DNA of 64,000 nt, taken from assembly GCA_964486845.1 (NCBI GenBank), contig CAZAQY010000007.1, positions 1,688 through 65,687 on the forward strand, read 5' to 3'. A program made the position numbers and the translations under genes. This stretch comes from an uncultured Pirellulaceae bacterium. Lineage in GTDB: Bacteria; Planctomycetota; Planctomycetia; Pirellulales; Pirellulaceae. The number at the start of each line of letters is the position of its first letter. Position 1 is the stretch's first letter. The notes below the pieces were generated by a model. That model did not search any database. It was not told the origin of the DNA and saw nothing but the letters and a program-made list of their open reading frames with translations. Below, one piece after another: positions 1-64,000 of the stretch.

Positions 1-536
1 AAGGCTCGAACCGTCTTGAGGGCCGCGTAGACCGATTCCGGGAGTAGCTCCTCTTCCACGGCCCAACCGAATGCACGGCGGATGCGGTGGACCTGGGCGT
101 TAATGCTGGTGCGAACGCGTCCGGCCCGGATCATCTCTTACCGCACCGCCTTCAGCTTCTTGGGGCCGAATTCGCGCGCACGCGTGGTTCCGTACAGGCG
201 GACGAGTGGTCGCAACGCATACCGGATGAGTTGGGCTTCACCCGTAAGTACACCGTCTTTGGTGCGGTAGTACTCCTCGGCGTGCTTCATGAACCGGATG
301 CACAGTTCGTCGATGGTCAAGGTCAGGGATTCACCGTCATTCTCGGCGAACCACTCCGCCAGGACTTCTTCGTAGTGGTCCCGGGACTCCTGGGACCCGT
401 ACTTGCCCAAGTAGATGTCGCGTTTGTGAAAACGCACCCGGGCCTGGCCCGAGGGCTTGTGCAGCAGATAGGCAGGTTTTCGTTTGACCGGCATGGCAGC
501 GTCTCCCGTTGTGGTAGAAGCGTGGTAGTAAACCAC
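1..536 (-). pseudogene. Tyrosine recombinase / phage-type integrase, 5' part (runs off the window edge), interrupted by an in-frame TAA at 138-140
   Basis: ORF 138-536 encodes PVKRKPAYLLHKPSGQARV...YLGKYGSQESRDHYEEVLAEWF, an integrase N-terminal region. Reading through the TAA in the same frame gives EMIRAGRVRTSINAQVHRIRRAFGWAVEEELLPESVYAALKTV, the expected continuation of the core-binding domain. The gene lies directly 3' of tRNA-Pro. Confidence 0.6.
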
Positions 537-603
537 GTCTCACGCTGCGCTGCCGGTCTGGCAGGTAGTCGCAAGTTGCGACTCAGCAAAAACTTACAAA
601 CAG

Positions 604-678
604 TCGGGGCGGAGAGATTCGAACTCTCGACCTCCTGCTCCCAAAGCAGGCGCGCTAGCCAGACTGCGCTACGCCCCG
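604..678 (-). tRNA. tRNA-Pro (anticodon UGG), no encoded CCA
   Basis: Reverse complement folds as a 75-nt cloverleaf: CGGGGCG TA GCGC AGTCTGGCTA GCGC G CCTGC TTTGGGA GCAGG AGGTC GAGAG TTCGAAT CTCTC CGCCCCG A. It has a 7-bp acceptor stem, a TTCGAAT T-loop and anticodon TGG. Confidence 0.93.
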
Positions 679-807
679 CAGAAACGCGACACAGGTGTAA
701 ATGCTAACCGCACGTCGCCGGTAACGCAATCGGTTGAAGGTGGCAGCCTGCTAGCAATCGACGGGGATCAGGCACTCGCGCGGCAGTGAGCGAGGAGCGG
801 CGCCGTT

Positions 808-1842
808 TCAGCCGACTTGGCGGAACGATTCGACGCTGCCCCGGTCCGTCAAGTGGCCGAAGATCCGGTCGAATTCGTCGTGATCGCTGAAATGGATCAC
901 GATCTTGCCGCGTCCGCGGGCGGCCTGCTGAATGTCCACTTTGGCGCCCAAAGCCATCCGCAACTCCTGCTCCAAGGACGCAGTTTGCTCGTTGCGGGTT
1001 CGCTTGTGGAGTGTTCTACTTCTGCCGCCACTGCCGTCGCGATTGCCACTGCCGCTGCCGCCTGCGATATTCAGGACAGGGATATCCGATTCACGGGCTC
1101 TTTCCTGGACCTCGGTTTCAACGGCGCGGACGCTCAGACTTTCCTGCTGGATGCGGTGACACAGCTCGATCTGTTCCGCTTCGTCCCCCAGAGGCAACAG
1201 CGCTCGGGCGTGGCCCGCGGAAATGTCGCCTTTGCGAAGTGCGTCCAAGACTACTTCGGGAAGTTCCAGCAATCGCATCAAGTTGGCGATCGTCGAACGG
1301 TCGATCTTCAGGCGGCGTGCCAAGTCTTCCTGCGAACAGCTGTGTTCCTCCAGGTAGCGTTTGAACGAGAGCGCCTTTTCGATCGGGTTCAGGTCTTTGC
1401 GGTGAAGGTTTTCCACGATGGCCAATTCCGCCACCAGACGATCATCGGCCTCGCGCACTTGAGCCGGGATCTGCGTCCAGCCCGCTTGCATCGCAGCACG
1501 CAGACGGCGTTCGCCGGAGATCAGCTGATAGCGCTGGCCGGCCCGGCGGACCAAGACGGGTTGCAGCAGGTCGTGCTCTTTCAAGCTCTCCGCCAGCGAC
1601 GCAATCTCCGGTTCGGTGAAATCCCGCCGCGGCTGGAACGGATTGCCGTCGATCTGGTCGATCTGCAGCTGCAGGATCCCAGAACCGACAGCCGTCTCCG
1701 GGGACGCCGTGTGCGTGACCTCGTCGCGGGAAAAGTCGGCAGCCGGCGCATCGCTGCTCCCGGTCCCGGCGCCGTCCATTTCTTCCAAAGGCGTGCCCAG
1801 CAATGCCGCCAAGCCTCTACCCAATCGTCGATCCTTGCTCAT
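808..1842 (-). CDS. parB: ParB/Spo0J chromosome partitioning protein
   Basis: MSKDRRLGRGLAALLG start and the ParB box GNPFQPRRDF...LLQPVLVRR...YQLISGERRLRAA. The ORF extends to 1869, but the ATG at 1842 matches the usual ParB N-terminus. Confidence 0.93.
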   Translation of the reverse strand: MSKDRRLGRGLAALLGTPLEEMDGAGTGSSDAPAADFSRDEVTHTASPETAVGSGILQLQIDQIDGNPFQPRRDFTEPEIASLAESLKEHDLLQPVLVRRAGQRYQLISGERRLRAAMQAGWTQIPAQVREADDRLVAELAIVENLHRKDLNPIEKALSFKRYLEEHSCSQEDLARRLKIDRSTIANLMRLLELPEVVLDALRKGDISAGHARALLPLGDEAEQIELCHRIQQESLSVRAVETEVQERARESDIPVLNIAGGSGSGNRDGSGGRSRTLHKRTRNEQTASLEQELRMALGAKVDIQQAARGRGKIVIHFSDHDEFDRIFGHLTDRGSVESFRQVG

Positions 1843-2605
1843 GGTCCAAGACCTCCATGCACAGTTCAATGTAAGCTCGCGTACCTGGCGAGCGAGGCGC
1901 GTAATCCAGAACCGAGAGTCCGTGGCTGGGCGCCTCGGACACCGCCACGTCGCGCGGAATCACCGTGTCGAACACGATCTCGCCGAAGAAATCCCGCACT
2001 TCCGCTTCGACTTCGTGAGTCAGCTCCAATCTGGGATCGTGCATCGTCAGCAAAATGCCGCCGAATTCCAGCCGCCCGAACTGACTCGCCATGACCTTGC
2101 GGATGACGTGAATCATCTGCGTGAGCCCCTCCATCGCGAAGTACTCGCACTGGATGGGCATCAGCACTTCGGTGGAGGCCGCCAGCGCGGCTTGCGTCAA
2201 CTCGCCCAACGACGGCGGACAGTCGATCAACACGAAATCGTAGGCGTTGGTATTGACCGCCAAGTGACGGCCCAAGGTCTGCGCCGTCTGCCGCTTGTCC
2301 TGGGACAATGCCTCGACGTCGCGAAAACTGCGACTGCCCGGCAACAGCTGAAGATTGGGGACCGCCGTCGTGCAGACGGCATCGTGCAGCGGCTGATCCA
2401 GCACCAAGGCGTGACGTTCCACAGGCGCATGATTGAGGCCGCTGGTCGCGTTGCACTGCGGGTCCAGGTCGACCAGCAGCGTACGGCTGCCGGACTTGGC
2501 CAAGGCCACGGCCAAGTTCACTGCGGTGGTCGTCTTGCCGACTCCGCCCTTCTGATTGGCCACACACAGGATCCTTCCCAACAGCTCGTCCTCCCTGACG
2601 AACAA
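1817..2605 (-). CDS. parA: ParA/Soj chromosome partitioning ATPase
   Basis: Deviant Walker A CVANQKGGVGKTTTAVNLA, then LLVDLDPQCNATSG and VLIDCPPSLG. It lies immediately upstream of parB. Confidence 0.95.
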   Translation of the reverse strand: MFVREDELLGRILCVANQKGGVGKTTTAVNLAVALAKSGSRTLLVDLDPQCNATSGLNHAPVERHALVLDQPLHDAVCTTAVPNLQLLPGSRSFRDVEALSQDKRQTAQTLGRHLAVNTNAYDFVLIDCPPSLGELTQAALAASTEVLMPIQCEYFAMEGLTQMIHVIRKVMASQFGRLEFGGILLTMHDPRLELTHEVEAEVRDFFGEIVFDTVIPRDVAVSEAPSHGLSVLDYAPRSPGTRAYIELCMEVLDHEQGSTIG

Positions 2606-2742
2606 GTCCGAGGGGCAAATGCGCCCCCTGCGGACGCGCTCCCCGCTGGGTCGCGGTTAAATGATGCATCGCTCCCAGCCGCGCACACGTGCGGCGGGAT
2701 TGTAACCACGGTTAGCCGAAATCGGGAATGTCATTTCTCGTT

Positions 2743-2758
2743 CGTTCCACGTGAAACG
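2743..2758. promoter_or_regulatory. parS site 1 (CGTTCCACGTGAAACG)
   Basis: 14/16 match to the canonical parS TGTTNCACGTGAAACA. Located in the 245-bp gap upstream of parA. Confidence 0.8.
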
Positions 2759-2778
2759 AACAGTCGCGGGAGATTGCC

Positions 2779-2794
2779 TGTTTCACGTGAAACA
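2779..2794. promoter_or_regulatory. parS site 2 (TGTTTCACGTGAAACA, perfect palindrome)
   Basis: 16/16 match to the canonical parS consensus. Confidence 0.9.
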
Positions 2795-2829
2795 CGCAAT
2801 TCTGCCAATTCCCCGAAACTTCGCAAACC

Positions 2830-2845
2830 CGTTTCACGTGAAACA
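2830..2845. promoter_or_regulatory. parS site 3 (CGTTTCACGTGAAACA)
   Basis: 15/16 match to the parS consensus. Lies 5 nt from the stop of the upstream DUF1015 gene. Confidence 0.85.
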
Positions 2846-2849
2846 GGGG

Positions 2850-4166
2850 CTATCCCAGCGGATTGATGACCAGGCCGCTGAGCAGCTTGGGATAGAAATA
2901 GGTGCTCTTGGCGGGCATGCGCTGCTGGCTCTCGCTGATTTTGCGGACATGCTCGACCGTGGCGGGCATGACCAGCGCAGCCAACGGAAACGGCTGGCCG
3001 GAGACGTCACCGCGATGCAGCCAGTCGACGGCTTCTTCGACCAGGTGAACGTACTCGGCTTTCGGCAACTGTTTCGCGTCCAACAGAGTTTCCATCACCA
3101 AGCGGTGAAGAATGCTGACACCCAGTTGTTGCCAGTCCGGACCATGGCCGGTGGCTACCTCGGCCATCCGCTGGCGTCCAGCGGCGGTGATGCGAGCCAG
3201 AAGCCATTGCTGGTCCGCCGTGGTAAAGAAGCCGATGACGCCTTGTTCCCCTTCGATTTCGATGGATTTCCAGACCGCGTGCGCGGCGTCGGGCCCCTGG
3301 GCGGCGACGTCCGCCTGGAAGCAGTCGCCGAGCTTTTCGATCAACTGGGCGGAGGACAGGGGAGGCAGACCTCGGAACAGCCGATGCGTCGGCAGCACAA
3401 CCATTCCAGGATCGCTCATGCTGACGCACATGCCCAGCACGAAGTTGGCCGGGTGGGTGGCGGGCAGCGTCTGGCCGCCCGACAGGTGATCGCGGTAATT
3501 GCAGGCGGTTTCGTACCGGTGATGGCCGTCGGCGATGAACATCGGTTTGGGTCCCAGCACGGCCGCGACCTCGGCGATGACCTTCACATCGCTGATCGGC
3601 CACATGCGATGGATCACGCCCAGGTGGTCGACGGCTTCGAGCGGTGCCGTGCCCAGGACGGCGTCTTCCAGAATCTCTTGGGCTACGTTTTCCTCGTCCG
3701 GGTACAGGCCGAAGATCTGACTGAGGTTCGCCTTGCAGGCCACGGTCAACTTGAACCGGTCGGCCTTTGCGGCTGCGTGAGTCTCCTCATGGGGGTAGAT
3801 CTTCCCTTCGCCGAACCGCTCTAAGCGGATGCGAGCCATGAAGCCGCGCCGGTTCATCGGCCGTCCCCCGTACTGGAAGGTCTGATGGTAGACGTACAGG
3901 GCAGGGTCCGGTTCCCGCTGCAGGAGTCCTTCGCTACACCAGTTCTTGAGGAACCTGGCCGCGCGGGTGTAGCGGTTGTGGGCGTCGTCGTCACCGGGTT
4001 CATCCCGGTTCAGGATCAGGCGGATGACGTTGGCGGGATGCTTCTTGTACAGCTGGTCCTGCAGCTCGGGGCCGATCACGTCGTAGGGCGGAGCGACAAC
4101 GTCGCTCAGCGCGCCAACGTGCCCCAGATCGTAACGGAGTGCTCGGAAGGCTTGGATTTCGGGCAT
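2850..4166 (-). CDS. DUF1015 family protein
   Basis: N-terminus MPEIQAFRALRYD...VVAPPYDVI...HPANVIRLIL and FIADGHHRYETA are characteristic of DUF1015. Confidence 0.8.
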   Translation of the reverse strand: MPEIQAFRALRYDLGHVGALSDVVAPPYDVIGPELQDQLYKKHPANVIRLILNRDEPGDDDAHNRYTRAARFLKNWCSEGLLQREPDPALYVYHQTFQYGGRPMNRRGFMARIRLERFGEGKIYPHEETHAAAKADRFKLTVACKANLSQIFGLYPDEENVAQEILEDAVLGTAPLEAVDHLGVIHRMWPISDVKVIAEVAAVLGPKPMFIADGHHRYETACNYRDHLSGGQTLPATHPANFVLGMCVSMSDPGMVVLPTHRLFRGLPPLSSAQLIEKLGDCFQADVAAQGPDAAHAVWKSIEIEGEQGVIGFFTTADQQWLLARITAAGRQRMAEVATGHGPDWQQLGVSILHRLVMETLLDAKQLPKAEYVHLVEEAVDWLHRGDVSGQPFPLAALVMPATVEHVRKISESQQRMPAKSTYFYPKLLSGLVINPLG

Positions 4167-4312
4167 GGGATTCCTAAACGTGACTATGCCGGAACAAATC
4201 TGCGGAGTTCCGACAGCGATTCGAACGGCTTTCGGGCAGTTTCTGATGCCGGAACTGCGAGGACTTGTTCCGGCCTACGGGAAAACCCCGAAGGTACAGG
4301 GAAGTCCTGAAT

Positions 4313-5728
4313 CTAGTACCGATAGTGCTCCGGCTTGAACGGGCCCTCCACAGGGACGCCCAAGTACTCGGCCTGGCGTGGAGTGAGCTTCGTGAGCTTC
4401 GCCCCCAAGTGCTCCAAGTGCAGGCGGGCGACTTCCTCATCCAGACGCTTGTCCAGCCGGTAGACTCCCACCTCGTGATTGCCCGTCCAGAGGTCGAGCT
4501 GGGCCAGGATCTGGTTCGTGAAGCTGTTGGACATGACGAAGCTCGGATGGCCCGTGGCGCAGCCCAGATTCACCAGACGGCCTTCGGCCAGCATGTAGAT
4601 CGTATGGCCGTTCGGAAACGTGTAGGCGTCCACCTGCGGCTTGATCTGGGTCCGGCGGATACCGGGATAACGGAGCAAGGCGTCGACCTGAATCTCGTTG
4701 TCGAAGTGGCCGATGTTGCAGATGATCGCCTGGTCCTTCATCTTGGCCATGTGCTCGACCGTGATCACATCACAGCTGCCGGTGGCGGTCACGTAGATGT
4801 CCGCGTAGGGCAGGGCGTCTTCCAGGGTCGTCACTTTGTAGCCGGCCATGAGCGCCTGCAGGGCGCAGATCGGATCGATTTCCGAGATCCACACCTGGGC
4901 TCGCTGTCCCATCAGCGACTCGGCCGATCCCTTGCCCACATCCCCGTAGCCGCAGACCATGGCGACCTTGCCGGCGATCATCACGTCGGTCGCCCGGTTG
5001 ATGCCGTCGATCAGCGAGTGCCGGCAGCCGTAGATGTTGTCAAACTTGCTCTTGGTGACCGAATCGTTGACGTTCATCGCGGGAACCAACAATTCGCCCC
5101 GTTCCAGCATCTGGTACAAACGGCGGACGCCGGTCGTGGTCTCTTCGGACACGCCTTTCCATTGGGTCACCAGCCGGTGGAAAAAACGGGAGTCGCCGGT
5201 CAGGCTCCGCTTCAAGACCTGGTTGACGATGGCCAGTTCCTTGTTGTCGGTGGGCTGCTCGAGCAGGCCGGGATTCTCTTCGGCCTGGTAGCCGCGGTGA
5301 ATGATCAGCGTCGCGTCCCCGCCGTCGTCGACCACCAAGTTCGGGCCGCTGCCATCCGGCCAGGTCATGGCTTTCTTGGTGAAATCCCAGTACTGCTCCA
5401 ACGTCTCTCCCTTGAACGCGAACACCGGCGTGCCGCTGGCGGCAATGGCTGCGGCGGCGTGGTCCTGTGTGGAGAAGATGTTGCACGATGCCCAGCGTAC
5501 GTCGGCCCCCAATTCCTTGAGGGTCTCGATCAGCACGGCCGTCTGAATCGTCATGTGCAGCGAGCCCATGACCCGCGCACCCGCCAGAGGTTTCTGCGGC
5601 CCATACTTCTTGCGCGTGGCCATCAGGCCGGGCATCTCGTGCTCCGCCATTCCAATCTCGCGCCGGCCCAGGTCGGCCAGTCCGATATCCTTGACAACGA
5701 ATTCCGGCTCGGCAGCTACGGCAAGCAT
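4313..5728 (-). CDS. ahcY: Adenosylhomocysteinase (S-adenosyl-L-homocysteine hydrolase)
   Basis: 471 aa with [37 protein letters not shown] (NAD site), NIGHFDNEI and a C-terminal PEHYRY. Confidence 0.97.
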
Positions 5729-5848
5729 CAGTTTGTTCCTGTTAAATCAGCGGAGTTTAGCCGTCATCTTGGCAACGCGATATGATAGGCGTGATTGGCC
5801 GGTTGGGCAACTCCCGGTCCCTGCAAATCAAAGCCGGAGAGCGGGAGA

Positions 5849-6526
5849 CTACCCGCAATCTTGGGATGCGACGGATTCGAAAGCAGCCAGCGCGTTGCGG
5901 ACGAACTGACGCACCCGCTGGCGGTCCTTCCGGCCCGGGCTGGATTCCACGCCGCTGGCCGTATCGACGGCGGCCGCGCGTGTTGCTTCGATGGCGGCGG
6001 CGACATTCTCCGGACGAAGACCTCCCGCCAGAATGACCGGAAGGGCAATCGGCATGGCGTGCAATCCCCGAACGAGGGGCCATTCCGCAATCTGCCCCGT
6101 ACCGCCGTAGCTGCCGGACTGGCAAGCGTCGATCAGCACCGCTGCCAAGCGGAATCCCGCTGCTTCGCAAGCGAACAGGTACTTTGTCACCTGTTCCAGG
6201 TCCGGCCGCGTGCAACGGAAAGCTTTGATCAGCCGCCGCTCGGCCAACTGCCTCGCCATCTGGGGCGATTCGTCGCCGTGCAACTGGACAACGTCGAGTC
6301 CCACTTCATCGCAAGTCGCAAGTACTTCGTCGGCCGCCGCGTTGACGAACACGCCGACCTTGGTCACCGCCGGCGGGATTCCCCGCGCGATCGCCTGGGC
6401 CACATCGCGTGCTACGTAACGCGGACTGGGCGGGTAGAAATTGAGGCCGATCGCGTCGGCGCCGGCAACCACGCACGCTTCTGCGTCATCAGGGCTGGTG
6501 ACGCCGCAAATCTTGACACGAAACAA
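5849..6526 (-). CDS. trpF: Phosphoribosylanthranilate isomerase
   Basis: MFRVKICGVTSPDDA...GADAIGLNFYPPSPRYV...VQLHGDE...LAGGLRPENV, TrpF hallmarks. Confidence 0.9.
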   Translation of the reverse strand: MFRVKICGVTSPDDAEACVVAGADAIGLNFYPPSPRYVARDVAQAIARGIPPAVTKVGVFVNAAADEVLATCDEVGLDVVQLHGDESPQMARQLAERRLIKAFRCTRPDLEQVTKYLFACEAAGFRLAAVLIDACQSGSYGGTGQIAEWPLVRGLHAMPIALPVILAGGLRPENVAAAIEATRAAAVDTASGVESSPGRKDRQRVRQFVRNALAAFESVASQDCG

Positions 6527-6630
6527 AGCTGAACTCCGGTCCGCTGGTAACGATTTGTTGGATTCTCGGGGTTGTAGCGCCGATGTTAGTTGTGATGACG
6601 TATGGACCCAGCTTCAAGGAATACGGCAGT

Positions 6631-6933
6631 ATGAACCGCACACTGTTGACCATCGCGATCCTGGCGTTACTTTCCACCGCCCCCGGATGCTTACAGCGAA
6701 ATACCTGTCCGCCCGGGGGCCAATGCGGCTGCGGCGGCATCGGCGGCGGCGGGGTGTTGGGGGCGTTGATAGGCCCCGTCTCGCAGGAGATCCACGCCTC
6801 GCAGGACTGGCGGCACCAAAGGCCGGAGTTGGGCCCGGCGGGGCCGCCCAGCGGCACCGTCGGCTATCCCTACTACACGCTGCGTGGCCCACGAGACTTC
6901 CTCGTGGACAATCCCCCCAGCATCGGCAATTAG
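6631..6933 (+). CDS. Small hypothetical lipoprotein (Gly/Cys-rich, C-terminal YPYYTLRGPRDFL motif)
   Basis: MNRTLLTIAILALLSTAPGC lipobox-like signal, then CPPGGQCGCGGIGGGG. The ATG at 6631 is preferred over the upstream alternative start at 6583. Confidence 0.5.
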   Translation: MNRTLLTIAILALLSTAPGCLQRNTCPPGGQCGCGGIGGGGVLGALIGPVSQEIHASQDWRHQRPELGPAGPPSGTVGYPYYTLRGPRDFLVDNPPSIGN

Positions 6934-7041
6934 CGACGGACCATAATCCGGCCGGCACGCGCCGGCTTGGCACCGGACGGCAAGCCTGACGAGGCAGCGA
7001 CGGGAGAGACGATTTCCATCGCTCGCGCGTCGAGCTTGTTT

Positions 7042-8331
7042 TCAATCTCGAAAACGCCCCACGGCCAGCGCGATATTCTGGCCGCCAAAACCGAAGCTGT
7101 TGTTGAGTGCGATGTCGCACTTGGCCTCACGAGGCTCGTTGGGCACGTAGTCCAAATCACAATCCGGATCGGGGTTTTCGTAATTGATGGTGGGCGGCAG
7201 GACGCGGTCACGAATCGCCATCAGGCAGATGATCATCTCGGTCACGCCGGCGGCTGCAATCAGATGGCCCATCATGCTCTTGGTGCTGGAGACCGGCGTC
7301 TTTTTCGCCCGGTCCCCAAACACGACCTTGCAGGCCACGGTTTCGACGCGATCGTTCACTTGGGTGCTGGTGCCGTGGGCGTTGACATAATCCACGTCGT
7401 CCGGGGAAATACCGGCGTCCTGGATGGCCATCCGCATGCACGCGATCGCTCCGCGCCCGTCCGGATGAATGTCCGTGATCCGATAGGCGTCGGCAGTGGA
7501 GCCGAAGCCGAGGACCTCTCCGTAGATTTGCGCCCCACGCCGCTTGGCGAATTCCAGTTCCTCCAGAACAATCATGGCCGAACCTTCGCCCAGCACAAAT
7601 CCGTCGCGGAGACGATCGAACGGCCGTGACGCTTTCTCCGGTTCGTCATTTCTGGTGGACAAGGCCGTAAGCAGGTTGAACCCCGTGACACCGAACGGGT
7701 GAATCATGCTGTGCGTGCCGCCCGCGATCATCGCATCCGCATCCCCGCGGCGGATGATCTCCGTGGCTTCGCCGATCGCTTGACTGCTGGCCGCACACGC
7801 AGTCAGACAGTTCACGTTCGGACCCTGGGCGTTGAACAGGCTGGCGATATGGCCGGAAGGCACGCTTGGCTCTTGCTCCAACTCGGACATCGGCGAAAGC
7901 GTCTCCAGGCCCGATTTGATGAACCGGGACAAATCCAGGTTCGGACCATCCAGCGCCGCGATCACCATCTGACTGAACCGCAGGAAATCCTGGTTGCCCT
8001 CCCCGCTGCCCAGGTAGACGCCCAGGCGGCGGGGATCGATTCCCGCGTCCAGGACGCCGGAGGCTCCGACCGCCTGTTTCGCCGCTCCAACCGCAAATCG
8101 GGTATGCCGCCCACAGGACTTCCACTTCTCCGGGTCTTCCCCGGCCAGCGACACATCCCAGTTCTTGACTTCCGCCGAGATGCGAGAGGGGAAACTGCTG
8201 GCGTCGAAGATGGTTGTGTAGCCGACTCCAGAGCGGCATTCCTTGAGGCCGGTCCAGACGGTCTCCACGTCGTGCCCCATGGGGTTGACCATGCCCATGC
8301 CAGTGATGACCACGCGCCTTCTCATGCCCAA
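7042..8331 (-). CDS. Beta-ketoacyl-ACP synthase, KAS II (FabF-like)
   Basis: VVITGMGMVNPMG start. Cys-His-His triad contexts LTACAASSQAIG, NAHGTSTQVND and KSMMGHLIAAAG. Ends with FGFGGQN. Confidence 0.9.
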   Translation of the reverse strand: MGMRRRVVITGMGMVNPMGHDVETVWTGLKECRSGVGYTTIFDASSFPSRISAEVKNWDVSLAGEDPEKWKSCGRHTRFAVGAAKQAVGASGVLDAGIDPRRLGVYLGSGEGNQDFLRFSQMVIAALDGPNLDLSRFIKSGLETLSPMSELEQEPSVPSGHIASLFNAQGPNVNCLTACAASSQAIGEATEIIRRGDADAMIAGGTHSMIHPFGVTGFNLLTALSTRNDEPEKASRPFDRLRDGFVLGEGSAMIVLEELEFAKRRGAQIYGEVLGFGSTADAYRITDIHPDGRGAIACMRMAIQDAGISPDDVDYVNAHGTSTQVNDRVETVACKVVFGDRAKKTPVSSTKSMMGHLIAAAGVTEMIICLMAIRDRVLPPTINYENPDPDCDLDYVPNEPREAKCDIALNNSFGFGGQNIALAVGRFRD

Positions 8332-8341
8332 GATCGCCCCC

Positions 8342-8899
8342 TCAACCGGCCACCAGACTCGATGAATCCTCGTCGAACAAAGCGTTCTCCGCGCTGGCCA
8401 AATGCGGAGGCAACTCCAGCGGACTGCCGTCCGCCTTCCGACCGACCTCGTACATTCTATAACGTCGCAGGACGCTCAACAACATCTTCGCATCAATCAA
8501 CTCGACGCCTGCGAAGCGGTCATCCAGCAGCGCGAAGACGATCTGCAAGGTCGCCAGTAGCCGGTCTCCGATGTGAACCGTGGCATCGATGATGGCTCCG
8601 TTGGCACGCACGTTGAGGATGTCCACGGTGTACGTCAAGGTGTCGCCGGGCGTTGCGTACCCGTGAAATTCGGCTTTGGCGACCTTGGCCAAAATCACAC
8701 GCTCCCGGAACCCCACGTGTTCGCCAACCAACAAACCGCCCGTCTGGGCGACCCCTTCAATAATCAGCGACGCGGGCATGATCGCCATGGCACTCGTGTA
8801 TTCCGCGATTTGCTCCTCCGCAAAGCTGATGTTTTTGATGGCCACCGCCCGGCGGCCGCTCTCAAATGCGACGAACCTGTCAATCCAGAACCAGCGCAT
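8342..8899 (-). CDS. Hotdog-fold FabA/FabZ-like protein lacking the catalytic His
   Basis: MRWFWIDRFVAFESG...IAEYTSAMAIMPASLIIEGVAQTGG. This has the FabZ topology, but the HFP His is replaced by Tyr. Start placed at M27 of the ORF (ATG 8899). Confidence 0.72.
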   Translation of the reverse strand: MRWFWIDRFVAFESGRRAVAIKNISFAEEQIAEYTSAMAIMPASLIIEGVAQTGGLLVGEHVGFRERVILAKVAKAEFHGYATPGDTLTYTVDILNVRANGAIIDATVHIGDRLLATLQIVFALLDDRFAGVELIDAKMLLSVLRRYRMYEVGRKADGSPLELPPHLASAENALFDEDSSSLVAG

Positions 8900-9027
8900 G
8901 ATCGACCTGTGCTCTCCGCCGAAGGCAGGTAGCAGGAGTGTGAACTTGGCGGCATCACCGAAGTGCGGTGCAGACACGTATCGAGTCGCGATCGGAAGTC
9001 GTTTCCGCCCGGACTCGCTTCCAGCCG

Positions 9028-9417
9028 TTATTCAGCCCCGACCTTCGACTCGACGTAACGGCACAAGTCGTTGACCGTCAACAGGTTGCCGAATTCCTGC
9101 ACGACCGGGTTCGCCTCGAACCGGGCCAAATCGGCGAACGGCATACGGCTCTTCAGCATTTCCAGTCCAGCAGGCGTGACTTTGCCGTCTTGGACGTACT
9201 CGGCATTGGTCAACACATCTTCCGGGAACAATTCGGAACGCGGAATCTCGATGCCAAACGCCTTCTCCAGGCGGAAGACAATGTCCAGGAAGTCAATCGA
9301 CTCCGCCCCCAAATCGCCGACCATGGTCGCCGCGGGCGTCACCTCTTCCTCGTCGACTCCCAATGCTTCCACCAAGGCCTCTTTGACCTTCTCAAATACT
9401 ACGGCTTTCGTCGTCAT
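9028..9417 (-). CDS. Acyl carrier protein with a roughly 50-aa C-terminal extension
   Basis: MTTKAVVFEKVKEALVEALGVDEEEV...GDLGAESIDFLDIVFRLEKAFGIEIP, an ACP helix II motif with the phosphopantetheine Ser. It is 129 aa versus about 80 aa for a typical ACP. Confidence 0.85.
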   Translation of the reverse strand: MTTKAVVFEKVKEALVEALGVDEEEVTPAATMVGDLGAESIDFLDIVFRLEKAFGIEIPRSELFPEDVLTNAEYVQDGKVTPAGLEMLKSRMPFADLARFEANPVVQEFGNLLTVNDLCRYVESKVGAE

Positions 9418-9478
9418 ACCAAATCGCTCCCTATAGGAATGGATACTGTACGTCTTCCTGCGGTCAGTCGGAGCGTCC

Positions 9479-9985
9479 TCACGCCCGCTCCGCTGACGGT
9501 CGTTCCGTGGCGGCATCCGGCCGGTAAAGCTGAGCAAACCGCTGTTTCATCTCCGCTCGTGCATGCGAGTCCCAGGCTCGGAGATGGGGTTCCCGGTCCC
9601 CGATGTTGAACCGCTCCAACACCAGCCGCCCCGTGACGGCCACGGTTTCACCAACCCAACCCTCCGCCTTGATCGTGGTCAAACGATCGTCTTCTGTAAC
9701 CAGTTCGGCCCGTAAGGTCAATGTCTCGCCGGGCCGGACAAACCCTGCGAACTTGAGGTTTCTCGCTTCCTTCAGAATCACCATCGAATGGCGGAAATCC
9801 TCGGACAAGCAGATCAACCAAGTCCCCGCCTGGAGAATCGCCTCCAACATCAAGACGCCGGGCATCACCGGGAACCGAGGAAAGTGATCGTGCAGGTACT
9901 CCTCGGCCAAAGACAGGGCCTTGACGGCCGTGATGCTGGCCCCCGGTTGGACGTCGATGATTCGGTCGATTAAGGTGAACCGCAT
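9479..9985 (-). CDS. 3-hydroxyacyl-ACP dehydratase, FabZ-like (catalytic His and Glu present)
   Basis: MRFTLIDRIIDVQPG...EEYLHDHFPRFPVMPGVLMLEAILQAG. Start placed at ATG 9985 within ORF 9479-10258. Confidence 0.85.
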   Translation of the reverse strand: MRFTLIDRIIDVQPGASITAVKALSLAEEYLHDHFPRFPVMPGVLMLEAILQAGTWLICLSEDFRHSMVILKEARNLKFAGFVRPGETLTLRAELVTEDDRLTTIKAEGWVGETVAVTGRLVLERFNIGDREPHLRAWDSHARAEMKQRFAQLYRPDAATERPSAERA

Positions 9986-10106
9986 GGGACCGCCCGTGAG
10001 TCTGGCCGGGATGCCCTGATTGTGTCCGGAAACGACAAAGGGCGTAAGTATACTTGCCGCAGCCAGCATAGACAACCGTGAATCGAGCTTGGTAGGATAA
10101 CTCGTC

Positions 10107-10951
10107 ATGCGACGAGGGATTTCTGTATCTCCGGGGGTGGCGGTTGGTACGGCGTTCTGTATCCACGAGATCTTCGTCAACCCCGCTAGAATGCACGTGG
10201 GCGAGGCAGACACTGCCGCCGAGTTGGCGAGGTACGAAGAGGCTCGCGAACAAGCCAAACACGCTTTATCGACCTTAAAATCCGCAATCGGCGATCATGC
10301 CGGACGTGACGCAGCAGCAATTTTTGCCGCTCAAGGTGCCGTCCTTCGCGACTTGGCTCTTACAGACAAGGTTCGCGCATGGATTTTGGATGAGCAGATC
10401 TCGGCTCAGGCCGCCTTGCAGAGACTGCTGGAACTCTACAAGACCGTATTCTCCCGCGTCGAGGATGCTTATGTTCCCATCGGGCTCATGGTCGAAGTGC
10501 CCGCCGCCGCAATTACCATCCGTTCCATGCTGCCCAAGTCGACTTTGTGTCCATCGGGTCGAATGATCTGGTTCAGTACCTGATGGCAGCGGATCGCGAT
10601 AATCCGAAGGTGGGCCACCTCTGCCAGCCGCTGGCACTGGCCGTGATTCAGGTGCTGACCGATGTCGTTCACAAGTGCAACGCCGTAGGCCGAACGGTGA
10701 CGGCCTGCGGCGAAATGGCCGGGCAGTCGCGGGCCTTTGTGTTGCTGTTGGCGATGGGCGTGCGGAGTTTCAGCATGAGCCCGGCCTTCATTCCCTTGAT
10801 CAAGGAGTTCGCCAAACACCTGTCGATCGCCGATGCGGTGAAGATCCTGCAGCATGCGCTGACCTTGCACACCATCGGCAAGGTCACGCGCTATCTCACC
10901 GAACAAATGAAGCGGCTGTCCCCGGACTTCGACCGGTTCGACTTTGCCTGA
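10107..10951 (+). pseudogene. ptsI: Remnant of PEP-protein phosphotransferase (PTS enzyme I) with a roughly 300-aa internal deletion and a frameshift
   Basis: Residues 1-122 match the EI N-terminus (GISVSPGVAVG...). They join directly (near 10473) to VPIGLMVEVPAAA, which is about residue 425 of E. coli EI. The frame changes near 10538 into VDFVSIGSNDLVQY...CGEMAG...SMSP. The phospho-His domain is absent. Confidence 0.75.
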
Positions 10952-10972
10952 GCCGGCTCCGTGATCCGTCTG

Positions 10973-13900
10973 CTACTGCGAGATTTCCGCGAGAATATCA
11001 TCCCACGGCGTGGCGTCCGCGAACGAGTCACCAATGTCCGCGGCGATCGAATCGAGCACGTCTTCCAGCCCGAAGCGATCGATGCGGATCGTGTCCCGCT
11101 CGGCGTCCCTGCGCAGGCGAGGTTCCGGCACCGCCGGCGGGAACACGGCGGTGCTTTCGCCATCGTCCAATCGCGCCGCCTCACCGGGTTGATCGAGTCT
11201 CGGCCCGGTCGCCAGGCTTGCACCCCAGGCCGGGGATGCCGCGGGTCTCTCCGGAACGAGGATCGGCTCACTCACGAAGGAACCTGCCGTGATCGCCGCC
11301 AAACCGGCCCATCCCTCGCCTTCGCCGCCAGCCGGTGAATTCAGCCGGTTGATCTCGTTGACCACGAGCAGGACGTCTCCCGGCTCGGCCGAACCGTTGC
11401 CGTTCACGTCGTAGAACGGAGCGCCCACCGGCCGGGGCACCGGCAACGCCGGATTGCCCGGATGGCTGTTGATGTAGTTGATCAACAGCAGGGCGTCGAT
11501 CGGCGACACGTATCCGTCGTTGTTCACGTCCCAGCGAAGGATGGGATTCTGCCAGTCCGAGGCCGGCTTGTCGACGATGCTGATGACGACCGTGACGATC
11601 TGCTGGCTGACCGCTCCATGTTCGTCCAGGGCCTGGTAGGAAAACGTGTCCAACGTGGAAATTCCGCCGTTGTGGCGATACGTGAAGGTGCCGTTGGCAT
11701 TCAGGGTGAAGCCGCCGCTGGCCGCGTACTGCGGTCCGGTCACCAGCCGCGCCCGCAACGCATCGCCTTCCGCATCGGTGTCATTGACCAGCACGCTGTC
11801 ATCGCCCGGTCCGTTGACCGTGCCGTTGACGTCGTTGGCGTTCAACACGCTGCCGCGCACGACCGTGTAGCCGTTGGGATCGATGTTGGCGATCGGCGCG
11901 TCGTTCACGCCCTGAATCGTCACCGTCACGGTAGCGACCGACGAGCCCACGCCGTCGCTGACCGTGTAAGTGAACTTCTCGGTCACCGTCTGACCGGCCT
12001 TCAACGCATCGAACTGCCCGTCGGGACTATAGATGATCTGGTTGTTGGCGGTGTTGGGCGGATTGATGACCACGCTGCCGAGCAAACCGGTATCGTCGAC
12101 AGCCACGACGATCTTCGGTCCAAAATCGTCCGTGTCGTTGAACAGCACATCAATCGTGACCGACTCGTCTTCGGTCGTCGTCACCGAATCGTCAGAGGCC
12201 ACCGGCGGATCGCTGGCCCCGAAAACGGTCACCGTGACGGCCGCCGTCGCCGTGCCGCCGTGACCGTCGCTGATGGTGTAGGTGAAGTAGTCCTTGGCTT
12301 CCTGGCCGATTCTCAGTGAATTGAAGGCCCCGTTGGGATCATACGTGACCGTGCTGTCCGCGTTGATGGAAACCCTGCCCTTCGTGCCGGCCAAGCCGAC
12401 CGAAGTAACTTGCAGCGCATCGCCGTCGATGTCCCGGTCGTTGATCAGCACATTGATCACCACCGTGCCGTTGCGGGGCACCCGGGCGCCCGTATCGGCG
12501 ACCGCCGTAGGAGCGTCGTTCAGGCCGTCGATGGTCACCGTCACCGTGCCCACGGCGGTGTAGCCGTCCTCGTCCTTGACGACGTACCGGAACGTGTCCG
12601 TGGCGGTCTGGCCCACGCCCAGCGACTCGAACTTGCCGTTGGGATGGTACGTGACCGTGTTGTTAAAGGTCCCCAGGTTGTTGACGCTCACCAGTCCCTT
12701 GGTGCCCACCGCCTGGACGCTCGTCACGGTGAGCCGGGTCCGTTCCGGATCGCTGTCGTTGGCCAGCACCGGGATCACCACGGGGCTGGCTTCGTTCGTC
12801 CGCGCGATCGGGTTCTGGGCCGTCCAGACGTCCGTCACGGCCTGTGGAGGATCGTTCAGGCCCTCGATGGTGACTGTCACGGTGCCCGTGCTGACGCCGC
12901 CGTGGCCATCCGAGACCTGATAGGTGAAGGTGTCGGTGGTCCTTTCCCCGATGTTCAAGTAGGCAAAGTTGCCGGCCGGATCATACTCCGCATAAGCTTG
13001 CCCGTTGGCGTCCGTCTTGATCGTCACGGTTCCGACGGTTCCTGTGTCGGCGGGGGCCAGGCTGACGAGTTCCAGTTCGTGCCTTTCCGGATCGGTATCG
13101 TTCGCCAAGACGTAGATGTTGGCCCTGGTGTCCTGATTGGTCGTGGTCGTGTCGTTGACCGCCGCGGGCGGGTCGTTACGGCCCTGCACGGTCACCGTGA
13201 CGGTTGCTCGGTTGGACAGGACGTTGCCATCGGTAGCCCGGTACGTGAAGGTATCCGTGCGGAATTGGCCGACGTCGAGGGCCTGCAACGCGGTGGCCGG
13301 GCTCGCGTCGTAGTAGAACGTGCCGTTCGGGTTCATGCTGACCCTGGCGCCCAAGACGGTCGCCATCTGGTAACTGGCCACCGTCAGCACGGCACCGAGC
13401 GTGGAGGGCACGTCATTGGCCAGGACGGAAGACAGCAGCGTCGTGCCCTTTTCGTCTTCATCGGACGAATAGGTATCGTTGACGGCTACCGGTGGTACTC
13501 CCGCCTGAATCTCCACGACGTGATCTTCGACTTCGCCGTCGGGCGCCAGTCCGGTGGGCCTCAGGCCCCCCAGGCTGCTGATACGAAAACGGCCGATCGT
13601 CCAGCCTTCCACCAGTTCCGCCGTTGGCACCACCTCGAACGCGTTAGGCCCGGCCCGCAACTGCTGGCTGGCGAAAATCTGCTCGCCGGGATCGTCAAAA
13701 TCACCGTCAATGTTGAAGTCGATCCAGGCGTCCAGCAGCCCTTCGGCCGACGCGGTGATGACCACCTCCGTGACGGAATTCAGGTTGAACTTGCCGATCT
13801 CCACACCGTCCTCATCATCGGTGCTCAATTCCAGTTGGCCGTTCCCCTGCGCGGTGGCCGCGATTCCGAGCCGGGCGCCCAGCACGGCGGATTGGACGGC

Positions 13901-16900
13901 CCGGACGAATCCTTCCTGGGTCGTGCTTCCGTCGAACACCAAGGGGATGTTGCCCCGTGTCACGCCATTGTCGAGCCTGCGGTCTTCGAACTCGAAGACG
14001 TACGTCATCGTGCGCGTCACCTGGCCATTGCTGGTGTACGTCACGTCGATGGTGAACGTGTCGCGGTCGAGAATGGGGTTTGCCTCGCCTGCCTCCGTCA
14101 AGCCATAGCCGGGCCGGATGGACATGGCGTCGCCGCCGAGGTGTACGGCACCGCCGCCGAGGTTACGGGGTTGCAGTCCCAGCGACAACCTCTCGCTCTC
14201 CGCCGCCACGGCCGACGCCGTCTTTTCCCCGATTTGATCGAAGCTGTCGCTGCCGGAGAACTGGATGACCGCAGCGTCAGGGACTCCATCCAGGTCCGCG
14301 TCCCACCATACGCCGTTGCTATCGAACTCAAACGTCGCGGTTTGATTGTTGTTGGTCACCGTGAAGATCGCCCCGTCTTGGACGCCGCAAACCAGCAGCG
14401 TCTGAGGCTGCGGGAACTGCATCACCGAGGGCGACAGCAACTGCACGTTCACGTTCGGGGGTATCGCCACGCGGAAGTCGGTGCGGTCGAGGGCGTCCTG
14501 ATTGTCGTCCCTGTTCGCCGTCCCTTCCTGGGAGACCTGGCCGTCGCGTTCGGCATCCACGCGCCGGCCGAGCGTAAGCGGGTTGTCGGTGATCACGTGT
14601 ACCGCGCCGTTCAGCCCCAACTCGGTCGGGTAGTGCCCGCCCTCTGTCTGCGGCGAATCGCCGAAGTCCATGTTCACGTTGCCGATGATGATGGTCATCT
14701 GCGTGTCGCCCGACAGCAGGTTCGCCTTGAGCGGATTGTCCGCGCGGTCCTTGATGCCCAGCCGCCGCTCGTTGCTGACGAACACGGGGTTCAACTCGGT
14801 GACCTGCAGCGCCTCCTGAATCAGCACCACGTCGCCGCCGGCAGGCAGCGGCGTGACGGCCAACGAACTGCTTTGGATTGCCCGGATGAGCGATACGGCG
14901 ACCTGCGTGCCGTCGTACAGGAACAGCTCGGGCAGCAGGAACGCCAACTTGCCGCCTCCTTGGTCCGTCATCGAGATTTCGACCCCGGCGTTGAGTGCGG
15001 CGGCGACGACGGCCTCGACAAAACCTTCCTGCGACGTGCGGTCGTCGAACAGCACCGGTATGTGGCCGTCGACCACGCCGTTCTTCAGCTGACAGTTCTC
15101 AAACTCGAACGTATACGACACGATCTGGCCGGCGCGGGTCGGCACGTCGATGGTCAACAGGTCGCCGTCCATGATCGGATTGGCCTGCCCCGCCACGCTC
15201 AAGGCGGACCCTGAGGCCACCAGCGCATCGCCGCCCAGGTGGACCCTTCCGCTGCCGAGGCTGCGAGGCCAGAGCCCCAACGCACGGGTCTCGCTCTCCT
15301 GGGCCACAACTTGCACCGTCGCGGCGGCGATCTCGTCCACGGTGTCGGCGGCGCCAAACGCGATGGGGACCGCGTCGATCGCGTAAACGCCGTCCGAGTC
15401 GTACTCGAACTTCGCGCTGCGTCCGTCGTTGGTCACGGTAAACGTCGCTCCGTCGCTCAGTTTCAGCTTGTCGCTGAGGGTCAGGACCAGTGTCAGCGGC
15501 TGCTGGAATTGCACCACGGTCGGCGCAGGCTGTGGGGACGAAATGGGCTGGCCGTACGCGTCCAGCAGTCTCATGCTGCCCGATACGTTCACCAAGTACC
15601 GCTCGGAATTCGAGTACTTGGTGTACATCCTCACCGGCACCGGAACCGCGGCCGGAGTTCCGGCGGTGCCGAGCACGCTCAGGCCGGGCGTCCGCGCCGG
15701 CACCGTCGGACTGGGCGGCGGCACGGTGGCCGACAAGGCGTGTCGCGAGGTGCCGTCCGTCGGCTCGCCCAGCAAGACGACGCCCAAGCCGGCGTTTACG
15801 GGTTTCAATCCGGACAGGGGCGCCGTCCGAATGGCGGCCACGATCTGATCGGCAAGATGGTCCGGGGACCGCGGATCCAGGCCGGGCCGTCCCACGGTTT
15901 TCAGGGACGTTCGGGAGACGTCGGCGGTGTACTTCGACGTCTCGGCCACGGGCTCGCCCAGCAACACGATGTCTCCACCCGGACTCACCGGATCGAGCCC
16001 CTGCAAGGTGGTCGAGCGGATGGCCGCGACAATGGCCGCCGCGATCTCGGGGGTAGTACTCGCCGGGGTGGTGCTCGTGCCGCTACTGTACGGCACCGCC
16101 TTGTTGCCCAAGGCCGTGCCGGGACTGCGGGCCGTGTCGTCGAATTCGAACGTCACCTGCCGCGTGCCATCGGAAAGCTTGAACGTCTGACCGTCGGCCA
16201 GGTAGGGCAATCCGCTGGCGTCGGCGGCCAGACGCGGACTCCCGTCGGCATTGGTGGGGATCCGCAGACCCCAACGCGAACTGTGAAAAGCGACCACGAT
16301 GTTCGGCGCCGTGGTCAGACCGGCGCCGACGCGGGCATCCAAGTCGTCCAACTCAAACGTCACGTTCCGTGTGCCGTCGCCGATCGTGAACATGTCCCGG
16401 TCCTGGACCCACGGCATGCCGCTGCCGTCATCGACCAAACGCAGCACGCCTGCACGGGTAGGAATCCGCAAGCCGAATGCCGAACGTACGCCTGGCTGGG
16501 CAGGCACGCCCGGTACCACGCTGTCCGCCAGCGTCAGACTGCTGTTCGCTACGTTGACGATGTGCACGAAGGCTGTGCCGCCCAAGTGTACGCGGCCGTC
16601 GGCCAGCGGAACGGGGGCCAAGCCGAGTTGAGCCAGTTCAATCTGCGTGGCGATCTTCTCCGCGATCTCCACATTGGTGTCCGACGCGCTGAAGTCGATC
16701 ACCCAGTTGTCCGGATTGCCGTCGCCATCGAGATCCACCCACTGCTTGTTGTCATCGAATTCGAAGGTCACGATCTTCGATCCGTCGTCGACCACGAAAA
16801 ACTGTCCATCCAGGATACCTTGGGATTGTCCGCTGCGTCTCAGCGTGGGGGCGCGCGAGACGTCGACGGTGTGCGCGCTGGTGCTCCCCAAGTGGACGAC

Positions 16901-19900
16901 ACCGCCGCCGACGCTTTTCGGGCTCAGCCCGATATTGGCCGACTTGAGCGCGGCGACCATGGCGTCCGCGATCTGGTCCGGCGTGTCGGTTCCGGTGAAC
17001 TTGACGAGGATGTTGTCGGGGGTTCCATCCCGATTGTTGTCGGCCCACACCCCATTGCTGTCGAATTCAAACACCTTCGTCTGGGTTGGGATTCCGGGAA
17101 TCGAGCGGCGGACGGTGAACGAGGCGCCGTCCGCGATGCCGCCCAAGGAACCGCCGGCGCTGGGCACGGTCAGCGTCAGCGTCTGCGGCACGCTCAGCGT
17201 ATAGCCGCTATCGATCTCGAAGGTCGCGACCTGGCCCTTCTTGTCCAGAATCTCGAACGAGGCTCCATCCAGCAATTCGGTGCCAGGCTCCGCCACCACG
17301 CGGAAATGGTCCGTATTGTTCAGTTCCACCGTGTAGACCCGGTTCGGCTCCCAAATGCCGGACAGTGGAGTAAGTACGATCGTGTCGCTGGTCGAGTTGT
17401 AACTGAACGCATAGTCGATGCCATCCACCAGCGGGACGCCGTCCCGCTTGAGGATCACGTTGCTGGAGACGACCGTCGCGTCTTCCAAGCCTGAACCGTG
17501 TTGGGCGTCGGCCGGCGGCACGCCGTCCACCAGGCGGATGCGGAAGCTGGAGTAGGCCGCCGAGGTGCCGAATTCCAGGGCCGTCGGCGCCGGGTTCTTG
17601 TCCAACCCGTCCGCGTCGTTGTCCCGAGGACTGACCGCGGTGGCCGTCGGTCCTACGAAGTCGGAGCGGTCCACCGCTCCTCGGTCCACGAACACGAACT
17701 CGCCGAATCCGGCCGGCGTCTCGACCTCCGGGTCGTCCACGCGCTGCTGTCCCGTCAGGTCGGTCGCCGGCGCCAAGATCGGCGAATCCGCGATCCCCAA
17801 CAGGTTCCTGACCTGCTGGAGGTCGAACCGGTCCAGCAACGAACCGATCGAGCTGTCGATGGCCGGGGACAATCGCGCCAAGTAGAAATGGCCGCTGGTC
17901 ACATCGCGGAACAGCGGATCCGCGGCGGCCAGGTGCAGAGCGAAGTCCTCGGTGATCTGGACAGCATTCAGGTCCGTCTGATTGCCCTGATACAACGTCC
18001 CCCCCACCACCGTGCCGGCCGCTTCCGAACTCGCATCGACGCTGATCCCTGCGGCCAGACCGGCCGCGATGTTGTTCAAAACCGTCGGGCTCGCGTTGTC
18101 CTCGATCGAAATGCCGGCGCCCAGCCCGCCGGCAAGCGTGCTGGCGACCGTCTGCGAAAAGACGTTGAAAAACGTGGTCGGACTCTGTCGGAACGCGTTG
18201 ATGTCAAACAAGGCGCCGCCGGTCTGCCGGGCGAACTGGTCGTAAGTCTGGGCCGTGTTGCCCGCGTAGGGCGCGTCCGGATCCAGCGTGATCCCGAAGA
18301 ACCGGGCGGACGCCGACCGCAGCGCAGTCAGGGCGGCTGTGAAATCCGACGTCAGGCTGTCGTCGTCCTCGTCGGTCACCATGATCGTAATGACCTGCGC
18401 ACCGGGACGGTTGAAACTGAACGTGGTTGTCGGATCAAAGGCGTTCAGCGCCTCCAGCACCGCCTGGCTGCCGTACTCGGTCGCCCCCGCCACGGGGAAG
18501 CTGTTGAAAGGACTGCCCGCCGCCACGAAGGTGCTGAACGGCACCAAGTCCTGGATCTGCTTGGGCGCACTGTTGGAATTCGCACCGGGAAACGTCACCA
18601 ATCCATACTGGGCGTCCACGTTTGCGGCCCGCATCTGGGCGTCGAAGGTCGGCAGTTGCCGCCGCAACTCCACAATGTCCTGCGCCAGGCTAGGCGACGT
18701 CGCGATCATGAACACAATCTCCACCGGCGCCGCCGTGGCGTTCGGCGCGATGCCGCCGTAGATGGTGTTGTTGACGATCCGTCCGAACGGAACCGGCCCC
18801 ACCTGGCCGCCCGGCGGATTCACCTCGCCCGCGAAACGGATGCCGCCGCCCTGACCCGTGGCCGGATCTCCGTTGTAGGCCAGGATATTGTTGGCGATCA
18901 CCACGCCGGGCACTAGGTTTCCCGTATTCAACTTGGGCGTGTTCCGGACCGGCCCCGCGTGCGGGATGTCGCCATCCTGTCCGTCCCGCGCCCCCGGTGC
19001 GACGTCGATCCCGTACCGCGCCGAATTCGTAATCGTGTTGCCGTGGATCAAGATCTGGCCTTGGTCGCGGAACAGATTACTGTCGCCCTGGCGGTCGTAC
19101 AAGACAAAATCCGACCCCGTCGAAGCGCCGAACGTGATTTCGATCTGGTAGAAGCCCGTGTTGCCTTCGCTGCCGCTGCCCTCGATCCGGGGATCGTAGG
19201 AGCGGTTGTCTTTGCCGCTCACGCCGACGTAGTACGTCCCTGCGACGACCGGCGTGAACTCCAGGAACGGATCCAATCGCAAGAACTCGCCCGGCGCGGC
19301 GTCGTTGTCGCTGATGGCTAGTTCGTTCCCATCGCGGTCGAAGATCCGCAAAATGGCGTCCAGCGGCGAACCGATTTCGTGAGCGTCGACATCCACGCGC
19401 AAGGTTTCTCCCGCCGAAAGTGCGACCTCGAACAGATCGACGTCAAACCCCGGGCGCAACGGGAAGTTGGCGTTGTCGCCGATCATTGCGCGACCCAAGT
19501 AAGCGGGCGAGTTGATTCCGAAAATCTGGGTCTTGGTTGCGCCGGCGAACGTGTCGTTGGTCTCGGGCACGTCCGTCGCGTGCACCTGCAGCGTGACCGG
19601 GCCGAACAGGTTGACCCGGTTGCTGGTGCTGTACATCGGACTTCCGCGGCCCGTCAACGTGCCGTCGCTGAGGGAGGCGGTCACGTCCAGTACGGCCTGC
19701 ACGTCGGGCCCGTTGACGGCGTCCCGGATGCGCCGCGCGATCAGGTCGTCAGGATCGGCCGGCGTGAACGGAATGCCGATGACGCCCGGCGCCGGCGGGT
19801 TGTTGGGGATGGTGGTATCCAAGTACTCGAAATCGACATGGCGGACTCCGTCGCTGATCCGGAAGGTCTGACGGTTGGCGATGTCCAAGCCGCGCTGAAC

Positions 19901-22900
19901 CACCAGCGTCACGCCGGCGGCCAGACGGTCGTTCGTGTCCACGCTGACCGGCACCGTTTCGTTGGTGAGATCGGACCCGCGGCGGATTTCGAGTTGGTAC
20001 GCGCCCTCGATGCGCCCGGTGCCGTCCGGTCTGTCGACGAACGTTGAACTGGTGTCGGGATCGGCGTTGTTCGTCCGTTCGCCGCGTTCTGCGAAGCCGA
20101 TGATGAAGTCATCCAGGTAGACGCCCTCAAACCGATTGCGCTGCCCCCGCGTCGCCGACTCGAAACCTCCCATCGCGTCGCCCGGCAAGTACGCGGTCGG
20201 ATTGGGGGCGTTGGCGGCGTCGGGAAGAACGTCTTCAAAGCCCAACGGACCGGCGTCGACGACCTCGTGGCCGATGATCCGGATCAGGTCCTCGTCCTGT
20301 TTGACAATATCCGTGGGCGTTTCCAGCCGCAAGGCCGCGCCGACGTTCGACTGGAATTGGATCTCCCAGGGGAAACCGGACGCATGATTCAGCTCCACGC
20401 GCCGTTGATTCGCCGTGCCCCGCGCTCCCGAACTGGCTTGGATCTCCAGATTCAGCGTGCTGTTGATCGACGCGACCATGGCGGACGCTACGTCGTGGGC
20501 GGTGAAATCAAAGCTCGGCGAGAAGCGGACCGGAATCCGGGGCGTTTGACCGCCGCGCTCTCCCGTGGCCACCAGGACCGTCGGCTCGAACTGGACGGCG
20601 AAAACCGAGGGATCGCCGCCCAAGGTCACGACGCCGTCTCCCAGATTCACCGGCTGCAAACCGGGAACGAAGTTCCGCACCGTTTGGGCCACCTGAATCG
20701 CAATGCTGTTCTGGTCGGCGCCGCCCACCACGAGTCGTTCCGGTTGCTTCGGATTCACGGTGACGGTCAGCCAGGATGCGCCGCGGATGGCCGCCGCGAT
20801 CCGCTGGGCCATCTCGCGGGCCGGCGTCGGATTCTGGCGAGGAGTCGCGGTGAGATCGCCCGGATCGAACAGGATGGGATTGGGACCGGGGATCTGCGGC
20901 GTCCGCACGTTGTCAAAGGTGAACGCCACGAGTTTCCCGGCATCGTAGAAGCTCAGTTGCTCGCCTTCGGTGTACTGGTCTCCCCGCCGGGCGGTCAGGG
21001 ACGTCGTCTGGAAGGTAACCCGGAAATTGCCGGCCCGCACGGCCCCGTCATTGTCGAACTCGAACACGTAGTCCGTGCCCGTCTGCGAATTCGTAATCGT
21101 GAAGATCTCCTGGTCGATCACGCCGCCGGCTCCGCCGCCCAGTGCCGGCACGCGCAGCTGCAACGGGGCGCTTGCGGGATCCATCTCCAGGCTCGTGGTC
21201 AGTGTCAGCGCGTCGTTCTCGTCCGTGCCGCCCAAGTCGATCAGGCCGTTGGAGAGAACCGCGGGATAGATGAACAAGCCGGACACACCAGGCGACAGAT
21301 GGTCGACCGTTGCGGTTGCCAAGGCATCCCGGGGCAGCATGTCGAAATCTCCCGCCCCGGCGCGGACGATGACCGTATTGAAATTCCCCAGGGTGGCCGT
21401 CAACCGTGAAGTGGAGTCGGGTGGGTCGGCGAACACATGATTGAGCGCGTTGAAGATCCGTTGGGCCATCACCGCGGCCGGCGTGGGAGCAACCGGGTCG
21501 AACGCGATTGGATTAGGTCCGGCAATGGTGGTTGTCCGCACGTTGTCGAACGTCACGGTGACCCAGCCGCCGCCCGCCGGATCGAAGAAGCTCAGCTGTT
21601 GCCCTTCCACGTACTGGTTTCCAGGCAACGCTTGGATCTTCTGGGACCACAGCTGGATGGGGATGCTCCCCGGCGTCACGACGCCGTCCTTGTCGTACTC
21701 AAACCGCACGGTTTCCGCGCCTTCTGTCGCGTAAAAGGCCTGGCCGTCCGGGATGGGGCCGCCTTGACCGGACTGCGTCAGTCCCGGCGCGCTGGCCGTG
21801 TCGAGCCGGTGCGTGGCTGTCCCGCCGACATGGATCTTGCCGTCGCCCAAGTACTGGGCGCTCAAGCCCAGCGAGGTTCGATTGATTTGGTGGACAATCT
21901 CGCCGGCGATCTGTTGCGGAGTGCTTCCCGAAAACACACTCACGGCGGCGGCGCCGGTCGCCACCTGCCCGTCCAAGTCGAACTCGAACGTGATCGTGAC
22001 GGGGAAAGTCAGGGTGTAGTTAGCCGAATTCACGCCTGCGTCCACCACCAGGTCCACCACGCCGTTGGACCGGGTGACGGGCGTCATCCCGGCGACGACA
22101 CTGTCCACTGCGTCTCGAATCCGATTCGCGACGCGGCCCCGGCTGTCCTCCGGCAAGAACGAAATGCCGATGGGCTTGATTTCTTCCGTTTCCGTGGCGC
22201 TGGGCGAAGTACTGATTACGCCGTCGCTGTCCAATTCGAAGACGTAGCGGGTAACGTAGCCCGGCGTGCCGGCCGCCTGGCAGTGGGTGACATCGTCGCC
22301 TTGGCAGACCGAGATCTGGAACCACTCGCCGTCGGTGACGCCGCCGCTGCCGCCGCCGGCAGCGGGTACGCGCAGTTGTAGGGGGGGCAGCGACGGATCA
22401 CGCAAGCTGGTCCAGCCATTGGTGATGACGAACTGGTATCCGTCGGCCAAGACGTCCGTCTGCCCTGTTTGCGACAGGTGCGTCCGCGACGTATCCAGCG
22501 TGACTTGCGTGGCAGGGTTTGAGTCGTAGGCGATCGCGCCCAGGTGGACGCGGACCGGACCGGTCGACTTGACGGGCGCCATGCCCAGCCCCGGAACATT
22601 CTGCAGCACGGCCAAGATGCGGTCCGCCAGTTGGTCCCGGCTGTCCGTGCGCTGGAACGAGATGCGGATGTGCTGGAGCGGCTTCCCCGGAGACGACGGT
22701 GTGGGGCCTAAGACTCCGTCCGAGTCAAACTCGAAGACGAACGTCGTCGTGGGCGTGTCGATCGTAAACCGTTCCGTTGTCGCCGTGTTGTTCTCGAGGA
22801 TCTTCTGGCCGCTGGTCTTCCTGTTGGGCGTGCCGAGCGGATCGTCGGCCGGTGTTTGCAGCGACAGGCGGCCGGTGCGGAACATCGCCGCAGGCGAACT

Positions 22901-25900
22901 AAGGGTCAGAGAGGAGTTTGCCCCGCCCCCGAGATCGATGTTTCCGGCTCCTCCCAACATCGTCGGGGAGACAAACAGCGACGATTGGTTAATGGCCTGG
23001 AGGATCGCCCGACCGATGGCTTCGGGACCGTCGGCGTTTGAAAAGGCGATCGCAATGTTGGGGACGTTCAGTATGCCAATGGCCTGATCGAATCCGACGC
23101 CGTTGGCAAAGGCGATGTCCTCGAACTCAAACGTCCGCGCCAGCGAGCCGTCGCCGAGGATGAACGTCTCGCCGTCGACGATGCCCCCGTCGGGCACGTG
23201 AATCATCAGCGGATCGGGCAATTGCATGGACAGCGTTTCGGGCAATTGCAGCGTCACGGCGGGCGAAACGCCGGGTTGGCCGTCCGGTTCGGTGAGGAAC
23301 GTATATGCCTGGCTGCTGAGCGTGACGCCCGGGCCGCCGAACACGGCCACGCGGCCGCCGCTGAGCCGTCTTGTCTCCAACCCCAACTGGCTGCTCAACG
23401 GGTGGTTTGCAACCGCTGTCATCACCGCCCCAATCACGGCCTCCCGGTCGTCCGAGTCGCTGATGCTCACGGGCCAACTGACCTCTCCCACCGGCGTCGG
23501 CAGCAGGCCGCGCACCTTGTCGAACTCGAAACGGGCCGTCGCCGCGCCGTCGGTCAACGAGAACGCAGCACCATCGCGGAACGCGCTGCCACCGCTGGGC
23601 GGAACCTCCAAAACGTAGCGGACCGATTGGGTCAGCGTGCTCCCCGGGCTGATCGCCAGCGTCGAACCGCGCGAACCGCCGATCTGGACGCGGTTGCCCG
23701 TCAGCACCGCGGGCGTCATGTTCAAGGAGGAGCGCAGCGGGTGGCTCTGCACTGCTGCGACCACCGCCCGCGCGACGCTGAGGGCGTTGTCCAGATCGGT
23801 AATCGAAATCGCAACGGCTTCCGAGGCCAGATGAATCAGGCTGTTGTCCTTATCGAACTCGAACGTCGCCGAGATCAACCCGGAAGAGTCGGTAAGGGTG
23901 AAGTAGTCCCCATCCTCGATTCCGCCGTCGGCGACGACGCCGCCGCCGATCGGCACCGCCACGACGTACCCGCTGTCGAACTCGTAGGTTGCGGCGGCGT
24001 TCACGCCGTCCTCCAGTACGAACGAATCCTCGTCGTGGTAGTGCAACCCGTTCTCGGTGATGATGGTGGGATTGTGCAGCCACGACTCCAGGACGCTGTC
24101 CAGACTGTCCGCCACCCCCACGCGATCCATGTCGGTGTTGATCGTCACCAGGGCGCGATCCAGGGCGTTGGGATCGTTCAGGCCATACACGCCCCGGATG
24201 ACGATCGGCGAAGCGCCGCCGGAACTCAGCGTGATCCCCTTCACGCCGGAAACGTTGACCAGATTGGTCCGCACCGCGCCCGGCGGGATCGAGGGGTTCT
24301 CGTAACCCAGATTGCCGTTCAGGTGCGGAGCGACCATCGGCGCCAAATCGCCGCGTGCCACTGCCTGGCGGATTGCCAACGCGATCCGCTCCGCGACGTC
24401 GTTGGCGGTCTGCTTGTCACTCACGAAGATCGGAACCACGTTCCGCGGCTGGAACGGCGAAATCCCGGCTGCAAACGTCGCCGCGAGTCCGGCGGTCCCT
24501 TCGAGCACCACGACGTTCTCGTCGGGAAACGCTCGCTGGCTGGCGACGACGTTCAGTCCCGACCCGGAAATGGCCTGGAGCAGGCCCGGACGAGCGCCGG
24601 CTTCCAGGGGCGGCTGCGACTCGACCACCACCGGCGGCCCGCCATGGACGATCTCGTCCAGCGTATCCGTGGGGAAAAACGGCACGGCCAGGTTGCCGTC
24701 CGCCACGCCCGGCACGCCGGAGAGCGTCAAACTGGGGGCTGCAGCCACATCGACGGTGTGGTCCACTCCGCCGGCGGCGTCCAGGATCGCGACCAATCCG
24801 CCCTCCAGAACGGCGGCCCGCAGTTGGCTGCCGGGGAAGTTGGCCTTGATCTGCGCGTTGATTTCCTCGGCGATAAAGGACGCGATGTCCTCCGCATCCC
24901 TCGGCGTTCTCGTCTGGTTCACCCCCAGACTGCCGCTCGCCGTACCCAGCGAGTGCTCCGGCCGGGTTCCATCCAACACAATCACACCGCCCTGAACTTC
25001 TGCGTCAGCAACCTCGTGCAGACGCAGGTGCAAGTCCACGGGATCCGTCGGGGCAAACTTCACCCAGCCGTCCGTTTGTCCATCGGCGGCGTCGAGGGCC
25101 GCGATGATCCGCTCGGCCAACTCGCCTTGGGTCGGGGGCTGGAAGCTGTTGCTGACGTTGACGGCGGCCGACGTGTCCACCGCGTGAAGGATGGTCGACT
25201 TGTCCAAGACCACCACCCCGCCGCCCGCGTTCTTGGCGTTCAATTTCAGCGCCCCGGCACGCGCCCGGATCGCCGCCGCAACGCGGTCCGCCAGCTGGTC
25301 CTGCGTCGTGAAATGATCGAACGAGATCACGTTGGAACCGCTGCCGGCCACGCCGTTATTGTCGAACTCGAACACCTCGGCCGCGACGCCGCGGCCAAAG
25401 CCGTCGGGATCGATCCGGAAGGTGTTGCCGTCGCGCACTCCACCCACGCCGCCGCCGGCGGCCGGCAGAAGAATCGTGCGGTTGTTGGCGACGTTGATCA
25501 GCAAGTTGCGGGGGCTGAGCCGCACCCCGTCCTTGTCAAACTCGAACACATACGTTGTGATCCCGTTGCTCAGGCTCATCATCTCGCCATCGCTGATCAG
25601 GCTGCCATTCGCCGGAGTCAGAATGGTGAGGTTGTCCGCGATATTGATCGGCGTCGCATCGGGCCCGGGCTCGTCATCGATGTCAATCAACTCGCCGTCT
25701 TTGTCAAACTCGAACGCCAGCGGCAAGTTCTCGCCGTCTCCGTCCAGGTCGACCAGGAACGTCTCCTGATCGGCGATCGCCGCCCCGCCGGCAGCCGGAA
25801 CGTGGAGGATGTAGCCGCTGTCGTATTCAAATGCCTGCGTGCTGACGCCGTCGCTGACGTAGAACACGTCGCCGTCCCGCAACTGGGAACCGTCGGTGAC

Positions 25901-28900
25901 GATGATTTCGGAATCCGTGAACAGGTTGTCCACGAACCGCAGCGTAGCGGAGCCGTCCAGGGCATCCGTGATCGTCATCTCCTCGCCGATCATCCTGGCG
26001 AGAGCCGCTCCGGTGGGCGCCACGATCGTCAGGCCGCTGTCGAACTCGAGCGTCCGCTGGCCGATCTGCACCGTTTCGCCGTCGTCGATGAACAGCCCCG
26101 CCACCGCGCGCAGCTCGAATCCCGTGGTGTTGACGTCGCCGACATTGAAGTCGCCCGCCGTGCTGAAGTCGATCCGCAAGCGGAGGTTGGTCCGTCCGGC
26201 GTACTGATCCAGCGGCACGCGGACCTGCCGCCAATCGCGCACGTCGAACGCTTCCTGGACGTCAAAATACTGAACTTTGTCGTCCGGCGTCGTCGGGACG
26301 TGGGATTTGCCCAGATCCAGCAATTCGTTGCCTACGGTGGCGGGGGGAACCGCCGCTCCGGTGTAGGAATTGTTCGTCACCAGCAGTTGCCAGTCGCCGT
26401 TGTTGTCCGCAACATAGACCCGGAAGGCGTCCCGCATCATGGCCGAATTGGGCACCAGGGGATCATTCGGATTGCTGCTGTCGTTCTCCGTGTCCAAGTA
26501 GTAGCTGAAGTACAACACCGGCCGGTCCGCCGCCGAGTAGCCCTTCAAACTGAACTCGTTGCTGACGATCGTGCCGTAGGCCCCGCCGGGAAAATCATAG
26601 GTCCGGGGGGCGCCGTTGACGTTGCCGCGGCCGAAGTGCAGGCTCGACGTGCCCACGTCGGAGCCTTCGTGCCCCGGATCCAACTGCCGCTTGTCCACCA
26701 GGATCGTCTGGCCCTCCACGACGTTCGGGAGGATGCGCTCATCCATGGCGTCCGCATAGTTCAAGCTCGGCAAGGTTCCCGTGCGGTGGAACAGGTTCTC
26801 GTCCAGCGTGGAAAACGCCAAACCGCGCACCTCGGAGGGATGCAGCCCCGTGCTCACGCTGGTGGCCCCGTTGACAAACACCGGTTGGGCCTCGCCGCTG
26901 GTATCGAACGCGTACAACGTTCCCGCCGCGTCGGTGGCAAACAGCATGTCCGCATACCTGCCGTTTTCCACATTCGCCGGACCGGCTGCCAGTCCGGAAA
27001 ACCGGATGCCCAGCAAGTCATCCCGCGAGGAACGAATGTAGGCCGTGCTCACGTCCCCGATCTCGCCGGACTGGTCCAGCGGGTCATCGACGCGGTACAA
27101 TCCGCCCTCGTCACTCACCGCGTACAGCACCCCGTTCAACGTCGCCAGACCTCGCACCTCGCCGCCGGGTCCTTCGCCTTTCACGATCAAGGACGAGCTG
27201 TTCGTGATGCTGCCCCGGTTCAACCGCACGTACTTCCCCCGCGCGGTGGCCTGAATGCCCAGCGGGTTGAGCGTCTGGTTGATCGCGTTGGCGATCTTGT
27301 TGGCCAAACCGATCTGAGTGCTATCCGGCGTTCCGTCGAAGTTGACGTCGACGGTGTGGTCGACCGGCCAATCGTCCGCCCGCAAAGGAATCCGGATGTT
27401 ACCTCTCGCCACCCCGTGGACGCTGGTGGTCACCTGCCGCCAGATCTCCGGCGCCCCCAGCCGGTTCATCCCGGAAAAGTCGGCGGTGACCGCGTCGGGG
27501 AAGGTGAGCCGGTCGATGAATCCGCCGGCCCCGCCGATCCGATATTCGACTTGTGCCCCGACCACCGAGGCGATTTTCGTCGCGATGATGTGGTCGGACA
27601 TGTTTCGGCCCCTGGCATCATTCGGACCGAGAGGGTATGCGACGTTAAGCGTGTAGTCGGTCGGCATGTTATAGGTCGCCGCCAAAGCAACTCCGCCGTT
27701 GTACCAGCGGTCGTAGGCTTCCTCGATGTTGGAGATCAGGGCGAACCCAAGCCCGTGCCGAGTCACATCCAGGATTCGCGAACTTCCCGGGGTAAACACG
27801 AGCGGGCTGTCGGCATTGACGACCAGACGATCGTTGACCACTTGCGTCGTGAAGATCGGGAACAGCGGATTGATCCTGCTCAGCGTTCCGGTGATCGCTG
27901 CGCTCATCTGGGTGACCACCTGAGCGGCATCAAACGTGTTGCGGGTGTCCGTCAGGTCGATCAGAATCGCGGGGGGAACGGCCGCTGGATTATCAAGACC
28001 CGGCCTTCCGCGAGGCGTGATGTGCGGCGTGCCCGACGTCACGCTGTGGCGGAAACTTCCCACCGGCACGCCGTCATCTCCGCCCAGATGAATGATGCCA
28101 TCACCGAGATTGCGTACCGGATAGGCGAACAATGCCTGTTGGTCAATGGCGTTCGCGATGGCGTTGGCGATCTCGTCGTGTGTGTAACTTTGCTGGAAGA
28201 AGACCGGGATGTTGTTGACCGGATCCGTGAGCGTCGTATCCGTGGTCATTTCAAACACCCGTGTGCGTCCCCGACCGTCGCTGATGGTGAAGGTGTCGCC
28301 ATCGACGATCCCCTCGTCGTCATCTCCCAGGACCGTCAGCCGTGAATCCGTGGGTACGACGACCCTGGTCCTGTTGATGGTTCCGAGGTGTACTACGCCA
28401 CCCGTCTGGACGGTGGGAGCGAGGTTCAAGAGGCTGGGAGCTGCGTACTTCTGAACCTCGACGAGGATCTTCGTCGCCAACTGATCGCTCCTGTCCGTGG
28501 CCAGGTACGCGATGGGATGATTGCCCGGCGTCGTGATGCCGTTCAGGTCCATCTCGAACGTCCGGGATTGCCCCGTGACCAGGTTGCTGATGGTGAACGT
28601 GTCGCCGTCGATAACGCCTCGCCCGCCGATCGGCGGCACCTGGATGGCGTACCGCACCGGCGTTTCTAGGGTATACCCCTTGTCGAATTCGAATTCGTAC
28701 CTCGTGTTCAAGTACGTTAGGGAGAAATCATCGCCGTCCGTGATCTGGGAGAAATCCACACCTTGGAGGATGGGGGCGTAACCCCCCGTACCCTCAACGC
28801 GCACTCGCTGCGTCATGGGGGTGGTCGTGACTAAATCGACCACCGAGGCCACATCCCCGACCAGCGTCACGCGATTGCCGCTCGCAAACGCTGTGACGTT

Positions 28901-31900
28901 AAACCGGTTGCCTGCCACGGCGGAGACCGAATTGATCTCGAGCGCCAGGTTGCTGGCCGCGGCCAAGCGGTCGACTCCGGCCCATAGCCAGTTGTATCTA
29001 TTCGCGGCCGAATCTGCGGGTAGCGGAAGGGTTCGGTCGAACAGGAAGGTCCAGGCGAAGGCACCGTCGCTGATCGTCACCGAGTCGCTGGTTGCGGGCC
29101 ACAGGTCGATGACGATGGTGGACCCCGTGTCAATCTGGAAAACCGTGTTATCCAACTGGAAGAAGTTGCCGTCTCGGATCGAATTCGCCCCGGCCACGTC
29201 GATCGTCTGGATGACCTCGGGCCCGGTATCGAACTCGAAGGTCGTTTGATTCGCGCCGTCCACCACGGTGAAGGTTTGGCCGTCGCGGATGTCCAGCGCA
29301 TTGGCCTTGCCCGGCGGCGGAACCAACCGGTCGTCGTCACTCACCCGCGTAATCCCCCCGCCCGACGCGTAAACCGCCTCGATCCGCGGACTCGTCAGGA
29401 TCTCACCCCGTTCGCGTATCTGAGTGCCGGCGCCCAGGTACAGCGGGTCGGTCGCCGAGCCCGTGCGGTCGATCCCTGACCCGCTGTGCGCCTGGCCGAA
29501 CGTCGGGCTCGACTGCCGGCCGTCAAACTGGTACAGGATGTTGTTGGCGATCTCGACGCCCGGCAGCGCCTGCGGGCTGTCGGCCAGTCCCCGTTCACCC
29601 ACGGCCAAGCCGACCGTATCGAGCTGGGAACCGGCGGCTGCCTTGTAGAACGTAAGCGCGTTGAATTGAATGCCGTCATCCGTCCGGTACGTGATCCCCG
29701 AAACCGGATCTCGGGCGTAAGTCACGATTCCGTCATCGAGGATCTGGCCCGCGAACGTCGCGTCACCGGGATTGACGTGCAGGAAGTTCCCGGATTGCGC
29801 GTCGACGAGCGCTTGCCGGTACGAGTACAGCCAGCCGTTGGGGTGCATCGCGATGTCTCCGGTCTCGACCGTGACTGCCCCCCCCCCCAACGACCCGACG
29901 TTCGTCTCGAGTGCCCCGGTGAACGGATCGATCGTCACCAGTTCCGACAGGTTCGTAACCAGCGGGTTCGGCGCGCGATACAGATACAGGGTGACATCGC
30001 CCAAGTGATAGGCCACCTCGGCCTGGTCACCGAACAGCAGCGAAACCTGGGGCGGATCGGCCGTCGACGTGTTGCCCACCTCGATATGGTCTTCGGCGAT
30101 CCGGCGGATCGTTTCAACCGGCTCCAGGCGGATGTCGGGATTGGTCGCGATGGCCCGCACGAACTGGTCCAGATCGCTGGGCATCCGCCGGTCGGAGGAA
30201 ATGGCGACTTGATACGTCCCCGTGGGCAGGTTGACGACGCCCAAGAAGGGATCGCTGGCCCCCACGGTGCCGCGCGACAGGTCATCGATATCGGCCGAGC
30301 CGGGCGTAGCGGGCCGGTCCTCGGCGATGTTCCCGTCGCGGGCCGTCAGGATCAAACGCCCTGCGCTGTCGTAGACATGAATCGACACGTCGGGGCGATC
30401 GCCCAGTCCGTTGGCATAATCGACATCGAAAATGGTGCTGAACAGACCGATGGCGTCGGGATCCAGGTAGTTGATGTTGAATTCGTAGAAATCGACGTCG
30501 GTTCCGGTCAGATTGCCCGCCACCGAGATGGTTCCCCGGTCCGAATTCAGCAGGTTTCCCACGCCTTGCGCCGTGGCCGTCGAATCGTTGGCCGACGCGC
30601 TTTCGCCGCTCTCACCGGACAGCGGCGAATGGCTCGGCTGGCCGCGGACTTCGATTCCGTTGGTGGCGTAAGCGATCGTGGCATAACGCACGGTGGAGCC
30701 GCCGATTTCGTCCACTTCGCGCAGGCGGACCTGCAACTGGTAAGCGCCGGCAGTCAGCGGGGCGGTCAGCCGTGCGCCCGCCGGCGCCGTCTCCGGCTGG
30801 AGGCGGTCTGCGGCCGCCAGCGTCAACGTCTGGTCGTCGGCCAGGCCGGTGATGGTGTACACGCCGTCGTTGTGCAACGTCCCGCTGATCACCAGCCCTT
30901 GTCCGCGGGCGAACCCGGCGTTGCGGAAATTCCCGTTGGTCACCGTGATCGTGTCGGGCTGCGCGCCGTTGTCGTGGAACGTCAGTTCGGCATCCTCGTC
31001 GGCGAGGAACGTGGGCCCGTTGCTGAGGACCCGGATGTGGTAGGTCAGCGGACGCTCCGGATCTTCCGGGTTGGGAACGCCGGGCAGCACCACGCGCAAG
31101 CCGGGGTCGCGCGGGTTGGTCGTGTAGAGGTCCTGTTGGGGAATCTGCGGCGTCTTGAGCATCAGGCGGGCTGCGCCCCACAGCAAGCTGGGGTCCGCCA
31201 ACTCCCGCTCCGTCAAGTTGTCCGCGGTGCGATCCTGAGGCTCCAGGAAATTGTTCGGGTTCGATAGTTCGCTCGGCGAACTGATTGAACGGGCCAGAAC
31301 CTTGCCGTCGCTGTCCAGCAACTCGATGACCGCATCCAGCGCGTGGGTCGTGCGGTCGATGTCGATCCAGACCTCGGTGCCGGGAATGGCCTTGACGCTG
31401 TAGACGTCCAAGTCCCGCTGATCCGCCAAAAAGCCCTTGATTGTGAATCCCAGACGGCGGTTCTCGTCGGCGGCATACTCCGAAGGCGCCAGGATGCCCA
31501 ACAGTTCGGCGCCGTCCGGCGATCCGTTCGGTCCCGGAGAATTGACGTCGCGGGCTTCTTGCTCGTACAGGGTCTCGACGTTCCGGTCATGGCTGAACCG
31601 GTCCAGCAGCACGCTGTTCCAATCGCCGGGCTGCGGCGCCTGGGCGTTGGGATAGTTTGTGGGGTCGCGGAAATCGCCGTCCGCGTTGGTGTCGTTCTGC
31701 GGGCTCCCGTCCAGACGCACTCCCGCCGAGTGGCGGTCGTCGCGCAGCGACGTCAGCACGACGGGCGAACCGGGCTGACCCAGGATCTGGATGATGCCGC
31801 CGATGCGGTCGTCGATCTCGTGAGGGATCCCCGTGGCCACGAACCCGATTTTCTTGGTGTCGTTTTGGTTGTTGTCCAGCATCTTGACCACCAGGCTCTC

Positions 31901-34900
31901 GGTGGCGTTGCTGGCCAGGACCAGGCCTCCAAAAGTGTGGAAGTCGGGCACATAGACCGTGTCCAATAGAACGTGGACGATGTCGGTGTCATCCCACACG
32001 CTTTGCGTGGTCAGCGTTTGGCCGCGAACCACCATGCCGTTGATCTCGTTGTTGTCCAGCCGATTGGCGAGAATCAGCGGCCCCTGGTTGTCGCGATAAC
32101 CTCCCACACGGTCGATCGCTCCGGTCGTGCGCCCCGTGTCCCGTTTCAGGACGTAATTCAGGGCGTTGACGTTGATGCTGATCGCCGGAACGGCGACGTT
32201 GGGATTGCTGGGGGTGTTGGTGCGGTCTGCATCGGGGTTGTTGCGGAAGATGTTGTTGTAGATCACCGGCTGTGCCTGCCGCACGAAGACCACGCCCGGT
32301 TCGTTGAAGCCTCGGCCGAAGCGGTCGAGTTCGCCCTGGCCGCCCTGGCCGGGCCCGTTGAACTCGAAAATCGAATTGGCGACCCGAGCCTCGGCGTGGT
32401 CGTGGACCTCCACCACGTTGAAGCCCGTGAAAGTGCCCTCGACGCGCGTCACGCCGCCGCCGTAGGCGAACACGGCGTGATCGATGCTCAGGTTCGACAA
32501 GTGCCCGACGTAGATGCCGCCCCAATTGCCCGCCGCCGGATCGTTCGACGTGCCGGTGATGATGGCGCCGTCATTTCCCGTATCGAAGTTGCCGCCGGCG
32601 CCGTAGCGATCATCGGAAATCGAGGTGAAGATCATCTCGCGTCCGTCACTGCCCTCGGCGATCATCTGCGCGCCCATCTCCAACTCGAACCGCGCGCCGT
32701 CCAGTTTCACGACGACCGAAGGATCAATCATCAACCGGGCGTCCGGCCGCCCGTGCAAAACAACGTTGTCCAGAACCGCGTTTTGAGGGATCTCCCGGTA
32801 CCGCGGATCATCGGCCGGACCGTAACTCCCGTCGTCGTCGAACTGCGTCAGGGGCGAGTATCCGCCCGTGCTCAGCGTGTCATCCAATTCCGCGATCAGC
32901 TGGTACTCGCTGTAACCGTTGCCGTCGCCCAAGTCCACGCTGCGATAGATGCGCCGTCCGACGAACCCTTGCGCCGGGGCGGCCAGCGGCAGGTTGTCGA
33001 GCGTGACAATTCCGTCACCGGGCGTTCCAAATTCCGTGGGATTGCCGGTGATGGCGATCGCCGCCGTCGCGTCGGAGGCCCGCGAGTCTTGGCCGAGCGA
33101 ATCCACATAGGTAATCCGATATCGGTACGTGCCGGGCAGCAGGCTTCCTGACGGATTGCTGGACAGAACCACCCCCGTGACGGGCGGCAGGTCGAGGAAT
33201 TGGCCACGCGTCTTTCCCACGTCCTTGTAGGTCGCGTCCAGACGATTTAACTCGGCCACCAAGGCATAGGGCCCTTGGTTCTCGCTGCGGTACAGGCGGC
33301 GGGCGACATACCCGGAGGGCGCCGGCGGAAGTTGTGTGAACTGCACCGCGCGTCCCGTCCCCGTGAGCGTCACCGCCATGTTGACCGACGCCGGGCTTTC
33401 ATAACCGAACCGATCGACGTACACGAGCCGGTACGAGTACTCGACAGGCGTGAGTCCCGGGTTGAGACTGCCCCCGGTTGCCGGCGTCATCACCACCAGG
33501 GCCACCGCGGGCGCGGTGACACGCTCCAGCGCTCCGCCGGGTTGGGAAGCGATCGCCAGGTTTTCGCTCATGATGTGGACGATGTCCGCGTCGTCCCAGC
33601 GCCCGGAGACGGTCAGCTTCTGAGCGGTGCTGCCGGCCTGGGTGCCTATCCGCACGAACAGGCCGTTCACCGAATTGTCGACGAGTTGGTTGTGATGGAT
33701 CTCCGGCCCGATCCGCTGGTAGTCGGAGGTAAACGGGATCCGCTGGTGACGCGGCGAGTGGAAATTGGTTTCCTCAAAACTGTCCGGACTGGCAGAGATC
33801 GCCGCGTCCGCGCTGCGGTAGATCCGGTTGTACGTCAAGGTCGGCCGGGCGTCCGTCAAGTGAATCGGATTGATCGTGCGGGGCACCGAATTGATCAGCA
33901 CGGTGCCGCCACCGTACCGAATATCGGCGTAGTTCATGTAGTTCAGGAAGATGCCCTCTTCCTCGTACAGGAAGGCGCCCTGGGAGCGGTCGACGTCGTT
34001 GCGGAACTCGATCCCGCCCCAGTCGCCCGCCGCCGGCGAAGTAACGTACGGATTCGTGTCCAGACCCACGTCCTGATCGTTGTACGACGTGAAGTACACG
34101 CTGCCCGCCGCCTTCGCGCCGCTGCCGCTCTGCACCACGGCGTCCCCGAGGTCCAAGCCTCCGTTCGCGTTGCTGTCCGTCAGCAGGATGGGAGTGCCCA
34201 GCACCTGGAACGCTCCGCCGCTGCGGTCGATGCCCACCGCGCTGCTGCCGACGCCGATGCGAGCACGCCGCATCTGGAAGATCGCCCCCGCGTCCACCAT
34301 TACGGTCACGCCGCGGGGGACCTCCAACGTCGGACCGTCCGGCAAAGGCGCGCCCAGACTGTTGAAGCCGATCTGATAGGCTTTATTGTCGGCCAGCGTG
34401 GCCCAATTCGCGTCGCGGCCCGGGTTGCCCACAACGCGGACGATGTCCCCCGGACCGGCCTTGCTGAGCGCCGTGGCCAGATTGTTGTACGGGGCGCTCA
34501 GCGTGCCCGATCCCGAACCGGTCGCCGGCGCGTACGACTTGTCTACGAAAATCGTCTCGGCCGCGCTGGTCGGCGTCCCACTCAGCAGCGCCGGCGCCGT
34601 CTTGAACCAGAAGTTGTAGACCCCGCCGGGAACGCCGTCCCCGTCGCCGTCCAGGAACGTGGGACCGCTCGGATCGTTCGGATTGTCGATGTCGGCGATC
34701 GCTTCCTTGACGTCCGGACGATAAGTCAGCCGCAGTTCGTACTCGCCCTGCGTCGTGCCGCCGAACCCGGAATCCTCGATGGCCGGGTCGTACTCCTCGT
34801 TGCCGCTGGCACTCACGCCGACGTAGTACGTGCCGGGAGCGAGGTCCAATTCCAGGTACGAGTCGCGGCCAAAGTAGTTGTCGTTCCGCGCCAGCAGTTC

Positions 34901-37489
34901 CCGCGTGCCGTCGGCGTTCTCGCGCCACAGCGTGATCGCGGTGTCCAGCAGACTCGATTGCAGCCGACGTTCCGCCATCGTCTCGATCGCCAAGTGGCCG
35001 AGCGCCTCCGGCTTGCTCGGATTCACGGGCAACTCGAAGCGGAACATGTCGATGTCTTTGCTCTCAGGGAAATACAGGTACCGTAGATGTACCAGGTCCT
35101 GATCGCTCATGATCGTGGGCTCGATCGTGTTGTCAAAATCCAAATCCGCATCGCTGGCGCGGAGGGAACTCCCCGGAATATCCCCAATCGCACGCCCGGG
35201 CAGTTCCGGAGCAACGGCCCAGCCGGCCGCGATGGTGGACGCATCTTCGGGGGTCTGCTGAATGTAGTCCTCCGTGCCCAGTCCGAGATACGACGTGATC
35301 TCGAGCAAAGCCGTCCGGAACCAGCTTCCGTTGAAGCGATCGTTCAGATTGACGTCCAGGGGCCTGAGCAACGGCTGGTCGGGATTGAACGCCAGCGAAT
35401 CCCCCGACGCAATGATCAAACCGTCCCGTTCCGTCTCGACAAATTCCACCCCAATCAGGTCGCTGAGAATTTGGAAGACCTCGCGTGCCCGGCGCTTCTG
35501 CGTTTCGGTAATGACGTTGAACGCCGTTTGCCGATTCCCCCGCGCGTCGATGAGAAAGCCGATGTCCTGACGGAAGTTGTACTCCAGCCGCGTGATGCCG
35601 GAATCCCGGTCGGCCCCCTCGTCGGGGACGTGCTGAACCAGAGCGATGTCCCGATGCCCGGGTTCGTCGTTGCCCCCGGGCAACACGAGGTTGTAGACCT
35701 GGGGCTCGATCCGGCCGCGAACGATCAGGTCCCGCAGGTCCTGCTGGGTCGCCGACACTTCCAGCGTCCCCAAATCTGTGGCTGTATCATAGCTCGACCC
35801 CAGCCCCGTCAAGGTCACCGTGGAGTACTTGACCGGCGGGCTTGTTTCATCCGTGATCGGCGTCGTAATGAGTGTCCCTGCGTCCGCCGGAGCGACACGC
35901 GCCTGCACAAGTTTCCCGGCGCTGAAATGCTGGTTGATCGCGCCGGCCAACTGCTGCGCCGTGGTGGGGTGCTTCAGGTCCACGGTGATCACGTTTTCCA
36001 GCACGCTTACGCTGGGCGAGCTGCCGGCGCCGTGCTCGCGCTCGAACATGGCGTCCGAAAGCTGGTAGACGTCGATCCGAACCGCCTTGCCCCAGCTCTC
36101 TGACAAGCCGAGCATCTCAATGGGCACGCCCAGGTAGTTGCCCGTGCCCTTGGTCTCGGGTGTGACCGTGACGGGAGCCAGCGGGAGCGACTCGTTGGTG
36201 CCGATCCGTAAACGAAAGGTGCCGGCGGCGCCTTGCGGGTTCACCAGCGTCGCCAGATCCGACGCGAACGTCAGCAGCGCCATGTCCTTGTCCGCGCTGT
36301 ACTCCACGCCGATCGGCTTGAACGTTATGTCATCCGTGTTTTCCAGTGTGTCGTTGGTGTAGATCAGCTTGTAGAAGTCCCGGTTCAGCGCGCTGGCCTG
36401 GTGCAAATCGTCATTGTTGAAATAGACGGCGATCTTGTTCCGTTCCTGCACCAGGCTGCCATTGGCCAACTTCACGATGGGTTGCGGAACCACGGCGACA
36501 ATCTGAGGCGCCAAGTCCAATTCGAATACCAACGTTGAGTTCTTGCCGTCCAGATAGCGTTCGCCGTTAACGTTCTTCAGCGGCGTGGCGCCCGTGCCAA
36601 AGACGTCGATCCGGTAGACGTCGTCCGGCGGCTGGCCCGCGAAGCGAAAGACAACCTCATTCCGTGCCGGCTCGGCGTTCACGCCGATGTAACCGGGCTG
36701 GACGACGATGTCGTTGGCTCCCGTCAGGACCAGGGAGCTATTGGCCGGGGCCGTGGCCGCAATATTCACGGAACCGGAACCACGCGCAATCCGCGCCGTG
36801 ATCAAGTTGGTGGCCTCGATGCTGTTTCGCAGGGCCTCCACCAAATTCTGAGCTGTCGTTTGGTTGTTCTTGTTGATGTTCAGACTGACGTTGATGGTGC
36901 GTCCAATGACACTGATGCCCGGCAGACCGGGTCCGCCGAAGTCGCTCTTGGTGATCGACAAAGTGATCCCATTCTGATCCTGTCCGAGTCGAACGGCAGA
37001 AAACTCGATCGACACCCCGTTGATGCCCGTGCCAAAATCGCTGGAAACTGTAGCCGGCGCAAAGACTCCGTCCAGATTGCTGCGCGTGATCTGAATGCCT
37101 CCGGGCGCCGTACTGCTGCCCAACGACGCCGGGTCGATCTGCTGAAGCTGATCAAACCGGAATGTCAGGTCGGACGGCGCCACGTGACGGATGTCGCCCG
37201 TCTGCAGCAAGCCACCGTCGTTCGGCTGAATTCCGATCAGCTTGGCGCCAGCCAACAGCTGACGTTCCTCAAGCCGCTCGATCTGCATGTGCCGATTCGG
37301 TTTGCGATGATTGGACGAGAGCAATTCCTGCCGGTTCTTTCGTTTCCTGGACAGCAACCTTCGCGATCGACGGATGGCCATGAACCAACCCCTTGTGTGA
37401 CCCGCTTGTTGAGGATCAAGTGTCTTTGTTTTCGAGCGCCACTGACCGACGTACCGCCAGCGCAGTATGGCGGCCAATAACAGCAGCAT
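10973..37489 (-). CDS. Giant secreted mosaic repeat protein (8,838 aa), adhesin/surface-matrix type
   Basis: Single 26,517-nt ORF with no stops. It contains recognisable domains throughout (sub-features below). Antisense ORFs are fragmentary and Arg/Gly/Ala-rich. The start is ambiguous, with ATG candidates at 37489, 37381 (MAIRRSRR) and 37288 (MQIERLEERQLLAG). Confidence 0.95.
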   Translation of the reverse strand: MLLLLAAILRWRYVGQWRSKTKTLDPQQAGHTRGWFMAIRRSRRLLSRKRKNRQELLSSNHRKPNRHMQIERLEERQLLAGAKLIGIQPNDGGLLQTGDIRHVAPSDLTFRFDQLQQIDPASLGSSTAPGGIQITRSNLDGVFAPATVSSDFGTGINGVSIEFSAVRLGQDQNGITLSITKSDFGGPGLPGISVIGRTINVSLNINKNNQTTAQNLVEALRNSIEATNLITARIARGSGSVNIAATAPANSSLVLTGANDIVVQPGYIGVNAEPARNEVVFRFAGQPPDDVYRIDVFGTGATPLKNVNGERYLDGKNSTLVFELDLAPQIVAVVPQPIVKLANGSLVQERNKIAVYFNNDDLHQASALNRDFYKLIYTNDTLENTDDITFKPIGVEYSADKDMALLTFASDLATLVNPQGAAGTFRLRIGTNESLPLAPVTVTPETKGTGNYLGVPIEMLGLSESWGKAVRIDVYQLSDAMFEREHGAGSSPSVSVLENVITVDLKHPTTAQQLAGAINQHFSAGKLVQARVAPADAGTLITTPITDETSPPVKYSTVTLTGLGSSYDTATDLGTLEVSATQQDLRDLIVRGRIEPQVYNLVLPGGNDEPGHRDIALVQHVPDEGADRDSGITRLEYNFRQDIGFLIDARGNRQTAFNVITETQKRRAREVFQILSDLIGVEFVETERDGLIIASGDSLAFNPDQPLLRPLDVNLNDRFNGSWFRTALLEITSYLGLGTEDYIQQTPEDASTIAAGWAVAPELPGRAIGDIPGSSLRASDADLDFDNTIEPTIMSDQDLVHLRYLYFPESKDIDMFRFELPVNPSKPEALGHLAIETMAERRLQSSLLDTAITLWRENADGTRELLARNDNYFGRDSYLELDLAPGTYYVGVSASGNEEYDPAIEDSGFGGTTQGEYELRLTYRPDVKEAIADIDNPNDPSGPTFLDGDGDGVPGGVYNFWFKTAPALLSGTPTSAAETIFVDKSYAPATGSGSGTLSAPYNNLATALSKAGPGDIVRVVGNPGRDANWATLADNKAYQIGFNSLGAPLPDGPTLEVPRGVTVMVDAGAIFQMRRARIGVGSSAVGIDRSGGAFQVLGTPILLTDSNANGGLDLGDAVVQSGSGAKAAGSVYFTSYNDQDVGLDTNPYVTSPAAGDWGGIEFRNDVDRSQGAFLYEEEGIFLNYMNYADIRYGGGTVLINSVPRTINPIHLTDARPTLTYNRIYRSADAAISASPDSFEETNFHSPRHQRIPFTSDYQRIGPEIHHNQLVDNSVNGLFVRIGTQAGSTAQKLTVSGRWDDADIVHIMSENLAIASQPGGALERVTAPAVALVVMTPATGGSLNPGLTPVEYSYRLVYVDRFGYESPASVNMAVTLTGTGRAVQFTQLPPAPSGYVARRLYRSENQGPYALVAELNRLDATYKDVGKTRGQFLDLPPVTGVVLSSNPSGSLLPGTYRYRITYVDSLGQDSRASDATAAIAITGNPTEFGTPGDGIVTLDNLPLAAPAQGFVGRRIYRSVDLGDGNGYSEYQLIAELDDTLSTGGYSPLTQFDDDGSYGPADDPRYREIPQNAVLDNVVLHGRPDARLMIDPSVVVKLDGARFELEMGAQMIAEGSDGREMIFTSISDDRYGAGGNFDTGNDGAIITGTSNDPAAGNWGGIYVGHLSNLSIDHAVFAYGGGVTRVEGTFTGFNVVEVHDHAEARVANSIFEFNGPGQGGQGELDRFGRGFNEPGVVFVRQAQPVIYNNIFRNNPDADRTNTPSNPNVAVPAISINVNALNYVLKRDTGRTTGAIDRVGGYRDNQGPLILANRLDNNEINGMVVRGQTLTTQSVWDDTDIVHVLLDTVYVPDFHTFGGLVLASNATESLVVKMLDNNQNDTKKIGFVATGIPHEIDDRIGGIIQILGQPGSPVVLTSLRDDRHSAGVRLDGSPQNDTNADGDFRDPTNYPNAQAPQPGDWNSVLLDRFSHDRNVETLYEQEARDVNSPGPNGSPDGAELLGILAPSEYAADENRRLGFTIKGFLADQRDLDVYSVKAIPGTEVWIDIDRTTHALDAVIELLDSDGKVLARSISSPSELSNPNNFLEPQDRTADNLTERELADPSLLWGAARLMLKTPQIPQQDLYTTNPRDPGLRVVLPGVPNPEDPERPLTYHIRVLSNGPTFLADEDAELTFHDNGAQPDTITVTNGNFRNAGFARGQGLVISGTLHNDGVYTITGLADDQTLTLAAADRLQPETAPAGARLTAPLTAGAYQLQVRLREVDEIGGSTVRYATIAYATNGIEVRGQPSHSPLSGESGESASANDSTATAQGVGNLLNSDRGTISVAGNLTGTDVDFYEFNINYLDPDAIGLFSTIFDVDYANGLGDRPDVSIHVYDSAGRLILTARDGNIAEDRPATPGSADIDDLSRGTVGASDPFLGVVNLPTGTYQVAISSDRRMPSDLDQFVRAIATNPDIRLEPVETIRRIAEDHIEVGNTSTADPPQVSLLFGDQAEVAYHLGDVTLYLYRAPNPLVTNLSELVTIDPFTGALETNVGSLGGGAVTVETGDIAMHPNGWLYSYRQALVDAQSGNFLHVNPGDATFAGQILDDGIVTYARDPVSGITYRTDDGIQFNALTFYKAAAGSQLDTVGLAVGERGLADSPQALPGVEIANNILYQFDGRQSSPTFGQAHSGSGIDRTGSATDPLYLGAGTQIRERGEILTSPRIEAVYASGGGITRVSDDDRLVPPPGKANALDIRDGQTFTVVDGANQTTFEFDTGPEVIQTIDVAGANSIRDGNFFQLDNTVFQIDTGSTIVIDLWPATSDSVTISDGAFAWTFLFDRTLPLPADSAANRYNWLWAGVDRLAAASNLALEINSVSAVAGNRFNVTAFASGNRVTLVGDVASVVDLVTTTPMTQRVRVEGTGGYAPILQGVDFSQITDGDDFSLTYLNTRYEFEFDKGYTLETPVRYAIQVPPIGGRGVIDGDTFTISNLVTGQSRTFEMDLNGITTPGNHPIAYLATDRSDQLATKILVEVQKYAAPSLLNLAPTVQTGGVVHLGTINRTRVVVPTDSRLTVLGDDDEGIVDGDTFTISDGRGRTRVFEMTTDTTLTDPVNNIPVFFQQSYTHDEIANAIANAIDQQALFAYPVRNLGDGIIHLGGDDGVPVGSFRHSVTSGTPHITPRGRPGLDNPAAVPPAILIDLTDTRNTFDAAQVVTQMSAAITGTLSRINPLFPIFTTQVVNDRLVVNADSPLVFTPGSSRILDVTRHGLGFALISNIEEAYDRWYNGGVALAATYNMPTDYTLNVAYPLGPNDARGRNMSDHIIATKIASVVGAQVEYRIGGAGGFIDRLTFPDAVTADFSGMNRLGAPEIWRQVTTSVHGVARGNIRIPLRADDWPVDHTVDVNFDGTPDSTQIGLANKIANAINQTLNPLGIQATARGKYVRLNRGSITNSSSLIVKGEGPGGEVRGLATLNGVLYAVSDEGGLYRVDDPLDQSGEIGDVSTAYIRSSRDDLLGIRFSGLAAGPANVENGRYADMLFATDAAGTLYAFDTSGEAQPVFVNGATSVSTGLHPSEVRGLAFSTLDENLFHRTGTLPSLNYADAMDERILPNVVEGQTILVDKRQLDPGHEGSDVGTSSLHFGRGNVNGAPRTYDFPGGAYGTIVSNEFSLKGYSAADRPVLYFSYYLDTENDSSNPNDPLVPNSAMMRDAFRVYVADNNGDWQLLVTNNSYTGAAVPPATVGNELLDLGKSHVPTTPDDKVQYFDVQEAFDVRDWRQVRVPLDQYAGRTNLRLRIDFSTAGDFNVGDVNTTGFELRAVAGLFIDDGETVQIGQRTLEFDSGLTIVAPTGAALARMIGEEMTITDALDGSATLRFVDNLFTDSEIIVTDGSQLRDGDVFYVSDGVSTQAFEYDSGYILHVPAAGGAAIADQETFLVDLDGDGENLPLAFEFDKDGELIDIDDEPGPDATPINIADNLTILTPANGSLISDGEMMSLSNGITTYVFEFDKDGVRLSPRNLLINVANNRTILLPAAGGGVGGVRDGNTFRIDPDGFGRGVAAEVFEFDNNGVAGSGSNVISFDHFTTQDQLADRVAAAIRARAGALKLNAKNAGGGVVVLDKSTILHAVDTSAAVNVSNSFQPPTQGELAERIIAALDAADGQTDGWVKFAPTDPVDLHLRLHEVADAEVQGGVIVLDGTRPEHSLGTASGSLGVNQTRTPRDAEDIASFIAEEINAQIKANFPGSQLRAAVLEGGLVAILDAAGGVDHTVDVAAAPSLTLSGVPGVADGNLAVPFFPTDTLDEIVHGGPPVVVESQPPLEAGARPGLLQAISGSGLNVVASQRAFPDENVVVLEGTAGLAATFAAGISPFQPRNVVPIFVSDKQTANDVAERIALAIRQAVARGDLAPMVAPHLNGNLGYENPSIPPGAVRTNLVNVSGVKGITLSSGGASPIVIRGVYGLNDPNALDRALVTINTDMDRVGVADSLDSVLESWLHNPTIITENGLHYHDEDSFVLEDGVNAAATYEFDSGYVVAVPIGGGVVADGGIEDGDYFTLTDSSGLISATFEFDKDNSLIHLASEAVAISITDLDNALSVARAVVAAVQSHPLRSSLNMTPAVLTGNRVQIGGSRGSTLAISPGSTLTQSVRYVLEVPPSGGSAFRDGAAFSLTDGAATARFEFDKVRGLLPTPVGEVSWPVSISDSDDREAVIGAVMTAVANHPLSSQLGLETRRLSGGRVAVFGGPGVTLSSQAYTFLTEPDGQPGVSPAVTLQLPETLSMQLPDPLMIHVPDGGIVDGETFILGDGSLARTFEFEDIAFANGVGFDQAIGILNVPNIAIAFSNADGPEAIGRAILQAINQSSLFVSPTMLGGAGNIDLGGGANSSLTLSSPAAMFRTGRLSLQTPADDPLGTPNRKTSGQKILENNTATTERFTIDTPTTTFVFEFDSDGVLGPTPSSPGKPLQHIRISFQRTDSRDQLADRILAVLQNVPGLGMAPVKSTGPVRVHLGAIAYDSNPATQVTLDTSRTHLSQTGQTDVLADGYQFVITNGWTSLRDPSLPPLQLRVPAAGGGSGGVTDGEWFQISVCQGDDVTHCQAAGTPGYVTRYVFELDSDGVISTSPSATETEEIKPIGISFLPEDSRGRVANRIRDAVDSVVAGMTPVTRSNGVVDLVVDAGVNSANYTLTFPVTITFEFDLDGQVATGAAAVSVFSGSTPQQIAGEIVHQINRTSLGLSAQYLGDGKIHVGGTATHRLDTASAPGLTQSGQGGPIPDGQAFYATEGAETVRFEYDKDGVVTPGSIPIQLWSQKIQALPGNQYVEGQQLSFFDPAGGGWVTVTFDNVRTTTIAGPNPIAFDPVAPTPAAVMAQRIFNALNHVFADPPDSTSRLTATLGNFNTVIVRAGAGDFDMLPRDALATATVDHLSPGVSGLFIYPAVLSNGLIDLGGTDENDALTLTTSLEMDPASAPLQLRVPALGGGAGGVIDQEIFTITNSQTGTDYVFEFDNDGAVRAGNFRVTFQTTSLTARRGDQYTEGEQLSFYDAGKLVAFTFDNVRTPQIPGPNPILFDPGDLTATPRQNPTPAREMAQRIAAAIRGASWLTVTVNPKQPERLVVGGADQNSIAIQVAQTVRNFVPGLQPVNLGDGVVTLGGDPSVFAVQFEPTVLVATGERGGQTPRIPVRFSPSFDFTAHDVASAMVASINSTLNLEIQASSGARGTANQRRVELNHASGFPWEIQFQSNVGAALRLETPTDIVKQDEDLIRIIGHEVVDAGPLGFEDVLPDAANAPNPTAYLPGDAMGGFESATRGQRNRFEGVYLDDFIIGFAERGERTNNADPDTSSTFVDRPDGTGRIEGAYQLEIRRGSDLTNETVPVSVDTNDRLAAGVTLVVQRGLDIANRQTFRISDGVRHVDFEYLDTTIPNNPPAPGVIGIPFTPADPDDLIARRIRDAVNGPDVQAVLDVTASLSDGTLTGRGSPMYSTSNRVNLFGPVTLQVHATDVPETNDTFAGATKTQIFGINSPAYLGRAMIGDNANFPLRPGFDVDLFEVALSAGETLRVDVDAHEIGSPLDAILRIFDRDGNELAISDNDAAPGEFLRLDPFLEFTPVVAGTYYVGVSGKDNRSYDPRIEGSGSEGNTGFYQIEITFGASTGSDFVLYDRQGDSNLFRDQGQILIHGNTITNSARYGIDVAPGARDGQDGDIPHAGPVRNTPKLNTGNLVPGVVIANNILAYNGDPATGQGGGIRFAGEVNPPGGQVGPVPFGRIVNNTIYGGIAPNATAAPVEIVFMIATSPSLAQDIVELRRQLPTFDAQMRAANVDAQYGLVTFPGANSNSAPKQIQDLVPFSTFVAAGSPFNSFPVAGATEYGSQAVLEALNAFDPTTTFSFNRPGAQVITIMVTDEDDDSLTSDFTAALTALRSASARFFGITLDPDAPYAGNTAQTYDQFARQTGGALFDINAFRQSPTTFFNVFSQTVASTLAGGLGAGISIEDNASPTVLNNIAAGLAAGISVDASSEAAGTVVGGTLYQGNQTDLNAVQITEDFALHLAAADPLFRDVTSGHFYLARLSPAIDSSIGSLLDRFDLQQVRNLLGIADSPILAPATDLTGQQRVDDPEVETPAGFGEFVFVDRGAVDRSDFVGPTATAVSPRDNDADGLDKNPAPTALEFGTSAAYSSFRIRLVDGVPPADAQHGSGLEDATVVSSNVILKRDGVPLVDGIDYAFSYNSTSDTIVLTPLSGIWEPNRVYTVELNNTDHFRVVAEPGTELLDGASFEILDKKGQVATFEIDSGYTLSVPQTLTLTVPSAGGSLGGIADGASFTVRRSIPGIPTQTKVFEFDSNGVWADNNRDGTPDNILVKFTGTDTPDQIADAMVAALKSANIGLSPKSVGGGVVHLGSTSAHTVDVSRAPTLRRSGQSQGILDGQFFVVDDGSKIVTFEFDDNKQWVDLDGDGNPDNWVIDFSASDTNVEIAEKIATQIELAQLGLAPVPLADGRVHLGGTAFVHIVNVANSSLTLADSVVPGVPAQPGVRSAFGLRIPTRAGVLRLVDDGSGMPWVQDRDMFTIGDGTRNVTFELDDLDARVGAGLTTAPNIVVAFHSSRWGLRIPTNADGSPRLAADASGLPYLADGQTFKLSDGTRQVTFEFDDTARSPGTALGNKAVPYSSGTSTTPASTTPEIAAAIVAAIRSTTLQGLDPVSPGGDIVLLGEPVAETSKYTADVSRTSLKTVGRPGLDPRSPDHLADQIVAAIRTAPLSGLKPVNAGLGVVLLGEPTDGTSRHALSATVPPPSPTVPARTPGLSVLGTAGTPAAVPVPVRMYTKYSNSERYLVNVSGSMRLLDAYGQPISSPQPAPTVVQFQQPLTLVLTLSDKLKLSDGATFTVTNDGRSAKFEYDSDGVYAIDAVPIAFGAADTVDEIAAATVQVVAQESETRALGLWPRSLGSGRVHLGGDALVASGSALSVAGQANPIMDGDLLTIDVPTRAGQIVSYTFEFENCQLKNGVVDGHIPVLFDDRTSQEGFVEAVVAAALNAGVEISMTDQGGGKLAFLLPELFLYDGTQVAVSLIRAIQSSSLAVTPLPAGGDVVLIQEALQVTELNPVFVSNERRLGIKDRADNPLKANLLSGDTQMTIIIGNVNMDFGDSPQTEGGHYPTELGLNGAVHVITDNPLTLGRRVDAERDGQVSQEGTANRDDNQDALDRTDFRVAIPPNVNVQLLSPSVMQFPQPQTLLVCGVQDGAIFTVTNNNQTATFEFDSNGVWWDADLDGVPDAAVIQFSGSDSFDQIGEKTASAVAAESERLSLGLQPRNLGGGAVHLGGDAMSIRPGYGLTEAGEANPILDRDTFTIDVTYTSNGQVTRTMTYVFEFEDRRLDNGVTRGNIPLVFDGSTTQEGFVRAVQSAVLGARLGIAATAQGNGQLELSTDDEDGVEIGKFNLNSVTEVVITASAEGLLDAWIDFNIDGDFDDPGEQIFASQQLRAGPNAFEVVPTAELVEGWTIGRFRISSLGGLRPTGLAPDGEVEDHVVEIQAGVPPVAVNDTYSSDEDEKGTTLLSSVLANDVPSTLGAVLTVASYQMATVLGARVSMNPNGTFYYDASPATALQALDVGQFRTDTFTYRATDGNVLSNRATVTVTVQGRNDPPAAVNDTTTTNQDTRANIYVLANDTDPERHELELVSLAPADTGTVGTVTIKTDANGQAYAEYDPAGNFAYLNIGERTTDTFTYQVSDGHGGVSTGTVTVTIEGLNDPPQAVTDVWTAQNPIARTNEASPVVIPVLANDSDPERTRLTVTSVQAVGTKGLVSVNNLGTFNNTVTYHPNGKFESLGVGQTATDTFRYVVKDEDGYTAVGTVTVTIDGLNDAPTAVADTGARVPRNGTVVINVLINDRDIDGDALQVTSVGLAGTKGRVSINADSTVTYDPNGAFNSLRIGQEAKDYFTYTISDGHGGTATAAVTVTVFGASDPPVASDDSVTTTEDESVTIDVLFNDTDDFGPKIVVAVDDTGLLGSVVINPPNTANNQIIYSPDGQFDALKAGQTVTEKFTYTVSDGVGSSVATVTVTIQGVNDAPIANIDPNGYTVVRGSVLNANDVNGTVNGPGDDSVLVNDTDAEGDALRARLVTGPQYAASGGFTLNANGTFTYRHNGGISTLDTFSYQALDEHGAVSQQIVTVVISIVDKPASDWQNPILRWDVNNDGYVSPIDALLLINYINSHPGNPALPVPRPVGAPFYDVNGNGSAEPGDVLLVVNEINRLNSPAGGEGEGWAGLAAITAGSFVSEPILVPERPAASPAWGASLATGPRLDQPGEAARLDDGESTAVFPPAVPEPRLRRDAERDTIRIDRFGLEDVLDSIAADIGDSFADATPWDDILAEISQ
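11345..11536 (-). other. Dockerin-like paired EF-hand Ca-binding module (giant protein aa ~8652-8715)
   Basis: WDVNNDGYVSPIDALLLINYIN and YDVNGNGSAEPGDVLLVVNEIN, followed by a ~120-aa acidic tail running to the stop. Confidence 0.75.
11570..13489 (-). repeat. Six cadherin-like/VCBS-type ~105-aa repeats (giant protein aa ~8001-8640)
   Basis: Repeat boundaries are TVTVQGRNDPPAAVND, TVTIEGLNDPPQAVTD, TVTIDGLNDAPTAVAD, VTVFGASDPPVASDD and TVTIQGVNDAPIANID. Internal motifs are VLANDTDPE and DTFTYxVSDGHGG. Confidence 0.8.
13508..14671 (-). other. Giant protein aa 7607-7994: DFGD/GEVED-type domain split by a ~225-aa insert of two FEFD modules
   Basis: MDFGDSPQTEGGHYPTELGLNGAVH...VDAERDGQ...RDDNQ (14501-14671), then the insert (13820-14500), then DDEDGVEIG...AWIDFNIDGDFDDPGEQIF...GRFRISS...PDGEVEDHVVEI (13508-13819). 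Confidence 0.55.
14690..17287 (-). repeat. FEFD-module array, part 3 (giant protein aa ~6735-7600)
   Basis: Examples are LLDGASFEILDKKGQVATFEIDSG, IADGASFTV..TKVFEFDSNG, ILDGQFFVVDDGSKIVTFEFDDN, VQDRDMFTIGDGTRNVTFELDD, LADGQTFKLSDGTRQVTFEFDD and LSDGATFTVTNDGRSAKFEYDSDG. Confidence 0.7.
18155..18724 (-). other. Giant protein aa 6256-6445: von Willebrand factor A domain embedded between beta-helix (PbH1-like) repeats
   Basis: VEIVFMIATSPSLAQDI...YGLVTFPG...VITIMVTDEDDDS is the vWA strand pattern. The MIDAS DxSxS position reads ATSPS. Flanks are NSARYGIDV / NNILAYNG..GGGIRF / NNTIYGG and ISIEDNASPTVLNNIAAG. Confidence 0.6.
20390..26092 (-). repeat. FEFD-module array, part 2 (giant protein aa ~3800-5700)
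   Basis: At least 16 modules, for example LRDGDVFYVSDGVSTQAFEYDSG, ISDGEMMSLSNGITTYVFEFDKDG, IEDGDYFTLTDSSGLISATFEFDKD, IVDGETFILGDGSLARTFEFED and IPDGQAFYATEGAETVRFEYDKDG. Confidence 0.7.
28070..29293 (-). repeat. FEFD-module array, part 1 (giant protein aa ~2733-3140)
   Basis: Examples are IRDGQTFTVVDGANQTTFEFDTG, ITDGDDFSLTYLNTRYEFEFDKG, VIDGDTFTISNLVTGQSRTFEMD and IVDGDTFTISDGRGRTRVFEMT, each followed by ..IANAIANAI...LGDGIIHLGG-type segments. Confidence 0.7.
31880..34372 (-). repeat. Giant protein aa ~1040-1870: two paralogous ~280-aa beta-helix-like segments flanking two ~100-aa beta-sandwich repeats
   Basis: Paired motifs are PAAGDWGGIEFRND / PAAGNWGGIYVGH, NQLVDNSVNGLFVR / NRLDNNEINGMVVR and GRWDDADIVHIM / SVWDDTDIVHVL. 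Between them lie YSYRLVYVDRFGYESPAS...RRLYRS and YRYRITYVDSLGQDSRAS...RRIYRS. Confidence 0.55.
34721..35062 (-). other. Giant protein aa ~810-923: PPC (pre-peptidase C-terminal)-like beta-sandwich 1
   Basis: DIDMFRFELP...ITLWRENADG...GTYYVGVSASGNEEYDP...GEYELRLTY. Similar units occur at about 31022-31432, 30194-30517 and 19124-19462. Confidence 0.6.
35210..35692 (-). other. Giant protein aa ~600-760: degenerate metzincin (M10-like) domain
   Basis: TETQKRRAREVFQILSDLIGVEFVETERDGLIIASGD resembles the serralysin/M10 pre-motif region. TALLEITSYLGLGT (35276-35305) aligns with T..HEIGHALGL.H, but both His zinc ligands are replaced by Leu and Ser. Confidence 0.4.
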
Positions 37490-37568
37490 CGGCTGCTAGC
37501 GTTAAGTAAATATAGGCAATATAGAAAGACTGGATCGACAGCTTCAGCAAGCACGGCGTAATAAGCGG

Positions 37569-37596
37569 ATTATAATCTCCGACTATTCCAGTTCAA
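37569..37596 (-). promoter_or_regulatory. Candidate sigma70-like promoter of the giant gene
   Basis: On the minus strand the sequence reads TTGAAC (37596-37591), a 16-nt spacer, then TATAAT (37574-37569). It sits inside a conspicuously AT-rich ~170-bp island about 80 nt upstream of ATG 37489. Confidence 0.3.
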
Positions 37597-38063
37597 TTAA
37601 CACGTAACCCATTGAAAATGTCGGATTTTGTCGTTTTTAACGCGTTTTCTAGCGACAACGATCGTGACAAACCAGGAACCACAGCTAAACCGCTCGACGA
37701 AAGTCCCCCCAACGCACCCGCCTTTGACGCAGATCCGGCATGGTCGGTTCCCAGCAGCCCATCGAGTCGGGATCGCGGAGACCGACTGCAGGTCGAGAAG
37801 TGCCTGCTCTCCCCTTGCCCTGACCAACTGGCCATCTCGCCTGTGATTTGGGGCAACATCGGGATTCGCTTGAATGCGCCGTTTTCGACTGGACGCTCTA
37901 AAGACAAGCGTGTATCCAGGATACCACAACATCAGACATGCTCACCTTCTTGTTCTAAGCAAGACCTTTCCGCCGACACCATGCGGATACGCATAAAAGC
38001 CCCTTGCTGTGTCTCCCGGACCACCGGACACGCGCCGCGCTCGATGGCCACGGACCACTTCCT

Positions 38064-40319
38064 TCACCTCGCCCCCGCTGGGAGGTTCTCTGTCAAGTAT
38101 CGCGTTAATAGTTCGCGGAGATGACGCGTTGTGCCGGCACCTTCGCCGATCGAATGCGCGCGATTGGGGTAGGCCATCATGGTGAAAGGTTTGTTCAGAC
38201 GCACCAATTCGTTGATCAGCGACTCGGTGCCTTGGTAGTGGCAGTTGTCGTCGCCGGTGCCGTGAACGAGCAGCAGGTTGCCCTGCAACTGGTGAGCGAA
38301 GTTGAGTGCGGACCCCTGCAAGTAAGCGTCGGGATTGTCGCCGGGCAGCCCCATATAGCGTTCCTCGTAAATCGTGTCGTAGAAACGTCGATTGGGCACC
38401 GGCGCGACGGCCATCGCGGTGTTGTACAAGTGCGGATACTTGAAGATCGCGTGCAGACTCGTCGATCCGCCACCGCTCCAGCCCCAAATACCCACGCGTT
38501 GCGGGTCGAGGTAGGAATGCGCCGCCAACATTTTTTCCAGGGCGGAGGCTTGGTCCGCTGGTCCCAGGATACCCAACTTCCGGTACATCGCCTTTCGCCA
38601 CGTTCGACCGCGAGGCGCCGGCGTCCCTCGGTTGTCAAAGCTCATCACCACGTAGCCGCGCTGCGTCAACATCAGATGCCACAGATAGTTGCGGCCTCCC
38701 CAGCGATCCACGACGGTTTGTCCGGCCGGTTCCCCGTACGCGTACACCAGCAACGGATACCTTTTGGTGGCGTCAAAATCCGGCGGTTTCAAGCACCAGC
38801 CGTCCAGCGATACATCATCGCCAATATCGACACGAAAGAATTCAGTGGGTGTTTTTTGCAGCTCGCCGAACCGCTTGCGCAACTCAGCGTTCTCAGCCAA
38901 CACCCGTTTCGTGGAATGTTGCGGCAGGTCGACCAACTCGACGACCGGCGGCGAGTCGGCGGCGGAACCCGAATGGATCGCGTAGCGTCCGTTAGGCGAG
39001 ATTTGATAAGCGTGCCAGCCCTTCTGGGCGGCGGGCGTAATCCGTTCGAGTTTGGTTCCGTCCCAGCCAATTCGATAGAGGTAACGCTGCGTGGGATTGT
39101 CCGGTGAAGCCAGGAAATAGAGACAATTCTGCTCTTCATCGACGTGCAGCAACTCGGTCACGTCGAACTCGCCGGGCGTCGCGAGTTTGAAGTCCTGCCC
39201 TCCGCAAGACGCCAAATAGACGTGCCGCCAGCCGTCGCGGTCGCTGATCCACGTGAAACGCTGACCGTCGGCCAGCCATTTCCACTCGTCATCCACGTCA
39301 ACCCAGGCCTCATCCCGTTCTGTCAAAATGGTCGTCACTTGCCCCGTGCTTGCGTCCGCCAACAGGACGAGATTCGTGTTCTGGCGGCGATTCAGTTGCT
39401 GCAGCACAAGGCCCTGGGAATCCGGCGTCCAGGAGAGTCGAGCGAGATAGTGCTGGCGCGGATCGCCGGGCACGTTCAGCCAGCGCGTTTCGCCGCCTGT
39501 CGCGCCGACCACACCCACGCGGCAAGCCGAGTTCTGCTGTCCGACTTTGGGGTAAGCGAAAGTGGTCAAGCGGGGATACAGCGCGTCGGTGTTGTTGATC
39601 AGCATGAATTCCGGGACGCCGCTGGTGTCGAGTTGCCAGTAGGCGATCCGGGTTCCGTCGGGGCTCCACGCGAAGCCGTCCCGCAAGTTCAATTCCTCCT
39701 CGTACACCCAATCGAACGTGCCGTTGATCAGGTGGCGACTGCCCGTGGTGGTGAGGGCCGTGATCTGCCGAGTCACGAGGTCTTCGACGTACAGGTTGTT
39801 CTCACGCACATAGGCGACGTGGCGGGCGGTAGGCGAGAGCTTGGCGAACATCAGCGTCGCCGGCTTGGCGTCCCCGCCCAACTTTCGCAGTTCATGGCTG
39901 GATCGATCCAACAGCCAATAATCGCCACGCGTATTCGTTCGCCAGACGCGTTTCGAGTTGGTGAAGATCAGCGTCAAACTGTCGTCGTCCGAGAACGCGT
40001 AGTCCTCGATAGCCAGTGGGACGGACTCGCCCGGCGGCACGAGTCGCGTGGCCGAAACCAGCACCTTGTCCTGGCCGGACTGCACGTCGTGAAGCACGAT
40101 GTCCCGCCCACCCGCCCCGCCGGTGGATGATTCCAAGGTCAGGTATCCAGAGCCGTCCTTTGCCCACCGCGCCGCGAATGACTCGCCGGCGAAATCGCGC
40201 GAATCGAAGACCCTCGCGACCGTCAGCAGCGAGCGGTCCTGCTGTTCGCCCGCCCGCGCGTCCCCTACCAGGACGATCGCGACGACAACACCAAACCAGC
40301 GTACTGCCAGACAATGCAT
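38064..40319 (-). CDS. S9B family dipeptidyl-peptidase IV-like serine peptidase, secreted
   Basis: Signal MHCLAVRWFGVVVAIVLVGDARA. DPP-IV N-terminal propeller motifs (INGTFDWVYEEE). Catalytic GIWGWSGGGSTS, then HGTGDDNCHYQ. Confidence 0.92.
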   Translation of the reverse strand: MHCLAVRWFGVVVAIVLVGDARAGEQQDRSLLTVARVFDSRDFAGESFAARWAKDGSGYLTLESSTGGAGGRDIVLHDVQSGQDKVLVSATRLVPPGESVPLAIEDYAFSDDDSLTLIFTNSKRVWRTNTRGDYWLLDRSSHELRKLGGDAKPATLMFAKLSPTARHVAYVRENNLYVEDLVTRQITALTTTGSRHLINGTFDWVYEEELNLRDGFAWSPDGTRIAYWQLDTSGVPEFMLINNTDALYPRLTTFAYPKVGQQNSACRVGVVGATGGETRWLNVPGDPRQHYLARLSWTPDSQGLVLQQLNRRQNTNLVLLADASTGQVTTILTERDEAWVDVDDEWKWLADGQRFTWISDRDGWRHVYLASCGGQDFKLATPGEFDVTELLHVDEEQNCLYFLASPDNPTQRYLYRIGWDGTKLERITPAAQKGWHAYQISPNGRYAIHSGSAADSPPVVELVDLPQHSTKRVLAENAELRKRFGELQKTPTEFFRVDIGDDVSLDGWCLKPPDFDATKRYPLLVYAYGEPAGQTVVDRWGGRNYLWHLMLTQRGYVVMSFDNRGTPAPRGRTWRKAMYRKLGILGPADQASALEKMLAAHSYLDPQRVGIWGWSGGGSTSLHAIFKYPHLYNTAMAVAPVPNRRFYDTIYEERYMGLPGDNPDAYLQGSALNFAHQLQGNLLLVHGTGDDNCHYQGTESLINELVRLNKPFTMMAYPNRAHSIGEGAGTTRHLRELLTRYLTENLPAGAR

Positions 40320-40457
40320 GTTTGCCCTCGTAGGACAGGCTTTCCGACCTGAAGCCCCAAAATGCCTCGTAAAACCGCTATCTCCCGTATCTGCTCAATG
40401 ATAGTCTGCGGTTTTTCGCGAACAACGCCGACGCTCTTCACGACGGCGTCCTGGCCC

Positions 40458-41117
40458 TCACTCGTCTTGATAAACCACTTGACCGTCGACCACCGTGAGC
40501 ACCACGCACGTGCTGTTGATCTCCACGGGGGCGACGGAAAAGATGTCTCGCGACAAGAGCACAGAATCGGCGAGCATGCCGGGGATGGCGTGGATCATCA
40601 CTTGCAACCCGGCGCGGTCCGCGCGGCGGACCCGTTCCAGCATGGCACCCTCGGGTAACATCTCGTCGCTGGGCAAGCCGCAGGAGCCCGGCGAGTCCAG
40701 GTACGGATCGAAAAACCAGGCCGTCGTCGAGCCCAGGCTGCCGTCGGTAAAGCCCTTCAGGCCGCCGCGCCGCCGCCAAGCGTCGCCCGTGCCGGCTTTC
40801 AGGCCCGCTTCAACGGGGCCTCGCCAGTGCGGCAACGGCGACATCGCGTAGATCCGCGTTTTGAGTTCGCCGCACTGTCGCAATGCTTCGCAAACGGTGA
40901 TCGCAGCCCTCTCGCTCCGCGAAAGGGACCTTTCTGTCCCCAAGCCATCGCAGCAACCCCGCAACAGCCGTCCGGCCATCTGCACATCGTTGTGCCCTTG
41001 ACGAACCGGCAACAAAATGGGAGCAAGAACATGAGAATTTCTCCAGCAGATTTTTCTCCCCCCATTTTCCTGCCAGTTCCGTCTTTGTCGAGCGTCAGAC
41101 CCAAAAAACTGACGCAA
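40458..41117 (-). pseudogene. Remnant of an amidohydrolase-3 (YtcJ-like) gene, truncated at the N-terminus and internally deleted
   Basis: GGLKGFTDGSLGSTTAWFFDPYLDSPGSCGL...AGLQVMIHAIPG (central barrel, HAIGD-like) is joined directly to ADSVLLSRDIFSVAPVEI...VVDGQVVYQDE (extreme C-terminus). That gives about 150 homologous aa versus about 550 expected. Confidence 0.55.
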
Positions 41118-41197
41118 CCCGTGGCGGCAGCCCTTCTGGAGCCCTTATAATCTGGGACCAACCTGAAGGCCCCGGCCTGAAACGAAGGGAGACTCCC

Positions 41198-42640
41198 ATG
41201 AGACGAGGGACGACGATGGTAATGCTCAGCCTTCTCGTGTTCGCCCTCTGCACCACCGCTTGGCCGCAAATGCTCGACCGCACGGATTCTCGTGTGCAAA
41301 CGACGCTGAAGACCGGCTGGAGATGCCTGGGGACCATTCAGCCCCGCAGCGTCAGCGAAATCGACGCCGGGCAGAATTGGGCCTTGGGCTGCGAAACGCT
41401 GTGCCGCGACTACATCTACTGGGACACGTACAAGGACTACGTTGCTCCGCTGGGAATCAAAACGATCCGGCTGCAGGGCGGGTGGGCCAAAACAGAGAAG
41501 GTCCAAGGCGTTTACGATTTCGCGTGGCTGGATTATGTCATCGACGACGCCCTCTCAAAGGAGCTGGAAATTTGGCTGGAAACCGACTACGGCAACCCCA
41601 TCTACGAAGGCGCGGGGACGGCGGACCTGGGCGCCGGTTTTCCGACGTCCGAGGTCGGCCTGGCGGCTTGGGACCGTTGGGTCGAAGCCGTGGCGACTCG
41701 ATACAAGGGCAAGGTCAACAAGTGGGCCATGTGGAACGAGCCGGATATCGGCGTCAAGAAAACGCCCGAGATGATCGCCAACTTCAACATCCGCACGGCG
41801 GAAATCATCAAGCGGATCATTCCGGATGCCCGGATCGGAGCCTTGTCACTGGCTCGTATCGATCCGAAATACCTGGACGCCTGCCTGAAAGTGATTGCGG
41901 ACCAAGGCAAGCTGAGCTTGTTCGAGTGGGTCATTTATCACGGTTACACGAAGAACCCGGACGACGCCTACAAGAACGTCGAGGCGATGAAAGAGGTCGT
42001 CCGCAAGTACGAGCCGCAGTTAAAAATGTGGCAGGGCGAGAACGGCTGTCCCTCGGAACGGGCGTCAAAGTTCGCCCTGTCCGGGCACGACTGGTCGGAA
42101 CTGACCCAAGCCAAATGGAACACCCGCCGGATGCTCGGAGACCTCGGCCACGATTGCATCTCGTCGGTCTTCACCATCTGCGATTTCGACCACACCGGGC
42201 GCGAAATCAACCGCAAAGGCCTGCTGAAGATCAACGACAAGCGAAGTTTGGCCAAAGTCAAGATAGCCTACTACGCCGTTCAGAACGTGGTCTCGGTGTT
42301 CGACAACAACCTGGTTCGCCAGCAGAACTACGCTTGTATGATCGAATGCGAACAGCCGATCACCTGGTTTGCGTATCGCCACGAAAAGGCGGGCAGCGAC
42401 GTGTTGGTCTTCTGGAACGGGACGACGTACCCGCTGGACACCAACGACACCTCGCCGGCCACGATTCGCGTGGAAGGCGGCAAGTTCGCCGACCCGGTGT
42501 GGGCGGACCTGATTACCGGCCGGATCTACGAAATCCCGGAGGAGTGCAAGAGTCTCGCCGAAGGAACGATGGTCCTCAACAACATCCCGACTTACGACGG
42601 GCCGGCGATCGTTGCGGATCGAAAGTTGGTTTTGAAGTGA
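41198..42640 (+). CDS. Secreted glycoside hydrolase, clan GH-A (beta/alpha)8 type (GH5/GH39-like)
   Basis: Signal MVMLSLLVFALCTTAWP. IRLQGGWAKTE, then WAMWNEPD (acid/base NEP motif) and MWQGENGCP (nucleophile Glu context). Confidence 0.65.
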   Translation: MRRGTTMVMLSLLVFALCTTAWPQMLDRTDSRVQTTLKTGWRCLGTIQPRSVSEIDAGQNWALGCETLCRDYIYWDTYKDYVAPLGIKTIRLQGGWAKTEKVQGVYDFAWLDYVIDDALSKELEIWLETDYGNPIYEGAGTADLGAGFPTSEVGLAAWDRWVEAVATRYKGKVNKWAMWNEPDIGVKKTPEMIANFNIRTAEIIKRIIPDARIGALSLARIDPKYLDACLKVIADQGKLSLFEWVIYHGYTKNPDDAYKNVEAMKEVVRKYEPQLKMWQGENGCPSERASKFALSGHDWSELTQAKWNTRRMLGDLGHDCISSVFTICDFDHTGREINRKGLLKINDKRSLAKVKIAYYAVQNVVSVFDNNLVRQQNYACMIECEQPITWFAYRHEKAGSDVLVFWNGTTYPLDTNDTSPATIRVEGGKFADPVWADLITGRIYEIPEECKSLAEGTMVLNNIPTYDGPAIVADRKLVLK

Positions 42641-42664
42641 TTTGGGTCTGCGAGGAGATACATC

Positions 42665-44680
42665 ATGGTTGCAAACTGCAAGGGTTCTCGTTTTTCGATC
42701 GCGATTCTGACGCTGGCCCTGTCTGCCGCCGCCAACGTCGCTTGGGCCGCGGCGCCCGATCCCCAGGCGATCGAGGAAGTACGGGCCGGCAAGCGGTCTG
42801 TGGCGCAGGCTTCCTGGTGGGGCTTCCAGCCCGAAGAGTCGACCGCCGCGCTGCAGGCGGCCATCGACTCGGGGGCCAAAAAAGTCGTGGTCGAGAAGAT
42901 GCCTTCGCCCTGGATCGTCGACACGCTGCGGTTGGCCGGCGACCAGGAGTTGTTCTTTGAACCAGGTGCCGAAGTCCTGGCTAAGAAGGGCGCCTTCCAC
43001 GGATCGGCAGATTCCCTGTTCAGCGCCGCCGGCAAGAAGAACGTCAAGCTCATCGGCCCCGGAGCCACGTTGCGCATGCGCCGCGCCGATTACGACGGGC
43101 CCGACTACAAACACGCCGAATGGCGCCACGTGTTGAAGTTCCACGGCTGTACGGGCATTACGGTCGAAGGCCTGACGCTGGCCGAAAGCGGCGGCGACGC
43201 GATCTACCTGGGCGCCGGTTCCGGCGGGGCGCCCTGCAAGGACGTGGTGATCCGCGACGTGATCTGCGACCGCAACTACCGGCAGGGGATCAGCGTGATC
43301 AGCGCGGAGAACCTGCTCATCGAACGGTGCGTACTGAAAGACACCGCCGGCACGCCGCCCGCGGCCGGGATCGACTTTGAACCCAACGCGGCCAACGAGC
43401 GACTGGTCAACTGCGTGATGCGCGACTGTACGATCGAGAACAACCAGGGCTATGCCTTGCACATCTACGCCCCCAATCTCGACGCCACGTCTCCGCCGCT
43501 GTCGATCCGCTTCGAGAACTGCGTCACGCGTGGCACCAACGCCCGCTCGGCCAGCATCGTCGTGTCCAGCGGACCGAAAGGGCCTTTGAAAGGTTTGATC
43601 GAGCTGATCAACTGTCGCTTCGAGGACACGGGCACAACCGCCATCACGATCAACTCGACCACGCCGCGCGGCGTCCGGGTGCGGATGGTCGATTGCACGC
43701 TGGCCGATCCGGCGGAGGAGTCGAAGGTCGCGGCGCCGATCACGCTGCAAACCCGGCCCGACAGCCTGGAACCGTTGGGCGGGATCGAGTTCGCTGGCGT
43801 GACCATCCGCGAGCGGATCGACCGGCCGCTGATCAAGTACAACGATCCGGCCGGCGTGGCGCTGGCCGACGTGACCGGCAGCATCACCGTGGAGCGCGGC
43901 GGACAGCGGCAGGAGTTTCGGCTGGACGAGCCGACACTGGCCAAGCTGATTCCTCTCGACCCCGCCACGCGCGTCCCCCGCTGGCCGTTGAACAAGACGC
44001 CGCTGGCGGTGTCTCAGCCTGGCACGTTCGCGGGCGGCAAGCTCCCGGCCCTGCGCGTGCGAGGCGACGCGTTGTTCCTCATCCCCGCGCGGCAGGGCGA
44101 GAACGTGTCCTTGCGTCTGGCCTCGCAAGCGGTCGGACGCGGCGGCGGCCAAGCGACTCCGGTCCGAATCGTCAGTCCGTCGGGCAAGCAGGTAAAGCGG
44201 CTGGCGGTCGAGTTTCTGCAGGAGGCCGAGGCCGAGTTCACCGCCGCCGAGACCGGCGTCTACCGCCTGGAATGCCAGGCCGGTTCGCACACGATCCGCG
44301 TGGCGTCCGGCAGTCACGCGCCGCTGGTTGCCAGCGACGCGGGGCCCATCCATCTGCTAAACACGGCCGGCGAGTTCTATTTCCTCGTCCCGGCGGGTGT
44401 GAAGGAGTTCGCGGTGCGATTCTGGGGCGAGGGCGACTTGGAACGCGTCAGCGCGGCCGTCTTCGATCCCTCGGGCACGCAGGTCTGGAAGCAGGACGAC
44501 ATCACCACGGCTCAGTCCTGCCAGATCCAGCGCAAGGACACGGCCCGCGACGAGGTGTGGAGGCTGAAGCTCAGCCGGTCCAAGATCGGCGTGCTCGAAG
44601 ACCACCATGTGGAGATGCGCGGGATTCCCACGATCCTCGGATTCCGACCGGAGGGGCTGTTGGCCCCGGCAGAGCGTTGA
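42665..44680 (+). CDS. Secreted right-handed parallel beta-helix repeat protein (pectate-lyase/GH28-like fold)
   Basis: Signal SIAILTLALSAAANVAWA. PbH1-like turns GGDAIYLGAG..., NYRQGISVISAENLLIERCVL, AAGIDFEPN and NNQGYALHIY. Confidence 0.7.
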   Translation: MVANCKGSRFSIAILTLALSAAANVAWAAAPDPQAIEEVRAGKRSVAQASWWGFQPEESTAALQAAIDSGAKKVVVEKMPSPWIVDTLRLAGDQELFFEPGAEVLAKKGAFHGSADSLFSAAGKKNVKLIGPGATLRMRRADYDGPDYKHAEWRHVLKFHGCTGITVEGLTLAESGGDAIYLGAGSGGAPCKDVVIRDVICDRNYRQGISVISAENLLIERCVLKDTAGTPPAAGIDFEPNAANERLVNCVMRDCTIENNQGYALHIYAPNLDATSPPLSIRFENCVTRGTNARSASIVVSSGPKGPLKGLIELINCRFEDTGTTAITINSTTPRGVRVRMVDCTLADPAEESKVAAPITLQTRPDSLEPLGGIEFAGVTIRERIDRPLIKYNDPAGVALADVTGSITVERGGQRQEFRLDEPTLAKLIPLDPATRVPRWPLNKTPLAVSQPGTFAGGKLPALRVRGDALFLIPARQGENVSLRLASQAVGRGGGQATPVRIVSPSGKQVKRLAVEFLQEAEAEFTAAETGVYRLECQAGSHTIRVASGSHAPLVASDAGPIHLLNTAGEFYFLVPAGVKEFAVRFWGEGDLERVSAAVFDPSGTQVWKQDDITTAQSCQIQRKDTARDEVWRLKLSRSKIGVLEDHHVEMRGIPTILGFRPEGLLAPAER

Positions 44681-44725
44681 GACAGTGCAGATCGAGTTGC
44701 CTATTTGACCTCCAGGAGATGAAGT

Positions 44726-45625
44726 ATGTCCGACCGGCAAGTATTGATTTCGCGGCGTGCTTTCCTCGTGCAAGGCGGCGGTGTGATGGCCGCCGCCGTG
44801 GCGGCATCCCACGGCGTGTCGCAGGCGGCCGACGGCAGGCCGGCGAACATGCATTTTGGGTTTACGAGCTACCAGTGGGGCCAGGACTGGGACGTCCCCA
44901 CGACGATTGCCAATTGCACCAAGGCCGGAGTCTTTGGCGTCGAACTGCGCACGAGCCTAGGATACGCCCACGGAGTCGAATTGGAACTCGACGCCCAGCG
45001 CCGCCACGAGGTTCGCAAGCGGTTCCAGGACAGCCCCGTGACGCTGGTCGGCTTGGCCACCAGCGAACGGTTCGATTGGCCCGAGTCCGAGAAAGTCAAG
45101 GCCGCGATCGAGCAAAGCAAGGCGTTCGCGAAACTGAGCCACGACCTGGGCTCCAGCGGCATCCGCGTGTTCCCCAACAACTACCACAAGGACATCCCCG
45201 CCGAGCAGACGATCGCCCAGATCGCCCGAGCGGTGAGCGAAGTGGGCGCATTCGCCGCCGACTACGGCCAGCAGGTCCGCTTGGAGGCCCACGGGCCGGC
45301 GGGCGATCTGCCCTCGATTCGGGCCATCATGGATCAGGTCACGCAGCCCAACGTCCGCGTCAAGCTCAACAGCGAGAAACGCAACACCGAGGGGCAGGGG
45401 TTCGAGCACCAGTTCAACCTGGTCAAGGACTTGCTGGGCGGCACCTTGCACTTGCACGAACTCGACAAGCCGGACTTTCCCTACCAGTTGCAGGTCAACC
45501 TGCTGCGCAAGATCGGCTGGAACGGCTGGGCCCTACTGGAGGCCTCGGCCAAGGTGCCCGACCGAGTCCAGGCTCTAATCCAGCAGCGCGAACTGTGGGA
45601 TGGCCTGATGGCCAGGGCATCGTGA
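44726..45625 (+). CDS. Sugar phosphate isomerase/epimerase (xylose-isomerase-like TIM barrel) with a Tat signal
   Basis: Twin-arginine motif ISRRAFLVQGG...SHGVSQA. GVFGVELR, IRVFPN, RLEAHG and LHLHE metal-ligand contexts. Confidence 0.8.
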   Translation: MSDRQVLISRRAFLVQGGGVMAAAVAASHGVSQAADGRPANMHFGFTSYQWGQDWDVPTTIANCTKAGVFGVELRTSLGYAHGVELELDAQRRHEVRKRFQDSPVTLVGLATSERFDWPESEKVKAAIEQSKAFAKLSHDLGSSGIRVFPNNYHKDIPAEQTIAQIARAVSEVGAFAADYGQQVRLEAHGPAGDLPSIRAIMDQVTQPNVRVKLNSEKRNTEGQGFEHQFNLVKDLLGGTLHLHELDKPDFPYQLQVNLLRKIGWNGWALLEASAKVPDRVQALIQQRELWDGLMARAS

Positions 45626-45765
45626 CGCGGACCCGTGCCCTCAGTGCGGTGGTTTTCTGCCGGCCGAGTGATTCTGACACCCTTGCACAAGGCCGGCCGG
45701 CGAGAAATAATGATGCCTCGTGATTGTCCCGAAGGCCGCGCTGCAACTTTATCGAGTCTCCTGCC

Positions 45766-46830
45766 ATGCGTTTCCGATTCCTCGACCGAATCACACAATT
45801 AGAACCCGGCAAACAAATCGAGGCGGTCAAGCACCTCTTCGCCACGGAGGGCTACCTCGAGGACCATTTCCCGCGGTTTCCGATCATGCCCGGCGTGTTG
45901 ATGCTGGAAGCCATGTACCAAGCCGGTCTGTGGCTAGTTCGCAGGACAGAAGATTTTGCCCATTCGATCGTGGAACTGAAGGAGGCGCGGAACGTCAAGT
46001 TCAGCGGGTTCGTCAAGCCGGGGCAAGACCTGGTGGTGACGGCCGAGATCAAGAAGCAGGACGGCGACTTTACGACGCTGATGACTCAGGGGACCGTCGA
46101 CGGCAAAGTCGTGGCCAGCGCCAGGCTGGTTGTCGAGGCATTTCAGCTGCCGGATCGGTATCCGCAATTTGCAGCCAGCAACAATTATCTGATGAGGAAG
46201 GTGCGGCGGCAATTTGGACGCGTGATGTCGGGCGTTCCCGACCCTCCACCTAACGCGGGGTTTTCGTCGCGTTGGCTATGGATCGATCGTTTCGTCGAAT
46301 TTGTTCGCGGGAATCGAGCCGTGGCCATCAAGAATGTGAGTCTGACGGAAGATCCCATCAGTGAGTATTTGCCCGGCATGTCCGTGCTGCCTTGCTCGTT
46401 GGTGGTCGAAGGGCTCGCCTGGACCGGTGGGATCCTGGCAAACGACCAGTGTGGTTTCCGGGAACGGACGGTCTTGGCGAAGGTCAAGAAGGCCGTGTTT
46501 CACCGCCCACCGCTGGCGGGCGACCAAGTCAGATACACCGCGGTGATCGAAGGGCTCGAACCCGAAGGTGCGTTCATTCGCGGTACCAGCCATATCGGTG
46601 ATGAACTCCAGGCCGAAGTGGACATCTTTCTTGCGCACTTGGGAGACCGCTTCGAGGAAGTCGAAGGCGATCTGATCGATCCTGCCGACATGCTGGCGAC
46701 GCTCCGGCTGTGGGGCATGTACGAGGTGGGGCGCACCGCTTCCGGGGACTGCCTCGACGTCGCGGAAAAGCTGTTGGAAGGCGAGCGCCAGGCCCAGGCA
46801 GAAGAAGGGGAAGCCGGCCCACTCACTTGA
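45766..46830 (+). CDS. Fused double-hotdog protein (FabZ-like half plus His-less hotdog half)
   Basis: The N-half MRFRFLDRI...LEDHFPRFPIMPGVLMLEAMYQAG is paralogous to 9479-9985. The C-half RWLWIDRFVEFVRGNRAVAIKNVS...SEYLPGMSVLPCSLVVEGLAWTGG is paralogous to 8342-8899. I judge both at roughly half identical by eye. Confidence 0.8.
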   Translation: MRFRFLDRITQLEPGKQIEAVKHLFATEGYLEDHFPRFPIMPGVLMLEAMYQAGLWLVRRTEDFAHSIVELKEARNVKFSGFVKPGQDLVVTAEIKKQDGDFTTLMTQGTVDGKVVASARLVVEAFQLPDRYPQFAASNNYLMRKVRRQFGRVMSGVPDPPPNAGFSSRWLWIDRFVEFVRGNRAVAIKNVSLTEDPISEYLPGMSVLPCSLVVEGLAWTGGILANDQCGFRERTVLAKVKKAVFHRPPLAGDQVRYTAVIEGLEPEGAFIRGTSHIGDELQAEVDIFLAHLGDRFEEVEGDLIDPADMLATLRLWGMYEVGRTASGDCLDVAEKLLEGERQAQAEEGEAGPLT

Positions 46831-48052
46831 CCAGCTTCGGTTCGGAGGCGTCTTTGCCGGCAATCTTGTTGAACGCCTCGTTGAACGCCTGGACCATGTC
46901 GGCGTAACCGACCGAAGGAGACTCGACAGGCGTGGTGACGAGGTAACTCCGGCCGTCTCCGGTGACCAGTTGGCGCATCAACCGGCTGGGCTGCCCGACC
47001 GTGATCGTGTGGATGTGAAAGCCGGCCGCCGCCAGTTGCGCAGCGACGGTCTTCGGGTTCGGGTCGCCGGCGCTGGCGCCGTCGCCGATCAGAATCAGGA
47101 TCTTCTTGGCGTCATTTCGCGAGGCGGGCCCGGTGGCGATCTGGCGGCCGCCGGTCTGGCCTTGGGAACTGCCGTCAAGAGCCAGTCCGATGCGGGGCGA
47201 CTCACCCGGGTAGCGGCCACCGCCCCGGTCGATGTAGCTCTGATACGAGTAAAGAAAGGCATCGGGTCGGTTGATATCCAACAGATCTTTGAGCGTCGCG
47301 GCATCGTTGCTCAGGCCGCCTTCCAGTCCGGTGTCGACAGCAAAGCCGGAGATGCCAATGAGGTCGTCGGGGTAATTCGCGACCACATAGTCGACGAACA
47401 GCTCCGCCGACTCTTTCAACGCTCGTTTGGCGTTCAATGGGTAACTGGCAGGCGGACTTTCGCCGGGCGCGTACTCGTCGGGACGTGGCTTCAGCAAGGC
47501 ACTGGTCTGGTCGATCATCAGGACGAAATCACGAGGCCCCGTCACGTCCCGTCCGCCCGTGGCGATGGCTTCGGCGCCGGCCGAGTAACTCGTGTGCCCC
47601 AAGACCCTGCCAAAGAAAGAGTCGAAATTCCATTGAGCGGTCACACGGACCGCATTCATTTCCAGATTCGGCCTGATTCCAGGATCGAAGATCCTTAGGA
47701 CTGGGTCCCAGCGGCCTACTTCGACTTGAGGGATCACGCCGGGCTGGTTCAATTGGAAGTAGTGCTCGGCCACCAGCCGAGCTTCGTTGCGGTTCACCGC
47801 CGGTTCGCTACGTTCCAGAACGGCGGCCGCCGCCAATGCAGCGGCGTCTGCGGCGTTTTGCGCCACGGCCCGGTGGTGGACCGTCACGCCGATGTCGATG
47901 GCGAACGCGAGCAGGCCCATCAGTACAATGATCATCAAGGCGAACAGGATGAGGACGGCCCCTTTGCGACGCCAACGGAAGCGCTGCCGACGCTTGGGGT
48001 TAGCGGGCCGAACGGCATTTTTCGAAGATGAAGTGGCAGTGGTTGCGTGCAT
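46823..48052 (-). CDS. TadG/TadE-like N-terminal domain protein with a C-terminal vWA domain
   Basis: RRKGAVLILFALMIIVLMGLLAFAIDIGVTVHHRAVAQNAADAAALAAA (Tad_N-like TM region). vWA strands DFVLMIDQTSAL and KILILIGDGAS. Its 3' end overlaps the convergent gene by 8 nt. Confidence 0.7.
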   Translation of the reverse strand: MHATTATSSSKNAVRPANPKRRQRFRWRRKGAVLILFALMIIVLMGLLAFAIDIGVTVHHRAVAQNAADAAALAAAAVLERSEPAVNRNEARLVAEHYFQLNQPGVIPQVEVGRWDPVLRIFDPGIRPNLEMNAVRVTAQWNFDSFFGRVLGHTSYSAGAEAIATGGRDVTGPRDFVLMIDQTSALLKPRPDEYAPGESPPASYPLNAKRALKESAELFVDYVVANYPDDLIGISGFAVDTGLEGGLSNDAATLKDLLDINRPDAFLYSYQSYIDRGGGRYPGESPRIGLALDGSSQGQTGGRQIATGPASRNDAKKILILIGDGASAGDPNPKTVAAQLAAAGFHIHTITVGQPSRLMRQLVTGDGRSYLVTTPVESPSVGYADMVQAFNEAFNKIAGKDASEPKLVK

Positions 48053-48353
48053 GAGGAATCTCACCTGATCGACAGGAAATGTCAATACCACACCTAGAGT
48101 ATAGGTCACACAGGCATGATTGGCAGATTTCTGCTGCCTGGGCTCCTGTTAGTGGTTCCTCGTGGAATTTGCGGCCCGTATCGTTCAGGACGACGCTGGC
48201 GGCCTGGAGAGCAAGTCGCTGCTCACAACCAAGCTGCGCATGTCCGTGGCGTGGCCGGGTGGGATCCAGGTTGGGAATAGGGTACACTCTTCCCAAGGCT
48301 GGGCGCAGCCCTGATGACTTGCGGACCTCAAAATCGTCGATCGAGATGGAATC

Positions 48354-49409
48354 ATGACCGAGTCCGGTCGGAAGAAACGGCTGGTGAATTACGCCAGCTG
48401 CGCAGGCTGAGCGGGCAAGTTGCCCCAGGAGGGCACTGCACAGGTGGTGCAGAACTTGCCGCGAGTTGACGATCCCAACCTGATCGTCGGAACCGAAGGG
48501 TTCAGCGACGCAGGCGTGTACCGGCTGCGCGATGATCTGCTGATCGTCCAGTCGCTGGACTTCTTCCCGCCGCTGGTCGACGACCCGTTCGTGTTCGGCC
48601 AGATCGCCGCAGCCAATTCGCTGTCCGACGTGTACGCGATGGGTGCTCGGCCGACCACCGCGTTGAACATCGTCGCTTTCCCCGACAATCAACTGGAACT
48701 GGACATCCTGAGCGAAATCCTCCGCGGCGGCGGGGATCGGGTCAGCCTGGCCGGAGCGGTGATCGTCGGCGGACATTCGGTTCGCGACGCCGAAATCAAG
48801 TACGGATTGAGCGTGACCGGCGTCGTGCATCCGCAGCATCTGCTGACGAATCAACGGGCCCGCCCCGGCGACGCGCTGGTGCTGACAAAGGCCTTGGGGA
48901 CAGGCTTCATCACGACGGCCTTCAAAGCCGAATCTTGCCCGGCGGAGACATTCGCGGCGGGGTGCGCCAGCATGACGCAGTTGAACGCTGCCGGATGCGA
49001 TGCCGCGAGAGAGCTAAAGGCCAACGCCTGTACGGATATCACTGGGTTTGGTCTGGCGGGTCATGCGGGGGAAATGGCCGAAGCCAGCGGCGTGACGGCG
49101 ATGCTGGAAGTCCACCGGTTGCCGATCCTGCCAGGGGCTGCCGCCCTTGCCCAACAGGGAAACCAGAACCGCGCCAACCGCTCGAACCGAGCCTTTGCGG
49201 AACGTGGGATGCGCGTCGAAGGTCGTCCCGATGAATTGCTGGCCGAGTTCCTGTTCGACCCTCAGACCTCCGGCGGTCTGCTGATCAGCGTCCCGCAGCA
49301 GCGCGCGGATCAACTGGTTGCGTACGCCCAAGCCGCCGGCGCGACCGCAACGTGCATCGTCGGATCGATCCTGCCGCGACACGACGCGCGCATCGTTGTT
49401 CGCCCGTGA
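48354..49409 (+). CDS. selD: Selenide, water dikinase (selenophosphate synthetase) with selenocysteine encoded by in-frame TGA at 48408-48410
   Basis: The track ORF (48420-) lacks the SelD N-terminus. Reading from ATG 48354 gives MTESGRKKRLVNYASCAG-U-AGKLPQEG, which aligns with E. coli RLTQYSHGAG-C17-GCK20. The downstream sequence is SelD-like throughout (DFFPPLVDDPFVFGQIAAANSLSDVYAMGA, GGHSV, TDITGFGL, DPQTSGGLL). Confidence 0.88.
48414..48460 (+). promoter_or_regulatory. SECIS-like hairpin downstream of the selD UGA
   Basis: GGCAAGTT (48414-48421) pairs with AACTTGCC (48453-48460). Inner stem CTGCAC (48436-41) pairs with GTGCAG (48447-52), with apical loop AGGUG. The loop lies about 31 nt after the UGA and has G at loop position 2, in line with bacterial SECIS rules. 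Confidence 0.5.
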
Positions 49410-49436
49410 GCGTCTTTGGTCTTTGAGTCGGGCGTT

Positions 49437-50093
49437 TCAAGTTCTGATTCGGCTGCCAAGTCGCCGGCGGCGAGCCTCGGCATGGCAAGCGCGAATGCGG
49501 CTCTCCACCTCCGCGAGCAGTTGGTCGTCGTTCAGGGTGGCGGCGAAGTCGGGCGAGATGGGCTCGCCGATGCAGACACGGACGACGGACGGACGCGGGA
49601 GCAAGGCGTGCCTTGGCCAAGCATCAAATGCGCCGTCCAGCGCCACGGGCAGCAGCGGAACGCGGCTCCGGCGGGCAAGCACCAGGAATCCGGGTTTCAC
49701 GGGCGAGATATTCCCGTCCCGACTCCTGGTGCCTTCCGGGAAGATCAACACCATTTCGCCACTTTTCAGGCGTTTGAGCGTCTCTTTCAGCCCTCGAATG
49801 CCGCCCCCTTCGCGGTCGATCGGAATGGCGTTCACGAAACCAATCAGCCAGCCGAAGGGGCCGAAGCGGAACAGGGTGTCCCGCGCCAAGTAGTGGCAGT
49901 GGCGGCGGAATCCAAGACCGACGAGAATCGGATCGAGGTAGCTCTGGTGATTCGAGCAGATCAGGACGCCGCCCTCGGACGGCACATGCTGGTGCCCCAG
50001 GCAGCGGACCTGAAACATGCCGACGCCCACCAGCCGGCACAAAGCTCGGGCCACACAGTAGCCAGACCGCCGGAATCGAGATGCTTCCGCCAT
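49437..50093 (-). CDS. plsC: 1-acyl-sn-glycerol-3-phosphate acyltransferase
   Basis: Acyltransferase motifs CSNHQSYLDPIL and IFPEGTRSRDG. Confidence 0.88.
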   Translation of the reverse strand: MAEASRFRRSGYCVARALCRLVGVGMFQVRCLGHQHVPSEGGVLICSNHQSYLDPILVGLGFRRHCHYLARDTLFRFGPFGWLIGFVNAIPIDREGGGIRGLKETLKRLKSGEMVLIFPEGTRSRDGNISPVKPGFLVLARRSRVPLLPVALDGAFDAWPRHALLPRPSVVRVCIGEPISPDFAATLNDDQLLAEVESRIRACHAEARRRRLGSRIRT

Positions 50094-50156
50094 ACGCAGA
50101 AGGTGCTTTGGATTGGGGAATTGTTTGCTGGCTGATCATCACGCGGAGCGTGATGG

Positions 50157-50822
50157 CTACTTTGAGGATACCTGGGGCCGCCGCGAGTTCACGATCTCGA
50201 CCAACCGGTCGACGACTTGTTCGATCGACATCCCGTCCGTGACGACCTCGACCGCATCCTGGGCGCGGACCAACGGCCCTACCGCCCGGCGGGAGTCGCG
50301 CTCGTCCCGCTGAAGCTGCTGAGCCAGCACGTCGTCAAACGACGGCGTCTCGCCCCGTTGCTGCAGGTCGTGGACCCGGCGACGCGCACGCTCTTCCGGT
50401 GTAGCCGTAAGAAAGATCTTACATTCGGCGTGCGGAAAGACCACCGTGCCCTGATCGCGGCCCTCGGTCACGATGTGGCCCCTGCGGCCGATCTGCTGTT
50501 GCAGTTTGACCAAGTGCTCGCGGACCTGAGGGTTGTCTGCCGCGTAGCGGATATGTGCCGTCACTTGACTGGTCCGAATTGGGTCCGTCACGTCCTCGCC
50601 GTCCAATAGGACGCGCTGGTCCTGGAAGCGAATTTCCAGCTGCTTGGCCAACTCGGCCCAGCCCGTCGCGTCCTGGCACGGCAAACCGCGGCGCAGGGCG
50701 GCCAGCGTCACCGCCCGATACATCGCCCCCGTGTCCAGGAACCGGAACCTCAGTTTCGCCGCCAGCGACTTGGCGACCGTGCTCTTGCCCGCGCCGGCGG
50801 GGCCATCAATCGTGACGATCAT
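50157..50822 (-). CDS. cmk: Cytidylate kinase
   Basis: MIVTIDGPAGAGKSTVAKSLA...LDTGAMYRA...IVTEGRDQGTVVFP. Start at ATG 50822, which overlaps the upstream gene stop in an ATGA. The longer ORF reaching 51125 is rejected. Confidence 0.93.
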   Translation of the reverse strand: MIVTIDGPAGAGKSTVAKSLAAKLRFRFLDTGAMYRAVTLAALRRGLPCQDATGWAELAKQLEIRFQDQRVLLDGEDVTDPIRTSQVTAHIRYAADNPQVREHLVKLQQQIGRRGHIVTEGRDQGTVVFPHAECKIFLTATPEERARRRVHDLQQRGETPSFDDVLAQQLQRDERDSRRAVGPLVRAQDAVEVVTDGMSIEQVVDRLVEIVNSRRPQVSSK

Positions 50823-51952
50823 CGCGGTCCCGCTTGCGGTTGCGGTTTGCAGTAAGACAGGGCCAACAAGGCATACGCGGTCACTAGGTTCGGATCGCCC
50901 TCCATCCAGCGATCGGCCTCGTTCACCCACGAACCATCCGGCAACTGGCGACTCGCCAATTCCGCCCGCAACTCCGCCCGCCAATCGTGCTTGACGCCCT
51001 GATGATCGACAAGCACGTCTTGTTTCATCGCATCGAGCGTTTTGGCAAAAGTGTGATAGTAGTAGTACAGCCCCTGGCCTCCCATCCCCGGGTTGGACTT
51101 CAGGTCGTAGTGCATTTTGATCCACTTCACGGCTGCCTTGACGCGCGGGTCATCGTCGCCTACGCCGGCGTAAATCATGCTTTTCAGGCCGGCGTAGGTC
51201 ATCGATCCGTAGCTCCGCAGCCCGCCGCCGGGCGTGGTTCCCGCCATACTGGAACCGCCGGCAGCCGGAGTGTAGTAGAAGCCGCCGTCGGGGTTCTTGG
51301 CCGCAAACGGCGTCGTATTGTGTTCCGTCTCGAGGTTCTGGCAGCGGGAAACGAAAGTCAAAGCCCGCTTGACGGCCTCGTCGTTCACATCGGTTCCCAT
51401 CGCCTGCAACGCATCCATAAAGAATTGCGTATTCGATAGGTCAGGTCGCTTGTGTTTCCCGTAGCCCGCACCACCGTAGGCAGGGTCGGCAGGGTCCTTG
51501 TCCTCGCCTTCGTCCCATTGCAGCCCCCGGATATATGCATCCGCTTTATTCAGTTTTTCCGTGTACCGCCCATCCTTGTTGGCCTCGGTCAAACACAAAA
51601 TGGCGACCGAAGTCTCGTAATTGGCGTACAGCGAGCCGGTTCGAAAGACGCCTCCATCCGATCGAACGAATTGCTCCACGTACGCCAGACTGTTCGCGAC
51701 CAACGGATCGCTTGGCGTGCGACCGTGCCGCATCAGGGCCGTCGCCACCAGCGCGGTCACGGCCGGCCCGGCCTGACTGCTGAACGACCCGTCCTCAGCC
51801 TGCCCCTTCGTCGCCAGGAAGCCGATCGCTCGACCCACCATCTGCTCGTAATCTGGTGCGCCGGGGCGAACCGTTTCCGCACCCGTGAGATCGCTTCCCG
51901 CACCGATAGCAATTGTCACGCCAAAACAGAAGATCCAAAAACGCTCGTGCAT
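50819..51952 (-). CDS. Secreted prenyltransferase/squalene-oxidase-repeat (terpenoid-cyclase alpha-alpha toroid) protein
   Basis: Signal peptide. Repeated DG(S/G)F/W units (AEDGSFSS, RSDGGVFRT, NPDGGFYYT, QLPDGSWVN) and PAYGGAGYG. Confidence 0.65.
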   Translation of the reverse strand: MHERFWIFCFGVTIAIGAGSDLTGAETVRPGAPDYEQMVGRAIGFLATKGQAEDGSFSSQAGPAVTALVATALMRHGRTPSDPLVANSLAYVEQFVRSDGGVFRTGSLYANYETSVAILCLTEANKDGRYTEKLNKADAYIRGLQWDEGEDKDPADPAYGGAGYGKHKRPDLSNTQFFMDALQAMGTDVNDEAVKRALTFVSRCQNLETEHNTTPFAAKNPDGGFYYTPAAGGSSMAGTTPGGGLRSYGSMTYAGLKSMIYAGVGDDDPRVKAAVKWIKMHYDLKSNPGMGGQGLYYYYHTFAKTLDAMKQDVLVDHQGVKHDWRAELRAELASRQLPDGSWVNEADRWMEGDPNLVTAYALLALSYCKPQPQAGPR

Positions 51953-52082
51953 TCTTTTTCACCTGGGAAAGATTGATCTCTTGCAGTCCCCTATACGCCC
52001 ATGGTCACCGCACGGGGACGGACGCCATCGGCGAAACGACGATACGCCATTCGCGGCAGCAACACCTGAGTATTCCAAGGCT

Positions 52083-52370
52083 TCAATCGAAAACTGCGAG
52101 GATCTCGTCCTCGTTCATGATCAGCAACTCCTCGTCATCGACCATGAGTTCGATGCCCGCGAAACGGGAGAAGAGGATTCGATCACCCTCACTGACCTGA
52201 TGCGACAACCGGGTGCCGTCAGGCAGCAAGCGGCCGTCTCCTACAGAGAGCACCCGTCCCTGCTGGGGCCGCTCGAGGGCGGAATCCGGCAACACGACGC
52301 CTCCAGGCGTCGTCGGATCCAGTTCTAGAGGCTTGACTGCGACTTTGTCCCCCAACGGCACGACTTTCAT
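52083..52370 (-). CDS. groES: Co-chaperonin GroES
   Basis: MKVVPLGDKVAVKPLE...GGVVLPDSA...GRVLSVGDGR..., 95 aa. No groEL follows it. Confidence 0.95.
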   Translation of the reverse strand: MKVVPLGDKVAVKPLELDPTTPGGVVLPDSALERPQQGRVLSVGDGRLLPDGTRLSHQVSEGDRILFSRFAGIELMVDDEELLIMNEDEILAVFD

Positions 52371-52653
52371 CTCTTAGACTCCCGAATGGAACCATGCGGT
52401 CCGGCGTAAGTCGCAAGCTGCCGTTGCCACGTGCAATCCGCCGACAAAACGACTGCCTGCGTACCGGGTCATTCTCGCACGCCGTCCGCGTCTGTTCAAG
52501 GACAACAGCAGAATCGACGGCGAGAGTTGGTGGTCGCCGCCAAGTGTTCCCGATCGTTTGGCGCAGAAATTGCTGGCAGCCGGCAACTCTTGGCCGCGAA
52601 CCAGCCGGTCTTGGCCGGTTCCGGCTCACGGGCCAGGACCGTGACGGGCAACT

Positions 52654-53512
52654 CTATCGATCCGAGGTAATCGCTCTCTTCGCCTGTGCGTCGGTCTCCT
52701 CCAAGGTGAACCGCACGCTGACGATGTAGGGGGACTCGCCCTTGGTCCAATGGCCGTAGGCCGTCGTGACGAACGTCCCGTCGGGCAGCAATTCCAGCCC
52801 CGGATAGGCGCAGTCGGCCCCCTTATGGTTCTTCATCAGCCGAACGCGATACTGCCCCTGGCGGCCTTGGACGATATCTTCGTACGTCCCCACCCAGCCG
52901 ACCCAATCTCCCTTGGTCGGGCTCTCCAGTGTGGTATCTCGGAAAGTGATGAACAACCGCCCGTCCGAGGCGTAACGCCCCGTGTGGCGATCGCCGGTCA
53001 GGGCGGCAGGCAACTCGTGGGGCGCGGACCAGGTGCGGCCTTCGTCGGCACTGAAGATGACGTGCGAATTGCGGCGCCGGCTGTTTTCGCGGAGCAACGC
53101 CGCCAATTGCTTGCCGTCCGGCGAGCGGGTGACGCCCGGCTCGCACAGGTGGACGTCAGTCGTGCGGCAGATGGTTTCGGGCAACGACCATGTCAAGCCG
53201 CCATCGGCAGAGAACGTTTTGTACAGAGTGAATTCCACAGGCTGCTTGCGCGGGTCGTCGGCCGCAAAAAACCGGCCGTCGTCGTGAAAGCCCCTTGGGG
53301 TACACGGCGATCATCGTCCTGCCGTCCTCCAACAGCACGGTCGTGGGGTGGCCCAGGTACTGTCCCGGCTCGCGGTCCACGACGCTTTGTCGCTGCGTCT
53401 GGCCGGCCAGATCGACCAAAGGGACCGTATAGCCGCATGGCAGAATTTCAGCCGCAGCTGTCACCGCATCAGGAATGCACAAGACGGCGACCGTGAGCAG
53501 ACCAACACGCAA
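52654..53512 (-). pseudogene. BNR-repeat sialidase-like (exo-alpha-sialidase fold) gene with a frameshift in a G-run
   Basis: The N part (53512 down to ~53290) is signal + VDREPGQYLGHPTTVLLEDGRTMIAVYPKG. The frame changes at the GGGG run near 53292-53295. The C part contains SADGGLTWS and SADEGRTWS (BNR SxDxGxTW) and LTGDRH...DGRLFITFRD. Confidence 0.6.
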
Positions 53513-53680
53513 GGCGAGTTTCTTCGTGGCGATTCTCCCAACAGATTCACTCGGCCTGACATCGTTCGAGAAATAACGGTTAGGTACGTGAGCGGCAAGG
53601 CGCTAGCCGCCGGTATTGCAGCGAATCCGGAACCGGTGGCTAGCGCCATTCCGCTCACTTGTTTGCTCGAATTCCCAACT

Positions 53681-54386
53681 CTACTGTCCGCAAACGTTCA
53701 TGCGGATCGAATAGAATCCCTTGCGGGCCGTAATGAACAACGTGCGCCGGTCCGCGCCGCCGAAACAGACGTTGGACGAGGCTTCGGGAACGTCGATTTC
53801 CAGAAGCTTTTTGCCGTCGGGGCTGTACACCTGCACCACGTTCCGCGCCAAGTACAGGTTCCCCTGCTCGTCGAGCGTCATGCCGTCCGAACCGACGGGG
53901 GCGATCAGTTTCCGGTCGGTCAGCGAGCCGTCTTCTTCGATGCGGTAAACGTAGGTCTTGCCGTCGCCCGCATCGGCGACGTACAGCAGTTTGCCGTCCG
54001 TGGTTCCAACCACGCCGTTCGGCTTGACCAGGTTGTCGATCACGCGCCGCAATGGATGGACGTCACGCGCCGGTGCCGCCTTCGCAGGCCACCCGGTTTC
54101 CCGCACGGTCGAAAAACAGGCCGTTTGCCCCGCGGCTGTTTTCCCGAAAGCTGCTCAGCTTTCCGTCCAGCGACCATTTGTGGATGCGCGCGTTGGGAAT
54201 ATCGGTGAAGCAGGTGTTTCCCTGGGCATCGCGGGCCGGGCCTTCCGTAAAGGAAAACCCGTCCGCGAGTTTTTCGACTTTTTCACCAGGTGCGACGAGT
54301 TCATCGGCCGCCGGCGCAACGCACGCCGAAAGGGCAAGGCTGAAGAACCAGGCGGCAAGCGAGCTGGAAATGAGACGATCGATCAT
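53681..54386 (-). pseudogene. SMP-30/gluconolactonase/LRE-like gene, frameshifted and apparently internally deleted
   Basis: The N part is signal + FTEGPARDAQGN...ANGLFFDRAGNRVACEGG and ends in TGA at 54063. The C part, in another frame, is VIDNLVKPNGVVGTTDGKLLYVAD...SNVCFGG..RTLFITA. Together they give about 230 aa versus about 300 expected. Confidence 0.65.
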
Positions 54387-54492
54387 GGACAGCTCCTTCG
54401 TGTCAAGATTGGTTAACCCAAGCGTTGCGAGAATCTCCCTGTAGGACGGATTGCCAATCCGTCCTACGGGGAAACTTCTGCAGCGTCTGGGA

Positions 54493-55575
54493 TCATTCCG
54501 CTTCGAGCACGTGGACGTCCTCGGGCTCGACCGTCACCGTCACCCGGTCACCCGGCTGCACGTTCAGGGTGGCGAACTCCTTGCGGCCCAGCAGGGCTTG
54601 GAGGCTTAGCCCGCCGCCGCAGGCGACGGACACCTGGACCACGGCGCCCCGATCCGTCAACTCGCCAACCGTTCCTGGCAGCAGGTTCAAGTCCCGGGAC
54701 GTCGGGGACGGCTCGCCGCGCGAGATGCGCAGGTTTTCGGGCCGGATAATGAAGCTCACGTCGTGGCCGGCGGACGCCGGTCCGGCGCGGACGGCGCGGA
54801 ATTCGACGCCGTCCGCACAGGCGATGCGCAGCCCGCGGCCGGCGCTGGCGGCCCGGCCCGTCAGCACGTTTCCGGCCTGGACGAATTGGGCCACAAAACC
54901 GTTGCGCGGCCGCTGGAGGATCTCCTGCGGCGAACCGGTCTGAATGATCCGGCCGGCGTGGATCACGCCGACTCGGTCCGCCACCGCAAGCATCTCGGCG
55001 AAATTGTGGCAGACGTGGATCGTGGTCGTGCCCGTGCGACGCTGGAGGCCCTTGATCTGCCGGCACAGCGCGTCCCGCATCTGCTCGTCCAACGCGCTCA
55101 CCGGCTCGTCCAACAGGAGCAGCAGCGGCTGGACGGCCAGCGCCCGCGCCAGCGCCACCCGCTGCTTCTCGCCGCCGGACAGGTTCCGGGGCTTGCGGCA
55201 AGCCAGCGGTTCGATGTCCACCAACTGCAACAGCTCATCGACCTGGCGGCTCTCGGGTCCCAGCCAGGCAGCGAGCGGATTGCGGAGCCCGAACGCAACG
55301 TTGCTGCGGACGGAAAGGTGCGGAAACAGCGCGTAGTCTTGCGGCAGGTACCCAATCCGCCGGCGTCGCGGCTCCAACCGCGTGACGTCGGTGCCCTCCA
55401 CCAGAATCCGCCCGGCGTCGACGCGGTGCAGCCCGGACAGGCTCTCCAGCAGCAGCGTCTTGCCCGATCCGCTCGGCCCCAGCAGCACGAAATACTCGCC
55501 CCGCGACACCTCCAGCGAGATGTCCTGCAGGGCGAACGTGCCCACGGAGAAACACAGCTGCTGCACCACGATCAT
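54493..55575 (-). CDS. ABC transporter ATP-binding protein (ModC/CysA-type with a C-terminal TOBE-like domain)
   Basis: Walker A LLGPSGSGKT, signature LSGGEKQRVALARA and Walker B LLLLDEPVSALD. The ATG at 55575 overlaps the permease stop. The 565-aa ORF extension is rejected. Confidence 0.9.
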   Translation of the reverse strand: MIVVQQLCFSVGTFALQDISLEVSRGEYFVLLGPSGSGKTLLLESLSGLHRVDAGRILVEGTDVTRLEPRRRRIGYLPQDYALFPHLSVRSNVAFGLRNPLAAWLGPESRQVDELLQLVDIEPLACRKPRNLSGGEKQRVALARALAVQPLLLLLDEPVSALDEQMRDALCRQIKGLQRRTGTTTIHVCHNFAEMLAVADRVGVIHAGRIIQTGSPQEILQRPRNGFVAQFVQAGNVLTGRAASAGRGLRIACADGVEFRAVRAGPASAGHDVSFIIRPENLRISRGEPSPTSRDLNLLPGTVGELTDRGAVVQVSVACGGGLSLQALLGRKEFATLNVQPGDRVTVTVEPEDVHVLEAE

Positions 55576-56402
55576 GATTTGCCAAGCCCCAGAATGCGCA
55601 CGCCCACCAACGCCGCCGTGGCCAGCACGAGCATCAAAATGGTCACCGCCAAGGCCACTTCGATCCGGCCCACGGAGGTCTCCAGGTAGATCGTTGTCGG
55701 CAACACTTCGGTCCGCATCCGCACCGCGCCCACGAAGACCATCAGCGGCCCGAAGATCCCGAACGCCTTGGTCCAAATCAGAATCGCCCCCGACACGATG
55801 CCGCGCGACGCCAACGGCAGCGCGACCCAGAAGAAAGCCCCCGCGCGGCCGTAACCCAGCGTCAGGGCGACGTGCTCCAGCCGCGGATCGACACCGTCGA
55901 ACGTCAGCTTGACCGCCCGGATCCCAAACGACGCCGACGCCAGAAACTGGCACAGGATGATGCCCTTCTTCTGAAACACAAACTTGAATCCGGAATTCTC
56001 GATGAACTGCCCCACGTCCGTCCGAAAGAAAACCAGCAGCGAGAGTCCGATGATCAACGGCGGCAGCAGGATTGGCAGATCGACGATCGAGTCGACCACC
56101 ACGTGCCCGGGAAAACGATAGCGGCTCAGCGCGTAGCCCATCGGAATCGCGAAGACCAGGCCGATCAGCACCGACAGGCCGCTGGTCCACAGCGACAGCC
56201 GGAGCGCCGCCCGAATCTCCTTGGCCCGCAGCACCTGGCCGACCGCGTCCCAGCTGGTGTACGCGACGTCCGCGGCGAACAACGCCAGCCAGCCGCCCAC
56301 AAAGAGCACGACGAACGCCAGCATCGCGGCGGCGAACAGCCGGCTGGACAGTCCGCCCACCGGTTTGCCGGCGCGGGACGGGGAGGAAAAGAAACCGCTC
56401 AC
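55572..56402 (-). CDS. ABC transporter permease (ModB-like)
   Basis: Multiple TM segments plus the EAA-like region LTLGYGRAGAFFWVALPLASRGIVSG. The GTG start at 56402 overlaps the upstream stop (GTGA). Confidence 0.85.
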   Translation of the reverse strand: MSGFFSSPSRAGKPVGGLSSRLFAAAMLAFVVLFVGGWLALFAADVAYTSWDAVGQVLRAKEIRAALRLSLWTSGLSVLIGLVFAIPMGYALSRYRFPGHVVVDSIVDLPILLPPLIIGLSLLVFFRTDVGQFIENSGFKFVFQKKGIILCQFLASASFGIRAVKLTFDGVDPRLEHVALTLGYGRAGAFFWVALPLASRGIVSGAILIWTKAFGIFGPLMVFVGAVRMRTEVLPTTIYLETSVGRIEVALAVTILMLVLATAALVGVRILGLGKS

Positions 56403-57238
56403 GGCTTGCCTCCCGCCGGCGCGTCGCGCGCCGCCGACTCGCTCTCCGGCGTTTCCGGCGGCGAGGTCGTGTAATGGTGCTTGGCGAAAACCGCTTGACC
56501 TTCGGGCGAGGTCAGCAGGGCGACGAACTGCCGGGCCAGATCCGGCTGCCGGCTGGACCGCAGCACGCCCACGGCCACGGTCGAAACTACGTTCTGGCCG
56601 GCAGGGATCGCCACCGTTTCGGTCTTGTCGGCAAAGTTGGCGGCCACGGCATCCCAGACGATGGCCGCGTCCAAGGCGCCTACCCCGACGTTCATTCCCA
56701 GTTCGTTGACCGTCAGCGCGCGGAAAGACACCTGGTCCGCCACGTCTTTCGCGCTGATCCCCGCCCGCTGGAAGATCTGCTCGCAAGTCCGCCCAATCGC
56801 ACAGGCCTGAATGTCGCCCAGTCCGACTTTCACGCCGGTTTGCAGCAGATCCTGCAGCGTACGAATGCCTTTCGGATTGCCTTTCTGGACCAGGATCACC
56901 GGCACGAAGTAGCAGACGGTGCTCTTCTCGGCGACCAATCCCTCCGCCTCGGCCTGTTCGATGTAGAACACTTCGCCGGGCATGTACAAATCGCCTTGGC
57001 CGGTCAGCTTGATGCGGCTCAGCAGCAGTTCGCTGCCGGCGTAATCGCATTCGATCTGCACGTTGTGCCGCCTGCCGAACTCCTCGGCCAACTCGGCGAC
57101 GGGCCAGCGCAGGCCGGCCCCGCAGTACAACATCAACGCCGGCTGCGGCGGAGCCTCAGGCGGACCCTCCGAAGGCCGGCAGCCTGCCAGCAGAAGGACC
57201 AGGCCGGCAACCAGCGTTGCCGGTGCGTTACTTGACAT
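56399..57238 (-). CDS. Periplasmic substrate-binding lipoprotein, ModA/molybdate-tungstate-like PBP2 family (copy 1)
   Basis: Lipobox LVLLLAGC. LMLYCGAGLRWPVAELAEEF...AGSELLLSRIKLTGQGDLYMPG resembles ModA-type binding proteins. Confidence 0.65.
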   Translation of the reverse strand: MSSNAPATLVAGLVLLLAGCRPSEGPPEAPPQPALMLYCGAGLRWPVAELAEEFGRRHNVQIECDYAGSELLLSRIKLTGQGDLYMPGEVFYIEQAEAEGLVAEKSTVCYFVPVILVQKGNPKGIRTLQDLLQTGVKVGLGDIQACAIGRTCEQIFQRAGISAKDVADQVSFRALTVNELGMNVGVGALDAAIVWDAVAANFADKTETVAIPAGQNVVSTVAVGVLRSSRQPDLARQFVALLTSPEGQAVFAKHHYTTSPPETPESESAARDAPAGGKP

Positions 57239-58097
57239 AACCGAACTCCGTGAACACCTTCTCGCCGTGCTGCTCGGCGAACTTCAAGAACGCCTCGACG
57301 CGATCCTGGTTCTGCGAAAAGGACAGCCCGATCACGCCCACCCGCACCTCCTGGTCGTATTCGTAGGGCGTCGGGACGACCTCGACGGCGTCCAGGAAGT
57401 TGTGGGCCACGCCGTTCCACATGATACCCGCGTCGCCGAAGCCGAGCTGCAGCTTGGTGCCGATTTCCGAATGGTGCTTGAACATCGCGTTGCCGACGTT
57501 GGCCAGCACCTGGTCCTTGATCCCCTTCTTGTCCAGCAGCGCCATCACCATCTCGCCGCAGGTGGTGTACTCGGGGTTGTTCAGCAGCACCTGCAATCCC
57601 GGCTTGGCCAGGTCCTCGATCTTTTCGATCTTTTTCGGGTTGCCCTTGGGCACCACCAGGCACGGGGCCAGGTAGCCGACGCGGACCCAGCGGAGCATGG
57701 CGCCGAACTCCTCCGTCTTGTCCATGTAGGGGTCGTGCGTGATGAACAGGTCCCCGCCGGCTTTCAATTTGACTTGGGGCAGCAACTCCTCCGAGCCTCC
57801 GAACGAGAGCACGACCGTGTGCCCCGTCTCCTTCTGGAACATCTCGACAAGCTTCTCCGTGGGCGGACGGAACGACGTGCCGCAAAGGATCACCAATTCG
57901 TCCCCGGACGACGGCTCAGGAGCGGCCGCGCCTTCTGGTGTCGCTTCGGCCGCCGGCGCTGCCGGTGCCTCCGGCGCAACCGCTGTCGTGGGCGGGGGAG
58001 CAGACGCGGGCGGCGCCCCAGCGGGCCCGCATCCGACGGCTGCGAGGAGGCTCATCGCGGCGAACAAACACGCTGCTCGTTGAATCCGTGGCGACAT
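57228..58097 (-). CDS. Periplasmic substrate-binding lipoprotein, ModA-like PBP2 family (copy 2, with a Pro/Ala-rich linker)
   Basis: Lipobox LLAAVGC, then a ~45-aa PA-rich linker, then LVILCGTSFRPPTEKLVEMF...GGSEELLPQVKLKAGGDLFITHD. It is paralogous to copy 1. Confidence 0.65.
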   Translation of the reverse strand: MSPRIQRAACLFAAMSLLAAVGCGPAGAPPASAPPPTTAVAPEAPAAPAAEATPEGAAAPEPSSGDELVILCGTSFRPPTEKLVEMFQKETGHTVVLSFGGSEELLPQVKLKAGGDLFITHDPYMDKTEEFGAMLRWVRVGYLAPCLVVPKGNPKKIEKIEDLAKPGLQVLLNNPEYTTCGEMVMALLDKKGIKDQVLANVGNAMFKHHSEIGTKLQLGFGDAGIMWNGVAHNFLDAVEVVPTPYEYDQEVRVGVIGLSFSQNQDRVEAFLKFAEQHGEKVFTEFGYVK

Positions 58098-58361
58098 TTC
58101 CTTCACCTCTTCCAGGCCTGCTGCGGCCATTCTGACGGCATTTTTTGTGGCGGCCAGCCGCAGCCGGCCACTGAGAGACCAAACCTTGTGTACGAATCAT
58201 ACCGTAAACCGAAGCGGCGTGTGGACACGCCCCCCTCAAAAGTTTTCTCCGGAAGCATGGGAACGCACCACGCCAAGGGGACAGGATCACAAGTTGGATA
58301 CTCATGATCGGAGGCGAACCATTGCTCTTCTGCCCTTTGTTTTTCTGTCACTCCATCTTTC

Positions 58362-58450
58362 TTGACACCCTCCACCACGTCTGCTAACATGCTTGGCTGG
58401 AAGATAACGCCCCGACTCTGGGGCCATGAGGGTCGGGGCGTTCTTGTTGC
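58362..58450 (+). promoter_or_regulatory. Candidate promoter plus a strong 5' hairpin with a U-tract
   Basis: TTGACA (58362-67), a 17-nt spacer, then TAACAT (58385-90). This is followed by CGCCCCGAC (58408-16), a 15-nt loop, GTCGGGGCG (58432-40) and TTCTTGTTG. Confidence 0.3.
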
Positions 58451-58478
58451 TGCTTGCCCCTGTCGCGTGGGGACGAAG

Positions 58479-59330
58479 ATGAACCGCATCGCCGGCGAGC
58501 AGAAACGGCAGAACGACCAGAGCCGCGGGCGATGGGACCTTTACGCTCCGCACCGCAGCCGCGTGACTCGGTTGCTGACCGACGCAGCCCCGCCCGAGGC
58601 CGAGCCTCATGGGCGGCTATGCGTGCTGGGGGCGGGAAACTCGAACGACCTGGACCTGCGGACGCTGCTGCAGGCGTACGCCCAGGTGCATTTGGTGGAC
58701 TTGGATGCGATCGCTCTTCAATCTGGCGTTGACAGCCAGGGTTGCGGGCAGACCGATCGCATCCGCCTGTACGGCAACGTGGATCTGACGTTCATCGCCG
58801 ACCGCCTGGCGCTCGGAACACCGCAGCAGCCGCCGAGCGACGGCGAGTTGGAGTTCTGTGCGAGGACGCTGGCGGCCCATCCGCCACTGGACATTCCGAG
58901 CCCCTTCGACACGGTCGCTTCGGTGTGCTTGCTGACCCAGTTGATGCAGTGCGTCGGATTGAGTCTGGGCGAGCATCATCCGCGGTTTGTCGAAACGATC
59001 ATGCGCCTGCGAGCCCAGCATCTGGGGCTGCTGCTGGAGTTGCTGCGTCCCGGGGGAACCGCGGTGCTGGTCTTGGACTTTGTCTCTTCGAAGACCTGCC
59101 CCGAGTTACCCCAGATCCCGGAATCGCGCCTCTTCGACAAAGCCATTGAACTGATCCAGCGGCGGAACTTCTTCACCGGCGTCAACCCGTTTGTGATCCG
59201 CCACCTGTTCGAATCCGACCCCAGCCTGGCACCCGCGGTCCAGAGTGTGCAGATGACCGCTCCCTGGCTGTGGGACTTCGGCCCGCGCGTCTACCTGGTG
59301 TGTGCGATTCTCGTCCGGCGAAAGCCTTGA
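58479..59330 (+). CDS. Class I SAM-dependent methyltransferase-like protein
   Basis: LCVLGAGNSNDLDL (motif I-like), VHLVDLD, FDTVASVCLLTQL and LLRPGGTAVLV. The start is uncertain: ATG 58479 follows GGGGACGAAG, with alternatives at 58389 and 58362. Confidence 0.5.
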   Translation: MNRIAGEQKRQNDQSRGRWDLYAPHRSRVTRLLTDAAPPEAEPHGRLCVLGAGNSNDLDLRTLLQAYAQVHLVDLDAIALQSGVDSQGCGQTDRIRLYGNVDLTFIADRLALGTPQQPPSDGELEFCARTLAAHPPLDIPSPFDTVASVCLLTQLMQCVGLSLGEHHPRFVETIMRLRAQHLGLLLELLRPGGTAVLVLDFVSSKTCPELPQIPESRLFDKAIELIQRRNFFTGVNPFVIRHLFESDPSLAPAVQSVQMTAPWLWDFGPRVYLVCAILVRRKP

Positions 59331-59437
59331 TCGCTGCGAGAATCGCGTCTCGAAGGTCGAGCATCAGCGCTGGAGCACGAAATCAGCGACCTGGTCAACG
59401 GTACGTACGGCCTGACGCCTGACGAGATCGCCCTGAT

Positions 59438-59638
59438 GTGGAAAACCGCGAACCCGACCGAGAAACGCGCAACCGAAAACCCCTGGAGCCGAACGCCTTG
59501 GCGGATTGGGAGTTGCGGATTGGCGACTATCGAGTGTTCTATGACATCGACATCGCCGGGACGACGGTGAAAATCAAAGCGATCGGCCACAAAGAACACA
59601 ACCGCCTCGTCATCCGAGGCAAGGAGTATCCGTCATGA
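59438..59638 (+). pseudogene. RelE/ParE-family toxin, C-terminal half only
   Basis: LADWELRIGDYRVFYDIDIAGTTVKIKAIGHKEH matches the conserved RelE/ParE core (W.LRvGDYRviY.id....V.i..igHR). The ~40 N-terminal residues of the fold are absent. Confidence 0.55.
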
Positions 59639-59910
59639 AGACCATCGAACTCACGGCTGCGCCGCCGCGCACAGAAGACGTTCTCCAGCTTGCGGAGGGC
59701 GACAGTCTGGTTGTTCGGACGCCAAACGGGAAGTCCTTCCTGATCGCCGAAATGGACCGCCGCGACGACGCAGAGGACGACTTTGCCCAGGAGGTGGCGT
59801 TGGCGCGGGGCAATAGGGCGCTGAGGGAATTGCTGGCTGAGCGGTCGCGCGAGCCGGGCCGGTACTCGTTGGAGCAAGTGCGCGAGAAATTGGGGCTAAG
59901 GCCGCTCTGA
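59635..59910 (+). CDS. Putative antitoxin-like small protein
   Basis: MKTIELTAAP...SLVVRTPNGKSFLIAEMD...RELLAERSREPGRYSLEQVREKLGL. Its start overlaps the toxin-fragment stop (ATGA). Confidence 0.4.
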   Translation: MKTIELTAAPPRTEDVLQLAEGDSLVVRTPNGKSFLIAEMDRRDDAEDDFAQEVALARGNRALRELLAERSREPGRYSLEQVREKLGLRPL

Positions 59911-60046
59911 CGCGGTGCATACATCGGTGTGTTCAGTGTCTAGAGTTGATCATACGGCTGGCGAGATCGGCGTCACGTAGTCCACCGCCCCGCCGCGGAT
60001 GCCGATTGCCGGGCCTGAAAGGAAGATGTCACAATCGCGATTGGAA

Positions 60047-61366
60047 CTACGCCAATTGCGCCCGATTCTCGTAGATCTTGGCAATCGCGTTGGCGATGTC
60101 GTCCATGTCTTCCTTGGTTCCCAGCAGGACATTCTGGCTGAAGCAGACGGCCTCGTTGCACAGCGCGTCGTTGTCTGGGCACTCGATCTGCGCGCGGCAG
60201 TGGTCGAGTTGCTCTTTGGAGTACATCCGCTGGAAGTTGCGGGAACTGAGCGTGTTCTCGATGAACGACGCCTTGTTCAATGGGCCGTAGCCGCCGCCGC
60301 CGGGGATGCCCTCCCGCTGCAATGCGGCCAGGAACTTCGAGCGGGGTACGCCGCCGAATGCTTCCGGATCGTACCGCAGCGGATACAAATGATAGGCGGC
60401 CCGCGTCACGCCGTCGTACAGCCGGTGCGGCGCAATGCCGGGGATCTCGCGCAGCTTCGACGTCAGGTAGGTCGCGTTCTGCCAACGGCGCTCCGACTGC
60501 TCCTCCAGTCGCTGCATTTGGGCCAGCAGGATGGCCGCCTGGAACTCGGTCATGCGGAACTTCGTGCCCAGCAACGGCCCGCCGCGCCCGAAGTTGTGGT
60601 AGGAATTCGCCCGATCCATCAGCTTGTCGTCGGCGCCTAACACGGCGCCGCCTTCGCCGCAGGTCAGGTGCTTTGAGTTCTGGAAACTGAAGCAGCCCAG
60701 ATGGCCGAGCGTGCCGCACTTCTTGCCCTTGTATTCCGCCAGCCACGCCTGGCAGGCGTCTTCCACGACCACCAGGTTGTGCTTCTTGGCGATGGCGTTG
60801 ATCCGGTCCATGTCGGCCGGCAGCCCGTAGATGTGAACCGGCAGAATGGCCTTGGTGTTCGGCGTGATTTTCGCTTCCATCTTCTCCGGGTTCACCAGGA
60901 ACGTCTCGCGGTCCGTATCGACCATGATGGGCAGAGCGCCCGACAGGAGGATGACCTGAACCGACGCGCAGAACGTGTACGGGCCGACCAGCACCTCGTC
61001 GCCCACGCCGATATCGAGTGCATTGAGCGCCGTGAGCAACGCACTGGTGCCGCTGGTGACCGCCAGGCAGCGTTTGGCTCCCAACAATTCGGCGTACTTT
61101 TTCTCGAACTCGGCCACGACCTTCGATCGCGACCAGACGCCGCTGCGGAGCACCGACAGGACCAGTTCCTCGTCACGTTCCTTGTCCCAGACGGGCCAGC
61201 CAGGGAACCCCTTGGTGCGCACCGGCGTGCCGCCCTTGATTGCCAGTTTGCTCGCCACCCCGCTCGCCGCCGCACGTGCCGGAACGGCTTGTCCGGCCAC
61301 TGCGGCCAAGGAGCCCAAGGAAGTTGCCGCCACAAATTGCCGTCGGTTCAAACGCGGAGTGTCCAT
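60047..61366 (-). CDS. DegT/DnrJ/EryC1/StrS family PLP-dependent aminotransferase with a Tat signal
   Basis: NRRQFVAATSLGSLAAVAGQAVPARAAAS twin-arginine leader. VTSGTSALLTAL, VPYTFCAS, PVHIYGLPADMD and FSFQNSKHLTCGEGG (PLP-Lys context). Confidence 0.85.
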   Translation of the reverse strand: MDTPRLNRRQFVAATSLGSLAAVAGQAVPARAAASGVASKLAIKGGTPVRTKGFPGWPVWDKERDEELVLSVLRSGVWSRSKVVAEFEKKYAELLGAKRCLAVTSGTSALLTALNALDIGVGDEVLVGPYTFCASVQVILLSGALPIMVDTDRETFLVNPEKMEAKITPNTKAILPVHIYGLPADMDRINAIAKKHNLVVVEDACQAWLAEYKGKKCGTLGHLGCFSFQNSKHLTCGEGGAVLGADDKLMDRANSYHNFGRGGPLLGTKFRMTEFQAAILLAQMQRLEEQSERRWQNATYLTSKLREIPGIAPHRLYDGVTRAAYHLYPLRYDPEAFGGVPRSKFLAALQREGIPGGGGYGPLNKASFIENTLSSRNFQRMYSKEQLDHCRAQIECPDNDALCNEAVCFSQNVLLGTKEDMDDIANAIAKIYENRAQLA

Positions 61367-61631
61367 TGCTCGGTCCTTTCGCAATCGCATGTAAGGGGTG
61401 GGTGGAAGGCCAGTACGTGGGAGAGTCTCCATAAACAGATTACCGAATCGCGACGAAGCCTGCAACCATCGAGAACAGACGCATCGCCTGAGCCAACGGC
61501 GCTAGCCGCGGGTTTACCGAGGCCGTCGCGTTGGAAAAAAACCGACGCTATCGCGTTCGGCTCACAAATCATCGCAACCCTGGCCAGCAACAGCACGCCT
61601 TTCCGGGGGGGCGGAGAAGGCCAAGTTCTTT

Positions 61632-63314
61632 TCAGTTTACGCGAGCCATCGGGCGACCGACCGTATCCACGGGACCGTCGAAACCGGGGCCGCCGGCGGC
61701 GACGTACCCGTGGCTCGCACCCGAGCCGTCCGGCGTGACCCAGAACGCGTAGAGGCTTCCCTTCGTGAGATGAAACCGCAGGCGAACCGTCTGACCACTT
61801 AACGCCGACAGATCGCCGGCTCCCTCCCAACGGATTTGGGCCAGCGTGGCATCCTCGCGCACGGGTAGGCACCGCTGGCGCGTAAACGGAGCGATCGGCT
61901 TGCCGTCGGCGCCCAGCACCTCCGCCCGCAGTTCGCCGCCGTCCATGTCGGCGTTCACGAACAGGTACCGGCCTTGGAAGCGGACGGGCCGCGTGGTCAC
62001 GGCGCCTGGCGTGTCGCCTGCATCGAGCGATGCGAATCCGTCGCGGCGCAGTGTGGCCAGCGCGGTCGTACAGACGCCCGACGAGGTTGAGCCGGGAATC
62101 CCTTTCCGGGCGCTCACGTAGAAGTACAGCTGATCTCCCACCACCAAGCATCCGCCGCCAGCCGACTGGACGTTGCCCCAGTTCCAGTCGCCTTGCTTCT
62201 CCGAAACCGGGTTGAACGCCCGCCGGTCGGGCCGATGCCAGTGGAAGCCATCGCGGCTGAACCCCACGCACACCTCGTTCGGCTTAGCTCGGTCCGACGG
62301 TTGGCCGCGCCAGATGGTGAACAAGCCCAGCAGCAGGCTCTCGTAGGCCACGCAGTCCAGGTTGTACAGTTGTGTGGGCGTCTTGAGATCTTGCCGCGGC
62401 GGGGCGGCGCTGTCCGCGCCGACCCACAAAACGGGCTCACCAGACTTCCACTGGGCATCGCGCAGAAAGTCCGTCGCTTCCCAATACTGGCGGATGCGTC
62501 CAAAGCCGCTCGCGCTGGCACGGATGCCATAGATCCACTTCTTCAGAAACGGATTGTAGAAGAACGTCGTCCGATCGCCCGTGGGGCCGCTGTGTACGGG
62601 CTCGCTCCAGTGGATGCCGTCCGCCGAGGTCTGGAGCACCAGACGACCGCCCGTGTAGTAGGCCATTTTGAAACGCGACTGAGGATTGTCAGTCTCCAAA
62701 TCCAGCCACACCGTGCTGGAATCACGCCTACCCTTCTGGATCAAGTTCGTGCCGGGAAACACGTCCAGTTCGGGCTTCGTCCAGTGGATGCCGTCTTTGG
62801 ACGTCGCGTAGCCGGTACCCGCCACGTAGCCGGCCATGTACCACATCTTGAACAGTCGGTCTTGGGGGTCGTAGAACACGCCGTCGCTGAAGACCATCGC
62901 GCACGGATTGGGCTCAGTCATTTCCCATGGCTTGTCCGGCACGAGCACGGGGTTCTGCGGCGTGTATTCCGCAAGGTGGTAGGTGCGTTGGAGGTCGGTT
63001 TCTTGGATCAGGAAATCGTCGACAAACAGTTGCCGCCCCACGTCGATGGGAATCACTTCCGGCGGCGGCGCGAGATACGGCGGTGTGACCGGGTCGCGCG
63101 GCAGCTGCTGCATTTGCGGCGGCCAAGTGGCCGGCAAGGCGATGCCGTTGTACAAGACCTGGCCGGCGCGGGATTGGGCCGCCGCCGGACTCGCCTGCTG
63201 AGCAAAACACCACGCCACACAATACGCGATCGCCATCGTCATCGCGACGCCGGTGGCCGTACGTCCTGAAACCTGCTGGTACGCGTTCATCGTGTTGCCC
63301 TTTCCGTCGATCAT
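61632..63314 (-). CDS. Secreted five-bladed beta-propeller glycosidase-like protein (GH32/43/68-superfamily-like) with a C-terminal beta-sandwich
   Basis: Signal peptide. PNPCAMVFSDGVFYDPQDRLFKMWY, SKDGIHWTKP, SADGIHWSEP and FSRDGFHWHRP are blade-like repeats. The family assignment is tentative. Confidence 0.5.
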   Translation of the reverse strand: MIDGKGNTMNAYQQVSGRTATGVAMTMAIAYCVAWCFAQQASPAAAQSRAGQVLYNGIALPATWPPQMQQLPRDPVTPPYLAPPPEVIPIDVGRQLFVDDFLIQETDLQRTYHLAEYTPQNPVLVPDKPWEMTEPNPCAMVFSDGVFYDPQDRLFKMWYMAGYVAGTGYATSKDGIHWTKPELDVFPGTNLIQKGRRDSSTVWLDLETDNPQSRFKMAYYTGGRLVLQTSADGIHWSEPVHSGPTGDRTTFFYNPFLKKWIYGIRASASGFGRIRQYWEATDFLRDAQWKSGEPVLWVGADSAAPPRQDLKTPTQLYNLDCVAYESLLLGLFTIWRGQPSDRAKPNEVCVGFSRDGFHWHRPDRRAFNPVSEKQGDWNWGNVQSAGGGCLVVGDQLYFYVSARKGIPGSTSSGVCTTALATLRRDGFASLDAGDTPGAVTTRPVRFQGRYLFVNADMDGGELRAEVLGADGKPIAPFTRQRCLPVREDATLAQIRWEGAGDLSALSGQTVRLRFHLTKGSLYAFWVTPDGSGASHGYVAAGGPGFDGPVDTVGRPMARVN

Positions 63315-63416
63315 GTCAGCGAGCTAGGGATCACTTGACGGCCATCGCCGGCTCGCGCCAGAATAACCCGGATTTCAGAGCCTGCCAAGGGACTTGACTC
63401 ACCGAGCCGGTCGCCC

Positions 63417-63833
63417 TCAATCCCACCACACCGTCACGATCCCATACTCATCGCGGCCGGTGCCCAAGGCGCGGTCGATTTCCTCTTGGTCCTCACAGAC
63501 CCAAACCTTGCCGCCCCAATCTTCTTCCTGGATGATTCGGGCCAACTCGCGGGCCTTGTCGCGAGTGGGCGTCAACAGGAACAGCGTGTCGGCGTTCCAG
63601 AAATTGTCGTCCAGATCGCGGAGCTTGATCAGACCCGACATGAGCAAGTGGGCCGGTTTCGCGTAGTTCGGGAGACCGGGCCGGTCCAACAAGGCCGCCA
63701 GCCACAGATCGCGGTGCGCCAGCAGGCTTGCCAGCACCCGCTCTCCGTCCAGAGCATTCCACCGGGCACGACGCAGAAGCTCCAGCTGGATGTCCTGGAC
63801 GGTGGCGTCGCGAAGCAAAAGTGATTCGTTCAT
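63417..63833 (-). CDS. Hypothetical protein (138 aa)
   Basis: ORF with plausible composition starting at MNESLLLRDATVQDIQLELL. No family recognised. Confidence 0.4.
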   Translation of the reverse strand: MNESLLLRDATVQDIQLELLRRARWNALDGERVLASLLAHRDLWLAALLDRPGLPNYAKPAHLLMSGLIKLRDLDDNFWNADTLFLLTPTRDKARELARIIQEEDWGGKVWVCEDQEEIDRALGTGRDEYGIVTVWWD

Positions 63834-64000
63834 GGGGCAAAGGGAAGGCATAAGGGATACAAATTTCCTTTTCCCGACACGTCCGATTGTAAGCAGGAGG
63901 AGGCGGTGACGCAAGGAGGAAGGAGGGGGCAGCATAGGTGGCACTGAGAGTATTTGACGGGGATGCACGGGCCTGCCATAATCGTCGGCGGAGAGGAGAT

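What the first reader, a model, noticed from the sequence alone, without database searches (positions are those of the whole stretch)
7042..9985. Compact accessory type-II-FAS-like operon: catalytic hotdog, long ACP, His-less hotdog, KAS II
Four tightly packed co-directional genes encode four products. The first is a FabZ-like dehydratase with an intact His/Glu pair (DHFPRFPVMPGVLMLEA). The second is a 129-aa ACP with a ~50-aa C-terminal extension. The third is a second hotdog protein in which the catalytic His is replaced (AEYTSAMAIMPASLIIEG). The fourth is a KAS II with a Cys-His-His triad. The window shows no KR, ER, AT or thioesterase. The His+/His- hotdog pairing resembles heterodimeric dehydratases such as mycobacterial HadAB. 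A dedicated ACP implies a specialised lipid or polyketide-like product rather than housekeeping fatty-acid synthesis. I cannot assign the product.
Basis: partly seen in the sequence, partly recalled or inferred. Interest (0 to 1): 0.65.

Follow-up and report, generated by a model that had tools for sequence, protein, structure and literature searches.

The report
Second fatty-acid elongation module in Pirellulales
The four genes are real and form one expressed operon, conserved across hundreds of Pirellulales (planctomycete) genomes, that most likely lengthens fatty-acid chains on its own unusual carrier protein using a two-part dehydratase; its lipid product is unknown.

Summary
Four co-directional genes lie on the minus strand: hotdog HD1 (9985-9479, His and Glu intact), a 129-aa ACP (9417-9028), hotdog HD2 (8899-8342, catalytic His replaced by Tyr, Glu kept) and a FabF-type KAS II (8331-7042).

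Two corrections apply. The ACP's extra ~50 aa is an internal insertion before helix IV, not a C-terminal extension. About 37% of HD2 orthologues keep the His.

At least 555 species-level genomes encode an HD2 relative. All named taxa among the 80 loci examined are Planctomycetota, mostly Pirellulales, and 48 of 58 loci with enough flank carry all four genes. Nine loci add a FabG-like reductase.

Activated-sludge metatranscriptomes assemble one RNA contig across all four genes.

The same window holds a conserved, transcribed fusion of an HD1-like and an HD2-like half (45766-46830). The fusion argues that HD1 and HD2 pair as a heterodimer with one complete active site.

Best reading: a second FAS-II elongation module with a private ACP, analogous to AcpXL or mycobacterial FAS-II. 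The product is unknown. I could not test whether the window's genome also has housekeeping copies. R. baltica, of the same family, has a canonical fabD, an 81-aa acpP and a KAS annotated fabB.

The parts
9479..9985 (-). HD1: FabZ/FabA-type hotdog dehydratase subunit, 168 aa. Catalytic His (DHFP) and Glu (MLEA) are present. It has a C-terminal helix tail of about 40 aa.
   Evidence: His is present in 56/56 orthologues and Glu in 55/56. Orthologues carry precomputed PF22818 ApeI-like hits.
9028..9417 (-). Long ACP, 129 aa. It has a canonical four-helix core with the Ser40 attachment site, plus a conserved ~50-aa insertion (about residues 64-113) between helix III and helix IV.
   Evidence: PP-binding at residues 9-64. 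It falls below all ACP equivalog cut-offs. AF2 pLDDT is 89.5; 75-80-aa ACPs align end to end at TMt 0.8-0.85, and no solved ACP shows the insert. The family is highly conserved, with median 76% identity.
8342..8899 (-). HD2: FabZ/FabA-type hotdog subunit, 185 aa. Tyr occupies the catalytic His position, the Glu is invariant, and there is a conserved ~60-aa C-terminal tail.
   Evidence: Glu is present in 81/81. The His column holds Tyr 46, His 30, other 5.
7042..8331 (-). FabF-type beta-ketoacyl-ACP synthase II, 429 aa, with a Cys-His-His triad and a ~12-aa insertion near residues 120-135.
   Evidence: Median identity to orthologues is 73%.
10012..10075 (-). Likely promoter and 5' end of the operon transcript.
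   Evidence: RNA contigs end at 10012-10058, with adapter sequence directly after 10012 and 10030. A sigma-70-like match (TTGTCT-17-TATACT) lies at 10075..10047 on the minus strand; this is a weak consensus hit, 2 found against 0.9 expected.
45766..46830 (+). Paralogous fused double hotdog, 354 aa. The N half is HD1-like (His34/Glu48) and the C half is HD2-like (Tyr201/Glu215, with the same C-terminal tail). It is a stand-alone gene.

Best explanation
This is a second, lineage-wide type II fatty-acid-synthase elongation module of Pirellulales with its own carrier protein. I infer the following cycle.
1. The KAS II condenses malonyl units onto an acyl chain held on the long ACP.
2. A FabG-type reductase reduces the 3-keto group. 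That reductase is encoded inside the cassette in some lineages and is borrowed from the general pathway in the window's organism.
3. An HD1:HD2 heterodimer dehydrates the 3-hydroxyacyl-ACP at a single complete active site, built from the His of HD1 and the Glu of HD2. The mirror site (Tyr of HD2 plus Glu of HD1) is degenerate.
4. Malonyl loading (FabD) and, probably, enoyl reduction (FabI) come from the housekeeping system.

The ACP insertion and the tails of the two hotdogs probably provide private docking surfaces, or a longer acyl pocket, that keep this acyl pool apart from the AcpP pool. The most likely output is a special, probably longer-chain, acyl or 3-hydroxyacyl pool for a core envelope lipid, by analogy with AcpXL/FabZXL/FabFXL and with AcpM/KasA/HadAB.

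Shown here: gene content, catalytic residues, conservation, co-transcription, and the existence of the fusion.
Inferred: heterodimer formation, borrowing of FabD/FabG/FabI, and the nature of the product.
For: Domains and catalytic residues.

Conservation. At least 555 species-level genomes encode an HD2 relative. Every named taxon among the best 80 loci is Planctomycetota, mostly Pirellulales.
- 48 of 58 loci with enough flank have HD1-ACP-HD2-KAS in that order.
- The ACP is always next to HD2.
- Nine loci have a FabG-like SDR inserted between HD1 and the ACP, giving KR + DH + ACP + KS in one operon.

Heterodimer.
- The window's fused HD1-like/HD2-like paralogue is 49% and 50% identical to its respective counterparts, against 24-31% for the cross comparisons.
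- It belongs to a conserved family: 301 hits, nearly all listed full-length members about 345-355 aa.
- His34/Glu48 and Tyr201/Glu215 are invariant in the 48 aligned members.
- AF2 gives pLDDT 90.5 and pTM 0.90 as one double hotdog, and each half matches FabZ at TMt about 0.85.
- Non-His HD2 genes have HD1 upstream in 45 of 45 loci. The four loci without HD1 all have His-bearing HD2 (Fisher p = 0.0095).

Expression. Three RNA-seq runs each assemble one contig over all four genes. A fourth covers them with two overlapping contigs. Word depth is 12-25, against mostly 0-6 beyond the contig ends.

Not canonical. HD1, HD2 and the ACP fall below the FabZ and AcpP equivalog cut-offs, and the KAS falls just below the fabF cut-off.

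R. baltica has fabD RB314, an 81-aa acpP RB318 and the KAS RB320 (annotated fabB) (PMC2754498). It has five KAS paralogues (PMC2649909).
Against: - No whole genome carrying the cassette could be scanned, so co-existence with canonical acpP, fabF and fabZ is not shown for the window's organism. I also did not confirm that R. baltica carries the cassette. RB8123, annotated 'fabZ' and 177 aa long, with a probably miscalled ORF where the ACP would lie, is only suggestive.
- Very strong conservation (ACP 76%, KAS 73% median identity) and the lack of neighbouring tailoring or transfer genes would also fit an essential housekeeping role.
- There is no biochemical evidence for heterodimer formation.
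- No enoyl reductase is in the cassette, so the chain may not be fully reduced.
- The product is unknown. No acyltransferase that would use the long ACP is linked to the cassette.
Confidence: 0.55

Rival explanations
1. The cassette is, wholly or in part, the housekeeping FAS-II of Pirellulales. In particular, HD1/HD2 may be the only FabZ-type dehydratase of the cell, serving bulk fatty-acid synthesis, and the long ACP is simply this order's version of a general ACP.
For: - HD2 relatives are encoded in at least 555 species-level genomes.
- ACP and KAS identity is high (76% and 73% median).
- The KAS scores within 7 bits of the fabF equivalog cut-off.
- The FabG-ACP-...-FabF order in nine loci mirrors the canonical fabG-acpP-fabF order.
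- RNA depth is higher than in the neighbours.
- In R. baltica, the only gene annotated fabZ that turned up in the held supplementary text of the transcriptome paper (which was cut when stored) is 177 aa, the length of HD2.
Against: - R. baltica has a canonical fabD, an 81-aa acpP and a KAS annotated fabB.
- The cassette lacks FabD, FabH and FabI, and in most lineages FabG.
- The ACP and both hotdogs fail the equivalog cut-offs.
- The window's genome carries a further dehydratase set, the fused paralogue.
Confidence: 0.2
2. It is an enoyl-reductase-less, highly reducing type II PKS-like module of the APE or ishigamide type. KS, KR and a heterodimeric DH iterate on a private ACP and leave conjugated or multiple double bonds, giving a polyene or polyunsaturated acyl product.
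For: - No ER is present in any version of the cassette, while KR + DH + ACP + KS occur together in nine loci.
- HD1 orthologues and the fused family carry precomputed Pfam ApeI-like hits.
- ApeI/ApeP is a heterodimeric dehydratase with a single active site (PMC8041823).
Against: - There is a single KS and no chain-length-factor partner.
- The KS is a close FabF relative: PDB hit E = 1.8e-114, and the KAS II subfamily cut-off is passed.
- There is no starter-unit ligase, thioesterase, methyltransferase, or lipid-transfer or export gene nearby.
- NCBIfam polyketide and cispentacin models score far below their cut-offs.
Confidence: 0.15
3. HD1 and HD2 do not pair. HD1 is an ordinary homo-oligomeric dehydratase. 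The Tyr-state HD2 has acquired a different role on acyl-ACP, for example thioesterase, isomerase, or a non-catalytic ACP chaperone or chain-length gate.
For: - Tyr at the His position is invariant in the 48 aligned fused proteins and predominant in split HD2, which suggests selection for a function rather than decay.
- HD2 has its own conserved ~60-aa tail and is the gene invariably linked to the ACP.
- Two database proteins read as ACP-HD2 fusions.
Against: - The fused HD1-like/HD2-like family, and its confident single-body model, argue for pairing.
- The Glu that would complete HD1's active site is invariant in HD2, 81 of 81.
- His-less HD2 never occurs without an adjacent HD1.
Confidence: 0.1

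Closest known systems
Rhizobial acpXL cluster (AcpXL, FabZXL, FabF1XL/FabF2XL), which makes the very-long-chain fatty acid of lipid A (own knowledge). The specialised ACP RPA2022, PDB 2kw2/3lmo, appeared among the fold matches; that it is the AcpXL orthologue is also from memory.
   Same: A private ACP sits with its own FabZ-type dehydratase and FabF-type synthase in one cluster. There is no FabD, FabG or FabI, so the module must borrow them. It elongates chains apart from the AcpP pool.
   Different: - This cluster has two hotdog genes forming a probable heterodimer, and one KAS rather than two.
- No LpxXL-type acyltransferase or dehydrogenase is linked.
- The ACP has a 50-aa insertion not seen in AcpXL-type ACPs.
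- NCBIfam models PRK06508 (ACP), PRK06501 and PRK09116 (KAS) score far below their cut-offs. Whether those models represent the acpXL-cluster proteins is my assumption.
Mycobacterial FAS-II: AcpM, KasA/KasB, HadAB/HadBC (own knowledge)
   Same: An enlarged ACP, a dedicated KAS, and a heterodimeric dehydratase in which only one subunit carries the catalytic residues. It is an elongation system working on top of another synthase.
   Different: - HadA/B/C are MaoC-type (R)-hydratase hotdogs. HD1 and HD2 are FabZ/FabA-type; their MaoC Pfam score is 16 bits against a cut-off of 27.
- AcpM is enlarged by a C-terminal tail, whereas this ACP has an internal insertion.
- AcpM and KasA NCBIfam models score far below their cut-offs.
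ApeI/ApeP dehydratase of aryl-polyene type II PKS clusters (PMC8041823)
   Same: A heterodimer of two FabZ-like hotdogs with a single active site. One protomer can occur fused to another protein. HD1 orthologues carry Pfam ApeI-like hits.
   Different: There is no KS/CLF pair, no aryl-starter ligase and no APE lipid-transfer or export genes. The KAS is FabF-like. The cassette is confined to a four- or five-gene operon.
Canonical FabZ homodimer/hexamer, including the anammox amxFabZ-amxACP pair (PMC10139942)
   Same: The fold and catalytic chemistry are the same (His from one subunit, Glu from the other; own knowledge of FabZ structures). amxFabZ likewise works only with its own ACP. The best PDB sequence and fold matches are FabZ and amxFabZ.
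   Different: - There are two diverged subunits, one without His in the window's lineage.
- Both carry C-terminal tails absent from FabZ.
- Scores are below the FabZ equivalog cut-offs.
- None of the ladderane-cluster genes (radical SAM, phytoene-desaturase-like) are linked to the cassette in the window.

Membership tests
Housekeeping FabZ (NCBIfam NF000582 / TIGR01750 equivalogs) | Whole-protein score above the curated equivalog cut-off | tested here: not met
   HD1 scores 92.1 against 113 and 89 against 155. HD2 scores 68.4 against 113 and 67.7 against 155.
Housekeeping FabZ | Catalytic His and Glu both present in every subunit | tested here: not met
   HD1 has both. HD2 has Tyr at the His column and keeps the Glu.
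Housekeeping AcpP (TIGR00517 and related equivalogs) | Score above cut-off; a four-helix protein of about 75-80 aa | tested here: not met
   Score 54.8 against 70.45, with only residues 6-61 matching. The protein is 129 aa with a ~50-aa insertion.
FabF / KAS II | Cys-His-His triad and a score above the family cut-off | tested here: inconclusive
   The triad is present. The PRK07314 subfamily scores 476 against 387, a pass. The TIGR03150 equivalog scores 486.6 against 493.75, just below the cut-off. The protein is a KAS II by kind; orthology to housekeeping FabF is not established.
Housekeeping FAS-II as a whole | These are the only fabZ/acpP/fabF copies in the genome | not testable with these tools
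   No whole genome was accessible. Indirect evidence: R. baltica has canonical fabD RB314, acpP RB318 (81 aa) and KAS RB320, and the window holds a third hotdog gene.
Aryl-polyene (APE) type II PKS | Heterodimeric ApeI/ApeP-type dehydratase with a single active site | tested here: inconclusive
   Sequence logic and the fused paralogue support a heterodimer with one complete site. Pfam ApeI-like hits are precomputed for orthologues. No protein-level test was done.
Aryl-polyene (APE) type II PKS | KS/CLF pair, aryl-starter ligase, and lipid-transfer and export genes in the cluster | tested here: not met
   There is only one KS, which is FabF-like. The neighbours are ptsI, trpF, DUF1015 and parAB.
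Mycobacterial HadAB/HadBC | MaoC-type (R)-specific hydratase hotdog subunits | tested here: not met
   The Pfam MaoC_dehydratas score is 16.2 against a cut-off of 27, and the best family is FabA-like. This is an analogy only.
acpXL very-long-chain fatty-acid cluster | AcpXL-type ACP and FabFXL-type synthases, with lpxXL linked | tested here: not met
   PRK06508 scores 50.7 against 83, PRK06501 343.8 against 629, and PRK09116 298.5 against 470. Assigning these models to the acpXL cluster is my assumption. No acyltransferase is adjacent in the window or in the loci whose neighbours I inspected.
Cispentacin Amc type II PKS-like system | AmcB, AmcE and AmcF equivalog scores | tested here: not met
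   Scores are 22.9 against 80, 41 against 140 (HD1), 29.7 against 140 (HD2) and 214 against 325.

The most novel reading that the evidence does not exclude
Pirellulales run two parallel type II fatty-acid synthases. The second is insulated by a new class of ACP, with a ~50-aa insertion that no solved ACP has, and by a FabZ-type dehydratase caught in transition from homodimer to obligate heterodimer. Within one order, HD2 retains His in some lineages, has Tyr in others, and exists as a fused double hotdog in a third form. On this reading the module makes a lineage-defining envelope lipid chain, for example the long-chain 3-hydroxy acids reported for planctomycete lipid A (own knowledge, not tested here).
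Probability: 0.35. Interest if true: 0.65.

Novelty: new variant of a known kind. Interest (0 to 1): 0.5.

Why it matters
Planctomycete envelope lipids are poorly understood, and I found no experimental work on this cassette in the literature I searched.

A near-universal, expressed second elongation module with a private ACP would be a concrete handle on a lineage-specific lipid.

The His/Tyr/fused series of HD2 offers a natural experiment in how homodimeric hotdog enzymes turn into single-site heterodimers and then into double-hotdog domains of the kind seen in megasynthases.

The ACP insertion would define a new structural subclass of carrier protein. It may show how type II systems keep acyl pools separate.

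Tried and rejected
- Anammox ladderane clusters. I recalled kuste2802-2805 as a possible equivalent. The papers show those genes are an ACP synthase, a radical SAM enzyme, a FabF and a non-canonical FabB, so they are not this cassette.
- Canonical acpP or fabZ near the cassette. tblastn with E. coli AcpP and FabZ against the window and 84 loci found only the cassette genes, the fused paralogue and one unrelated FabZ-like gene in L009.
- Housekeeping test.
- Literature searches for planctomycete fabZ/acpP/fabF yielded only the R. baltica transcriptome paper and the ladderane papers.
- Taxonomy of distant long-ACP relatives through cluster look-ups gave only one named hit, Thermoguttaceae.
- Extending the window's contig by looking up end genes failed; no exact product was on record.
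- Several long 'ACP fusion' proteins in the representative library are probably gene-calling artefacts. Only the two ACP-FabA-like proteins and one Acyl_transf_3-ACP protein look like real fusions, and each is a single sequence.
- The short 'joints' at 7102/7369 in the RNA contigs are 22-nt matches of contigs that are otherwise unlike the window. They are not splicing.
Full report
**What is there.**
On the minus strand of the window lie four co-directional genes, separated by 61, 128 and 10 nt.
- HD1: 9985-9479, 168 aa.
- ACP: 9417-9028, 129 aa.
- HD2: 8899-8342, 185 aa.
- KAS: 8331-7042, 429 aa.

Pfam and NCBIfam confirm two FabA/FabZ-type hotdogs, a phosphopantetheine-binding ACP and a KAS II.
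- HD1 carries the FabZ His and Glu (DHFPRFPVMPGVLMLEA).
- HD2 has Tyr where the His should be, keeps the Glu, and has no nearby His that could substitute.
- The KAS matches the PDB chain deposited as 3-oxoacyl-ACP synthase 2 (5sxo) at E = 1.8e-114, with the Cys, His, His motifs aligned.

GC content matches the rest of the window. The other genes I scanned in the window include no reductase, malonyl transferase or thioesterase.

**Where it comes from and how widespread it is.**
The window matches an uncultured Pirellulaceae MAG at about 96% (L005). It is found in activated-sludge, aquatic and biogas metagenomes.

A scan of one genome per species found at least 555 genomes encoding an HD2 relative. 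Every named taxon among the best 80 loci is Planctomycetota, mostly Pirellulales: Pirellulaceae, Thermoguttaceae, Blastopirellula, Anatilimnocola, Mariniblastus, Bremerella and others.

Across 80 non-redundant loci:
- The ACP is always adjacent to HD2.
- 48 of the 58 loci with enough flank have the full HD1-ACP-HD2-KAS order.
- Six lack the KAS downstream and four lack HD1 upstream.
- A divergently oriented ptsI lies upstream in 38 of 59.

In nine loci a FabG-like short-chain dehydrogenase sits between HD1 and the ACP. One operon then encodes KR, DH, ACP and KS.

Median identity to the window proteins is 53% for HD1, 76% for the ACP, 52% for HD2 and 73% for the KAS. No lipid-transfer or tailoring gene was seen next to the cassette in the window or in the loci whose neighbours I inspected.

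**Expression.**
Four activated-sludge metatranscriptomes hold the whole cassette. In three, a single assembled RNA contig runs from about 6100-6560 to 10019-10058. In the fourth, two overlapping contigs cover it.

Word depth is 12-25 over the cassette. Beyond the contig ends it is mostly 0-6, over the ptsI remnant and the start of the giant gene on one side and trpF on the other. Sequencing adapter follows directly after 10012 and 10030, which marks fragment ends about 30-45 nt upstream of the HD1 start. A weak sigma-70-like match lies at 10075-10047 on the same strand.

Contig depth is a poor measure of expression and contigs have no direction. What this shows is co-transcription and expression in situ, not a level.

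**The two hotdogs most likely form one heterodimeric enzyme.**
At 45766-46830 (+) the same window encodes one 354-aa protein.
- Its N half is 49% identical to HD1 (24% to HD2).
- Its C half is 50% identical to HD2 (31% to HD1).

Independent DNA and RNA assemblies reproduce it without a single difference.

It belongs to a conserved family: 301 database proteins at E ≤ 1e-10, nearly all listed full-length members about 345-355 aa. In the two long-contig examples I inspected the gene stands alone among unrelated neighbours.

Among 48 aligned members the invariant residues include His34 and Glu48 in the N half, and Tyr201 (the His-equivalent) and Glu215 in the C half.

AlphaFold2 models it as one compact double hotdog (pLDDT 90.5, pTM 0.90). 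Each half superposes on FabZ at a target-normalised TM-score (TMt) of about 0.85.

In FabZ the active site is built from the His of one subunit and the Glu of the other (established knowledge of FabZ structures). An HD1:HD2 pair would therefore have one complete site (HD1 His plus HD2 Glu) and one degenerate site.

This fits the conservation pattern.
- HD1 His is present in 56 of 56 orthologues.
- HD1 Glu is present in 55 of 56.
- HD2 Glu is present in 81 of 81.

**His loss is lineage-specific.**
In the 81 HD2 sequences the His column holds Tyr 46 times, His 30 times and another residue 5 times.
- All nine FabG-containing loci have His.
- So does Blastopirellula marina.
- So do all four loci that lack HD1.

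Among loci with enough upstream sequence, every non-His HD2 (45 of 45) has HD1 next to it. His-bearing HD2 occurs with HD1 (18 loci) or without it (4 loci); Fisher p = 0.0095.

I read this as a dehydratase that was originally self-sufficient. It became dependent on a diverged partner in part of the order, and a fused version arose as a paralogue. The order of these events is inferred, not shown.

**The carrier protein.**
The extra length is not a C-terminal extension. AlphaFold2 (pLDDT 89.5) places the elements as follows.
- Helix I at 4-19.
- Helix II at 40-54, starting at the attachment Ser40.
- Short helix III elements at 60-69.
- A structured insert: a hairpin plus three short helices, ending near residue 113.
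- A final helix at 115-126 (TVNDLCRYVESK), which I take to correspond to helix IV of ordinary ACPs.

Ordinary ACPs of 75-80 aa align to the model from end to end (126 alignment columns, TMt 0.85 for 1x3o). None of the solved ACPs that matched the model (74-101 aa) is long enough to hold such an insert.

The family is very conserved. The top 120 hits are 82-95% identical, and 72 of 129 positions are invariant in the 34 sequences I aligned. It is also large: about 111 representatives at 50% clustering score E ≤ 1e-30. More distant members keep the insert motif (LFP...DGK.T..G......P...).

Two database proteins read as ACP-HD2 fusions, and one as a membrane Acyl_transf_3-ACP fusion. Each is a single sequence, so these are leads only.

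**Housekeeping or accessory?**
The indirect evidence points to a second system.
- HD1, HD2 and the ACP fall well below the curated FabZ and AcpP equivalog cut-offs. The KAS is just below the fabF cut-off but passes the KAS II subfamily.
- The cassette lacks FabD, FabH and FabI, and usually FabG.
- The window's genome has yet another dehydratase set, the fused paralogue.
- Rhodopirellula baltica, of the same family, has a canonical fabD (RB314), an 81-aa acpP (RB318) and a KAS (RB320, annotated fabB) (PMC2754498). It has five KAS paralogues in all (PMC2649909).
- R. baltica also has a gene annotated fabZ of 177 aa (RB8123). A 142-aa basic 'hypothetical' ORF overlaps the spot where the ACP gene would be. 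This looks like the cassette, but I did not verify it.

It remains possible that these hotdogs are the only FabZ-type dehydratases in Pirellulales. I give the housekeeping reading 0.2.

**Mechanism proposed.**
The module runs elongation cycles on its private ACP.
1. The KAS II condenses malonyl units.
2. A FabG-type reductase reduces the keto group. It is encoded in the operon in some lineages and borrowed in the window's organism.
3. HD1:HD2 dehydrates.
4. FabD, and probably FabI, are shared with the general pathway.

The ACP insert and the hotdog tails are candidates for private docking surfaces or a deeper acyl pocket.

By composition the nearest functional analogues are the rhizobial acpXL cluster and mycobacterial FAS-II (own knowledge). 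Both elongate ordinary chains into special long ones. I therefore favour a special, probably longer, acyl or 3-hydroxyacyl pool for a core lipid.

Anaerobic-type unsaturated fatty-acid synthesis seems less likely. R. baltica carries a delta-9 desaturase gene, and from my own knowledge Pirellulales fatty acids are dominated by 18:1 omega-9. An ER-less polyene product cannot be excluded (0.15).

**Comparison and novelty.**
The system is not a member of the canonical FabZ or AcpP equivalogs, the APE clusters, HadAB, the acpXL cluster or the cispentacin system. Each defining feature I could test was not met or was inconclusive (see the membership table).

It works like those private-ACP elongation modules and like ApeI/ApeP single-site heterodimers (PMC8041823). 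I found no paper describing this cassette.

I rate it a new variant of a known kind. It is of moderate interest for three reasons: the breadth of its conservation, the unprecedented ACP insertion, and the visible homodimer-to-heterodimer-to-fusion series.

Noticed in passing
window 10107-10951 (+), junction at 10470/10471: ptsI (PTS Enzyme I) is broken. Relative to the 96%-identical MAG contig L005, the window lacks 918 bp from the middle of the gene, leaving an N-domain ORF and a C-terminal piece in different frames. Independent DNA assemblies from three studies are contiguous across the junction, so the deletion is real in this population. Intact ptsI (577-629 aa) lies divergently upstream of the cassette in most relatives.
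   Followed up: yes
window 10973-37489 (-): A single uninterrupted ORF of 8838 aa with high third-position GC (0.83) abuts the ptsI remnant. It is a giant protein gene and was not analysed.
   Followed up: no
L038, L043, L045, L066, L070, L072, L073, L077, L078 (between HD1 and the ACP): A FabG-like short-chain dehydrogenase of about 250 aa is inserted in the cassette in nine loci, two of them labelled Thermoguttaceae. In all nine loci HD2 keeps the catalytic His.
   Followed up: partly
L009 32-2309: About 5 kb from the cassette, beyond ptsI, lie a phytoene-desaturase-like gene, a different FabZ-like gene (HYPDFPLVPG) and a FabI-like enoyl reductase in a row. This recalls the desaturase-containing fatty-acid clusters of anammox bacteria and Desulfotalea.
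   Followed up: no
L065 1906-6259: Next to the cassette are a KAS paralogue without the active-site Cys (ASANLA) and a fusion of an ACP with an 8-amino-7-oxononanoate-synthase/serine-palmitoyltransferase-like enzyme. This may be a sphingolipid-like or related pathway.
   Followed up: no
P0443, P0374, P0404 (database proteins, no window coordinates): Single examples of the long ACP fused to a membrane Acyl_transf_3 acyltransferase (539 aa) and to an HD2-like hotdog (300 and 284 aa). They could be real fusions or gene-calling artefacts.
   Followed up: partly
window 6583-6933 (+): A small ORF (116 aa) convergent on the KAS gene, with a signal-peptide-like start, a possible lipobox Cys and a Gly/Cys-rich stretch. 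It has no Pfam match. Small unannotated ORFs occupy the same position in L001, L003 and L004.
   Followed up: no
window 808-6526 (-): Downstream of the cassette lie trpF, an S-adenosylhomocysteine hydrolase, DUF1015, parA and parB. The trpF-DUF1015-parA-parB order is shared with L003 and L004. The hydrolase gene is not present at that position in those two loci.
   Followed up: partly
window 49437-51125 (-): A PlsC-type acyltransferase lies directly beside cytidylate kinase. It is the only other lipid-related gene seen in the window besides the fused hotdog.
   Followed up: no
window 7081-7102 and 7369-7392: RNA contigs that are otherwise unlike the window match two 22-nt stretches inside the KAS gene and were reported as 266-267-nt 'skips'. 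These are short matches, presumably to conserved KAS sequence from other organisms, not joints in this transcript.
   Followed up: partly

Follow-up and report, generated by a model that had tools for sequence, protein, structure and literature searches.

The giant genes of planctomycetes mostly code for surface proteins (PMC5177795), and huge proteins with Big_9, Cadherin and Dockerin domains are concentrated in Planctomycetota (PMC11573180). The known domains closest in kind to the repeated module described here are the extenders of giant adhesins (Big_9, Cadherin_4, tandem-95 and the BapA/LapF type), in which many domains of ~90 residues follow each other in series. The module would be functionally of the same kind, and both build much of giant acidic secreted proteins in which dockerin and cadherin-like domains co-occur (PMC11573180). 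The extenders, however, are all-beta sandwiches whereas the module is predicted to be an alpha/beta domain with a helix, their HMMs have no match in our arrays, and in our protein long variable linkers keep the copies apart, which share only 23–53% identity instead of being near-identical tandem units. Two further systems come closest by sequence and fold. One is the Flagellin_IN motif (PF07196), known from the outer domains of flagellin and of FliD, which caps the filament; the other is the outer, surface-exposed part of the sheath proteins of contractile phage tails.

The module lies in an 8,838-aa open reading frame on the minus strand of the window, by which we mean the whole 64-kb stretch of DNA analyzed (Table 1). 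The first-pass annotation had placed the repeats at 13820–29293, which corresponds to aa 2733–7890, and both the open reading frame and all of the example strings it quoted are present. An N-terminal motif, MQIERLEERQLLA, resembles Planc_extracel (PF07595; E = 8.3e-4, 19.4 bits) but scores below the gathering score of 25.5, and 54 of 175 family proteins have a similar motif within their first 150 aa; no hydrophobic signal peptide of the classical kind was identified. A PPC domain sits between arrays 2 and 3, and a GEVED domain directly follows the end of array 3. The C-terminal repeats match Big_9 (1.9e-90, 298 bits) and Cadherin_4 (4e-78, 258 bits) in Pfam, as well as tand_rpt_95 in NCBIfam. 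With cadherin-like/Big_9 and Dockerin_1 domains above threshold, a kinship to Pirellulaceae and relatives built alike, the protein resembles the giant planctomycetal secreted proteins in its C-terminal part and its origin. An extracellular reading is also favoured by the sub-threshold Planc_extracel motif, the dockerin, cadherin-like and GEVED domains, the acidic composition (D+E 1087 vs. K+R 585) and the near absence of cysteine (four residues).

Table 1. Features of the 8,838-aa open reading frame, ordered from the N-terminus, with positions in the window.
Feature	Residues (aa)	Window position	Strand	Evidence or remark
Giant ORF	8,838 in total	10973..37489	minus	open reading frame
MQIERLEERQLLA motif	66-81	37247..37294	minus	resembles Planc_extracel
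Hairpin starts	2734, 2914, 2956, 3058, 3867, 3902, 3962, 4016, 4486, 4521, 4634, 4767, 4908, 5049, 5165, 5243, 5455, 5873, 6736, 6783, 6890, 7028, 7097, 7344, 7438, 7702, 7805			hairpin HMM
Array 1	2734-3142	28064..29290	minus	2 short units, 2 full modules
Full module	2956-3043	28361..28624	minus	module HMM 73.6 bits
Full module	3058-3142	28064..28318	minus	module HMM 83.0 bits
Array 2	3867-5952	19634..25891	minus	4 short units, 10 full modules
Full module	4015-4102	25184..25447	minus	module HMM 71.4 bits
Full module	4521-4611	23657..23929	minus	module HMM 78.9 bits
Full module	4634-4724	23318..23590	minus	module HMM 69.0 bits
Full module	4767-4861	22907..23191	minus	module HMM 72.7 bits
Full module	4900-4989	22523..22792	minus	module HMM 84.3 bits
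Full module, long hairpin loop	5047-5154	22028..22351	minus	module HMM 73.9 bits
Module without first hairpin strand	5164-5229	21803..22000	minus	56.9 bits, profile positions 18-91
Module, ~60-aa inserted second hairpin	5243-5421	21227..21763	minus	both half-HMMs
Module, inserted hairpin as in 5243-5421	5454-5627	20609..21130	minus	both half-HMMs
Full module, just upstream of PPC	5869-5952	19634..19885	minus	module HMM 62.6 bits
PPC (pre-peptidase C-terminal) domain	6016-6092	19214..19444	minus	Pfam PF04151, E=1.2e-7, 32.9 bits
Array 3	6736-7892	13814..17284	minus	2 short units, 7 full modules (2 divergent)
Short 'array-starter' unit	6736-6782	17144..17284	minus	hairpin, then FEIDSGYTLSVP…TLTVPSAGG
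Full module, DNNRDGTPD loop insert	6783-6875	16865..17143	minus	module HMM 101 bits; modelled
Full module, DLDGDGNPD loop	6889-6977	16559..16825	minus	module HMM
Full module	7096-7184	15938..16204	minus	module HMM 77.6 bits
Full module	7343-7425	15215..15463	minus	module HMM 84.2 bits
Divergent full module	7438-7520	14930..15178	minus	hairpin HMM
Full module, DADLDGVPD loop	7702-7790	14120..14386	minus	module HMM 102.7 bits
Divergent full module	7806-7892	13814..14074	minus	module HMM 25.7 bits
GEVED domain	7920-7992	13514..13732	minus	Pfam PF20009, E=4e-10
~6 cadherin-like/Big_9/tandem-95/VCBS repeats (approximate limits)	~8000-8640	11570..13492	minus	Pfam, NCBIfam, self-similarity map
Dockerin type I domain	8654-8714	11348..11530	minus	Pfam PF00404, E=6.8e-11, 42.6 bits

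The first-pass annotation had counted about 32 occurrences of the hairpin motif and about 30 copies of a bipartite module of ~100 aa. Its literal regular expression yields just 3 matches in the protein, or 10 when relaxed, so the count itself did not hold; the repeat behind it did. A hairpin HMM (xDGxxFxIxDG…FEFD), built first from 8 hairpins and then run over the protein repeatedly until convergence, finds 27 copies, within three arrays that lie where they had been described, and 20 shuffles of the same protein gave 0 matches in 18 cases and 1 match in 2. A second HMM, covering the strand, the amphipathic helix and the G-flanked strand, converges on 21 copies and has no match in any of 20 shuffles. 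Since the shuffled proteins give close to 0 matches against 27 and 21 in the actual one, the hairpin/helix repeat is statistically real. Both halves are present in ~19–20 copies, counting two with an inserted hairpin and two divergent ones, next to 8 hairpin-only 'short' units and 4–5 lone strand-helix-strand segments, so that about 20 complete modules and 8 short units take the place of the 30 bipartite copies. The complete module measures ~85 aa (family median 81), shorter than proposed, and the third of the ORF ascribed to the repeats becomes ~41% for the arrays with their linkers and about one fifth for the modules alone. At the DNA level the copies are as divergent as had been claimed: TRF finds no repeat, and identity is limited to stretches of 30–70 nt (60–88%) over the codons of the conserved motifs.

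Among the 10 full modules of array 2, one has lost the greater part of its hairpin and two have gained a second one by insertion, which in the module at aa 5243–5421 reads Y.EG.QLSF.D…V.F.FDNVRT. These two are paralogues (DNA repeat D8, 72%), and the two divergent modules of array 3 are 51% identical to each other. For the short unit at aa 6736–6782, the motif F-E-x-D-x-G-Y-x-L-x-V-P is found at 114 sites spread over 90 of the 175 family proteins.

Each full module begins with a beta-hairpin that has D-G-x-x-F-x-I-x-D-G on strand 1 and F-E-F-D on strand 2, followed by a variable loop, a third strand (I-x-F), an amphipathic helix (T-x-x-x-I-A-x-x-I-x-x-A-I) and a small closing hairpin (L-G-L-x-P-x-x-L-G-x-G-x-V-x-L-G-G). 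The best-conserved family positions are alternating aromatic and aliphatic residues; over 817 copies, conservation is 87% for D7, 84% for G8, 81% for F11, 94% for F22 and E23, 83% for F24, 78% for A56 and A62 and 75% for G79. The Glu of FEFD is invariant and probably faces the surface; together with the conserved D7, D15 and D25, it suggests a functional site for an ion or ligand more than a passive spacer. Using an alignment of internal copies only, AlphaFold2 folded aa 6783–6875 into one compact domain of alpha/beta type (pLDDT 91.3, pTM 0.81) with the order b1-b2 hairpin, loop with the DNNRDGTPD insert, b3, helix and b4-b5. Because the modelled domain is single and compact, the two halves are predicted to be one domain and not two, instead of belonging to separate known domains. 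A 256-residue model places two full modules (aa 6783–6875 and 6889–6977) as separate beads, each at pLDDT 80–90, with the linker between them (residues 149–165) below 50 and the short unit at aa 6736–6782 at only ~50–60; the geometry between modules is unreliable in this model, as the alignment holds no inter-domain information. With its halves packed together and neighbouring copies modelled apart, the module is predicted to be an independently folding domain rather than two domains or part of a solenoid.

The module belongs to a large family, with 1,591 cluster representatives at E ≤ 1e-3 and 224 at E ≤ 1e-30. Among the best 150 of the 1,591, which were inspected, all named members are from Planctomycetota, and they bear names taken from their other domains. 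Family members carry up to 24 copies per protein and many are 5,000–8,000 aa long; homologues of this size align over the N-terminal, middle and C-terminal regions, and most of the large matches are built like this protein throughout, with GEVED, cadherin-like repeats and dockerin at the end. As many as 14 of 16 modules resemble a copy in some different protein more closely than they do any paralogue of their own chain, and for the module at aa 5869–5952 as many as 109 other proteins hold such a copy. The arrays are ancient and position-specific. dN/dS is 0.14 over 986 codons against the closest genome, a 94%-identical uncultured Pirellulaceae MAG. An expansion either old or fast-evolving had been suggested, and the comparison of modules between proteins points to the first and not the second.

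Searches with Pfam and NCBIfam, using the whole protein, each of 15 modules and the family consensus, gave no model at threshold on the arrays, in line with the earlier view that cadherin, Ig, FN3, VCBS and HYR do not account for the module. Cadherin-like, Big_9, VCBS and tandem-95 models match aa ~8000–8640 only and none matches in aa 2733–7890. Profiles of 15 or 78 modules had no significant match among PDB sequences, Foldseek of the models against PDB and BFVD gave no match at E ≤ 0.001, and a confident match to a known family was thus found neither by HMM nor by structure. The module is a genuine, undescribed extracellular repeat-domain family that is named in no database, although its second half is faintly similar to Flagellin_IN, below threshold; the sole resemblance that recurs is to this motif and to domains on the surface of FliD, flagellin and phage tail sheaths.

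From the architecture of the protein, we lean towards reading the ~85-residue modules as an extracellular family whose arrays form a long stalk like beads on a string. About 20 domains would be strung together in three arrays by linkers of 10–60 residues rich in Pro, Gly, Ser and Thr, and a short hairpin-only unit would open each array or sub-array. It is less likely, though a reading to be taken seriously, that the modules serve for binding and not for spacing, each hairpin offering a putative conserved acidic patch (D7, D15, E23, D25 and D27) to Ca2+ or to some ligand, for instance a polysaccharide or a partner protein, the arrays then giving multivalent adhesion or capture. The strong conservation of E23 and D7 fits such a role, as does the alternation of the acidic residues with core Phe on the beta-strand, by which they are predicted to face outward, and position-specific conservation across species suggests non-equivalent, specialised modules. 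Cadherin-like and dockerin domains are Ca2+-dependent in established families, which also counts for binding. Three modules (aa 6783, 6889 and 7702) have an extra DxDxDG-like loop (D-x-[DN]-x-[DN]-G-x-x-D), but it is rare, in 13 of 928 family copies, and we rejected a calcium loop of this type as a defining feature, regarding it as an occasional insert. Profile searches of Pfam and PDB likewise showed no likeness to any carbohydrate-binding or Ca2+-binding family.

We consider it improbable that the module is a very divergent Flagellin_IN-type domain, as in flagellin, FliD and tail sheaths, and that the protein decorates or builds a filamentous surface appendage. Four independent weak signals agree on it, and Flagellin_IN is the best match, albeit a sub-threshold one, by sequence and by fold. 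PF07196 is the best Pfam match of the family consensus (13.0 bits, E = 0.12) and of the second half alone (14.7 bits, E = 0.036). Against PDB, the 78-module profile finds FliD (6iwy, E = 0.007) and tail sheaths (8fop, 9hz7, 9cb9 and 9khy, E = 0.04–0.6), all FliD and sheath alignments falling on the strand-helix-strand half; in 8fop_T, 9hz7_L and 9cb9_A, 'V.I.V.aGDT..qIA..IvaAI…g.itL' aligns to b3-helix-b4. Foldseek of the two-module model finds flagellin FliC (4nx9, E = 0.076) and FliD (9u4r and 9m67, E ~2), and BFVD phage proteins, a tail sheath and a baseplate-J-like protein among them, have probabilities of up to 0.99 and TM values of up to 0.64. Flagellin_IN and the module have in common a strand, an amphipathic helix 'T..(I/V)A..I..AI(N)' and a further strand or hairpin that closes with G-x-(V/I)-x-L, and both would stand in surface-exposed parts of extracellular assemblies. 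All of these signals are non-significant, however, the 13–15 bits comparing with a gathering threshold of 22.7. The Pfam alignment spans just 18 of 55 profile positions (13–30), part of the second half only; none of 15 individual modules matches PF07196 even at E ≤ 10; and the DG..F.I.DG…FEFD hairpin has no counterpart in Flagellin_IN or the other matches. A strand-helix-strand with an Ala/Ile-rich helix could also easily be convergent. The 8,838-aa protein is without flagellin or FliD terminal helices and without any flagellin, FliD or hook Pfam family, and its module is a self-contained domain in ~20 copies in one chain. As to tail sheaths, which differ in context, the BFVD sheath match has E = 0.15 and probability 0.33, no sheath chain is listed among the Foldseek matches in PDB, and tblastn of the family consensus against 50,697 phage records found nothing.

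That there is no domain repeat at all, only an artefact of biased composition (rich in G, D, T, A and V, 64% GC) or a spurious ORF, is scarcely credible, for while the strict pattern matches so rarely and high GC creates numerous long but spurious ORFs on the other strand, this is effectively refuted by the controls, namely the shuffles, the confident fold, the 1,591 homologous proteins, the dN/dS value and the above-threshold Pfam domains in the same frame.

As a long, acidic, cysteine-free extracellular stalk, the beads would set the conserved N-terminal region of ~2,700 residues and the PPC/beta-helix-like middle apart from the GEVED/cadherin-like/dockerin end, which is likely an attachment or binding region. 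Since the arrays are ancient and position-specific, individual modules may have specialised surfaces.

The repeat of the giant protein is real, and the reading of it in the first-pass annotation was essentially right, but its count, size and age needed correction. All of the peptide examples quoted there are found in the translation of the single ORF; the figure of about 32 hairpin motifs was not reproduced, with the literal regular expression giving 3 matches and a relaxed form 10. Iterated profiles were used in place of the regular expression. An HMM seeded on eight clear hairpins and iterated on the giant protein itself converged at 27 copies, and when 20 shuffles of the protein were searched as a control, 18 had no match and two had one match. 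A second HMM, covering the strand, the amphipathic helix and the Gly-flanked strand, converged at 21 copies and found none in any of 20 shuffles. The three arrays proposed earlier were borne out, and self-BLAST by windows placed the repeat-rich regions in the same intervals while also picking up separate cadherin-like repeats at the C-terminus. TRF found no DNA tandem repeat in the giant gene, and the divergence claimed at the DNA level holds, since only 30–70-nt stretches over the motif codons are alike (60–88% identity).

Coordinates of the giant gene, its parts and nearby features (L002 is the locus of a metagenome relative, on a 94-kb ENA contig)
Feature	Nucleotides	Residues (aa)	Strand
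Giant ORF, 8,838 codons	window 10973..37489		minus
Extension from first ATG	window 37382-37489	1-36	minus
Possible true start, Met37	window 37381	37	minus
N-terminal region, ~2,600 residues	window 29390-37249	81-2700	minus
Repeat-bearing span	window 13820-29293	2733-7890	minus
Array 1		2734-3142	minus
Array 2		3867-5952	minus
Array 3		6736-7892	minus
Region between arrays 2 and 3	window 17270-19642	5950-6740	minus
Stretches of short unit + two full modules		2905-3144, 4478-4726, 6725-6980	minus
Linker motif L.L.VP..GGG..GG, examples		4748-4770, 5033-5050, 5440-5456, 6762-6785	minus
DxDxDG-like inserts DNNRDGTPD, DLDGDGNPD, DADLDGVPD	window 16559-17143 and 14120-14386	modules from 6783, 6889, 7702	minus
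FabA-like and ketoacyl-synthase genes, just downstream of giant gene	window 7042-10258		minus
TadE/TadG-like gene	window 46823-48109		minus
Long ORFs opposite giant gene	window 12410-36103, e.g. 23198-28345		plus
Orthologous giant gene, distant relative	L002 1-15636		
FabA, ACP and ketoacyl-synthase genes near giant gene's 3′ end, distant relative	L002 17635-19938		

Copies were tallied from the intervals between hairpins and the scores of a full-module HMM, giving about 19–20 complete modules of ~85 residues (not ~100), eight short units made of the hairpin only, and four or five isolated strand-helix-strand segments. A further hairpin (Y.EG.QLSF.D…FDNVRT) is inserted in two complete modules, which start at aa 5243 and 5455, and the modules starting at aa 7438 and 7806 form a divergent pair with 51% identity to each other. 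Four short units (aa 2914, 3867, 4486 and 6736) extend as FE.D.GY.L.VP…VP..GG and open an array or sub-array; a tighter regular expression for this extended form catches two in the giant protein and matches 114 times across the family, in 90 of 175 proteins. Three stretches consisting of a short unit and two full modules align over their full length at 29–34% identity, so part of the array grew through duplication of a triple unit. A recurrent linker motif is also seen ahead of many module hairpins and may form an extra strand, which was modelled only at low confidence.

AlphaFold2, with the 15 internal copies as its only alignment input, folded the module at aa 6783-6875 into one compact domain (mean pLDDT 91.3, pTM 0.81) in which a beta-hairpin is followed by a loop, a third strand, a 15-residue helix and a small closing hairpin. 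Because a single compact domain is predicted, the two halves of the module belong to one domain in this model. A 256-residue model of a short unit and two modules had the modules folded separately (pLDDT 80–90), joined by a linker with pLDDT below 50 and preceded by a poorly defined short unit (pLDDT 50–60). This model fits beads on a string, with the caveat that inter-domain geometry from such an alignment is unreliable.

The giant protein may truly start at Met37. The first ATG of the ORF adds 36 residues (MLLLLAAILRWRYVGQWRSKTKTLDPQQAGHTRGWF) ahead of this second Met, which is followed by an Arg/Lys-rich stretch and a LERLEERQLLA motif that matches Pfam Planc_extracel below threshold. The N-terminal region had no significant Pfam or PDB match (a phmmer search of 2,620 aa against the PDB returned nothing), its only matches being a sub-threshold DVUA0089/FDP_fam at aa 848-922 and a weak PPC at aa ~2028-2072. 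It is conserved in 77–88 other giant proteins at up to 69% identity, and is itself a sizeable dark region. The interval separating arrays 2 and 3 holds a PPC domain at aa 6016-6092, together with a weak match to a right-handed beta-helix (aa ~6453-6495) and an Ig-like-looking segment directly ahead of array 3; phmmer of aa 5950-6730 against the PDB gave no match. Outside the repeats, no part is conserved more widely than this interval, which matches 133 of the 174 proteins we retrieved, nearly all of which are matches of the exhaustive HMM search described below. The C-terminus holds GEVED, six cadherin-like repeats and one dockerin, and the protein as a whole is acidic (D+E 1087, K+R 585), with Cys accounting for 4 of its 8,838 residues.

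A published survey places giant planctomycetal genes among those for surface proteins (PMC5177795), and huge proteins with Big_9, Cadherin and Dockerin domains come mostly from Planctomycetota (PMC11573180). Together with the Planc_extracel-like motif, the C-terminal domains and the acidic, low-Cys composition, these surveys indirectly point to an extracellular protein. We lean slightly towards the modules being self-folding beads that build an extended stalk, which would keep a C-terminal attachment or binding end apart from the large, conserved regions at the N-terminus and in the middle. From strand alternation, the invariant Glu of FEFD and the conserved Asp residues are expected on the outside, which leaves room for the modules themselves to bind Ca2+, a glycan or a partner; we rate such a role as rather unlikely. 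Three modules of the giant protein, but only 13 of 928 copies across the family, have a DxDxDG-like insert in the loop after the hairpin. The insert may serve as an accessory Ca2+ site, but a loop this rare is not a general binding mechanism, and Ca2+ binding through it was ruled out as a general property of the module.

Searches for a known family found nothing above threshold in Pfam or NCBIfam on the arrays, whether the whole protein, sub-segments, 15 single modules or the family consensus was used. Profiles of 15 or 78 diverse modules had no significant match among PDB sequences, Foldseek gave no match at E ≤ 0.001 against the PDB or BFVD, tblastn of the consensus against phage genomes found none, and no description of the module was found in the literature. 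Below significance, one theme recurs that would fit kinship with flagellar and phage-tail surface domains. The best Pfam match of the consensus is Flagellin_IN (13–15 bits, gathering score 22.7), the best natural PDB matches of the 78-module profile are FliD (6iwy, E = 0.007) and tail sheath proteins from phages, four different ones (E = 0.04–0.6), and the best PDB fold match of the two-module model is flagellin FliC (4nx9, E = 0.076), with FliD lower in the list. The BFVD fold matches are phage proteins, a tail sheath and a baseplate-J-like protein among them (probability up to 0.99, TM up to 0.64). The FliD and tail sheath alignments are confined to the strand-helix-strand half, however, and the hairpin half has no counterpart in any of the flagellin, FliD, tail sheath or phage matches. 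Since convergence can also yield a strand-helix-strand unit with an Ala/Ile helix, we keep this possible but unproven kinship as a lead and not as membership. A wider proposal, which we consider quite improbable, is that the module is a new fold-level family sharing ancestry with the IN-motif surface domains of flagellin, FliD and tail sheaths, that the giant proteins build or decorate a filamentous surface structure of Pirellulales, and that the position-specific modules are specialised binding surfaces; fibres occur at crateriform structures and would be a candidate for such a structure. Membership of the cadherin-like, VCBS, Big_9 or tandem-95 repeats was rejected, as Cadherin_4, Big_9, VCBS and tandem-95 match only aa ~8000-8640. 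The module is a new domain family, of a kind already familiar from the repeat domains of giant bacterial surface proteins. Its alpha/beta fold is predicted with confidence and matches no solved structure significantly.

It took an exhaustive HMM search, run over 1.84 billion cluster representatives, to reveal the family. The matching proteins number 1,591 (E ≤ 1e-3), 663 (E ≤ 1e-10) and 224 (E ≤ 1e-30); many are 5,000–8,000 aa long, with up to 24 copies per protein. Word-indexed protein searches with a 15-module profile, a 256-aa segment and a 78-module profile returned only 2, 1 and 3 short proteins (120–440 aa); the one traced is a fragment of a relative's giant gene that is annotated as many short ORFs. 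At L002, the orthologous giant gene is split into more than 20 short ORFs, probably by assembly frameshifts, which explains why these searches gave such short proteins. Members with a named source, among the best 150 of the 1,591, are all Planctomycetota (Pirellulaceae, Pirellulales, Planctomycetales, Planctomycetia), and among the matches listed the names refer to other domains (VCBS among them) or are hypothetical. Most retrieved proteins of at least 3,000 aa also match the N-terminal, middle and C-terminal non-repeat regions; of three relatives scanned, one has the complete GEVED, cadherin-like and dockerin C-terminus, a second lacks the dockerin, and the third, a partial sequence, has only PPC. 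Among the matches listed, the module resides mainly in one giant-protein family.

The family HMM comprises 88 positions and 1,338 copies. Across 817 near-complete copies, conservation is highest at D7, G8, F11, I13, F22, E23, F24, D25, I44, A56, I59, A62, I63, G79 and V81. Of 16 modules compared, 14 resemble a module of a different protein more than they resemble any other module of the giant protein, and the one at aa 5869 had a closer copy in 109 other proteins. The expansion had been called old or fast-evolving; these comparisons show the arrays to be old and position-specific, and not fast-evolving. The closest species-representative genome, from a single-segment search at one locus, is an uncultured Pirellulaceae MAG with 94% amino-acid identity, and dN/dS against this relative is 0.14 over 986 codons.

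The genes flanking the giant gene (DPP IV, FabA-like, ketoacyl synthase and AdoHcy hydrolase) are housekeeping genes, and at L002 the FabA, ACP and ketoacyl-synthase genes lie beyond a PEP-utilising enzyme gene. We rejected these conserved neighbours as functional partners and read their arrangement as synteny, with no functional connection apparent. Some 9 kb upstream of the giant gene, a TadE/TadG-like protein of Flp pilus assembly is encoded, which has Tad_C and a weak VWA domain. Many long ORFs of up to 1,715 aa run opposite the giant gene; we take them for shadow ORFs, as is typical where coding sequence is rich in GC (64%), and not for genes.

New repeat domains are expected in giant surface proteins, and the module alone opens no long-standing question; its value lies chiefly in annotation and in opening a large, dark protein family to structural work. 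Giant genes are unusually common in Planctomycetota, and their products, almost entirely uncharacterised, are currently either left as hypothetical or named after small C-terminal domains (tandem-95, PPC, Ig-like, choice-of-anchor L, DVUA0089). Since a single module is predicted to fold confidently alone, it lends itself to structure determination and binding assays. With a defined ~85-residue domain model, much of the sequence in at least 1,591 protein clusters could be annotated, and the dark regions that remain in this giant protein family would be easier to delimit.

Follow-up and report, generated by a model that had tools for sequence, protein, structure and literature searches.

A giant dockerin-bearing gene of an uncultured Pirellulaceae bacterium belongs to a colinear planctomycete family and may encode a surface fibre

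The window analysed here is a 64,000-nucleotide stretch of DNA from an uncultured Pirellulaceae bacterium (GenBank assembly GCA_964486845.1, contig CAZAQY010000007.1). Its minus strand carries an ORF of 8,838 aa (10973..37489) which, in the ORF listing and its translation, starts with ATG and has one terminal stop only. Given that stops make up about 2.8% of random codons at 63% G+C, 8,838 codons would stay open by chance with a calculated probability near e^-250. A sequence-only reading had taken this ORF as the gene; the open frame holds, while the start was set 36 codons too far upstream. Nearly all domain assignments of that reading were borne out. The N-termini of the family, the length of 8,802 aa set by gene callers in other assemblies and an SD-like AAGGGG 8 nt upstream of Met37, with none upstream of Met1, make Met37 (37381) the most likely start and 10973..37381 the most likely CDS (Table 1). 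The neighbours are housekeeping genes, among them a FabA-like gene and a SAH hydrolase gene, and neither a cohesin nor a secretion system nor any further conserved partner was found among the genes of the window.

Table 1. Features of the giant gene, from promoter match to C-terminus; residues (aa) are those of the 8,838-aa ORF
Feature	Residues (aa)	Position in window	Strand	Basis or remark
Sigma-70-like promoter match TTGAAC-16-TATAAT		37569..37596	minus	about 190 nt upstream of Met37; consensus match only
Most likely CDS, Met37 to stop	37-8838	10973..37381	minus	26,409 nt, 8,802 aa; relatives, gene callers, SD-like site
N-terminal leader	37-85	37235..37381	minus	basic stretch, then LERLEERQLLA 'Planctomycete extracellular' motif
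Family-conserved N-terminal region	86-560	35810..37234	minus	conserved among relatives
Degenerate metzincin (M10-like)	~600-800	35090..35692	minus	alignment with relatives
Dead zinc motif LEITSYLGLGT	728-738	35276-35308	minus	aligned to HExxHxxGxxH of relatives
PPC1 (PPC / DVUA0089-type)	~810-930	34700..35062	minus	domain-model match, profile-profile comparison
Beta-helix-like region A	~975-1320	33530..34567	minus	profile comparison, model, Foldseek
Two homologous beta-sandwich domains	1325-1545	32855..33517	minus	profile comparison, model
Beta-helix-like region B	~1575-1965	31595..32767	minus	homologous to region A; model, Foldseek
PPC2 and PPC3	~2000-2445	30155..31492	minus	domain-model match, profile-profile comparison
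Family-conserved region	2450-2700	29390..30142	minus	conserved among relatives
FEFD array 1, three units	2704-3146	28052..29380	minus	lineage-specific slot
Family-conserved region	3440-3830	26000..27172	minus	weak PQQ/tachylectin-like propeller repeat first
FEFD array 2 and half-units	3846-4460	24110..25954	minus	unit profile
FEFD array 3	4486-5687	20429..24034	minus	largest, about 8 unit-equivalents, lineage-specific
Family-conserved region, then single FEFD unit	5690-5860, then 5863-5945	19655..20422	minus	family comparison, unit profile
PPC4	~6010-6110	19160..19462	minus	above Pfam gathering score
Beta-helix-like region C	6125-6600	17690..19117	minus	relation to A or B undetectable
vWA inserted in region C	~6255-6440	18170..18727	minus	domain match
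Ig-like domain	6600-6730	17300..17692	minus	weak Big_5 match; conserved in 126/154 relatives
FEFD array 4	6745-7559	14813..17257	minus	slot filled in every relative analysed
GEVED-type N-terminal half (DFGDSP...YPT...GAVH)	~7600-7680	14450..14692	minus	alignment of relatives
Two FEFD units within GEVED-type domain	7680-7901	13787..14452	minus	unit profile
GEVED-type C-terminal half	7890-7995	13505..13822	minus	matches whole Pfam GEVED model (PF20009)
Six cadherin-like repeats (Big_9 / tandem-95 / VCBS type)	8000-8640	11570..13492	minus	domain matches
Type-I dockerin	8654-8714	11348..11530	minus	two canonical Ca-binding loops, DVNNDGYVSPID and DVNGNGSAEPGD
Acidic C-terminal tail	8715-8838	10976..11347	minus	like tails recur in relatives

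An ORF of this size could be an artefact of assembly or annotation: repeats may have been collapsed or joined into a chimera, or several genes fused. The assemblies compared on this question, including every one with the exact gene, are all apparently short-read, and several contigs end within the gene, near residues 696, 1595, 1822, 1840 and 2538. However, these breaks do not fall in the repeat arrays, and long or near-identical DNA repeats are absent, the internal direct repeats reaching at most 71 nt and at most 73% identity. The same 26,409-nt gene was moreover obtained from two assemblers with both ends near-identical. It is called at 8,802 aa on ENA contig k141_244111 and on Logan contig SRR12326496_1981, which differ from the window by 0-4 mismatches across the 5' 9.3 kb; on the ENA contig, the 3' 4.8 kb has 0 mismatches, and start and stop lie as far apart as in the window. 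In a relative that is 94% identical (L005), the frame is kept over 4,542 aa with small in-frame indels only and a dN/dS of 0.147, and within the first 4,530 codons each segment taken alone has a dN/dS between 0.08 and 0.32, indicating purifying selection. These data show that the gene is intact and under purifying selection. An assembly artefact is an unlikely source of the ORF, and we give an artefact of assembly or annotation almost no credence, the more so as the full domain order is found again in dozens of independent proteins.

Homologues were searched with pieces of about 1,100 aa, and genomes were scanned with the N-terminal 1,164 aa. Out of 154 representative proteins, 1-126 match any one of the 20 regions named in the giant, and 48-126 match the regions of the conserved core, with their order kept: N-terminal region, metzincin-like domain, PPC, beta-helix A, sandwiches, beta-helix B, PPC2/3, PPC4, beta-helix C, Ig, GEVED and dockerin. 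Relatives are 35-95% identical to the giant over residues 37-1200. In seven related loci, including a complete Aureliella chromosome, the open frame reaches the end of the locus (at least 4,200 aa), and dozens of Planctomycetota proteins of 4,800-7,300 aa, labelled "hypothetical" or "DVUA0089 family", are colinear. Sequence comparison thus shows that the giant belongs to a large, colinear family of Planctomycetota giant proteins. The architecture had been described as one that could not be named; if this was meant as unique, it does not hold, since dozens of representative proteins keep the whole domain order.

One example from this family, MCO6455986.1 (P0009; 6,755 aa, 'DVUA0089 family protein'), has the same domain order from MAIRR leader to dockerin, 41-60% identity by region and FEFD arrays in the same slots. 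Larger FEFD arrays in two slots make the giant about 2,000 aa longer; it also has a vWA insertion, and its metzincin is dead, whereas P0009 reads HEIGHLLGLGH. The surroundings of the gene are not shared in this way. Synteny is absent past the closest relative, and a conserved partner gene was rejected as a candidate, distant loci having no upstream gene in common with the window.

Of the first 45 aa of the leader, 14 are basic and 4 acidic; the hydrophobic core of a classical signal peptide was not found in this leader, and its match to Pfam Planc_extracel is below the cutoff (15.9 vs 25.5 bits). Family N-termini read 'MAIRRSR...', followed by a basic stretch of about 30 aa and then 'LExLExRQLLA-GPQLIGIQPNDG'. 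The motif LExLExRxLLA-GPQLIGIQPNDG stands at residues 5-67 in 44 Met-starting relatives and 37 residues past Met37 in the giant. The protein is probably secreted. The N-terminal region that follows had no match in a profile search of PDB sequences.

The degenerate metzincin proposed earlier was recovered by alignment. The segment LEITSYLGLGT occupies the column where 22 of 64 relatives have HExxHxxGxxH, and one relative (P0049) exceeds the Pfam cutoff for Peptidase_M10. By homology to that domain the giant resembles the M10 matrixin/serralysin-like metzincins, and a PPC domain follows the metzincin, as in many secreted bacterial metzincin proteases. It differs from them in that all three His zinc ligands are gone, replaced by L, S and T, and in a 28-aa insertion after the motif, which together suggest a pseudo-protease domain within the giant protein. 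Judged by these residues, the domain is homologous to the metzincin domains of relatives and catalytically dead, and its dN/dS of 0.085 despite the lost ligands argues for a non-enzymatic head. With an intact metzincin in a third of the relatives, the family overall may be enzymatic.

The beta-helix-like regions raise a similar issue. In the model, regions A and B are all-beta with short strands in a coil pattern, and the fold first assigned to them is weakly supported; the best Foldseek matches, to the enzymes AlgG, GH110 and PL6, reach only E 0.02-0.5. These regions could be catalytic towards glycans. A surface-tethered polymer-degrading machine, in place of an adhesin, can be envisaged, in which the beta-helix domains, and the metzincin in paralogues, cut polysaccharide or protein, the dockerin plugs into a cohesin scaffold as in cellulosomes and the FEFD units are spacers. 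The intact Ca loops of the dockerin, the enzyme matches, the motif-bearing relatives and the names 'peptidase' and 'NF038122 family metalloprotease' given at NCBI to some fragments agree with it. Nevertheless, the giant's own metzincin is without its zinc ligands, the fold matches are weak, a glycoside hydrolase or lyase family was found nowhere in the whole protein by Pfam/NCBIfam, and the window has no cohesin gene. We consider such a machine fairly unlikely.

Among the remaining modules, each of the four PPC domains announced by the sequence-only reading has a Pfam or NCBIfam match. They are related by profile-profile comparison, with probabilities of 94-99.5% among PPC2, PPC3 and PPC4 and for PPC1 with PPC4, and of about 64% only for PPC1 with PPC2 or PPC3. 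The two beta-sandwiches, also as proposed, are visible in the model and related to one another at 100%. The vWA domain is embedded within the third beta-helix-like domain, as had been noted (E 6.7e-5, 23.6 bits vs a cutoff of 23.8), and the insertion is common to 1 of 118 relatives only. By eye, its MIDAS DxSxS reads ATSPS, with Asp changed to Ala, and the later Thr and Asp are apparently retained; a functional MIDAS motif therefore seems to be missing from the giant. With the three zinc ligands also lost, the view that no catalytic motif is intact stands. The Ig-like domain is conserved, and its assignment as Ig-like draws on a weak Big_5 match at E 0.04. In profile searches of PDB sequences, residues 2440-2720 had no match, and the sole match for residues 3440-3840 was a 29-residue PQQ-propeller-like repeat; going by the pattern of the sequence, we read the rest of 3440-3830 as a jelly-roll-like domain.

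These comparisons do not sustain the idea of two similar super-units. Against their unit-1 counterparts, the beta-helix and Ig domains of unit 2 reach at most 5% profile-profile probability, and the unit-1 FEFD arrays are limited to the giant and its closest relative. A segmental duplication as the origin of two super-units was rejected on the profile-profile comparison.

The main building block of the protein is a tandem unit of about 100 aa, here called FEFD, with the pattern P..GG...DG.TF.I.dG....FEFD.dG....N..I.F...T.d.IA..I..AI....LGL.P...G.G.V.LGG. The giant has 17 complete and 14 partial units, some of which hold DxDxDGxxD Ca-binding loop motifs, and 2,540 representative proteins are recovered by a profile of the unit at E<=1e-3. 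FEFD regions had no match in Pfam and NCBIfam, no sequence match in the PDB and no fold match there with E below 0.07. A di-unit is predicted with pLDDT 90.7 and pTM 0.84; this two-unit model suggests rigid packing from unit to unit, and the confidently predicted fold, which has no catalogued relative, shows the FEFD unit to be a new element at the level of structure prediction. Between relatives, the copy number differs in fixed slots, so that the comparison of orthologues asked for earlier did reveal variable arrays, along with the loss of synteny described above. On these alignments, the large unit-1 arrays are a lineage-specific expansion.

In the C-terminal block, the match to PF20009 covers model positions 3-77 of 78 (E 4.4e-12, 47.1 bits vs a cutoff of 24.4). 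Two FEFD units interrupt the larger GEVED structural domain, whose halves lie directly next to each other in 22 of 69 relatives, in agreement with the split domain described earlier. Domain matches likewise bear out the six cadherin-like repeats, which also give a weak NCBIfam BapA/Bap/LapF match, and the dockerin, which is intact. In type-I dockerins, Ca is bound by a pair of F-hand loops of the form DxNxDGxxxxxD, spaced by about 40 residues. Here the Dockerin_1 match has E 1.4e-13, with DVNNDGYVSPID at residue 8654 and DVNGNGSAEPGD at residue 8694. The whole protein is cysteine-poor and extremely acidic, with a net charge of about -507, and no transmembrane segment, membrane anchor or sortase-type signal was detected in it. 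A toxin or polymorphic effector was rejected, as toxin, Rhs and transmembrane elements were none of them detected.

Taken together, we think it rather probable that this real gene, a member of the giant family, encodes an exported, Ca-binding surface fibre or adhesin. Export would be directed by the basic leader with its LExRxLLA 'Planctomycete extracellular' motif. The protein would form a long extracellular fibre, its shaft made of the FEFD units and the six cadherin-like repeats. The conserved head and the interspersed modules, namely the dead metzincin, four PPC, three beta-helix-like domains and the inserted vWA, would be binding surfaces, not enzymes, in this copy. The Ca-dependent dockerin, followed by the acidic tail, may tether the fibre to an envelope or matrix partner. 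The fibre reading draws on the Planc_extracel motif and conserved leader, the lack of a transmembrane segment, the charge, the six Big_9/tandem-95 repeats, GEVED, the dockerin and the FEFD packing model. A stalk role is suggested by FEFD copy number, which varies in fixed slots like that of stalk repeats, and calcium binding by the loop motifs within FEFD units and the canonical dockerin loops. Export, fibre formation, calcium dependence, adhesion and the identity of the anchored end are what we infer, and the structural, adhesive or Ca-binding role first suggested for the ORF is reasonable on the same footing.

A released protein would fit these data as well. As a matrix or biofilm scaffold, or a structural protein of the envelope, it would be shed and would cross-link cells or particles via Ca2+ and its binding modules. 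The absent membrane anchor and sortase-type signal, the extreme acidity with several Ca-binding motifs and the presence of the Vibrio matrix protein RbmA among weak fold matches are consistent with it, but the dockerin and the family-conserved C-terminal tail point to specific docking. We hold such a scaffold or envelope protein to be unlikely.

Several known systems resemble the proposed tethered fibre. Fibrillar adhesins, such as the CshA-type ones that contain GEVED, combine an adhesive head, a stalk of repeats and an anchor, and GEVED is described as one of their stalk-type partner domains (PMC10952558). Like them, the giant has tandem stalk-type repeats in long arrays, GEVED, cadherin-like Ca-binding repeats, a putative export signal (a motif-level match) and candidate binding modules in vWA and PPC. 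It differs in that FEFD, its main stalk repeat, is not a catalogued stalk domain, its GEVED is split by repeats and its C-terminus is a dockerin instead of LPXTG or another known anchor; the CshA NR2-type adhesive domain was not detected in the giant. It is similar in size and acidity to the RTX/Bap/LapA/SiiE-type T1SS adhesins of Gram-negative bacteria, and like them has Ig/cadherin-like repeats that bind Ca and a vWA domain embedded in the chain, whereas its leader is a planctomycete-specific N-terminal motif. Membership of the RTX/T1SS adhesins was rejected: HemolysinCabind (RTX) repeats are absent, and T1SS genes are absent nearby.

The dockerin-type giants of Omnitrophota (bioRxiv 10.1101/2023.11.21.568195) are also giant, repeat-rich, dockerin-bearing and predicted to serve extracellular attachment in the PVC superphylum, and their repeat folds were found by structure prediction alone, as here. 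They have dockerin and CBM35-like ladders, thrombospondin-3 repeats, a C-terminal TM and SecA-like domains, and are described as beta-sheet tubules with external helices (bioRxiv 10.1101/2023.11.21.568195), a description that differs from that of FEFD. The giant studied here, with a single dockerin and without a TM, is set apart from them by description.

Giant genes are a recognised, functionally blank trait of planctomycete genomes. One large family of them now has a single, widely conserved architecture, and its dominant building block lies outside Pfam, NCBIfam and the PDB, yet occurs in about 2,500 representative proteins. In a 2025 review, the roles of planctomycete giant genes are given only in general terms (PMC12673574). 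For cell biologists, the family is a source of candidate genes in the study of how planctomycetes attach and build surface fibres. A bolder version would make FEFD a new fold class forming a rigid, Ca-stabilised rod, the family of 5,000-8,800 aa a component of Pirellulaceae surface fibres and the intact-metzincin paralogues 'proteases on a rope'. We think this improbable; if true, the fibres of the Pirellulaceae holdfast or crateriform structures would gain a long-sought structural component, and dead-metzincin copies, like the giant, would be pure binders. The definition of the family should also improve the annotation of its fragments, variously named 'hypothetical', 'peptidase', 'DVUA0089 family', 'vWA domain-containing' and 'NF038122 family metalloprotease' at NCBI. 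The family also divides naturally into members with an intact and members with a dead metzincin.

Our results indicate that the giant gene is an unusually long variant in a large, conserved and uncharacterised family of giant, probably surface-located proteins in planctomycetes; what is new here is its FEFD repeat, which is not catalogued, together with the family architecture in which the repeat is set. The repeat, about 100 residues long, is the dominant building block of the giant protein (17 complete and 14 partial units), with the consensus P..GG...DG.TF.I.dG....FEFD.dG....N..I.F...T.d.IA..I..AI....LGL.P...G.G.V.LGG and, in some units, a DxDxDGxxD loop immediately after FEFD. Its beta half (a hairpin, DG.TF...FEFD) and helix half (T.d.IA..I..AI...LGL.P..G.G.V.LGG) can each occur alone. 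The unit has no match in Pfam or NCBIfam, precomputed annotation of FEFD-only fragments from a newer Pfam release is empty, and no relative was found among PDB sequences. A two-unit AlphaFold model is predicted with confidence (pLDDT 90.7, pTM 0.84), each unit having several strands and one 14-residue helix. A Foldseek search of solved structures returned nothing alike (best E 0.07, TM ≤0.27), with faint echoes of the fold in the outer domains of flagellin and FliD among those matches. Remote analogues among predicted viral structures were phage baseplate-J-like and tail proteins (E 1e-5 to 1e-3, TM ≤0.38, identity 13–15%).

When 1.84 billion representative proteins were searched exhaustively with a profile of the repeat, it was found in 2,540 of them at E≤1e-3 and in 356 at E≤1e-30; many are 5,000–8,000 aa long with 4–27 units. 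When 20 named regions of the giant protein were blasted against the 154 best FEFD proteins, the conserved core regions were present in 48–126 of them in invariant order, so that the architecture is not unique, contrary to what the sequence-only reading had implied. The closest full-length relative, P0009 (NCBI MCO6455986.1, 'DVUA0089 family protein [Pirellulaceae bacterium]', 6,755 aa), is 41–60% identical by region. For other fragments the assigned names are 'hypothetical', 'peptidase', 'NF038122 family metalloprotease', 'vWA domain-containing' or 'cell surface protein', and their sources are Pirellulaceae, Aureliella, Rubripirellula, Pirellula, Fuerstiella, Thermoguttaceae and one Hydrogenedentota MAG. 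Relatives in species-level genomes are 35–95% identical, one lying on a complete 7.08-Mb Aureliella chromosome, and at seven loci no stop interrupts the frame before the available DNA ends (≥4,200 aa). Tandem family members occur in Aureliella and one other Pirellulaceae MAG (loci L010:3-8552 and L011:3-9071); the ORF directly upstream is the C-terminal part (FEFD, GEVED, cadherin, dockerin) of another member, and the neighbours are tandem paralogues. Members 36–38% identical to the giant protein were also seen in two MAGs labelled Candidatus Kuenenia sp. (anammox; loci L007 and L008). In L007, the neighbouring upstream ORF shares 84% identity with an ORF from a MAG labelled 'Planctomycetota bacterium' (L014), and these cases may reflect mis-binning or mislabelling rather than presence in anammox bacteria.

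Among relatives, the FEFD arrays occupy fixed slots within which unit counts differ. Between the Ig-like domain and GEVED lies a slot that is filled in all relatives analysed, with 2.3–4.7 units; the slot inside GEVED holds 0–3.6. The protein had been read as two similar super-units. The two large arrays of the first are found only in the giant protein (2.6 and 8.1 unit-equivalents) and P0009 (1.8 and 3.9), and the beta-helix and Ig-like domains of the second have no detectable relationship to their counterparts in the first (≤5%, profile-profile comparison). The super-units thus do not reflect an ancestral duplicated plan; with an FEFD expansion specific to its lineage, the giant protein is the longest member seen.

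Apart from the super-units and the implied uniqueness, the domain anatomy proposed earlier is largely right. Pfam and NCBIfam matches are confined to the ends and a few islands, leaving some 6,000 residues unannotated by both libraries. Much of this gap was closed by comparing the protein with its relatives. The degenerate metzincin was correctly recognised: LEITSYLGLGT stands in the alignment column where 22 of 64 relatives have HExxHxxGxxH, typically HEIGHLLGLGH, and one relative passes the Pfam Peptidase_M10 cutoff. All three His ligands are lost, and the domain is strongly constrained (dN/dS 0.085) despite the missing zinc ligands. In profile-profile comparison PPC2, PPC3 and PPC4 are mutually related, as is PPC1 to PPC4 (94–99.5% probability), with only about 64% for PPC1 against PPC2 or PPC3. 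The vWA domain is indeed embedded, as an insertion, shared by only 1 of 118 relatives, in the conserved third beta-helix-like domain; the MIDAS motif of the vWA is ATSPS. GEVED is likewise split, into an N-half (DFGDSP...YPT...GAVH...DAERDG) and a C-half (DEDGV...GEVED), which adjoin in 22 of 69 relatives and in others have from one to many repeat units between them. The six cadherin-like repeats and the dockerin were also recovered, the latter with both Ca loops canonical.

For aa 955–1995, an AlphaFold model (pLDDT 81.7, pTM 0.74) shows two long-strand sandwiches flanked by two short-strand coils. The predicted pair of sandwiches thus stands, one being homologous to the other at 100% and coil A to coil B at 99.7% (profile-profile). 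Foldseek weakly suggests a right-handed beta-helix for the coils (E 0.02 for AlgG and GH110, 0.5 for PL6). Among PDB matches of the aa 955–1995 model, the top one was to the tail-muzzle protein of phage crAss001 (E 8.7e-4). Relatives of this region (proteins P0173, P0188, P0192, P0199, P0201, P0207, P0213, P0232 and P0233) carry PF28492.1 and PF26766.1 in precomputed annotation.

ORF listing and translation confirmed a single uninterrupted frame of 8,838 codons. At 63% G+C about 2.8% of random codons are stops, so that a frame of this length (calculated probability ~e^-250) is not due to chance, and long plus-strand ORFs within it are antisense shadows of the kind usual in G+C-rich genes. That the ORF might be an assembly artefact is unlikely. 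No direct DNA repeat within the gene exceeds 71 nt or 73% identity, leaving nothing able to collapse during assembly, and repeat units are 25–50% identical as protein. The locus also occurs in one Logan assembly, several ENA assemblies and one JGI metagenome; the gene is complete, at an identical 26,409 nt, on two contigs from different assemblers, which differ from the window by 0–4 mismatches in the 5' 9.3 kb; the ENA contig of the two has none over the 3' 4.8 kb. Breaks inside the gene on other contigs lie outside the repeat arrays. A 93.9%-identical copy in an uncultured Pirellulaceae MAG (L005) is open across all 4,542 aa compared, with small in-frame indels only, and dN/dS against it is 0.147 overall and 0.08–0.32 per segment, dead protease domain and repeat arrays included.

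The start is most likely Met37 and not Met1: family N-termini ('MAIRRSR...', about 30 very basic residues, then 'LExLExRQLLA-GPQLIGIQPNDG') match there, gene callers on other assemblies give 8,802 aa, Met37 is preceded at 8 nt by an SD-like AAGGGG (none was found before Met1), and the preceding 36 codons (MLLLLAAILRW...) differ from L005 by two non-synonymous and no synonymous changes. Some 190 nt upstream of Met37 there is a match to a sigma-70-like promoter consensus.

Coordinates of features in the window (residues counted from Met1 of the ORF)
Feature	Window (strand)	Residues	Remark
Giant ORF	10973..37489 (-)	1-8838	ATG start
Giant CDS	10973..37381 (-)		start Met37
First 36 codons	37382-37489 (-)		probably non-coding 5' leader
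Antisense ORF (example)	23198..28345 (+)		
Planc_extracel ('Planctomycete extracellular' motif)		66-81	sub-threshold
Helix-half-like matches		204-258, 500-535	weak, N-terminal region
Pseudo-metzincin motif		728-738	
crAss_MUZ (sandwich segment)	32855-33517 (-)	1325-1545	Pfam, weak, E 0.17
Lone FEFD halves	24110-25162, 15740-15868, 14813-14908 (-)		
PPC / DVUA0089-type domains			Pfam/NCBIfam
Beta_helix			Pfam/NCBIfam, weak
vWA		6258-6424	borderline
GEVED			Pfam/NCBIfam
Cadherin-like repeats (Big_9 / tandem-95 / VCBS), n=6			Pfam/NCBIfam
Type-I dockerin			Pfam/NCBIfam
Acidic tail after dockerin	10976-11347 (-)	8715-8838	ends ...LEDVLDSIAADIGDSF...DDILAEISQ
tRNA	604-678 (-)		sole Rfam match in window
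FabA/ApeI-like, ACP, FabA-like, ketoacyl-synthase	7042-10258 (-)		downstream of giant gene
Two small ORFs	10107-10951 (+)		PEP-utilisers_N only (158 aa); PEP-utilizers_C only (122 aa, per L023 call)
Amidohydro_3 fragment	40458-41117 (-)		profile 216-283/472 only; 128 aa as called elsewhere
Right-handed beta-helix protein	42665-44680 (+)		separate, 671 aa
Second FabA/ApeI-like gene	45724-46830 (+)		upstream of giant gene
TadG-like Flp-pilus protein	46823-48109 (-)		vWA domain

Giant genes of planctomycetes have been predicted to encode surface, adhesion or Ca-binding proteins, and have not been dissected (PMC5177795; PMC12673574). The reading with most support for this one is a surface fibre of the fibrillar-adhesin type that would be exported and bind Ca; its export, the geometry of the fibre, its dependence on Ca, its ligand and the polarity of its anchoring are all inferred. 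In the literature GEVED counts as a stalk-type partner domain of fibrillar adhesins, and Planc_extracel as a signal (PMC10952558). The protein has a net charge of -507 and no TM-like segment was found in it. A planctomycete-specific N-terminal leader would direct export, and a shaft of FEFD and cadherin-like repeats would supply reach. The head (pseudo-metzincin, PPC and beta-helix-like domains) would serve binding rather than catalysis in this copy, the point on which a docked polymer-degrading enzyme, the first alternative, would differ. The C-terminal dockerin with its acidic tail would dock the fibre to a partner, rather than the protein being released as a matrix scaffold, the second alternative; neither a cohesin nor a dedicated secretion system was found among the window genes. 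A similar acidic C-terminal pattern, [DE]x[LIV]F..[DE], recurs in many relatives, and the tail could be a sorting or docking signal.

Housekeeping genes surround the giant gene (ParB, DUF1015, SAH hydrolase, a FabF/ACP/FabA-ApeI-like cluster, DPP-IV, an ABC transporter and a DegT aminotransferase). L005, the 94% relative, is the only one to retain synteny, and no partner gene is common to the window and the distant family loci. No link was found to the beta-helix or TadG-like proteins encoded 5–10 kb upstream. ApeI-like labels in the neighbourhood may point to a pathway of the aryl-polyene type or to one for specialised lipids. The two small ORFs abutting the stop of the giant gene on the opposite strand look like what is left of a PEP-utilising enzyme that was split or truncated, and the Amidohydro_3 fragment, whose L005 homologue is in three pieces, is probably a decaying pseudogene. 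Outside the window, on the matching ENA contig, a phage-type integrase gene comes just after ParB and a further pair of small ORFs.
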